From: a virus
Strand: one strand, 5' to 3'
Virus record (IMG/VR): IMGVR_UViG_3300025530_000004
Coordinates: 1-27,303 of that record
Length of the DNA stretch: 27,303 nucleotides
Of the stretch, positions 1-27,303 are shown piece by piece. The notes below the pieces were generated by a model. It saw only the letters and a program-made list of their open reading frames with translations. It ran no database searches and was not told the DNA's origin. Position numbers and translations under genes: made by a program. Every line of letters begins with the position of its first letter. Position 1 is the stretch's first letter.

Positions 1-127
1 CAAGTCATCAAGGACGGCTTGAACACTTTTGAAAACCTTCAGGCTAACGACTCTATCCTCTCCATCGACGGGGTATATGTCTCTTTCCCAACCGACACCG
101 ACGACGCTCTGGGACATATATCAGATG
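1..127. repeat. Terminal overlap, identical to 27177-27303 (circular-contig closure; unit genome 27,176 bp)
   Basis: Compared base by base: caagtcatcaaggacggcttgaac...catatatcagatg is present at both ends. The length of 127 equals a common assembler k-mer. Confidence 0.9.
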
Positions 128-552
128 TGAGTTACACCGCCAGCCAGTCGGGAATCACTATCAACATCACTGCCGAACTCGAAGCTGATCTGGTGGTTAA
201 CATCTCTGTCGAGGGGAGAACTGTTGGTAAGACTACGGCTTCGGTTAAAAGCACTGTCAAATCTCGCGACCCTAAAGTGGCTAATGTCTTGCATATCGAG
301 AATCCTTTCATCCAAGTCGAGTCTACGGCGCAACAATATGCCGATGCTGTCGCTGACTATTTGTACAACATGGAACGACAAGTTGAGGTTACTGGACTCT
401 TTTCTCCAGTTTTAACTGTAGGTCAGTACATCACTGTCAGCACAGACGAGTCTCTTTTCAACGGGACTTATCTCATAACCGGGGTCAACCTCGTACACAG
501 TCCCGATGGGTATTATAACACTTTGACTATGATCAAGCTGAGGGGGTTATAA
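1..552 (+). CDS. Tail-associated / baseplate-hub-like protein, 3' part of the gene starting at 26355
   Basis: Same frame as 26355-27303 across the overlap. Stop TAA at 550-552. Confidence 0.6.
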   Translation, partial: QVIKDGLNTFENLQANDSILSIDGVYVSFPTDTDDALGHISDVSYTASQSGITINITAELEADLVVNISVEGRTVGKTTASVKSTVKSRDPKVANVLHIENPFIQVESTAQQYADAVADYLYNMERQVEVTGLFSPVLTVGQYITVSTDESLFNGTYLITGVNLVHSPDGYYNTLTMIKLRGL

Positions 553-554
553 AA

Positions 555-1268
555 GTGGCAGACCAAACAGTTCGCTTCGAGTCTACTTCTTTTGTACCTC
601 CTTTTGATGACTCTCGTTGGGTTTTCGTTGATGCCACAGTTACAGGGGGTATTCTTACCATCCTTCCGGGCGGGGTTGCAAGTATTGAGTTAGAAGAGGA
701 AGTCAATAAGGACTTCGCCTACATGCGGGTTTATAATGTTTTTTCGGGTGATGATTTATCCGAGGAAAATAACTATCGCAACAAGCCTACTGTTGTTTTC
801 AAGGAGTTGTATAAGGATAGTCTCAACGCTCCAATCCACATGATTTATCGTGCCATCGGGTTTAATACTTCCGTTCTTCACTCTCCGGGGATATATCGAG
901 ATGAAACTATTTTTAGGACTTTCAATCGTCCTATGCGTAAAATGATAGTGGAGATCAGAAATGAAACCGAAGAAAATCTTAATATACACGGATTTTTCGT
1001 TTTTAGTTCTATAGACGTGGCAGTATCGCAGGTTAATCAAGCTATCGCCAACATCACCGCAGGTCAACTTGTTGAGACTGTTCGCTTCCGTTGGGATAGC
1101 GGGGGTAATTATCTCGAGGGTTTTGACATCAAAATTCCTTCGGAGGATGCGTTCCTTACTCATACTTTTCAGTACTTTTCTGGTCGTCTCACTAATATCA
1201 ACACCAATTACGCTGGTTCTATAACTGTCCTCAACGAGTTCGCGGGTGGTTCTGAGGAAGAGGATTAA
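555..1268 (+). CDS. Hypothetical distal-tail/baseplate protein (237 aa)
   Basis: GTG 555 follows GAGGGGG (539-545). It abuts the previous stop and lies in the tail-tip module. No motif recognised. Confidence 0.7.
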   Translation: MADQTVRFESTSFVPPFDDSRWVFVDATVTGGILTILPGGVASIELEEEVNKDFAYMRVYNVFSGDDLSEENNYRNKPTVVFKELYKDSLNAPIHMIYRAIGFNTSVLHSPGIYRDETIFRTFNRPMRKMIVEIRNETEENLNIHGFFVFSSIDVAVSQVNQAIANITAGQLVETVRFRWDSGGNYLEGFDIKIPSEDAFLTHTFQYFSGRLTNINTNYAGSITVLNEFAGGSEEED

Positions 1269-1279
1269 GGAGGGGTAGT

Positions 1280-1402
1280 ATGCCAGCTAATATCAACAAT
1301 CAAACCTACAGTCAACAGCAAGCGATGCTCAGCTTCATCGCTGGTTTTATCGTTGGAAAATCAGCACAAACTCAACTCACCATCAAGAAGACTAAGAGCT
1401 AG
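1280..1402 (+). CDS. Small ORF (40 aa, MPANINNQTYSQQQAMLSFIAGFIVGKSAQTQLTIKKTKS), below the ORF-track cutoff
   Basis: ATG 1280 lies 6 nt after AAGGAGGGG (1267-1275). It fills the gap between two tail genes exactly, and its stop TAG 1400-1402 overlaps the RBS of the next gene. It has a short hydrophobic core. Confidence 0.45.
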   Translation: MPANINNQTYSQQQAMLSFIAGFIVGKSAQTQLTIKKTKS

Positions 1403-1413
1403 GAGGGATAAAT

Positions 1414-3294
1414 GTGGCAGACAGGACTTTGGTCGAGTTCCCTGACCTTTTTCTTGCGGGCTACCTTTTATCTCGCTTCTTGGGGTGGCAACAGGAGCCG
1501 GGAGGGGTCATTTCTTCCTCACCTCCTTTTGGTTTCGTTTGGGGTGTTAAAGCTGAGACAGGTAATGGGGGTGGCGTTCGCGGTGAGAACGGGAAACCAA
1601 TAGCCGAGGACGCTTTGGGGTATTTGGGGGAATCTGCGATATTTGGGAAGGGAGGTAGCGAATCTGCCGGGGGTTGGGGTTTCTTTAACGGTTCTTTTGG
1701 TTACGGCGGTAGTGTCTACACTGTTCAACCTTCCTGTGGCGGCGGAGGCGGTTGGTTTGGCGGGGGTTCCTCCTTCATGGGGGCAGGAGGAGGTGGCGGC
1801 TCCGGTTATGTCCTTACAGCCGACTCCTATCGCCCGGAGGGATATGAACCTCCTTCAGAGTTCGAAGCCCTGAGTTGGGCGTTAATGCCGGGGGTCAATT
1901 TCCGCAACGGTTTCTGTCTTATCACTGATCTGGCAACTTCGAACTTCTGGGTATTTGACTATACTGGGGAAGTTCAAAAGTTTGTAGTCCCCGAGGACGG
2001 GGTATATCGCATTGATTGTTTTGGAGCAGAGGGAGGGGGTAGTTACCCTAACTTTGAGGATATCAAGTCACAGTACTCTGGGGGTATGGGTGGTTACGCT
2101 GGTGGTGAGTTCTACTTTGAAAAGGACACTGAACTTTTCATTTATGTTGGACAGTTTGGGAATCTGAATCAAATGATCGATGCTTGGAACGGAGGGGGTC
2201 ACGGATCTGGCGGTTGTTACGGTGGCGGTGGTGCAACTGACGTACGCTGGTCGGGGGTCGAAGGAGCCGTTCTCTGGAATCAGAATCTCTATGACCGTTT
2301 TATCGTAGCAGGTGGTGGCGGGGGTCAACATCGTGATGTAAGTATTCCACTCCCGCCTACTTCTGGAACGACTCCACCACGTCCTCCCGGACCTCCGGGT
2401 GATGACGACTCAGGAGATTATGGTTACGGGTCTTACAAAGTTCGTTATCTCTTGGGGTATAACTCTCTTATCCACGTAGATTTCGTTTATCAAGCGGGAC
2501 TAAGTCCTTTTGACGGTGAGGTGCTAACTTTACATCTTTACGCGGATGATGAGCTTGTTGCAACTAAGTATGTTCCTTTGAAGAACGATTTGAACTCTGA
2601 ACGAGTCACTTTTGAGGCGTCTGACTTTATTCTTCCGGGTAGCTCACCACGTCTTTACGATCTTCGAGTCCAGTTTATTCCTCCTGATGACACGCCGTTT
2701 ATTATCGTTCCGAACACCATAAAGATCACCATCGAACAGCGTTTCGGACCGAACGATATTATACCTCCGGGTTCGGAAGAAGAACAGGGTCAGATCGCGT
2801 ATAATTTTTATCTTAGTCTGAAGGAACGTCTCACTTTTCGCGATAAGGTAAGAATCATTTTTGATGACGAGGGGGGAGACATCACTAAAACTTATGATGA
2901 TCTTTTTGTGCTTACTGATAGCACTACACATAAATTTTTTGACTTAGTGATACTGTCTCTGAAGGACAAGCTTAGGTTCGATGATAAGGCTAAAGTTTCT
3001 TTGCTTACTCACTTCAAGGTAACGGATGGGGACAAACTCGAGTTTCAGGACAGCGGAATCATTTATTTCGAGGGTGATGATCCACCCGATCCTTACTTCG
3101 ACAAGTCTTTTTTAGAACAACTTGGTCTTTCTGATAAGGTGGTTTTAGATTTAAGAGAACTAGGAACACGTGGCTTTTTCGAACTTTTCAATATCTCTGA
3201 TAAGGCGGTTTATGAAGCCTTTCCTTTCTTGCAGTTTTATGTAGAGGACAATCTGGCTTTTAAGGATAAGTTCACTTTCATACTTGAGGGGTAA
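1414..3294 (+). CDS. Glycine-rich tail fibre-like protein (626 aa)
   Basis: GTG 1414 follows AGGAGGG (1401-1407). There are two Gly-rich modules (GGGGGWFGGGSSFMGAGGGGGSGYVLT; VYRIDCFGAEGGGS...GGYAGGEFYF...YVGQFGN...WNGGGHGSGGCYGGGGATDVRW...IVAGGGGG) that resemble the glycine-rich domain seen in phage fibre proteins. A Pro-rich linker follows, then a C-terminal region with repeated h-x-h-x-DK-h-x-h motifs. Confidence 0.8.
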   Translation: MADRTLVEFPDLFLAGYLLSRFLGWQQEPGGVISSSPPFGFVWGVKAETGNGGGVRGENGKPIAEDALGYLGESAIFGKGGSESAGGWGFFNGSFGYGGSVYTVQPSCGGGGGWFGGGSSFMGAGGGGGSGYVLTADSYRPEGYEPPSEFEALSWALMPGVNFRNGFCLITDLATSNFWVFDYTGEVQKFVVPEDGVYRIDCFGAEGGGSYPNFEDIKSQYSGGMGGYAGGEFYFEKDTELFIYVGQFGNLNQMIDAWNGGGHGSGGCYGGGGATDVRWSGVEGAVLWNQNLYDRFIVAGGGGGQHRDVSIPLPPTSGTTPPRPPGPPGDDDSGDYGYGSYKVRYLLGYNSLIHVDFVYQAGLSPFDGEVLTLHLYADDELVATKYVPLKNDLNSERVTFEASDFILPGSSPRLYDLRVQFIPPDDTPFIIVPNTIKITIEQRFGPNDIIPPGSEEEQGQIAYNFYLSLKERLTFRDKVRIIFDDEGGDITKTYDDLFVLTDSTTHKFFDLVILSLKDKLRFDDKAKVSLLTHFKVTDGDKLEFQDSGIIYFEGDDPPDPYFDKSFLEQLGLSDKVVLDLRELGTRGFFELFNISDKAVYEAFPFLQFYVEDNLAFKDKFTFILEG

Positions 3295-3308
3295 AGGAGG
3301 AGTATCCA

Positions 3309-4895
3309 GTGTCGAAAGGAAAGTCTAAAGGTCAAGTACGTATCATTGGGAGGCTTAAGGACTACATGGGTAAGTCCAATAGGTCTTTGCGTGTTCACAG
3401 AAAAAACGATCTTCATCTTCGCGGGCGCATAGCTATCAGTCTTTTTGACGGAACTACAGGGGAACTTGTTAAGCGCGTCGAGTCTAAGAACACCATCACC
3501 CTTTTGGGTCGCGCGGTGTACGAAGCTCTCGCACCGGGAATTTTTCTGCAGTCACTTTCCCTCTCCGACAAGAACAAGATGTATGTCGACTCGACGGGGT
3601 TTACCGCCGTTGGAAGTCAGAATAATGATTCCAGCACGGGGGTAGCACTTTATCTTTTGGATGATGACACCCCGCTTTCTCCTGACTCTCTTGTTCTTCC
3701 GGTATACGGTAGTAACGGTTTGATTGATAATGATAAAATCATCGGTTACGGAACTATCAGTGCCAATGCGGAATCTTCTGATCCGAAAGAGGGTCTTTCC
3801 GAACCTACCCTCGGAGAAGAGCTTCTCAATCCCCTGTCTCAGGGGGTAGCTTTCCGCTTTAAGGAAGGTAAAGCCGTCGGAACCTTCAACAAGGTCGTGA
3901 TTGGTTCTAAGATCGATCCGACGCAACCAGCGAGAGGTTTCGGGGTTTGGAAGGGTATTTCCTCTACCAACTGGGTTTATCCGGGTTACACGGTTCCAGA
4001 TGCTCGTTTCATGCGTCCGGGGGTTCCGAATTATACCGAAGCTGACGAGATTTTGTTTATCAATGAGTCTAACAGTGACTTAAACGTAGGTGCGAGGGCT
4101 GTTCTTAATCTCACGACGGGGGTAATAACGGGTCTCTCCACTTCAGACCCTCGCTATGACGCACCTTTGTCGGCTCCTGATGTCCCTCAAGTCGTATACG
4201 GGACTGATCTTTATTTCTTCAGACAAACTGCTTCAAACCAAGGTTATATTTCTCGTCTTGATACAACTACAGGAACAGTTACGGATATTTCGTCAGCCTT
4301 GAACCTTAATAACGCGAAAACTTTATTTGCCATTGATAACATCTTGTACTACTATCCGGGTTCTGGTAATAACTTGGCTACTTACAACATGGCAACAAAG
4401 ACGGCTGGTTCTAACAAAAATATGGCTTCTCAAAGTTACCCAACAGAGCTTTTCCGTGCTACAACTTTCGGGGGTGTTGCAAGTGGTTGTTCTTTCGGGA
4501 AACTTCCTGACGGAAATTTCATTATAGCTCTCCATTATCTAGATAGTAGTGCTTCAGGGCCTCGAGGAGGGGCATATGTCTTTTCCGATCTTGATGACAT
4601 CGCTGGTTCTTTTGTGCGTTGGATACCGAGATTAAACTCTGCGTCTGTATATCAAGTATCTGGTCAGAACTTTGTTTTCGGTAACAGAGTCAATCGTGCT
4701 ATGTTGTCAAATTGGAGTTCGGATGTTTTGACTTCACCTCCTAACCTTGCTCAACTTTCTTTGAAGTTCTCTCCAATGTTGTTCGGTAACATGTTTCACT
4801 TCATCGAACTTGAGGAGCCTGTGGAGAAGAATAACGATCAAGTCATGGTCGTCCAATTCTCGGTCACGCAAGATGCTTCCGAACCAACATCTTAA
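3309..4895 (+). CDS. Putative tail fibre / receptor-binding protein (528 aa)
   Basis: GTG 3309 lies 8 nt after AAAGGAGG (3293-3300). It is the last large gene of the tail module, before a terminator. The function is positional only. Confidence 0.65.
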   Translation: MSKGKSKGQVRIIGRLKDYMGKSNRSLRVHRKNDLHLRGRIAISLFDGTTGELVKRVESKNTITLLGRAVYEALAPGIFLQSLSLSDKNKMYVDSTGFTAVGSQNNDSSTGVALYLLDDDTPLSPDSLVLPVYGSNGLIDNDKIIGYGTISANAESSDPKEGLSEPTLGEELLNPLSQGVAFRFKEGKAVGTFNKVVIGSKIDPTQPARGFGVWKGISSTNWVYPGYTVPDARFMRPGVPNYTEADEILFINESNSDLNVGARAVLNLTTGVITGLSTSDPRYDAPLSAPDVPQVVYGTDLYFFRQTASNQGYISRLDTTTGTVTDISSALNLNNAKTLFAIDNILYYYPGSGNNLATYNMATKTAGSNKNMASQSYPTELFRATTFGGVASGCSFGKLPDGNFIIALHYLDSSASGPRGGAYVFSDLDDIAGSFVRWIPRLNSASVYQVSGQNFVFGNRVNRAMLSNWSSDVLTSPPNLAQLSLKFSPMLFGNMFHFIELEEPVEKNNDQVMVVQFSVTQDASEPTS

Positions 4896-5000
4896 GAATA
4901 ATTTTTCAGAGAAGGCGTTACTTTTCAGACTGCAAATCAGAGGTAAAGTCCTTATATAGTGAAGGCGGTCACAGTCGTAGCCTTCCATCATCCATTGTCG

Positions 5001-5032
5001 GGTCGAGAGGAATAACTCTCGACCTCCCTTTT
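5001..5032 (+). terminator. Rho-independent-type hairpin (9-bp stem GGTCGAGAG/CTCTCGACC, loop GAATAA) followed by TCCCTTTT
   Basis: Inverted repeat 5001-5009 / 5016-5024 read directly. The T-tract is interrupted, and the RBS of the next gene starts 3 nt later. Confidence 0.55.
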
Positions 5033-5047
5033 GAGGAGGTATCAACC

Positions 5048-5629
5048 TTGGAAGAACAAACCAACCAGCAAGTTGACACCATCACAACAGAAAATCAGCA
5101 ACCTGATACCATCGAAACAGAAACCAAGAAACCTAAGTCCTCTCGCCGCAAGCTCGCCAACAAAGTCGAAGTCGTCTCCCCGCGCCAACAATATCTCGCG
5201 GATCAACTGAAACTTCCGGTCGAAAAGGTTTCCGTCTACCACTACGTCATCGGCGCTCATCGGGAGGAAAAGTGCGCGATCCGTACTTACATGTCTCTCC
5301 GCAACGAGCAGTTCCTCAACGGTCGCGAAGCTGACTTTGGGGTAGTCATCCAACCCTATCTCAAGCGCCCGAACGAGTCCGACGCTTTCATCCTGCCACC
5401 GTTTTATGTATCGTCCTATGAGGAACGTTTCTTCGCCTTACGTCACGGGGGTTACTGTTTTGCGCTTTTGGACATGAAGAACTTCACCAAGCAACAGCGT
5501 GAAGAACTCATCACCGACCCATCACATCGCTCTGGGGTATCGGACACGTATCAGTATGCTATTCCGAAGTTGTTCTTCGAGTACATCGAGTGGCTCACGC
5601 GCATCTTGTACAGCCAGCATTTCGTCTAA
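5048..5629 (+). CDS. Hypothetical protein (193 aa), terminator-flanked ORFan between the tail and lysis modules
   Basis: TTG 5048 lies 8 nt after GAGGAGG (5033-5039). The N-terminus is Q/T/E-rich. No family recognised. Confidence 0.7.
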   Translation: MEEQTNQQVDTITTENQQPDTIETETKKPKSSRRKLANKVEVVSPRQQYLADQLKLPVEKVSVYHYVIGAHREEKCAIRTYMSLRNEQFLNGREADFGVVIQPYLKRPNESDAFILPPFYVSSYEERFFALRHGGYCFALLDMKNFTKQQREELITDPSHRSGVSDTYQYAIPKLFFEYIEWLTRILYSQHFV

Positions 5630-5632
5630 TGA

Positions 5633-5669
5633 AGAAGTGAGGTTCCCCAACCTCACTTCTTTTCTTTTT
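5633..5669 (+). terminator. Strong rho-independent terminator
   Basis: 12-bp perfect stem AGAAGTGAGGTT / AACCTCACTTCT (5633-5644 / 5649-5660), loop CCCC, then TTTCTTTTT. Confidence 0.85.
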
Positions 5670-5736
5670 CCCAACCTAAGCATACAAACACCTACTAGCA
5701 TTTATATTCGTAAACAACTAAAAGGAGGTTATAACT

Positions 5737-6024
5737 TTGGATTGGCAACAAATTTTCGAACTCATTGATCCGAGCTTTATCCTTGTCGTCGCGGCTTGTT
5801 GGGTTATCGGTTTCACGCTCAAGCGTACTCCGCGTATCCCGGACTGGACTATCGTGTACATCGTTACTGTCGTCGCGATCATCTTCGCTTCTTTGTTGGA
5901 GGGATTCTCGGTATCCTCGGTGCTTCAGGGGGTATTGTGCGGTGCTTTTGCGGTTTACGGTAACCAACTGCTCAAGCAGACTACGGAGGGTTTCTCCAAG
6001 CAGTCTGACTCTCAAGAGGGCTGA
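5737..6024 (+). CDS. Holin (95 aa, three predicted TM helices, charged C-terminus)
   Basis: TTG 5737 follows AAGGAGG (5722-5728). Hydrophobic stretches: FILVVAACWVIGF, IVYIVTVVAIIFASLL, VLQGVLCGAFAVY. It lies directly upstream of the endolysin. Confidence 0.8.
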   Translation: MDWQQIFELIDPSFILVVAACWVIGFTLKRTPRIPDWTIVYIVTVVAIIFASLLEGFSVSSVLQGVLCGAFAVYGNQLLKQTTEGFSKQSDSQEG

Positions 6025-6038
6025 AGGGGGTAATCCAC

Positions 6039-7031
6039 GTGGCTACGGTCATCTTTCCTACCTCTCAAGGCATTGATCTCGCCGGACGTGTTACTCCTGC
6101 CCTCATCCAAGAGCTGAAGGATCGCGGTTGGACAGGCGGCGTCTTGCGCTATTTAGGGCGAAGTACCCCTACCGAAGCCGCACGTCAAAGCCTTCCTCCT
6201 GACGAACTGAAACGTCTTGAAGCGGCTGGGCTTACTGCGGGTTGGAAGCACCTCACGGAATCTGAAGTTCGGCTTCTCTCCAAAGCCCAGATCCCTATTG
6301 GTTCGATCTATCAGCGCGGGACTGGTGACGTTTTTGAAGGGGAGAAAGCCGCTCGGGAGTACGCCCTTGATGCGCTTGCCCGCGCCAAATTCTTCGGTCA
6401 ACCTGAAGGTTCCGCGATCTATTTCACCTGTGACTCCGACATCAACGCTTATGCCCAAGCCCGCAAAATCTCCCTTCGAGATGCTTGCAACGTTGTTTCG
6501 GAGTTTCTGAAGGTGGTTCATTCTGTTTTTGCGGGTCGGTATAAAGTCGGTCTTTACGCGCAGTACGATGTCATCGAAACTTTGCGTCACCACAAGCACA
6601 TCGAGTGTTTCTTCCAGACTCGCTCTTGGTCGAAACGTAAAATCTCTACCGCCGCAAACATCTACCAGCACTCGCACGATGTAAAGCTCGCTGGTTCGAC
6701 TGTTGATCTGTGCGACTTTTACGGTGACGAAGGCTTCTGGCTCCCACCTGTTGGGGGTAATCAATCCACACCGCAAGGGGGTAATCCGGCTATGGAAGAA
6801 AAAATTAAACAACTTGAACAGCAGGTCGCTTCTTTGAAAGAGCAAGTCTCCCGTCTCCAAGCACAGCTCTCTCCGAAGGAACCTCCTTCTTGGGCGGAAG
6901 AGGCGCTTTCTTGGGCGAAGGAGGAAGCTCAGGTTCTTCACGACGAAAAGGGCGACGAGACCTTCCATCGTCTCATCACTGTCCTCCATCGTCTCCACGA
7001 GAAGGGGTATATCTCACCTCGTTTTTACTGA
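6039..7031 (+). CDS. Endolysin: N-terminal glycoside-hydrolase-like domain (Rv2525c/DUF1906-type, GH25-related) plus a C-terminal coiled-coil/WA-repeat region
   Basis: GTG 6039 follows GGGGGTAAT. The motif pattern GSAIYFTCDSD, YKVGLYAQY, FQTRSWS, STVDLCDF matches my memory of the DUF1906 lysin domain. The C-terminus carries MEEKIKQLEQQVASLKEQVSRLQAQL and SWAEEALSWAKEE. Confidence 0.75.
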   Translation: MATVIFPTSQGIDLAGRVTPALIQELKDRGWTGGVLRYLGRSTPTEAARQSLPPDELKRLEAAGLTAGWKHLTESEVRLLSKAQIPIGSIYQRGTGDVFEGEKAAREYALDALARAKFFGQPEGSAIYFTCDSDINAYAQARKISLRDACNVVSEFLKVVHSVFAGRYKVGLYAQYDVIETLRHHKHIECFFQTRSWSKRKISTAANIYQHSHDVKLAGSTVDLCDFYGDEGFWLPPVGGNQSTPQGGNPAMEEKIKQLEQQVASLKEQVSRLQAQLSPKEPPSWAEEALSWAKEEAQVLHDEKGDETFHRLITVLHRLHEKGYISPRFY

Positions 7032-7045
7032 TCCCGGACTGCTCT

Positions 7046-7078
7046 GAAAGCCGACCTTAAGCCGTCGGCTTTCTTTTT
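7046..7078 (+). terminator. Rho-independent terminator after the endolysin
   Basis: 10-bp stem GAAAGCCGAC / GTCGGCTTTC (7046-7055 / 7064-7073), 8-nt loop, then TTTTT. Confidence 0.85.
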
Positions 7079-7099
7079 ACCTGAAAGGAGGGAGCCCTC

Positions 7100-7444
7100 G
7101 TGTCAATCTTCGATCAAGTCAAGGATTTAACGGTCGGTGAAGTCACTGTCGCCCTTGTCGCCGTTATCACGTTCATCACGACTATCCTTACCGCCAAGGA
7201 GAAGGCGGGTTTTGGTCGAACTAGAAAGAGAATCGAAGAATTGGAACAGCAACTCAAAGACCTCGAACGTGCTATTTTGAGGTTAGAGACCAGCACTAAG
7301 GAAGTCGATTTGCGTTTGTCGCGGGTTGATACTCTAACGCTTAGAGCTTTGGATGCGCTTCTTCAGGGTGACGAGGAAGCAAAAAGGCGGGTGCGGGGTA
7401 GTCTCGTCGAGGAGCTTTCTAAAATTTTGCATAGGAGCGAATAA
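7100..7444 (+). CDS. Membrane-anchored coiled-coil protein (114 aa); possible lysis accessory factor
   Basis: GTG 7100 follows GAAAGGAGGG. There is an N-terminal TM segment (VTVALVAVITFITTILTA) followed by heptad-like EELEQQLKDLERAILRLE. The function is inferred only from architecture and position. Confidence 0.65.
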   Translation: MSIFDQVKDLTVGEVTVALVAVITFITTILTAKEKAGFGRTRKRIEELEQQLKDLERAILRLETSTKEVDLRLSRVDTLTLRALDALLQGDEEAKRRVRGSLVEELSKILHRSE

Positions 7445-7520
7445 ATTTTAGAGTCTCGCTTCCTTTTCGGACTATTATATAGACTAGAATCGCTTATATG
7501 ATAAATGGAGGTGGGTCTAA

Positions 7521-7925
7521 ATGACTCGTAAAGAGAAACTCATTGAGGAGAGTATCAAGCAAATCCAAGAGTTCTTCACCACGAATGGCTACCAAATCAT
7601 CGAGTCTTTCCCCTACGGCGATAACCACTATGGGGGTGTCAACCACGTTTTGGTTATCCAGCATCGGAAGCCCATCCTTTACTCCGATCCTGATCCGAAC
7701 TCTGTCCAACGCTCTTTTTACGGGAACTGTAGTCGCTGGTATCGTTTCTCCTTTGATTACTTCAACCGACTTCGCAAGGTTGCGGTCTATGAAATCGTCG
7801 ACGGGACTTACGGTTGTTGTTTAGAGGAACTTGAGTTTCCCCTTCCAGCACACCAACGGTTTCTGGACAAGACTTTGTTCCGTCGTCTTTTCTCCCGTAA
7901 ACGTTCCACCCCTGTTAGGGGGTAA
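7521..7925 (+). CDS. Hypothetical protein (134 aa)
   Basis: ATG 7521 follows ATGGAGGTGGG. No family recognised. Confidence 0.65.
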   Translation: MTRKEKLIEESIKQIQEFFTTNGYQIIESFPYGDNHYGGVNHVLVIQHRKPILYSDPDPNSVQRSFYGNCSRWYRFSFDYFNRLRKVAVYEIVDGTYGCCLEELEFPLPAHQRFLDKTLFRRLFSRKRSTPVRG

Positions 7926-7938
7926 ACTCTCCCCACTT

Positions 7939-7965
7939 GCTGTGTCGCGGTTACGCTGACACAGC
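7939..7965 (+). other. Hairpin (8-bp stem GCTGTGTC/GACACAGC, 11-nt loop) without a U-tract
   Basis: Inverted repeat read directly, 14 nt after the stop of 7521-7925. Confidence 0.4.
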
Positions 7966-8006
7966 TTATGCGCTAAAGGATAAAATTATACCTGTCCCGG
8001 ACATTT

Positions 8007-8057
8007 TTATAAAAGGTAATAACTACGTTATAACTTTTTATAGAGGGTTATAACTAC
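8007..8057 (+). promoter_or_regulatory. Putative promoter/operator cluster: perfect palindrome GTTATAAC x2 (8027-8034, 8047-8054), 12-mer GGTWATAACTAC x2 (8015-8026, 8046-8057), overlapping TTATAA-16 nt-TATAAC
   Basis: Repeats read directly. They are spaced 20 and 31 bp apart (about 2 and 3 helical turns), directly upstream of the RBS of 8081-8542. Confidence 0.35.
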
Positions 8058-8080
8058 TTAATACGCGAGGAGGGGGTATC

Positions 8081-8542
8081 TTGATTCTTAATTTCCTTTT
8101 CCGTCTTTTTCCCGACATCGCGCATCAACGACTTTTCGAACGTAAACTCGCTAAGCACCAATTTCTTTTCAAGGACGTTTCGTTGTCTGACGAACCGCCG
8201 GAGTTAGGAGGCGGTTCAATCTTTTCCTACGAGTATATGGGTATCCATCACAACCCAGACAACAGTCGCCGGTATCTCGCCCGCCATCTGCTGTCCATCC
8301 TCCCTCGGGAGGGGATAGACGAATATCTCGACAGCGACTACTCGGTCTATCGAGTCGTTCGCTTCAATCGTTACGGGGTATTGAAGAGGGTCGTTTCTGT
8401 CACTGTGCATCATCGTCTCCCTTTCTGCTTCTTTGACTGTCACGAGTATTCCTCCGGTCTGTTCGGACTTTTCGCTAAGCGTCCACTTCGTTCGGTTTCC
8501 TTTGTTGAGTTGAAAGAAAATTTACGACTTCCACTAGTTTAG
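8081..8542 (+). CDS. Hypothetical protein (153 aa)
   Basis: TTG 8081 follows GAGGAGGGGGTATC. No family recognised. Confidence 0.65.
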   Translation: MILNFLFRLFPDIAHQRLFERKLAKHQFLFKDVSLSDEPPELGGGSIFSYEYMGIHHNPDNSRRYLARHLLSILPREGIDEYLDSDYSVYRVVRFNRYGVLKRVVSVTVHHRLPFCFFDCHEYSSGLFGLFAKRPLRSVSFVELKENLRLPLV

Positions 8543-8567
8543 AGGACTCCTTGTTCGAGTCCTTTTT
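8543..8567 (+). terminator. Rho-independent terminator
   Basis: 7-bp stem AGGACTC / GAGTCCT (8543-8549 / 8557-8563), 7-nt loop, then TTTT. Confidence 0.7.
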
Positions 8568-8587
8568 CGTTTACACGCATTTTTACA

Positions 8588-8668
8588 TATCCCTCCCTCC
8601 CCGCTCCCTTCCCGATCCCTCTTGCCCCTCCCTCCCCGCTCCCTCCTGCTCCTTCCCTTACCTTCCAT
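8588..8668. repeat. About 80-nt polypyrimidine (C-rich) tract containing a perfect 19-bp direct repeat CCCTCCCTCCCCGCTCCCT (8591-8609 and 8626-8644)
   Basis: Read directly. There are only about 7 purines in about 80 nt. The complement of each repeat (AGGGAGCGGGGAGGGAGGG) fits the G3+N1-7 x4 G-quadruplex pattern. Confidence 0.85.
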
Positions 8669-8700
8669 TTGTTTCCATAAAAATTTTTTATTTTACCCTA

Positions 8701-8729
8701 TTGTATTCTGTTGTATTCTATGTTATACT
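8701..8729 (+). promoter_or_regulatory. Sigma-70/SigA-type early promoter: -35 TTGTAT, 17-nt spacer, extended -10 TGtTATACT, AT-rich UP-like region upstream
   Basis: TTGTAT at 8701-8706, TG at 8721-8722, TATACT at 8724-8729. An A/T run lies at 8676-8698. The promoter sits 30 nt upstream of the first early gene. Confidence 0.65.
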
Positions 8730-8758
8730 AAAATCAACCAAAGGGAGGTGGAACCAAA

Positions 8759-8956
8759 ATGATAAACGGTAGCCATATCGAACCTCCGGTCAAGCGTCTC
8801 AGCCGTAAGGATACCGCTAAGCTGTTGGGGGTATCCACCCAAACGATCTACAACTGGGAGCAAGCGGGCAAAATCACCCCGAGGCGAACACCGGGCGGCA
8901 AGCCCTTCTACACCGAGGAGGACGTAAGAAAGATCTACGCTACGCTGTTTGGTTAA
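8759..8956 (+). CDS. MerR/excisionase-type helix-turn-helix DNA-binding protein (65 aa)
   Basis: ATG 8759 follows GGGAGGTGG. LSRKDTAKLLGVSTQTIYNWEQAGKITPRRTPGGKPFYTEEDV matches the HTH_17/excisionase-family pattern. Confidence 0.75.
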   Translation: MINGSHIEPPVKRLSRKDTAKLLGVSTQTIYNWEQAGKITPRRTPGGKPFYTEEDVRKIYATLFG

Positions 8957-9001
8957 TCTAAAAAGAGAAACTATAAAACCTTTTTAAGGAGGATATTAAA
9001 A

Positions 9002-9553
9002 ATGATGACTGTGACCAACCAAGCCTTCGAATCCATTTCCCCGACGCTGTACGACATGGCTCTCGAGTATGGGTTTACCTCGGAGGAAGCTGAAGCTCTC
9101 CTGCAAGAAGAGATCGCCAAGGCTACCGCTAAGCACACGGTGCAACAGGTCAAGGAAATCCAACCGCCGTCCCTGACGCTGTACGACATGGCTCTCGAGT
9201 ACGGTATGTCGGACGAGGAAGCAGAAGCGCTCATGCAAGACGCTATTCGTTCCTTCGAGCGTCAAATCACCCAAATCTTCGAGGGGGTAGTCTACCCGGT
9301 CATCCCGCAACCCCCGGTCGTCAAGAAGTCCAAGCCCAAGACCAAGCGCAAAACCTCGACCCTCGAGTTTATTGAGGAGAAGTTGAACTCCCTCGACGTC
9401 AGCGACCCGGTCAGAATCTATCTCGAGGAAGTTGCAACTCATGTTGGCGAAGCCGGGATCGAACTCGAGAGCTTCAAATTCCTTGCAAAAGAGTTGGAGG
9501 CTATAGAAAAACACGAGCACTCGAGGGGTGGTGCTAATGTCCTCGCTGGTTAA
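9002..9553 (+). CDS. Hypothetical early protein (183 aa) with an internal tandem duplication and a C-terminal DPVRIYLEEV motif
   Basis: ATG 9002 lies 9 nt after AAGGAGG. Two 44-aa-spaced modules (TLYDMALEYGFTSEEAEALLQEEI / TLYDMALEYGMSDEEAEALMQDAI) share 27 identical nucleotides (9043-9069 = 9175-9201). Confidence 0.7.
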   Translation: MMTVTNQAFESISPTLYDMALEYGFTSEEAEALLQEEIAKATAKHTVQQVKEIQPPSLTLYDMALEYGMSDEEAEALMQDAIRSFERQITQIFEGVVYPVIPQPPVVKKSKPKTKRKTSTLEFIEEKLNSLDVSDPVRIYLEEVATHVGEAGIELESFKFLAKELEAIEKHEHSRGGANVLAG

Positions 9554-10565
9554 GGAACTAGATTCAGGTAGGCTGACTATCGTTCAGCCTACCTCTAAAC
9601 CGGATATTGTTCTTAAAGCCGCACGTAAAGAATTGGAGTTTGTCAAGGCTTCTCTGAACGGTAACCCTATCTCCGTTACCTTAACTCGAGTAATTTCGAG
9701 ACAGCGACGGACTAAGATAACTAACATCGATTCTGCATCAAGTGCTATCACTGAAGGTCGTCGCTTCTACTACCAAGGGGAGTTATACGACATCGCTATC
9801 GAGGACTTGAACGCTGTCAGGAGTGCGGGTTTCGCCCATCTCATTCCTAGAATCAAGAGAGAGGATAGCCGAAAGTATCGAGTCTTTGTCCGTGAGGTTG
9901 CTGGTTCGGGGGTATTTATCTCCCATCTTGAACGTTGCGCTATCGGCGCAAGGCGCTTTTGGGCAAAGCACATCGTCGGGAAGGAAGCCGCCATCGCTTT
10001 TCTTCAAGCTTTCGGTTCTTCTGAACCATCCGAGGTCATCAAAGTCGTCGAGTCGTTGGAAAAAGATCATTTTCCAGCTCTCGTACCACAAGTTACTCCC
10101 CAGCCGAATCTGGAAAAAGATCATTTTCCTGCTTCTTCGTCCGCTGTGACTTCGCGCGATAACGAGCTTCTTCTCGAAATTAGGGATATGCTGTACAGGC
10201 TCCTTCCTTTAATCGAGCAACTCGATGGGGTTGACCTTAAGGTAAGTGAGTTATTGGAGCGTCCGATCTGTTCAGGGGGTAAGCAGTTTTACCGGGACAA
10301 CTTCGTCCCTCCCGGCGGGTTCATCGATCATCTTTTTAACGAGTTGGATAAGCTCATCGCTTCCGGCTCCAGTGCCGAATCCGCCTATCGCGCCTTCTGC
10401 CGTCAAGCTGAAACCGAAGGGACGCTCACCCACCAGCTTTATCAAGAGTATGTGAAGAACCGGGATAAAAAGGATATCACTCCAGCGATGATCAAGTACT
10501 GGTATAAAAAGTTGTTTTACCGCGACGATGATGGAAAGGTAAGGAGGAGGGACGGACGTGAGTAA
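9537..10565 (+). CDS. Hypothetical early protein (342 aa); candidate replication initiator carrying internal iteron-like repeats
   Basis: ATG 9537 lies 8 nt after GAGGGG (the track start GTG 9528 overlaps that SD). The gene overlaps the previous one. It has N- and C-terminal domains joined by a low-complexity linker encoded by the repeats at 10057-10129. Confidence 0.65.
   Translation: MSSLVKELDSGRLTIVQPTSKPDIVLKAARKELEFVKASLNGNPISVTLTRVISRQRRTKITNIDSASSAITEGRRFYYQGELYDIAIEDLNAVRSAGFAHLIPRIKREDSRKYRVFVREVAGSGVFISHLERCAIGARRFWAKHIVGKEAAIAFLQAFGSSEPSEVIKVVESLEKDHFPALVPQVTPQPNLEKDHFPASSSAVTSRDNELLLEIRDMLYRLLPLIEQLDGVDLKVSELLERPICSGGKQFYRDNFVPPGGFIDHLFNELDKLIASGSSAESAYRAFCRQAETEGTLTHQLYQEYVKNRDKKDITPAMIKYWYKKLFYRDDDGKVRRRDGRE
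10057..10129. repeat. Two perfect 19-bp direct repeats TGGAAAAAGATCATTTTCC (10057-10075, 10111-10129), each a near-palindrome centred on GATC
   Basis: Read directly. 8 of 9 base pairs are symmetric in GGAAAAAGATCATTTTCC. The period is 54 bp. Each repeat encodes LEKDHFPA. Confidence 0.85.
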
Positions 10566-11622
10566 GAAAGCGTATTTGAAGAAAGTTGCTCTCGAGTTGT
10601 TTGGGAACACGGCTTCGGAGGATAACTTCTTTAACCCGACGTCCAAAGTTGCGGTAGCGGAGCCTGAACAGGCTCCCTCCCTTGCGGGGGTAGCGACTTT
10701 GACTGTATCGCAACCGCCTATCGCGCCTGTCGCGCCACAGGTTGCTCCGCAAGTGGTTCCGGTCAAAAGGGAACTCACGCAGTCGGAAATCATCGAAGCT
10801 CGAATCCAACGCTTCCGTCAACTGCAAAACCTGTCGGAGAAGAACACCTTCATCCCCATCCCTGTAAAGGATATCACGCCGCCCGATTTCCTTCAAGAAA
10901 TTTCTCGACTTAAGAAATCTGAAGCGAGCTTGGAGTCGATCTCGAACTTCTTGAAAGGGTTTTTTCCAGATACGGGCGACGAGAATCTCGACTATCGTCG
11001 GGCTGTGCTTACCCAGATCTGTCTGCGTGTCAGACCTGTTCGGGGTATTCGAAGAACCTATCTCCTTTCCTACACTGATGATCTGGGACATATCGTTGTT
11101 GACCCTTACGGCTTTGCTACTCGGACTTCGAATAACTTGACGTTCCGGGGTAATATCTACAGCTTCCCAAAGCATATCACTTTGTCCCTCGAAGGGGAAA
11201 AGCTCTACGCGATTAACGAGAAAACCGAGGAGAAGGTAGTTATCCTCGACCCGTCTCAAGAACTTGATCTTTCTAAGGTCGATCACTACGGTGCGGACTC
11301 GTACACCAACGCCACAGGCGGTAAGCGCGTTATCAACGGTGTCGAGCGAGAGTTCTGGGGGTATCCGATGCTCCGTATTCGCGGAGAGCGCAAGTACAGC
11401 CTTCGTATCCACACGATCATCGCCGCTCTCTACGTTGGGTTGTATCCGGCTCTTGTCGCTACCGGGTCGAGCAGACTGTGCGATATCCATCACATAAATC
11501 CTTTCAGTTTGTCTTTCGATAACTCTCCTTCCAACATCGCCGTGCTTTGGAAGAAGGAACACGAAGCCCTCCACGGGGGTAAAGGTTGGCTCTACCGTGA
11601 GCGGAGAAAGGAGGCTCGTTAA
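10558..11622 (+). CDS. HNH endonuclease with a long N-terminal extension (354 aa)
   Basis: GTG 10558 follows AGGAGGAGGG. The C-terminus, GYPMLRIRGERKYSLRIHTIIAALYVG...CDIHHINPFSLSFDNSPSNIAVLWKKEHEALHGG, fits the HNH (H-N-H) motif layout. Confidence 0.75.
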   Translation: MSKKAYLKKVALELFGNTASEDNFFNPTSKVAVAEPEQAPSLAGVATLTVSQPPIAPVAPQVAPQVVPVKRELTQSEIIEARIQRFRQLQNLSEKNTFIPIPVKDITPPDFLQEISRLKKSEASLESISNFLKGFFPDTGDENLDYRRAVLTQICLRVRPVRGIRRTYLLSYTDDLGHIVVDPYGFATRTSNNLTFRGNIYSFPKHITLSLEGEKLYAINEKTEEKVVILDPSQELDLSKVDHYGADSYTNATGGKRVINGVEREFWGYPMLRIRGERKYSLRIHTIIAALYVGLYPALVATGSSRLCDIHHINPFSLSFDNSPSNIAVLWKKEHEALHGGKGWLYRERRKEAR

Positions 11623-11623
11623 C

Positions 11624-12238
11624 ATGATAACTTTTAGCGTTAACCAGACTACCGACATCTTTTTCCAAGAAAAAATCAGAGAAGCGGTCGCATATAGTAG
11701 GGAGAAAGGAAAATCTGACCCTGCGCGAGTGATCGATTTGCGGATAACTTCTGCAGGGTTACTCCCTACCGCAGTCGAACACAAACAGATCTTTTCCAAA
11801 ACGAGGAATCGCGCCTATACTCATAGAGAGATTCCGCTCTCCTGTTACCTTCCTCCTTACGCCGATCCAGAAGATCGTGATATCGAGTACGGTTTTCTCG
11901 ATTATCAGCATCGTCGTTTTCGCACCGACGAGCCTTCTTCGGTCGACGCTAACCTTGTTGTCGAGGACATCTTCTCTCGCTTCACGGTCGACGAGCTTGA
12001 GGGTCTGGTAGCAGTCCATCACGGTTACTCCCTCACGGGGATCGTCGTCACTATCGCCACAGGTAGGTCGGTGCATCATCCCGATCTTCCTAACCCGCGA
12101 GACCTTTTGTTCGACTCGCTCGAAGAGGTCTATCCGGGTATACAGGAACTGCAGGACGACACTTCCCTTGTGCAGGGGGTATTCGCCAAAATCCTCGATT
12201 ATCTTCGCACAAAGAGGTGGGAACTCCGGGATGTTTAG
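11624..12238 (+). CDS. Hypothetical protein (204 aa)
   Basis: ATG 11624 lies 10 nt after GAAAGGAGG (11605-11613). I prefer it to the track start GTG 11597, which lacks an SD. Confidence 0.65.
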   Translation: MITFSVNQTTDIFFQEKIREAVAYSREKGKSDPARVIDLRITSAGLLPTAVEHKQIFSKTRNRAYTHREIPLSCYLPPYADPEDRDIEYGFLDYQHRRFRTDEPSSVDANLVVEDIFSRFTVDELEGLVAVHHGYSLTGIVVTIATGRSVHHPDLPNPRDLLFDSLEEVYPGIQELQDDTSLVQGVFAKILDYLRTKRWELRDV

Positions 12239-12662
12239 GCATGAAGAACGCGCCGGGATACCTATCTGCAAGCGAAACTGGCTTCGCGTCTATCGTCGTA
12301 GTCAGGGTTATAAAAGTATCCAGAGTCTGACTACCCTCATTGGGTATAAGTACAATACTTACGGCGCTCTCGAAGGGGGTAGTTCTTACAACACCAAAAA
12401 CATGACTAAGCCGACTTTGGTGCAAATCGCTGATCGGATGGGTATCCCTCTCAAGTTGTTTTACTATCCTTGCGACGAAAACGGGCTAATTTATCAGGAG
12501 GAGGCGGTAAAGGACTTTATTATCTTTTTCCGCACTCACGGCTTTCCGAACATCGCCACCAGTCCATTACTCGAGCATCTCTTTACTCCTGATCTGATAG
12601 AGCATATAACAGAGGTTTATGCCCACTACAGACCCAACCTGATACGGGGTATTCGTCTCTAG
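12231..12662 (+). CDS. Putative XRE-like HTH regulator (143 aa)
   Basis: ATG 12231 overlaps the stop of the previous gene (ATGTTTAG) and follows AGAGGTGGG. NWLRVYRRSQGYKSIQSLTTLIGYKYNTYGALEGG...PTLVQIADRMGIPLKLF resembles an HTH_3 layout. Confidence 0.5.
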   Translation: MFRHEERAGIPICKRNWLRVYRRSQGYKSIQSLTTLIGYKYNTYGALEGGSSYNTKNMTKPTLVQIADRMGIPLKLFYYPCDENGLIYQEEAVKDFIIFFRTHGFPNIATSPLLEHLFTPDLIEHITEVYAHYRPNLIRGIRL

Positions 12663-12705
12663 GACTTGCGATAATTTTTCGATCATCATAACGTGAAATT
12701 TGACT

Positions 12706-12734
12706 AGAAGCTATACTAAGTGTAGCTTCTTTTT
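12706..12734 (+). terminator. Rho-independent terminator closing the early module
   Basis: 8-bp stem AGAAGCTA / TAGCTTCT (12706-12713 / 12723-12730), 9-nt loop, then TTTT. Confidence 0.7.
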
Positions 12735-12804
12735 GGCATGTATAAATACTTTTATTGTTTATCGACTTCAGCATATATTTTCCCTGAAAGGAGGTTCGGA
12801 CTTT

Positions 12805-13395
12805 ATGGAGCCTGAAGTGTACTTCCCTAATCCCGGCGAACCGGGTTTTGTCGGACCGAAAACGTTAACGTTGCAGATGTACGACTTCTGTGATATTTGG
12901 GTTAACGGCGGTGGTCGCATCAGGGGGTATGGTTGGACAGCGCGTAAAGCGGGATATAACCTCCAAGGCGCTTCTCGAAAGGGCGCAGAATTAATGAGTT
13001 ATACTTTGGTGCAACGACAGATATACGAGATGGATCGCGCTAACCGGGATATTAAAGAGGCGGCGTTTAGGACTGCGGCGCAAAAAATCTTTGACGTTAT
13101 CGAGGAAGCATCGGTCGATCAAATCGCCCCGGAGCGTAAAGTCGCTTTGCTTCTTTCTGTCCTTGAAACCACTAAGGACTATGATAAAATCCCTGTTGGT
13201 TCTACTAGACCTCTCCATGATCGAGGGGGTAGGCGCACTCCATCTGAGGATTCGGGCGAACCCGTCCTTGACGAATCCACCGAGCGCACCCTCCAGAGCA
13301 TCGACGCTTCTCTCGCCGCTTTGGGCGAACCTGAACCGATATCCCTCGAGTCCGAGTCATCCGAATCGAGCGATAGCGCGTCAGGGGGTAGTTAA
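12805..13395 (+). CDS. terS: Terminase small subunit (196 aa)
   Basis: ATG 12805 lies 10 nt after AAAGGAGG (12787-12794). FCDIWVNGGGRIRGYGWTARKAGYNLQGASRKGAELM resembles the Terminase_2 N-terminal HTH pattern. It lies directly upstream of TerL. Confidence 0.7.
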   Translation: MEPEVYFPNPGEPGFVGPKTLTLQMYDFCDIWVNGGGRIRGYGWTARKAGYNLQGASRKGAELMSYTLVQRQIYEMDRANRDIKEAAFRTAAQKIFDVIEEASVDQIAPERKVALLLSVLETTKDYDKIPVGSTRPLHDRGGRRTPSEDSGEPVLDESTERTLQSIDASLAALGEPEPISLESESSESSDSASGGS

Positions 13396-13398
13396 TCC

Positions 13399-14643
13399 GT
13401 GCCTGACTTGTTGTCGAAAAAGCAGTTGCAGACTATCAACAGCATTCCTACTGCAACCTTAGATATCCACTACGGACCTTATGGTTGCGGTAAGACTTAC
13501 GCTATCGCTCTCGGACTCGGTTATGCTTGCATGCGATCTAAGCCACCGGACTCTGACGCTTGTATCGCCATCATCGGCAAAACGTCCATCACTGTTAAAA
13601 ACAGCTTTGGCGGAACACTCTCTAAGCTCTTTGGCAACAATTTCGTTTATACATCTTCAAAGAAGGACGGCTATGTGAAGGATGCTCTCTTGTTTGGTCA
13701 CAAAATCCGCTTCTTGGGGGTAAACGAGAATAACGCTGAAGCACGCATCCGGGGTATTAACACTTACAAGATCATCGGAGAAGAGGTCACCACTTGGTCG
13801 AAGGATAACTTCGAACTTATCCAAGGTCGTCTCAGGGGTAGCCAGACCGACATCCCGAAAGGTTGGGTGCGCGGTTTCATCGGTTCGACTAACCCTGACT
13901 CTCCGGCGCACTGGTTGGCGAAAATCCTGCAGGATGTGAAAAATGGCATCGAGAAGGACTTCCGCTTTATCGCTTGGACGGAGCACGATAACATTCGCCC
14001 TGAAGCGAAAAAGGAGTACGCTCGACTTCGCAGTCTTTTCCGTAACTCCCCGGCGTATCTCGCTCGTTACGTTTTAGGTCAGTGGTCGGCGGCGGACAAC
14101 CTGATCTACACTGAGTTCAACTCCGTCAACCACGTACTGCCCGCTCAAAAAGTTAAGTATCTCATGGATCAGGGTGCGTTTGCATCCTTCCGTTTCGGAA
14201 TCGACTACGGGACAACGAACCCTACAGTTATTTTAGTCATCGGGGTAACCAAAGATGAAGAATATATTATATTAGACGAGTGCGTACTAAAGGGAAAAAC
14301 CACTTCACAAATTTTCCCTTATGTGCGTAAGTTTTATGCTACTTACGCTAATCGTCTACGGGGTATTTATATCGACCCTTCTGCGATCGCGCTTAAAACT
14401 GAACTTACGCAAGGGGGTATTGACCGAGTGTACGGGGCAAATAACGATGTGCAACACGGTATCGATATTGTTAAAAACCTTTTCGCTACGGACAGGCTTT
14501 TTGTCAGCGACGCTTGCAAGTACACTATTGACGAGTTCTTGACTTACAGCTACAAGAATCCAGATACTGCTCAGGTTAAAAAGGAGAATGACCACGCGAT
14601 GGACGCTCTCCGTTATGCTCTTGTTGGTGTTAGAACAAAATAG
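13399..14643 (+). CDS. terL: Terminase large subunit (414 aa)
   Basis: Walker A GPYGCGKT, nuclease-domain motifs GIDYGTTNP and NDHAMDALRYAL. GTG 13399 follows AGGGGGTAG. Confidence 0.9.
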   Translation: MPDLLSKKQLQTINSIPTATLDIHYGPYGCGKTYAIALGLGYACMRSKPPDSDACIAIIGKTSITVKNSFGGTLSKLFGNNFVYTSSKKDGYVKDALLFGHKIRFLGVNENNAEARIRGINTYKIIGEEVTTWSKDNFELIQGRLRGSQTDIPKGWVRGFIGSTNPDSPAHWLAKILQDVKNGIEKDFRFIAWTEHDNIRPEAKKEYARLRSLFRNSPAYLARYVLGQWSAADNLIYTEFNSVNHVLPAQKVKYLMDQGAFASFRFGIDYGTTNPTVILVIGVTKDEEYIILDECVLKGKTTSQIFPYVRKFYATYANRLRGIYIDPSAIALKTELTQGGIDRVYGANNDVQHGIDIVKNLFATDRLFVSDACKYTIDEFLTYSYKNPDTAQVKKENDHAMDALRYALVGVRTK

Positions 14644-14657
14644 GAGGTGAACCCGTT

Positions 14658-16334
14658 TTGTTTACGAACAGTTCTTTCAGCGGGGTTGTTGGAGACGATA
14701 ATCGTACTTTTATCGAAGAAACAGACTTTTCAATCGTTCCCCCAGACACTATCGTGTACGAAGGAGATCTTAGGGAGAATTTTATCTTCAAACAAGGAGA
14801 AGCGTTTCCGACCGAGTCGATCCGCAGTCGCGCTAGTGTCTATCTGACCAATTCCTACATCTACGAGAAGAAGCTTTCTCCTGTCTTTGGTCAGTTTCTC
14901 ACTAACTTGCACGACTATCAGCAGGACTATCTAACGAACATGCCCATTTTGAGTCTCATTCCTTCTTTGTCGGACTTCACTACCATCACGGAAACTTGGG
15001 TTTCTATGATGGCTAAAACCCTCCCTCGTATCGAAGGGAATGACTTTGAGAAAATCGGTCTTCTGTCGGAAATCATCTCCGCGTCTAACTTCGACATCGC
15101 CTATCGCAACGCTTTTCGGAGTTCGCAAATCTTGTACGGGAATGCCATTCTGATGATCCAGAAAACTCGTGGGGGTAATTTCTCCTTTGTCGAGATCAAC
15201 CCTAAGAACTGGATACCCGTTATGCATCCGGAAGACCCTACCAGCATCGCCATCAACCTTATCTTCAACACGTTCGAGAAGCACGGCGAAAAGTTTGTCG
15301 AGTTTATCGCGTATCATGAGGATGGTTTCATCGAGAAGTTTACCTTCCAACATAACGGGGGTATCCTTGGTGACCTTTTGGACTATAAGGAAGGTTGGGC
15401 GTTCGACGACCCTGATCTCGGTATTTCCCCTATCGTCGTCTTTTCCGGGGACTCGCTCAACGGTTCGGTCTACGGTTTAGACAAGTACCGCTACTGGGAG
15501 TCGGCTATCACTGCTTGTATTATGGCGTTCAAAAACGTCATGATTCTTGACGAGCGGTTGAAGGAAATCCACCGTATCGTACCGGCTAGTGCCACGGAAA
15601 GGGATATCAGAACAGGGGCAACCTACCTCCCTAATAAGGGGGTAATCACTTTCGAGGCAACCCCGGAGCAACCTCAAGCTCCCGACATCAAGGTTGTCGT
15701 CCCTGAAGTCGATAGGCAACTCAAAGCCGCTCTCGACGTTTACGACATGGCGGTCAAGCGTCTTTCGCGTGATACGGGCATCATCATCAGTCTCTTGAAC
15801 CCGGATGCTATCTCAACCGGAAACCTTTCTTCGCAAACTCTCCGACTCTTGCTTCTGCGTACGGAAAATGCAGCTCAGGCGTTTATGACCTTGATGAAGA
15901 AACCGTTGCATGAGTTGGTTTCCAAGGTTGCGAAAATCGCGGGTATTGGTCTCGAGCCTTCTGAAATCTCTCTGAACTTCAATTACACTATCGCGCAAGA
16001 CCCAGAGGTAATGACCAAAATGGTTCAAGAACGTGTTGGTCGTCAGCAGACTATGACTCTTGAGGACGCTATCGCTATCCTCGACAACAAGCCAATGCAC
16101 GAGGCTATCCTTACCGCCAACAAAATTCGTGGTATCCAGAATCCCGAATCAACCTCCGACGTTTCCCTTCGTGATTCCGGCGGTAAATCGGAGGTTTCGG
16201 ATATCAACTTCACGTCGGTAACCACCGATCCGGGGGTTAATAAAGACGCCCCGTCTGGGGGTATTAAGGAGCAAGAGTTCTCACTGATTGGGGGTATGAA
16301 CCTTGGAACGGAAAACAAAGCACCTTCGACCTAA
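14658..16334 (+). CDS. Portal protein (558 aa)
   Basis: TTG 14658 follows AGGAGG (14642-14647). Size and position between TerL and the prohead protease support the call. Confidence 0.75.
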   Translation: MFTNSSFSGVVGDDNRTFIEETDFSIVPPDTIVYEGDLRENFIFKQGEAFPTESIRSRASVYLTNSYIYEKKLSPVFGQFLTNLHDYQQDYLTNMPILSLIPSLSDFTTITETWVSMMAKTLPRIEGNDFEKIGLLSEIISASNFDIAYRNAFRSSQILYGNAILMIQKTRGGNFSFVEINPKNWIPVMHPEDPTSIAINLIFNTFEKHGEKFVEFIAYHEDGFIEKFTFQHNGGILGDLLDYKEGWAFDDPDLGISPIVVFSGDSLNGSVYGLDKYRYWESAITACIMAFKNVMILDERLKEIHRIVPASATERDIRTGATYLPNKGVITFEATPEQPQAPDIKVVVPEVDRQLKAALDVYDMAVKRLSRDTGIIISLLNPDAISTGNLSSQTLRLLLLRTENAAQAFMTLMKKPLHELVSKVAKIAGIGLEPSEISLNFNYTIAQDPEVMTKMVQERVGRQQTMTLEDAIAILDNKPMHEAILTANKIRGIQNPESTSDVSLRDSGGKSEVSDINFTSVTTDPGVNKDAPSGGIKEQEFSLIGGMNLGTENKAPST

Positions 16335-17472
16335 GCATAAATCTCGTTTGCGGTCTTTTGGCGTTCCATCTGAAGAGGACTTTCAGACTATCAAAGAATT
16401 TTTGAAACATCCAGTCGCCAAAGAAGACTTGTTTGTATATTCGGTAAAGCTGTGCGATAACCTTTTGGATCGAGGAGGCGAGTTCTTCTCGATCCCGGCT
16501 TTGCATCAGCTTGCTGATCTCTTTGTCGGTATCGGGGGTATCTTCAGTCACAACTGGCGGGGTTCGGAACATCATTCCCGCATCTACAAAACGGAAGTCC
16601 TCTCCGACGACTCTATCGAAAAAACGCCAGTAGGGGAACCGTATACCTATGTTGTAGCCTACGTCTACACGCTTAACACCGAAGAAAATAAACCTTTCCT
16701 CGACAAGCTGAAGGCGGGCATCTACCAAGAGGTTTCGATCGGCTTCGAAAGAGCAAAGACTTCCAAAGTTCCCTACGGTGAAAGAAAGGCGGTGCGCATC
16801 GACGAGATCGCAGATGTTTACGAGTGGTCGTTTGTGGCTGTCCCTGCCCAGCCCTTTGCGGGGGTAGTTAAGTCCTATAAACAGTCTAAGGAGGAAGGAA
16901 GCATGAGTTGGGAAACGGCTCTTGCCAAGCTGAAAAGCGCTCAAGGTATCGAGGCTTCCACCGTGCAGGTGATCGAAAATCATCTGTTGCGGTTTAAGTC
17001 GCTCGAGCGCGAGTTGGAAGACACGAAATCCAAGGTCAAGTCTCTCGAGGAAGAACTGGTGGCGAGCAAGCTCGATCACGCCATCGATGCGATCCTGACC
17101 GAACTCGAACCCATCGACGAAGTGGCGGCTGAACTGGCGTCTGGTTTGATCCGCGATAAGCTGGCGATCGGTGAAGAAGAGGAAGAGGTCATCGGGGTCG
17201 ATGAAGCTCGAGATGAGCTGAAGACCAAGTACCATTTCCTGTTCAAGAACTGCAAGTCGGACGCTCACTCCGAGGCGTATGAGTTCGAAGAGGAGGAAAG
17301 GGAGTCGGAGGAGTTCAAGTCCAAGACCAAATCCGCCCCTCAACGGCGTGTTGGTATCGACTTCTCGAAGTTCTCCAACCGCTCGTTGAAGGAGTACCGG
17401 GGTTCGTCGGATACGGATCTGAAGTCCTTCTTCGCTAAGAAGCTCAACGAAGTAAAAGGGGGTAAAAACTAA
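16303..17472 (+). CDS. Prohead serine protease (S78/HK97-type) fused to a coiled-coil acidic scaffold-like C-terminal half (389 aa)
   Basis: FSHNWRG...GIYQEVSIGFE...EWSFVAVPAQPFAGV fits the S78 motif order. The C-terminal half is heptad/acidic (LERELEDTKSKVKSLEEEL...). TTG 16303 lies 7 nt after GGGGGT and overlaps the portal 3' end. Confidence 0.7.
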   Translation: MERKTKHLRPKHKSRLRSFGVPSEEDFQTIKEFLKHPVAKEDLFVYSVKLCDNLLDRGGEFFSIPALHQLADLFVGIGGIFSHNWRGSEHHSRIYKTEVLSDDSIEKTPVGEPYTYVVAYVYTLNTEENKPFLDKLKAGIYQEVSIGFERAKTSKVPYGERKAVRIDEIADVYEWSFVAVPAQPFAGVVKSYKQSKEEGSMSWETALAKLKSAQGIEASTVQVIENHLLRFKSLERELEDTKSKVKSLEEELVASKLDHAIDAILTELEPIDEVAAELASGLIRDKLAIGEEEEEVIGVDEARDELKTKYHFLFKNCKSDAHSEAYEFEEEERESEEFKSKTKSAPQRRVGIDFSKFSNRSLKEYRGSSDTDLKSFFAKKLNEVKGGKN

Positions 17473-18869
17473 TGGCGACGACTACGGCTGTTATCGAAGC
17501 GGCTTTGGCGTACCAGAACCAAGCCATCATGCAACCTATCGTCGATTCGAAGGTTGCCGCACTCTTGCACGACCCGTCCCGCTTCCAGTTCGCCAAGGCT
17601 GGGGCGAAAACCTTCGTCCGTGAGGTGACTGGCGGTAATGCCGTCGATTACGATCCGGCGGATGGTTTCCACGGTGCGTCCTCCGGGGGTAGCGTCGAGT
17701 GGGTCGAGTTCAACGCTCCTTTTGATCGGGCTATTGTCGATTCCATCGACACGATCAAAGACCTCGACTCGTTCCTCGCTGGAATGACGCCATCGTCCAA
17801 GTTGCTCAACAATCAAACGTGGCGTAACTTTGCGGCTGAGCTGGACGCGGTATCCATCGCCAGCATCACCAATACCACCAACAGCGCAAACATCTACACG
17901 GACAGCACGCCGGGTTTCAGTCTTGAACCTGATCAGTTCATGTCCACGCTGATCAACATCCAGCAAAAAATCTTCAGTGGCGAGGGGGTAGCGAACGGAC
18001 AAGGCTACTCCGGCGACGTTCTTGCTTTCGTTGACTCGGAGGTTTTTGGAGCATACATGACGTACATCTCCAGTAAGTACGCTTTGGCGAACCCGACTAT
18101 CCTCCATCCGACCAAGCGAACGATTCCGATGACGCTGGTTCCGGGACATGAGAAGCTCACGATCAACGTCGACTTCTATGAGTTCCAAACGGGTTACGGA
18201 ACGATCCTCCTGAACGTCGTACCTTCGTCTCGTATGTACCGGGAGGTTGAACTCCTTGACGGTCGGGGTAATTCGGGTGGTTTCGTCCCGGCAGAAGGTG
18301 CGGAGCACGTTCGTCTTCTGGTGGTTCCGAAGGAAGGTGCGGTTCTCTCCATTCGTCACTTTGTCGCTGGTCTTTCGCTTCCGATGGTTTTGGGGGTATA
18401 TGAGGAGATTTTCAAGCGTCCTGAAACGCTTGACTTCCTGTTCGACTACTACGGAGGTCGCGTCGACTTTACGGATATGGGCATCACGCAACTGGCTGAT
18501 GCGATCCAGTTCAAGAGCCGTATCAAATACGGTGTGGCGCACTTCAAGACTTATCGCAAGCTGACCTACGTGGTTCTCGGTGAAACCTTCACCCCAACCT
18601 CTCTCGTTGTCACTCCCGCTACGGTTACGGTTGAAGAAGGGGCGGAAGAAGAACTCACCTTCGAGATCACCGACGGCGATACGACGGTCGAGGTTCCGGC
18701 GGACTCCAAGTATATCAGTGTACAGGTTTTGGATACCAACACGGCGACCTACGCTGACGGCAAGGTTACCGGGGTAGCTCAAGGAACCACGCAACTGATT
18801 GTGGTGTACACGGGTTCGTCCACTCCGCTCATCACCACGGTCGACGTCACGGTCACAACACCTGCTTAA
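17472..18869 (+). CDS. Major capsid protein with a C-terminal Ig-like (Big_2-type) domain (465 aa)
   Basis: The ATG overlaps the protease stop (TAATG). Position after the protease/scaffold supports the call. The C-terminal 90 aa (VTPATVTVEEGAEEELTF...KVTGVAQGTTQLIVVY...VTVTTPA) look like a bacterial Ig-like fold. Confidence 0.8.
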   Translation: MATTTAVIEAALAYQNQAIMQPIVDSKVAALLHDPSRFQFAKAGAKTFVREVTGGNAVDYDPADGFHGASSGGSVEWVEFNAPFDRAIVDSIDTIKDLDSFLAGMTPSSKLLNNQTWRNFAAELDAVSIASITNTTNSANIYTDSTPGFSLEPDQFMSTLINIQQKIFSGEGVANGQGYSGDVLAFVDSEVFGAYMTYISSKYALANPTILHPTKRTIPMTLVPGHEKLTINVDFYEFQTGYGTILLNVVPSSRMYREVELLDGRGNSGGFVPAEGAEHVRLLVVPKEGAVLSIRHFVAGLSLPMVLGVYEEIFKRPETLDFLFDYYGGRVDFTDMGITQLADAIQFKSRIKYGVAHFKTYRKLTYVVLGETFTPTSLVVTPATVTVEEGAEEELTFEITDGDTTVEVPADSKYISVQVLDTNTATYADGKVTGVAQGTTQLIVVYTGSSTPLITTVDVTVTTPA

Positions 18870-18871
18870 TC

Positions 18872-18892
18872 GAGAGGGGGTAATCCCCTCTC
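18872..18892 (+). other. Stable hairpin directly after the capsid gene (GAGAGGGG / CCCCTCTC, loop GTAAT), no U-tract
   Basis: 8-bp inverted repeat read directly. Possibly a partial terminator or an mRNA 3'-stabiliser. Confidence 0.5.
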
Positions 18893-18922
18893 CTTCCACA
18901 TACTCTAGAGGAGGGGTAGTCA

Positions 18923-19138
18923 ATGAGCGAGTACGTTCGCATCAAATTCGCTGGGGTAAATGTCAGCATCCCGGCGACTGATCTTCGCCGCATCAAGGAG
19001 AAGATTGAAGCTGGTGGAGAGCTTATCAAAGACGAGCGAGGTAATCCTCGAGTCTTTTCGTCCACCGAACTTCCGGGTAAGAAGCGGGACACCATCAAGG
19101 CGTTGAAAGAATTGGAAACGCAAATTCGGGGTCGTTAA
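18923..19138 (+). CDS. Hypothetical small head-module protein (71 aa)
   Basis: ATG 18923 follows GGAGGGGTAGTCA. Confidence 0.6.
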   Translation: MSEYVRIKFAGVNVSIPATDLRRIKEKIEAGGELIKDERGNPRVFSSTELPGKKRDTIKALKELETQIRGR

Positions 19139-19152
19139 AGGAGGGGTAACCT

Positions 19153-19779
19153 ATGCACGATCTGACGGACTATCCTAAAATCCAAGGAGAATACTCCTAC
19201 GTCACGGTCGAGGAAGCCGACCAGATCGTGGCGAGGTATTTTCGTTCTGACGACCCTGTGCGTATCAAGTGGTTGGGTAAACCATCCACTGATCCTGAAG
19301 TTCCTTCGATACCCCCGCTCCCGGTTGAGGATAAAGAAATCCTTCTTCTGCGGAGCTTGGAGTATATCGACTCCCTGCGCTTTCGAGGTCGCAAAGCCGA
19401 CATCGGGCAGATGCTTCAGTTTCCTCGTTTTGTTAAAGGTATCGGCTTTTCGGTCATTTTCCTCCCTTTTATACCGCAAGCCTACGATCCTAACGTCCTT
19501 TCGGACGACTTTGGCTCTCCCGACGGTGGTTTGAAAGTGGCTAAGAAAGCGCAGGCTGTCAATGCGGCATTCGGTGCGATGACTGACGCTAGTCAGGTAG
19601 CTTTGAACATCTACGCCCGCGAGGTGACAGGGGTATCCTCCCTTCGCTCGGGGTCTTTGGCGGAAACTTACACGTCACCTTCGGCAAGGGCGCGGGCGAT
19701 TCTTGCAGGGAACTTCGCTCCCGATATTGTTGATAATATCCTGAAGGACTGGCTCAGCTCGTCCAAATTCGCTTTGTAG
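19153..19779 (+). CDS. Putative head-tail connector / head completion protein (208 aa)
   Basis: ATG 19153 follows AGGAGGGGTAACC. The call is positional. Confidence 0.5.
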   Translation: MHDLTDYPKIQGEYSYVTVEEADQIVARYFRSDDPVRIKWLGKPSTDPEVPSIPPLPVEDKEILLLRSLEYIDSLRFRGRKADIGQMLQFPRFVKGIGFSVIFLPFIPQAYDPNVLSDDFGSPDGGLKVAKKAQAVNAAFGAMTDASQVALNIYAREVTGVSSLRSGSLAETYTSPSARARAILAGNFAPDIVDNILKDWLSSSKFAL

Positions 19780-19793
19780 AGGGAGGGGGTATT

Positions 19794-20102
19794 GTGCTAC
19801 TTCTAAAACAGAGGTTAGTCACTGACGTCGAGTACGAACCTTTCCAAGGTCGTGATACTATCAACCGTCTTCCTGTCTACGGAGAGAAGCGAATTATCAA
19901 GGCGTTTAGACAAGGTCAGTACAAGAAGATCAGGAACTCCGAGGGGACTGCGGTAAAAGCAGAGTTTCTTTACATTACGGAGGAACCTGTCGAACCTCAA
20001 AGTCTTTTAGACGGTTATCCGGTTATATCCTGCTCCCCGCACTATGAAAACCATTTCAATCCGAGGATCGGGCATTACGAAGTTTGGGTAGGTGAGAAAT
20101 AA
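19794..20102 (+). CDS. Putative head closure protein (102 aa)
   Basis: GTG 19794 follows GGGAGGGGGTAT. Size and position are typical of head-tail joining proteins. Confidence 0.5.
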   Translation: MLLLKQRLVTDVEYEPFQGRDTINRLPVYGEKRIIKAFRQGQYKKIRNSEGTAVKAEFLYITEEPVEPQSLLDGYPVISCSPHYENHFNPRIGHYEVWVGEK

Positions 20103-20587
20103 TGCATGTGACTGTACGCCTTCCCAACGATAAGCCCGTCGCCTTTGATAGCGAGGAGCGTTCTCTTATCATCGACCGAGCCTTCGCCGCAAATCCTCGT
20201 CTCTTGACAGATTTTCTACGGGATGTGGCGAACGACGTTTTCAAGTGGTCGCAGTATTTCGTTCCTGTTGACACGGGGTATTTGAAGAGTACGGGATACG
20301 TCAAGCAGGTCGGACGTTTTACTTTTGAGGTTGGATATACTGCTCCGTATGCGATTTACGTTCACGAGATATTGGGGAATAGACATAAGTACCCAACTAG
20401 AGCAAAATTTCTGACTCAAGCTTTCTCGCTCGTAATGACACTCCTTGTTACAAGCTTTGGGTCGGAAAATATTCCGAATTTCAATGTCACGTTTGTCGCC
20501 AAACCGACTATGCACCTTCGGATTTCTGGAAACAAAGACCTCCAGAGCAAATTTGCTCATACTTGGAGGAGGTGGGTTCCGCTTTGA
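20102..20587 (+). CDS. HK97 gp10-family tail-completion/neck protein (161 aa)
   Basis: VPVDTGYLKSTGYV matches the family hallmark (P-x-D-T-G-x-L). The ATG overlaps the upstream stop (TAATG). Confidence 0.7.
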   Translation: MHVTVRLPNDKPVAFDSEERSLIIDRAFAANPRLLTDFLRDVANDVFKWSQYFVPVDTGYLKSTGYVKQVGRFTFEVGYTAPYAIYVHEILGNRHKYPTRAKFLTQAFSLVMTLLVTSFGSENIPNFNVTFVAKPTMHLRISGNKDLQSKFAHTWRRWVPL

Positions 20588-21015
20588 GTGTTTCTTTGGC
20601 TCTTTATAAAGCTTTAGTCGCTCTATTCCCGGATTCGGGGTATGCTCCCGGTCTCAACAATATCGACTTCAAAGAGAAAAACTCCTATGCGTTGTACTTT
20701 ACGGGAGGAGCCCCAGTCAATCGGGAAGTCTCTGAAGGTCGTTACCTTAACCGTTACCTTCAACTTGGGTTGTATCTTCAGACGAGTGACAAATCCGAAG
20801 AAGATCTTAAGGGGTATGCCTTCTTAGATCACGTCATGTCGAAACTCCAATCTTTGAAGGACTACACTTTCACGGATGACTCGGGGTATACAGTCAACAT
20901 CCAGCGAGTCGATCTTCTCAGCGATATCATCTCGTTAGGGACAAATGAGTTCGGGATAGCCCGATACTCTTTGAACTTTGCAGTATTATTCCAAGGAGGG
21001 AAAAACAGTGAGTGA
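20584..21015 (+). CDS. Putative tail terminator / tail completion protein (about 143 aa)
   Basis: TTG 20584 overlaps the upstream stop (TTGA) and lies 10 nt after GGAGGAGG (20566-20573). TTG 20563 and GTG 20572 are in-frame alternatives. Confidence 0.5.
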   Translation: MSVSLALYKALVALFPDSGYAPGLNNIDFKEKNSYALYFTGGAPVNREVSEGRYLNRYLQLGLYLQTSDKSEEDLKGYAFLDHVMSKLQSLKDYTFTDDSGYTVNIQRVDLLSDIISLGTNEFGIARYSLNFAVLFQGGKNSE

Positions 21016-21796
21016 TCTTTTCTATGCGGCAGTCAACCAAGGCGTCGAGGTATACTTTTCTCCCGACCCGGATAAGAACCCGACTGCGGAACAAATGCTC
21101 GGTCGCGTCCAGAACATTACGGGTGGCGGTGCTTCTGTTGAGTTGGTCGACACTACGTCGGTCACGGACAAAACGTCCTACAAGAAGCACAGCCCGTTGC
21201 TGGCGGAGCATGAAGAGTTCGTTTTGACGCTCTTTACTGACAGCGATAACTTCAAAGTCATCCGCGAGAAGTACCTCAAGGGTGGACCGAATAGCTGGAA
21301 GGGTCGTCTCGGTTTCAAGTTCCCGCGTGTTGCGGAAACGGCGCAGGTTCAGGACATCGTCTATGTGGGGGTAATCTCGGGCTTCACTCCGTTCAATGAA
21401 ATCAGCACCACCACTGTACGCCAGTTCACGTTACGGTTCAAGCCCGCTGGAGATCCGATGGTGTTCCCGGATTTTGGTGAAGTCACGAACCTTGCGGCAA
21501 GCCCGAAAACGTTCACCCACACGGGTGGGCAGACTACGGTCACTATCACCGGGACTGGGCTTCGCGACGGTATCTTGGTTTGGCTCACCGATGCGGTGGA
21601 CAACATTCCTATCGAAGGAGAAGGTGTTTGGGGTCTTACGAAAGGGACTGCAACTTCGCAGACCGTCACCCTCAACGTCCCTCCGAATCCGGGGGTATCC
21701 TCTATCACCTATGATGTAGTGGCGTACAACAATGGAGACCTCTCCGTTCCCTACGAAAAAACGGACTCGATTACGGTCAATCAGGAGTCTTCCTAA
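21008..21796 (+). CDS. Major tail protein with a C-terminal Ig-like domain (262 aa)
   Basis: GTG 21008 lies 7 nt after AAGGAGGG and overlaps the upstream stop (GTGAGTGA). It is followed by a very strong terminator. The C-terminus is VTNLAASPKTFTHTGGQTTVTITGTGL. Confidence 0.75.
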   Translation: MSDLFYAAVNQGVEVYFSPDPDKNPTAEQMLGRVQNITGGGASVELVDTTSVTDKTSYKKHSPLLAEHEEFVLTLFTDSDNFKVIREKYLKGGPNSWKGRLGFKFPRVAETAQVQDIVYVGVISGFTPFNEISTTTVRQFTLRFKPAGDPMVFPDFGEVTNLAASPKTFTHTGGQTTVTITGTGLRDGILVWLTDAVDNIPIEGEGVWGLTKGTATSQTVTLNVPPNPGVSSITYDVVAYNNGDLSVPYEKTDSITVNQESS

Positions 21797-21826
21797 CTTC
21801 TCCGAGCATACACTCCCCGAAAGCTG

Positions 21827-21870
21827 GAGCGCGAAGAAAATTTTCTTTTGCGCTCTTTCTTTTTGTTTTT
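21827..21870 (+). terminator. Strong rho-independent terminator after the major tail protein gene
   Basis: GAGCGCGAAGAA..TTCTTTTGCGCTC hairpin (21827-21855) followed by TTTCTTTTTGTTTTT. Confidence 0.9.
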
Positions 21871-21933
21871 AAGGAACTTTTTTAAGACACACGGTTAATA
21901 TTTAATAGGAAGGAAAACACGGAGGTGTCTAAA

Positions 21934-22437
21934 ATGAGTACGCAAGACAAGGTTACTACTAAAGCAACTTCTCAACGTCAGACCAACTCTAAGTCTGGCG
22001 CGAAGAAAGAGAATAAGGGTGATTCGCTCCACGCCCGCGCCACGCGCCTTTTCGCTGATCTTGGTATCCGTTACACGATGGACTCGTTCCGCTTTATCGT
22101 CGATAACGATATCAAGCTCGACTCGCTCCTTGAAGCCACTCCGCGCAACACGCACACTCTTGTCCAGCTCGGTATCGAAGGGCATGACTCTGAACGCGCA
22201 TTTGAGCTGATCTTCAAGTGGCAGGATACGTATAAGCTGTCCTACAAAACACTTCACAATTTCTGTATCGAGGCGGCTAAGGCGACAGGTTTTTTTATCT
22301 CGGAGAGGGACATCGAGGTTCTCTCGGTGGAAGCGGAGAAGAATCCGGAGTCTCTCAATCAGGTGCTTCAAACGGTTCTTCCGACTCTGTCGGGAGCGGT
22401 CAACAGCATGCTCAGCCTGACGCAGGAGGAGACTTAA
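21934..22437 (+). CDS. Tail assembly chaperone (gpG-like, 167 aa)
   Basis: ATG 21934 lies 8 nt after GGAGG (21921-21925). Its position between the major tail and tape measure genes supports the call, and it contains the slippery run. Confidence 0.7.
   Translation: MSTQDKVTTKATSQRQTNSKSGAKKENKGDSLHARATRLFADLGIRYTMDSFRFIVDNDIKLDSLLEATPRNTHTLVQLGIEGHDSERAFELIFKWQDTYKLSYKTLHNFCIEAAKATGFFISERDIEVLSVEAEKNPESLNQVLQTVLPTLSGAVNSMLSLTQEET
22290..22296 (+). promoter_or_regulatory. Candidate -1 programmed frameshift site T TTT TTT (X XXY YYZ phase in the G frame)
   Basis: G-frame codons are ggt ttt ttt atc. The -1 frame is open from 22281 to 22829. An imperfect hairpin at 22301-22327 starts 4 nt downstream. 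Confidence 0.5.
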
Positions 22438-22829
22438 AGCAACAGTACGAGGAGCTTCTCGCCTTTTGTCTTTCCGAGGGTCTTGCTCTTTCCGACTTTT
22501 TGGCTCTCACGGTCAATGAGGTCAATGCGTTCATGCGGTTAACGGTCAAGCGCAGGGAGCGTCAGATCAACGACGGTCTATTCCTGCAACACACTCTCGC
22601 CATCTTGGTAGCTCAAGCGTTCGCAGGGGGTAAAGACTTCCCGCAAACTCCCCCGACCGTTAATCTGTCGGGCGCTATCGCCGCCGCTTCTTCGCCTTCT
22701 GCGCCTGAAGAGCCTAAGCCCCTTGACCCACAAGCGGTGCGTTCGATCCTTCCGGGAACCGCAAACTTCTCGCAACCGAAGATCACTCCTAAGCCTGTTC
22801 CGGTAAAGAAGGCTGGTGATCCAAAATGA
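22296..22829 (+). CDS. gpT-like extension expressed as a G-T fusion by -1 frameshift (fusion about 298 aa)
   Basis: The frame is open with protein-like sequence (..DLKQQYEELLAFCLSEGLALSDFLALTVNEV..) for 219 nt upstream of the only start codon (TTG 22500). That TTG has no SD. Confidence 0.55.
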   Translation, partial: YLGEGHRGSLGGSGEESGVSQSGASNGSSDSVGSGQQHAQPDAGGDLKQQYEELLAFCLSEGLALSDFLALTVNEVNAFMRLTVKRRERQINDGLFLQHTLAILVAQAFAGGKDFPQTPPTVNLSGAIAAASSPSAPEEPKPLDPQAVRSILPGTANFSQPKITPKPVPVKKAGDPK

Positions 22830-23008
22830 CCTCGGCTGAACTTCGCAAAGAGGTTAATCGTCGCATGCGGGGGTATAAGAATAAGTACGACTCGACCTAC
22901 TTGCGCGTCGTCACTATGATAACCGTTGCTAACAACGTCCCGGTTTCTGAGGGTGTGCTTATCGCTTGGTATAACTACTGTCTCTCGCTTTTACCGCCAG
23001 TCGACTAA
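22826..23008 (+). CDS. Hypothetical small protein (60 aa)
   Basis: The ATG overlaps the upstream stop (ATGA). The RBS is weak. Confidence 0.45.
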   Translation: MTSAELRKEVNRRMRGYKNKYDSTYLRVVTMITVANNVPVSEGVLIAWYNYCLSLLPPVD

Positions 23009-23021
23009 GGAGGTGTAATTC

Positions 23022-25523
23022 GTGGCTGAACCTTTTACTTCGCAACCGGACGTCGATATCACTGCCCGCTCTAGTTCTTACGACAAGAACATCCAGAAAA
23101 TCATCGACCTCAACCGTCGCCTTCGCGGTGAGTTGGAAGGGGTAAAGTCTGATCTCGAGTCTATGAACGAGGAGTTCGACAAGGCGTCGCAAAGCATCGA
23201 CCGTATGATCGCTTCCTTGCGTCGTCTTCCCGGTATCAAGGGTCGTCGTGCTTCTGGAGGGGGTATCTCTTTCGACTCAGACTCGACGTCCGAGTCAAAC
23301 CCGCGCCGACAACGCGCCTTGGCGCAAGCTAAGGAGCTTTCTCGCATCGAGGATATTTACTACCGCCAAAGGCAGGAAAGAATTCGGACTATAAAAAACT
23401 CCACCCTACAAGTATACGGGCTTGGAAAGTCTGGAGCGTCTTTTTCCAACCTTATTAATCTTGGTTTTGGGACGCTTGAGAAGTCGCTCCCGAGTAACGT
23501 CATACCTTTCCCTTCTCGCGGTGCACACGCCATGCAGGGGTTGGGGAATGCGGGTGCGGTGGCTTCTAGAGGTATCTCGGGTGTCGGTGCTTCTTCCGCT
23601 ATCGCGGCTACGGGGGTAATAGCTCTCGCAACTGGACTTGCGTCGCTGGTTGCGCTGATGCTCAAGCTCGGTTCGGACGGAGCTAAGGCGCAACTCACCA
23701 TAGCCAACTCGCAAAAGGTATTGGGAACTTCTTTTAAGGACTCCTATAACTTTGCGAAGAAGCTGAACCACGAACTAGGCATCGCGGTCAGCACGTCCAT
23801 GAAGCTCGTTTCTTCGGTTTCGCAACTCATGAAATCCTCGGGGATGTCCACCGATACGGCATCCTATATCGGTCGGACTGCGACAATTTACGCTTCGAAC
23901 ATCGCCGCGCAAACTGGCGCAAATATCGAAGCGGTTACTGACGCCATCGCCCGCGCTATCGCGACCGGGGAGGATACACTGGGACAGTTCGGTATCCACA
24001 TCCATGATAACGCGGTCAAGGCTTGGATGCTTCAAACTAGGGGTATCGACGCCTTTAACGTTGCGATTTCCGAGTCGAACATGCAGAAGTACCGCTTCTT
24101 GTTCCTAACTGAGATGATGAACCGTGCGGGGTATAATAACTACCAGACGAACAACTCTCTCGCCGCCAGCCTGACTCGGTTAAAGAACACTTGGGCTTCT
24201 CTCGTCGAGAACGCCCAAGCCATTTTCATCCCGGTCTTTCAAGCGGTCGTTACCATCCTCGAGAAGCTTAGTAGTGCTGTCCTCAAGGTCGTCAACGGCT
24301 TCCGCGAGCTTATGGGGTATGATCCCATCTTACCGAAAGTCGATGGGGTAAACCAAGCGGCTATCGACTCGGTGCAAGCGATGTATAGTCAGTACCGCAA
24401 ACTCGGAGACGAACTCGACCGGGTCAAGGGAAACCTGCACTCGTTTGACGAACTTGAAAACATCTCTGGCTTTGAACCCGCTTTGGGCGAGTTGTCCGAT
24501 CTTGACATGCAAGAAGTGCAAAAAGCCCTTGGCGAGCAAGGTCGTCTGTTAGATAAAACGAAGGAGACGGCAAACGTGTATAGCGAGAAACTCGCTAGTG
24601 GCGCACGTCGCGCCGTTGACACGTTGATCAACCGCTTGCCGCAAAGCTGGCAAGAACCAGCTCGCGCCTTCTTTAATATCAGCGATAAGACTTGGGAAGA
24701 AATGACTAAGCTTGAGAAACTTCTTAACAACCCTTGGAAAGCGACTATCGAGCTGGTAAAGGCTGGCGATGCTACCGTTTGGGACTTCATCAAGGCGGCG
24801 GTGGTGGGTTGGTTCAAAACGAGTCCGATCTATCAAACAATCCAAGCGGCTCTCGAAGGTGACCCTCAGGGGGTAATGATGGGGCTTATCAAACTGATAC
24901 TCGGTATGGTTCCTGCAACTAAACCCATCGTACTCGCGTGGCGGGGGTATGAAATGGTCAGGGACTTCTTCACTCAGCTCAAGGAGCAAGGAGTCGAGGT
25001 TTCCTTCCCCGGTATGCTTGCCAAGTTGAAGGACATCTTCTCTGAAGCCGCAAAGTTCTTAGGGGAGCGTATCGCTAGTATAGTCGATGCGGTTCGTAAT
25101 CGCGTTTCGAATGCTTGGGACACAGTAAAGACTACTTGGGGCAACGCAAAGAACTTCGTCAGCAACATCCCAACCATCACATCCACGTCCTTCTCTCTGT
25201 TCCCAAATCTTCCTAGGTATGATACTGGGGGTATCCATCAAAAGGCGCACGTGGCGGTCGTCCATCCGAACGAACTTACACTTCCGCTTGACAGCGCCGC
25301 AGGTCGCCCGGCGTACCAGAAAATCGCTAACGAACTTCTGTCCATGTCCCGTCTCGACAAAATGTTCGGGGGTAACGGACAGACGGTCATCAACTACGAC
25401 CTTGGAAGCAACAACACGCTCATCGCTGACGGAGCTTCCTTCAACCGACTTGTTGAACGCGTCCACGAGAAAATGGTTCAGAACCAACGTTTTACCGGAC
25501 CGTTCAACTTCAACGCTCGTTAA
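23022..25523 (+). CDS. Tape measure protein (833 aa)
   Basis: GTG 23022 lies 8 nt after AAGGAGG. It is the largest gene and follows the chaperones. It has a helical/coiled-coil composition and a hydrophobic central segment (GVGASSAIAATGVIALATGLASLVALMLKLG). Confidence 0.9.
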   Translation: MAEPFTSQPDVDITARSSSYDKNIQKIIDLNRRLRGELEGVKSDLESMNEEFDKASQSIDRMIASLRRLPGIKGRRASGGGISFDSDSTSESNPRRQRALAQAKELSRIEDIYYRQRQERIRTIKNSTLQVYGLGKSGASFSNLINLGFGTLEKSLPSNVIPFPSRGAHAMQGLGNAGAVASRGISGVGASSAIAATGVIALATGLASLVALMLKLGSDGAKAQLTIANSQKVLGTSFKDSYNFAKKLNHELGIAVSTSMKLVSSVSQLMKSSGMSTDTASYIGRTATIYASNIAAQTGANIEAVTDAIARAIATGEDTLGQFGIHIHDNAVKAWMLQTRGIDAFNVAISESNMQKYRFLFLTEMMNRAGYNNYQTNNSLAASLTRLKNTWASLVENAQAIFIPVFQAVVTILEKLSSAVLKVVNGFRELMGYDPILPKVDGVNQAAIDSVQAMYSQYRKLGDELDRVKGNLHSFDELENISGFEPALGELSDLDMQEVQKALGEQGRLLDKTKETANVYSEKLASGARRAVDTLINRLPQSWQEPARAFFNISDKTWEEMTKLEKLLNNPWKATIELVKAGDATVWDFIKAAVVGWFKTSPIYQTIQAALEGDPQGVMMGLIKLILGMVPATKPIVLAWRGYEMVRDFFTQLKEQGVEVSFPGMLAKLKDIFSEAAKFLGERIASIVDAVRNRVSNAWDTVKTTWGNAKNFVSNIPTITSTSFSLFPNLPRYDTGGIHQKAHVAVVHPNELTLPLDSAAGRPAYQKIANELLSMSRLDKMFGGNGQTVINYDLGSNNTLIADGASFNRLVERVHEKMVQNQRFTGPFNFNAR

Positions 25524-25535
25524 GGAGGGGTAAAC

Positions 25536-26333
25536 ATGTCCGAATCGTTGCTTACTACTATCAACGACATGTCGCACATCGACCCTGAAGTTCTTGAGTC
25601 CGACTATGAGAATCGTTCGCACGGGGGCTACAAGATCGACGATCTTGTCGTCCCTTCCCCTCTTTTGGGGACTCAGGACTTCTCTGGGAACATTATGACT
25701 GTGCAAGCCTATCGTACTATCGACAGCACGTTGGTGCAAAAAGTTCGTGCCAACATCTTTAAGACCGTCTGGGAGTATCCGCTTTTGTCCGATCAGTATC
25801 TTCGTGCCATTTGTAAACTTATTGGTCAAAAACGCGTGGCTGGTGATAACGCCTACGACGTTACTTTCCAATCTCCTTTCGCTTGGGGTAAGCCCAACCT
25901 CATCAAGGTTCGAATGTATTTGGGAAGCGATCTCATGTACACGGGTAAAGTGGTTAAACACGGTTGGATTACCCACTGGGAGTGTCGTTTCTCTTGGATA
26001 CAAATCGGCGGCGGTTTGAACTTTGAGGGTATCAACATGGACACTGGTCTTCCTCTCGGTGAACCGGAAGCGAAAGTAAAGAATAGTCTTGACTCTGGTG
26101 GCGGTGGTGAGTCACTCCAGCTCAAGTCCGACCTTAAAGTGCTTGCTGGGGGTAAAAAGCCGGGTGTCGAAGTCCTTAAGGTTCTTCCCTCCGAAGATCG
26201 CCTTATCCCTAACGAGTACCTTGTGCGCATCAACGGTATCCCGGAACTGCAAGACGAGGAGGTCATCCTCTCCTTCTTCAACGACCAGCACAACCAACCC
26301 GCTATTCTCATCAAGGAGTCTAAGGGCGCATAA
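25536..26333 (+). CDS. Distal tail protein (Dit-like, 265 aa)
   Basis: ATG 25536 follows AAGGAGGGGTAAAC. It lies immediately after the tape measure gene. Confidence 0.6.
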   Translation: MSESLLTTINDMSHIDPEVLESDYENRSHGGYKIDDLVVPSPLLGTQDFSGNIMTVQAYRTIDSTLVQKVRANIFKTVWEYPLLSDQYLRAICKLIGQKRVAGDNAYDVTFQSPFAWGKPNLIKVRMYLGSDLMYTGKVVKHGWITHWECRFSWIQIGGGLNFEGINMDTGLPLGEPEAKVKNSLDSGGGGESLQLKSDLKVLAGGKKPGVEVLKVLPSEDRLIPNEYLVRINGIPELQDEEVILSFFNDQHNQPAILIKESKGA

Positions 26334-26354
26334 TTCTGAAAGGAGGTTCTACCT

Positions 26355-27303
26355 ATGGCTAGCATACCTCTCGCAGGGAACGAGCTTTATCGGGTGCTTC
26401 TCACCTTTGATAATGAAGAGGAGTACGAGTCTTTTTCCAGACCTACACCATCCACTCCCAGACGTTTTATCGAGTACATCAACCTAAAGGAGCAAAATTC
26501 GATCACGGCTGGCAACCCTGTAGGTATCGTCTCCCCGAACTCGCTCAGCTTGCGCCTTTTCGACGAGGATAATCTGCTGAACCCGGATAACACCTCGAGT
26601 CCTTACTATGGTTATATGCGGACTGGGGTAAAGGTTGAGCTTTTTTACTCTGAGGACAACGGGGAAAGCTGGAATCCACTTGGTATCTTCTATACTGAGT
26701 CTTGGGGTATCAGTCTGTCCGAGTCGGGGTTTACTCCAGCTGAGCTTAGTTGTCAGGACAATCTCGCCTACATCGGCAACATGGAAATCCCTCCCCTCGA
26801 CGCCTACGCGGGGTTGAACGTTGCGACTTTGCTCGAGCGTGTCTTTGAGGGTTTGGGTTTGACTCCTGAAGACTATTTCATTGACCCTGCCCTTCCGACT
26901 GTGAACCTATTGTTTGCCGTCACTCCGGGGAGTAAGGTTAACGAATTGTTAAACTCTGCGGCTCAGAGTCTTTTGGCGTGGGTTAACACAAATCGGGAAG
27001 GGGTAATCACCATCGCTCCGGCTTTCCCCGAGGTTACGATTTTCGGGGAACTCGAACTTCGTCAGTCGGAAACAATCAGCTTTCGGCATAACGAACTCGC
27101 GGTCTACAACCGGGTTTATTTGCGATATAACAAGGCGGACAACCGACCATCTGACATCATTTTGTCGCTCCAGAACCAAGTCATCAAGGACGGCTTGAAC
27201 ACTTTTGAAAACCTTCAGGCTAACGACTCTATCCTCTCCATCGACGGGGTATATGTCTCTTTCCCAACCGACACCGACGACGCTCTGGGACATATATCAG
27301 ATG
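26355..27303 (+). CDS. Tail-associated / baseplate-hub-like protein, 5' part (gene continues across the linearisation point to 552; 457 aa in total)
   Basis: ATG 26355 lies 8 nt after AGGAGG (26341-26346). The frame stays open to the window end and is in phase with ORF 19-552 (pos 27177 = pos 1 = codon start, ...LQNQVIKDGLNTF...). It sits immediately after the Dit-like gene, the usual Tal position. Confidence 0.6.
   Translation, partial: MASIPLAGNELYRVLLTFDNEEEYESFSRPTPSTPRRFIEYINLKEQNSITAGNPVGIVSPNSLSLRLFDEDNLLNPDNTSSPYYGYMRTGVKVELFYSEDNGESWNPLGIFYTESWGISLSESGFTPAELSCQDNLAYIGNMEIPPLDAYAGLNVATLLERVFEGLGLTPEDYFIDPALPTVNLLFAVTPGSKVNELLNSAAQSLLAWVNTNREGVITIAPAFPEVTIFGELELRQSETISFRHNELAVYNRVYLRYNKADNRPSDIILSLQNQVIKDGLNTFENLQANDSILSIDGVYVSFPTDTDDALGHISD
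27177..27303. repeat. Second copy of the 127-bp terminal overlap
   Basis: Identical to 1-127. Confidence 0.9.

Follow-up and report, generated by a model that had tools for sequence, protein, structure and literature searches.

Phages without Rec modules accumulate Chi, as in LLS (23 copies), P1 (50) and MD8 (32), and in such Chi-saturated phages Chi is the commonest oligomer and is all but restricted to the top strand, the terminase genes being at the left while the enzyme enters from the right (PMC12315714, Zheng et al. 2025; Chi-saturated phages are likewise treated in Bobay et al. 2013, as cited in PMC12315714). Chi sequences are described in PMC4614115 as short and species-specific.

Chi-saturated phages without recombination genes are the closest known case to the DNA considered here, a 27,303-nt stretch of a viral genome analysed in full and referred to as the window. 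As in LLS, P1 and MD8, a short asymmetric word, in this case GGGGTA, is the most frequent of its length, is enriched within the range of 10-30 fold over random expectation, is nearly confined to one strand, the upper one when the terminase genes lie at the left and read rightward, and is not explained by codon usage; recognisable Rec or anti-RecBCD genes are likewise missing, and near-variants of the word are frequent too, which suggests turnover. The window differs from these phages in that its copies are evenly spread with no clustering toward one end, in that the motif varies between sister phages and also occurs in phages of 118-232 kb with their own polymerase, and in that its link to a nuclease is a candidate one. 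Its motif density is about six times that of LLS and P1 (one per 305 bp versus one per 1.2-1.9 kb), and its host appears Gram-positive-like, so that the enzyme would be of the AddAB/RexAB type and not RecBCD. Furthermore, the motif is a 6-mer (a 7-mer with flanks) unlike any known Chi; AGCGG, GCGCGTG and GAAGCGG are the Chi sites known for AddAB, and to our knowledge none resembles GGGGTA.

Genome organisation

The first 127 bases of the window are identical to the last 127 (27177-27303), the overlap of a circular assembly whose unit genome is therefore 27,176 bp, and a gene starting at 26355 runs on into 128-552 to give a product of 457 aa, the same as in the relative L071. In all genomes examined, every gene is co-oriented with the motif strand, and the window has no overall GC skew. 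On the + strand lie a probable small terminase subunit (12805-13395), conserved in all relatives and placed directly upstream of the large subunit TerL (13399-14643; Terminase_6N / Terminase_3, PBSX type), relatives of which are labelled 'PBSX family phage terminase large subunit' by one source, and then a portal protein (14658-16334) that is a weak SPP1 Gp6-like match with homologues matching Pfam SPP1_portal. The position of the small subunit would set the probable start and direction of packaging, and a terminase of this PBSX/SPP1 type probably works by headful. Searches of Pfam, PHROGs and NCBIfam found neither a Rec module nor a nuclease inhibitor, which is a weak negative since most early proteins are unannotated. 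The virus appears to be a 27-kb tailed phage that would infect a Gram-positive gut bacterium using Shine-Dalgarno (SD) sequences, and a lysin-based genome scan for this host returned only relatives at about 30%, in Paenibacillaceae, without the motif skew.

GGGGTA is enriched on one strand

An exact recount over the full window gave 90 copies of GGGGTA on the + strand, where its reverse complement TACCCC occurs only twice (6164-6169 and 19310-19315). The 90 copies are dispersed genome-wide at a mean spacing of 305 bp (starting at 70, 646, 1102, 1272, 1617, 1999, 2036, 2081, 2454, 3288, 3639, 3843, 4119, 5339, 5534, 5929, 6027, 6754, 6778, 7004, 7395, 7919, 8073, 8375, 8828, 9284, 9909, 10276, 10687, 11042, 11147, 11358, 11576, 12176, 12376, 12646, 12924, 13226, 13385, 13717, 13751, 13835, 14242, 14360, 14414, 15172, 15358, 15639, 16258, 16291, 16535, 16861, 17459, 17686, 17985, 18265, 18393, 18771, 18877, 18913, 18953, 19143, 19630, 19786, 20275, 20637, 20811, 20883, 21368, 21692, 22627, 22870, 23139, 23260, 23613, 24040, 24128, 24314, 24345, 24870, 24944, 25228, 25369, 25527, 25885, 26149, 26625, 26704, 27000 and 27246), and 89 are unique, the copy at 27246 being a duplicate of that at 70. 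An earlier, sequence-only reading had listed 89 positions, 88 of them exactly and one as 25379 instead of 25369; its two TACCCC copies were confirmed, and GGGGTC, GGGGTT and GGGGTG, which it put at about 30 together, number 10, 17 and 6, respectively.

The motif logo is (A/C/T)(G)GGGGTA(T/A/G), with T following in 42 copies, A in 31, G in 17 and C in none. The claim that C never follows thus stands as a count, but it comes from another feature, namely that GGTAC is missing genome-wide from one strand (0 on the coding strand versus 19-25 expected, with GTACC normal at 16). Likewise, a fifth 5' G is present in 51 copies (about 52 in the earlier reading) and a sixth in none, the latter being due to a general avoidance of GGGGGG (1 versus 14-18 expected). 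Codon phases 0, 1 and 2 hold 30, 36 and 16 copies, seven are intergenic, and two overlap stop codons in phase 2, namely 3288-3293 in the gene at 1414-3294 and 7919 in the gene at 7521-7925, where they read EG-stop and RG-stop. Inspection of upstream sequences placed ten copies inside ribosome-binding sites (RBSs), for example 1272-1277 in aaggaGGGGTAgtATG with the start codon at 1280, and likewise 6027, 8073, 13385, 16291, 17459, 18913, 19143, 19786 and 25527, while 79 are internal; phases, stop overlaps and RBS copies all agree with the earlier reading. In the relative L077 the RBS copies bear that lineage's own variant, GGAGGGGTT, and the G-runs of RBSs therefore look like cheap sites for the motif and not like its purpose.

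Genes hold 82 copies as compared with 13.4±3.3 under synonymous codon permutation (z=21), 12.0±3.2 under global codon resampling and 26.8±3.9 when third positions are shuffled with dinucleotides preserved (z=14; at most 40 in 1000), and none of all 3000 shuffles reaches the observed count, the maxima being 24-40. Synonymous shuffling, which was proposed earlier as a null, thus falls short of the observed count, and since all three phases are used, it also holds that neither a peptide motif nor a codon pair can explain the excess. GGGGTC, GGGGTG and GGGGTT are not enriched relative to the shuffles. TACCCC, previously suggested to be scarce, is at its expected level (2 versus 3-4.2 in shuffles), and what is seen is therefore enrichment on one strand and not avoidance of the reverse word. 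In addition, spacing is more even than for random placement (CV 0.705 versus 0.985±0.10, P=0.00035), with a CV of 0.67 in the relative L070. We can conclude that the excess of GGGGTA is a selected nucleotide-level signal and that its regular spacing is density-type selection.

Relatives and unrelated phages

In the alignment with L070 (56% nucleotide and about 50% protein identity), 16 of 56 aligned copies are kept (29%) versus 6.1% for all hexamers, so that GGGGTA sites are retained about five times better than the average hexamer, and yet most copies are unshared between the two genomes. This is purifying selection together with site turnover at a maintained density. The motif is common to relatives spanning 34-50% GC, with strand ratios of 52:3 in L070, 66:1 in L071, 61:2 in L072, 51:1 in L076 and 46:1 in L078, whereas two sister lineages carry other words, AGGGGTT in L077 (58:0) and GGGTAG in L074 (20 versus 2.4 expected; variant form YGGGTAG), and this among sister phages with proteins about 46-62% identical. 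The more distant relatives L079, L080 and L081 are motif-less outgroups.

Furthermore, GGGGTA ranks first among the hexamers of an unrelated phage family with genomes of 118-232 kb and a family-A polymerase. Its strand ratios per 23.6 kb are 55:0, 57:0, 33:0, 58:1, 31:0 and 57:0, one contig has about 100:2 in some 41 kb, and in this family, too, the motif exceeds shuffles (46 versus 14 or 24). These phages also encode a Toprim-type protein, and a point against a Chi function is that they have replication proteins of their own and might not need host recombination. No replication protein common to the 27-kb and the large phages was detected. HMMs of the two early protein families best conserved within the 27-kb motif clade, HNH and p344, had no match in the 41-60 kb of large-phage loci examined, and it is the presence of the motif in these unrelated phages together with this lack of a match that favours a host-encoded reader.

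Alternative explanations

The motif could conceivably act at the RNA level, or on the non-template strand while the very long unidirectional operons are transcribed, either as the site of an RNA-binding or elongation factor of host or phage origin (in anti-termination or RNA stabilisation) or as an SD-like ribosome contact, but we consider this unlikely. The coding strand holds every copy, and the genes of the motif-bearing genomes are all co-oriented with it, and since the latter holds in every genome examined, function at the RNA or transcription level is inseparable from function at the DNA level; the total absence of GGTAC from the coding strand could also be an RNA-level effect. GGGGTA does share with the SD sequence its G-richness, its presence in ten RBSs and its pairing with the 16S 3' end, since, as judged from sequence reasoning, a single G.U wobble allows GGGGGU to pair with the anti-SD. 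However, internal copies far outnumber those in RBSs, canonical SD words are not enriched in the genes of the window (GGAGG 44 versus 46 expected) and are depleted in the large motif-enriched phages (15 versus 33-40; 6 versus 17-22), the anti-SD offers no partner to the conserved 3' TA, which is irrelevant to pairing, and the G that the anti-SD predicts is the rarest next base (GGGGTG). The 3'-end variants TA, TT and TAG are likewise unexplained by the ribosome, the RBSs of all these phages being of the ordinary GGAGG type, and we know of no RNA-binding protein of this specificity. The previous suggestion of an SD- or ops-like element is therefore not upheld.

It is likewise rather doubtful that GGGGTA is the target of a strand-specific phage HNH nickase, whose regular one-strand nicks would serve strand-displacement priming, packaging or recombination, with motif and specificity co-evolving. 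The candidate enzyme is p354 (10558-11622, +; 354 aa), with a C-terminal HNH (beta-beta-alpha-Me) motif DIHH..N..H (Pfam HNH_4, E=3.3e-4; PHROG HNH endonuclease, E=1.3e-4), possibly together with p344 (9531-10565, +), a 344-aa orphan early protein encoded immediately upstream that has no Pfam domain, nine matches in 1.84 billion proteins and weak relatives in L070, L072, L074 and L077. Homologues or analogues of p354 occur in all members of the motif clade, with an HNH-type protein upstream of terS throughout (p354 in the window, p355 in L070, p240 in L072, p396 in L074, p293 in L076, p301 in L077 and p314 in L078), and among the motif-less outgroups this position is taken by a ParB-methyltransferase in L079 and L080 and in L081 by neither that nor a recognised HNH protein. 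Lineage variants would moreover be expected from co-evolution of enzyme and site.

HNH enzymes linked to the terminase genes of Firmicutes phages, the N.phiGamma family, are indeed strand-specific nickases with short asymmetric sites of 3-7 bp (CG^GT, YG^GTY, CSG^GT, HSSG^GT and GG^GT), but they are known from in vitro work only, with no biological role assigned (PMC3592412, Xu and Gupta 2013). The window resembles them in the proximity of its HNH gene to the terminase genes and in that GGG^GTA contains their G^GT core, and this much of the nicking or modification role proposed earlier fits. The known nick sites are however not enriched in their own genomes, no benefit is known for a roughly 13-fold enrichment of self-nicking sites, and nicks at the window motif are a prediction; T5-type nicks likewise affect one strand only, and T5 has only a handful. 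Furthermore, HNH proteins of very different types accompany one motif (the HNH_4-like protein of the window and the HNH_3 proteins of L076 and L078, about 30% identical over 77 residues, share GGGGTA), the HNH proteins of L077 and L078 are 35% identical and go with different motifs, and the large phages bear the motif without a match to either family in the loci examined. Structure prediction gave no backing either, with AF2 models at pLDDT 36 for p354, which is unusable, and 42 for p344.

A T7-primase-like signal for lagging-strand priming on the strand displaced in rolling-circle replication seems quite improbable. T7 gp4 primase reads 5'-GGGTC-3' with a cryptic 3' base and makes the primer pppACCC, so that 5'-GGGGTA-3' would by analogy give pppACCCC, with the A to T change between lineages located at the cryptic base. 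Repeated priming on a single template strand is in keeping with copies that are confined to one strand and evenly spaced at about 300 nt, replication co-directional with transcription would make + the displaced strand, and the Toprim-type protein of the large phages fits as well. However, the 27-kb phages have no recognisable primase, the two phage groups have no detectable common replication protein, host DnaG reads trinucleotides (CTA/TTA in Firmicutes) and would not need an enriched motif, and the YGGGTAG variant misfits a cryptic base.

Two other known systems show strand-polar words. In T7, EcoP15I sites (CAGCAG) in one orientation evade Type III restriction, and T7 and the window are alike in that an asymmetric word and all genes keep one orientation; evasion however predicts loss of one orientation, whereas the window shows a 13-fold gain with the rare orientation at its expected level, although the T7 pattern does fit the asymmetry of GGTAC and GTACC (0 versus 16). 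The FtsK KOPS GGGNAGGG and the SpoIIIE SRS GAGAAGGG, which are read by a translocase, are like GGGGTA G-rich, strand-polar and over-represented, but these are chromosomal 8-mers oriented toward dif at roughly one per 10 kb, and we know of no such role in a non-integrating phage. Finally, although Gly GGG/GGT and Val GTA codons are in use and dinucleotide or codon context accounts for part of the count (the null rises from 13 to 27 with dinucleotides kept), a functionless by-product of composition, codon-pair usage or mutation bias is effectively refuted by the shuffles, the use of three phases without GC skew or enriched near-words, the regular spacing, the fivefold site conservation in L070, the persistence from 34% to 50% GC, the one-base switches of the sister variants and the large phages.

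A proposed Chi-like signal

The best supported explanation, which we favour tentatively, is a Chi-like role for GGGGTA (GGGGTAD by the counts), which would be a polar DNA signal that an enzyme of the host, most likely a helicase-nuclease of the AddAB/RecBCD type, reads on one strand; the identity of this reader, like the direction of packaging and the host, is what we infer. Of the functions proposed in the sequence-only reading, the Chi-like one thus fares best, while the SD- or ops-like one is unsupported and the HNH one weakened. It agrees with reading on one strand, with placement on the strand that is 'active' in the paradigm of lambda, LLS and MD8 (the upper one, terminase genes being transcribed rightward), with turnover at kept density, with the occurrence in unrelated phages and with the lack of a recombination module.

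The nuclease would load at a free double-strand end, which may be the first-injected end, the open end at the packaging start or a rolling-circle tail, and would travel leftward on the strand with its 3' end at the break, that is the + strand, so that a motif would be approached from its 3' side and reached within some 300 bp. The nuclease would then switch from destruction to RecA loading, which would protect the genome and drive recombination for circularisation and the formation of concatemers. Such switching would explain why a high and even density is kept on one strand wherever coding allows, RBSs included. The lineage variants AGGGGTT, YGGGTAG and AGGGTAT would then be the Chi sequences of different hosts, and since sister phages differ in their motifs, a Chi-like role requires that these phages have switched between hosts with different Chi sequences.

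A strand-specific word in a complete small phage genome

The window comprises the entire genome of a small tailed phage, obtained as a circular assembly, and since positions 1-127 are identical to 27177-27303 and thus constitute a 127-bp overlap, the unit length is 27,176 bp. All genes are located on the + strand with a coding share of about 96%, and the gene starting at 26355 runs on across the circle junction into 128-552. The recognizable + strand genes encode a glycine-rich tail fibre (1414-3294), an Rv2525c-type lysin (6039-7031), a MerR-type HTH protein (8759-8956), a 354-residue protein with an HNH motif at its C-terminus (p354, 10558-11622), a large terminase of the PBSX/Terminase_6N type (13399-14643), an SPP1-like portal (14658-16334), a protease-scaffold (16303-17472), the major capsid protein (17472-18869) and the tape measure (23022-25523), and the ribosome-binding sites are strong and canonical (AGGAGG, GGAGGT). 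Searches of the window against Pfam, PHROGs and NCBIfam revealed neither a Rec module nor a nuclease inhibitor, about ten early proteins being without any annotation; no primase domain was detected and no tRNA genes were found.

The early proteins are mostly orphans. In the p344 protein (9531-10565), the peptide LEKDHFPA occurs as an internal direct repeat, with the two units about 20 residues apart and kept in both homologues; the p344 gene immediately precedes the HNH gene, the start of which it overlaps. An exhaustive profile search with p344 gave nine weak relatives among 1.84 billion proteins and no informative Pfam domain, and a PDB sequence search with p344 and p354 returned nothing useful, the AlphaFold2 pLDDT being 42 for p344 (3-sequence alignment) and 36 for p354 (single sequence). 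The p183 protein (9002-9553) shows, at its N-terminus, a weak match to the NCBIfam model of an ECF-type sigma factor (E=0.0013, well short of the cut-off), and as judged from this match it may be a phage transcription factor.

An exact recount of GGGGTA gave 90 copies on the + strand, 89 of them unique, and 2 copies of TACCCC, which bears out the excess and the strand asymmetry described in the sequence-only reading; its copy coordinates proved right as well, save for a typographical error at one copy (25379 in place of 25369). GGGGTA is the hexamer with the strongest strand skew in the window and with the top score against base composition (90 versus 6.4 expected), and it occurs once per 305 bp, amounting to approximately 2% of all bases. 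Synonymous shuffling, which had been put forward as the check that might undo the observation, does not reproduce the excess, since the 82 copies within genes compare to 13.4±3.3 when synonymous codons are permuted, to 12.0±3.2 when codons are resampled from global usage, and to 26.8±3.9 (at most 40 among 1000) in a third-position shuffle keeping all dinucleotides. The asymmetry is furthermore a gain on one strand and not a loss on the other, since TACCCC is found at its expected level (2 versus 3-4) and GGGGTA is 3-6 times above expectation. GGGGTC, GGGGTG, GGGGTT and the canonical Shine-Dalgarno core GGAGG are all at expectation in the window. The motif is indeed found in all three codon phases (30/36/16) with 7 copies intergenic, and the reported overlaps with stop codons (2 copies) and ribosome-binding sites (10 copies) are likewise real. 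The remarks that the motif is never followed by C and never preceded by a sixth G are also correct, but they have separate causes and do not describe the motif as such: the former follows from the complete absence of GGTAC from the + strand, and the latter from an avoidance of G6 runs throughout the window (GGGGGG 1 versus 14-18 expected), though GGGG and GGGGG are very common. A literature search for GGGGTA brought up primers only.

Spacing, conservation and turnover

The copies are more evenly spaced than expected from random placement (CV 0.705 versus 0.985±0.10, P=0.00035), and their density is equal across the early, structural and tail regions. A similarly low CV of 0.67 is found in L070, a metagenomic terminase relative originating from a gut metagenome of ant-eating mammals (SRA run SRR23924980). 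Between these two genomes, which share about 50% identity at the protein level and 56% over aligned nucleotides, 16 of 56 aligned copies occupy exactly the same nucleotide, corresponding to a retention of 29% against 6.1% for all hexamers and to 0.15 shared sites expected by chance, and the majority of copies are not shared. The sites are thus conserved beyond their surroundings, and the set turns over with its density kept, which is as expected for a signal depending on frequency and orientation. A compositional by-product is excluded by the shuffles, the spacing and the site retention, and we can conclude that the signal is density-dependent and acts on one strand as nucleotide sequence.

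Lineage variants and unrelated carriers

A terminase search yielded a family of metagenomic contigs of 22-31 kb, and the idea that related phages might show the same skewed motif was upheld by this family, some lineages of which carry GGGGTA and others variant words. GGGGTA is carried, with counts given as forward:reverse, by L070 (GC 41.5%; 52:3), L071 (capsid 98% identical; 66:1), L072 and L073 (GC 42%; 61:2 and 56:2), L076 (GC 34%; 51:1 in 15 kb) and L078 (GC 39%; 46:1), and in each carrier the excess is upheld by protein-preserving shuffles. In the sister lineage L077 the word is AGGGGTT (58:0) with GGGGTA at only 1:2, and in the sister lineage of L074 and L075 YGGGTAG is found in place of GGGGTA, GGGTAG reaching 20 copies in the called genes of L074 versus 2.4 expected and 23:2 over the whole locus. 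The copies in ribosome-binding sites carry the variant of their own lineage, for example GGAGGGGTT in L077, which suggests that G-rich ribosome-binding sites are a convenient placement for the word rather than its cause. No comparable word was found in the more distant L079-L081 (terminase 39-44% identical). L079 (terminase 44% identical, 21 kb) shows TGCTG at 104:16 and GATGCTG at 18:0, an excess which partly survives codon shuffling (z about 5) and which may represent a different polar word.

An IMG/VR pattern scan for three clustered GGGGTA copies returned mostly tandem or peptide repeats among the 120 matches listed, and one genuine unrelated case, L126, from a 128-kb contig that carries a gene for a family-A DNA polymerase. 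Its relatives comprise six contigs of 118-232 kb with a GC content of 35-39% and ribosome-binding sites of the Shine-Dalgarno type, the large-phage contigs being IMG/VR 3300011936_000138, 7000000673_000020, 3300045988_154631, 3300008274_000007, 3300006291_000002 and 3300008141_000003. In stretches of 23.6 kb from these large phages GGGGTA ranks first to third among hexamers (55:0, 57:0, 33:0, 58:1, 31:0 and 57:0) and is spread over all three codon phases, with 46 copies compared to 14 or 24 in shuffles; in one contig extended to about 41 kb the ratio is roughly 100:2. Two of the contigs are shifted toward (A)GGGTAT, with GGGTAT at 61:0 in L236. HMMs of the HNH and p344 families gave no match in the large-phage loci examined. 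The large-phage polymerase is 1212 aa long, all genes point the same way along a stretch of at least 41 kb, and almost no proteins have a Pfam match. The motif word is accordingly found in two or more unrelated groups of phages, and the original observation is not only confirmed but stronger than first described, GGGGTA being a conserved, lineage-variable, polar word.

Among the repeat-type contigs, L178 (1-13225, - strand, of a 70-kb IMG/VR contig), L209 and L163 (on a 125-kb IMG/VR contig) contain GGGGTA at 6-7 per kb (97:0, 84:0 and 34:0), always within GTNGGGGTA(TT|AC) and, over many successive ORFs, at spacings that are without exception divisible by 6. The arrangement resembles a pervasive hexanucleotide or dipeptide periodicity (Val-Gly-Val-Leu-like) distinct from the dispersed motif of the window.

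Possible functions of the motif

Chi is a short (5-8 nt) asymmetric DNA word working in one orientation only, which upon being read by the host RecBCD or AddAB leads to attenuation of the nuclease and loading of RecA, and which is over-represented in the host chromosome with a skew to the leading strand. GGGGTA is alike in being an asymmetric word of 6-7 nt with a strand ratio of 89:2, but to our knowledge it resembles no known Chi. In cos phages, Chi is clustered at the ends, whereas the copies of the window are evenly spaced. The terminase of the window is however of the PBSX/SPP1 type typical of headful packaging, and in a headful, permuted genome ends would become exposed at any position, so that even spacing and not end-clustering would be expected. 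Chi sequences are both short and species-specific (PMC4614115). In phages devoid of recombination modules, Chi builds up to become the commonest oligomer and is nearly confined to the upper strand (20/23 in LLS and 32/32 in MD8, with 50 sites in P1), the convention being that terminase genes are placed at the left and that the nuclease gains access at the right end, which packaging leaves open (PMC12315714). Among headful phages, the need for a recombination module is almost universal (PMC12315714). The Chi-like function proposed in the sequence-only reading is partly sustained by this comparison, in that the window likewise has a short one-orientation word as its top oligomer, on the strand encoding TerS and TerL, with the direction of packaging itself inferred; the density of the word is on the other hand roughly six times as high as in known Chi-rich phages.

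A host-encoded reader is furthermore the more economical assumption, since the word recurs in phages without detectable shared early or replication proteins and since early genes are barely conserved even within the 27-kb clade. Among host machines reading a short asymmetric word on one strand, AddAB/RecBCD would fit best, and different words in sister phages would then reflect different hosts. We therefore tentatively regard a Chi-like signal for a host end-processing nuclease, with AddAB/RecBCD as candidate reader, as the most likely explanation, at somewhat less than even probability.

The notion that the motif is the target of a strand-specific phage HNH nickase of the N.phiGamma type is a real lead, since the p354 gene lies 1.2 kb upstream of terS, since an HNH-type counterpart is found upstream of terS in every member of the motif clade, and since the HNH enzymes associated with terminases in Firmicutes phages nick DNA in a strand-specific manner at sites sharing a G^GT core, HSSG^GT and GG^GT among them (PMC3592412). 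It is however in poor agreement with the finding of the same GGGGTA together with very different HNH types (HNH_4-like and HNH_3-type), of different words together with related, 35%-identical HNHs, and of GGGGTA in large phages without a detectable HNH homologue in the stretches examined. The earlier suggestion of an HNH target thus has the location near the packaging genes in its favor, but site specificity does not track the enzyme. A rather improbable reading is that the motif, not being a host Chi, belongs to an undescribed, widespread strategy of Gram-positive gut phages with a reader other than AddAB/RecBCD. A lineage-variable heptamer with a GGGTA core, placed every ~300 bp on one strand, would then be read by a phage-borne or host factor, for example a nickase making a regularly nicked genome that primes strand-displacement replication or eases packaging, and enzyme specificity and genome word usage would co-evolve; such a genome would be nicked like that of T5, at a 20-fold higher density.

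A function as Shine-Dalgarno or internal Shine-Dalgarno-like element, likewise raised from the sequence, fails its own predictions: GGAGG is at expectation in the genes of the window (44 versus 46) and depleted inside genes of the large phages (15 versus 33-40 and 6 versus 17-22) while GGGGTA is enriched there, and GGGGTG is the rarest GGGGT extension although the best-pairing words ought to be enriched. Convincing opposite-strand genes are found in none of the motif-bearing genomes examined, including the large-phage contig extended to ~41 kb, and DNA-level and RNA- or transcription-level roles are therefore inseparable in these genomes. A priming signal, analogous to the GGGTC sites of T7, would call for a phage primase and for sites on the lagging-strand template, and no primase is recognizable in the small phages. 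Finally, overall GC skew (about 0 in the window), G-quadruplexes (the copies being too far apart) and a link to tRNA (the window having no tRNA genes) can be rejected.

Other word biases

GGTAC is absent from the coding (+) strand of the window (19-25 expected from protein-preserving shuffles), and 16 copies of GTACC, the reverse complement, are present, as expected. GGTAC is likewise absent from L070, L071, L072 and L074, occurs once each in L077 and L078 and seven times in L076, and has normal counts (18-47) in the outgroup and the large phages. This pattern is in line with escape from a Type III-like restriction enzyme that depends on site orientation, or from a toxin that cleaves mRNA. The pattern of Type III evasion by site orientation is thus shown by GGTAC, a different word, and not by GGGGTA, the rare orientation of which is at expectation and the common one 3-6 times above. 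Several short palindromes are nearly eliminated from the window (GGCC 1 versus 30-44 expected, CCWGG 0 versus 25-46, GCWGC 1 versus 20-30, CCCGGG 0) and GGWCC is low (GGTCC 0, GGACC 6); such a loss is a textbook case of restriction-site avoidance and might serve to limit the range of candidate hosts.

Host and implications

A megablast search of INPHARED with 25 kb of the window gave no match, and tblastn found no portal homologue there and a TerL at best 31% identical, so that no cultured relative came to light. IMG/VR scans with the major capsid protein, lysin and tail fibre gave nothing, and the TerL scan gave only relatives 24-42% identical and devoid of the motif, so that neither INPHARED nor IMG/VR contains a close relative. 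The distant terminase relatives have Gram-positive hosts, and a lysin-alignment scan of genome contigs gave matches about 30% identical in Cohnella and Paenibacillus (Paenibacillaceae) and in Bacillota MAGs, the flanks of which show no motif skew.

The density and even spacing of the motif indicate to what degree a non-coding signal can pervade protein-coding sequence in each of the three frames. Should the motif be a Chi, the genomes of phages would by themselves reveal the recombination hotspot sequence of uncultured gut Bacillota and, by way of the sister words AGGGGTT, YGGGTAG and AGGGTAT, its variants, which would provide a handle on AddAB specificity and would allow hosts to be assigned to metagenomic phages by matching phage word usage to host Chi. 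It would likewise bear on the means by which very small phages that have neither recombination nor anti-nuclease genes withstand the end-processing nucleases of the host and restrict the acquisition of CRISPR spacers. With a reader other than AddAB/RecBCD, the system would be new, and the switching of the motif between sister phages would constitute a natural experiment for finding that reader.
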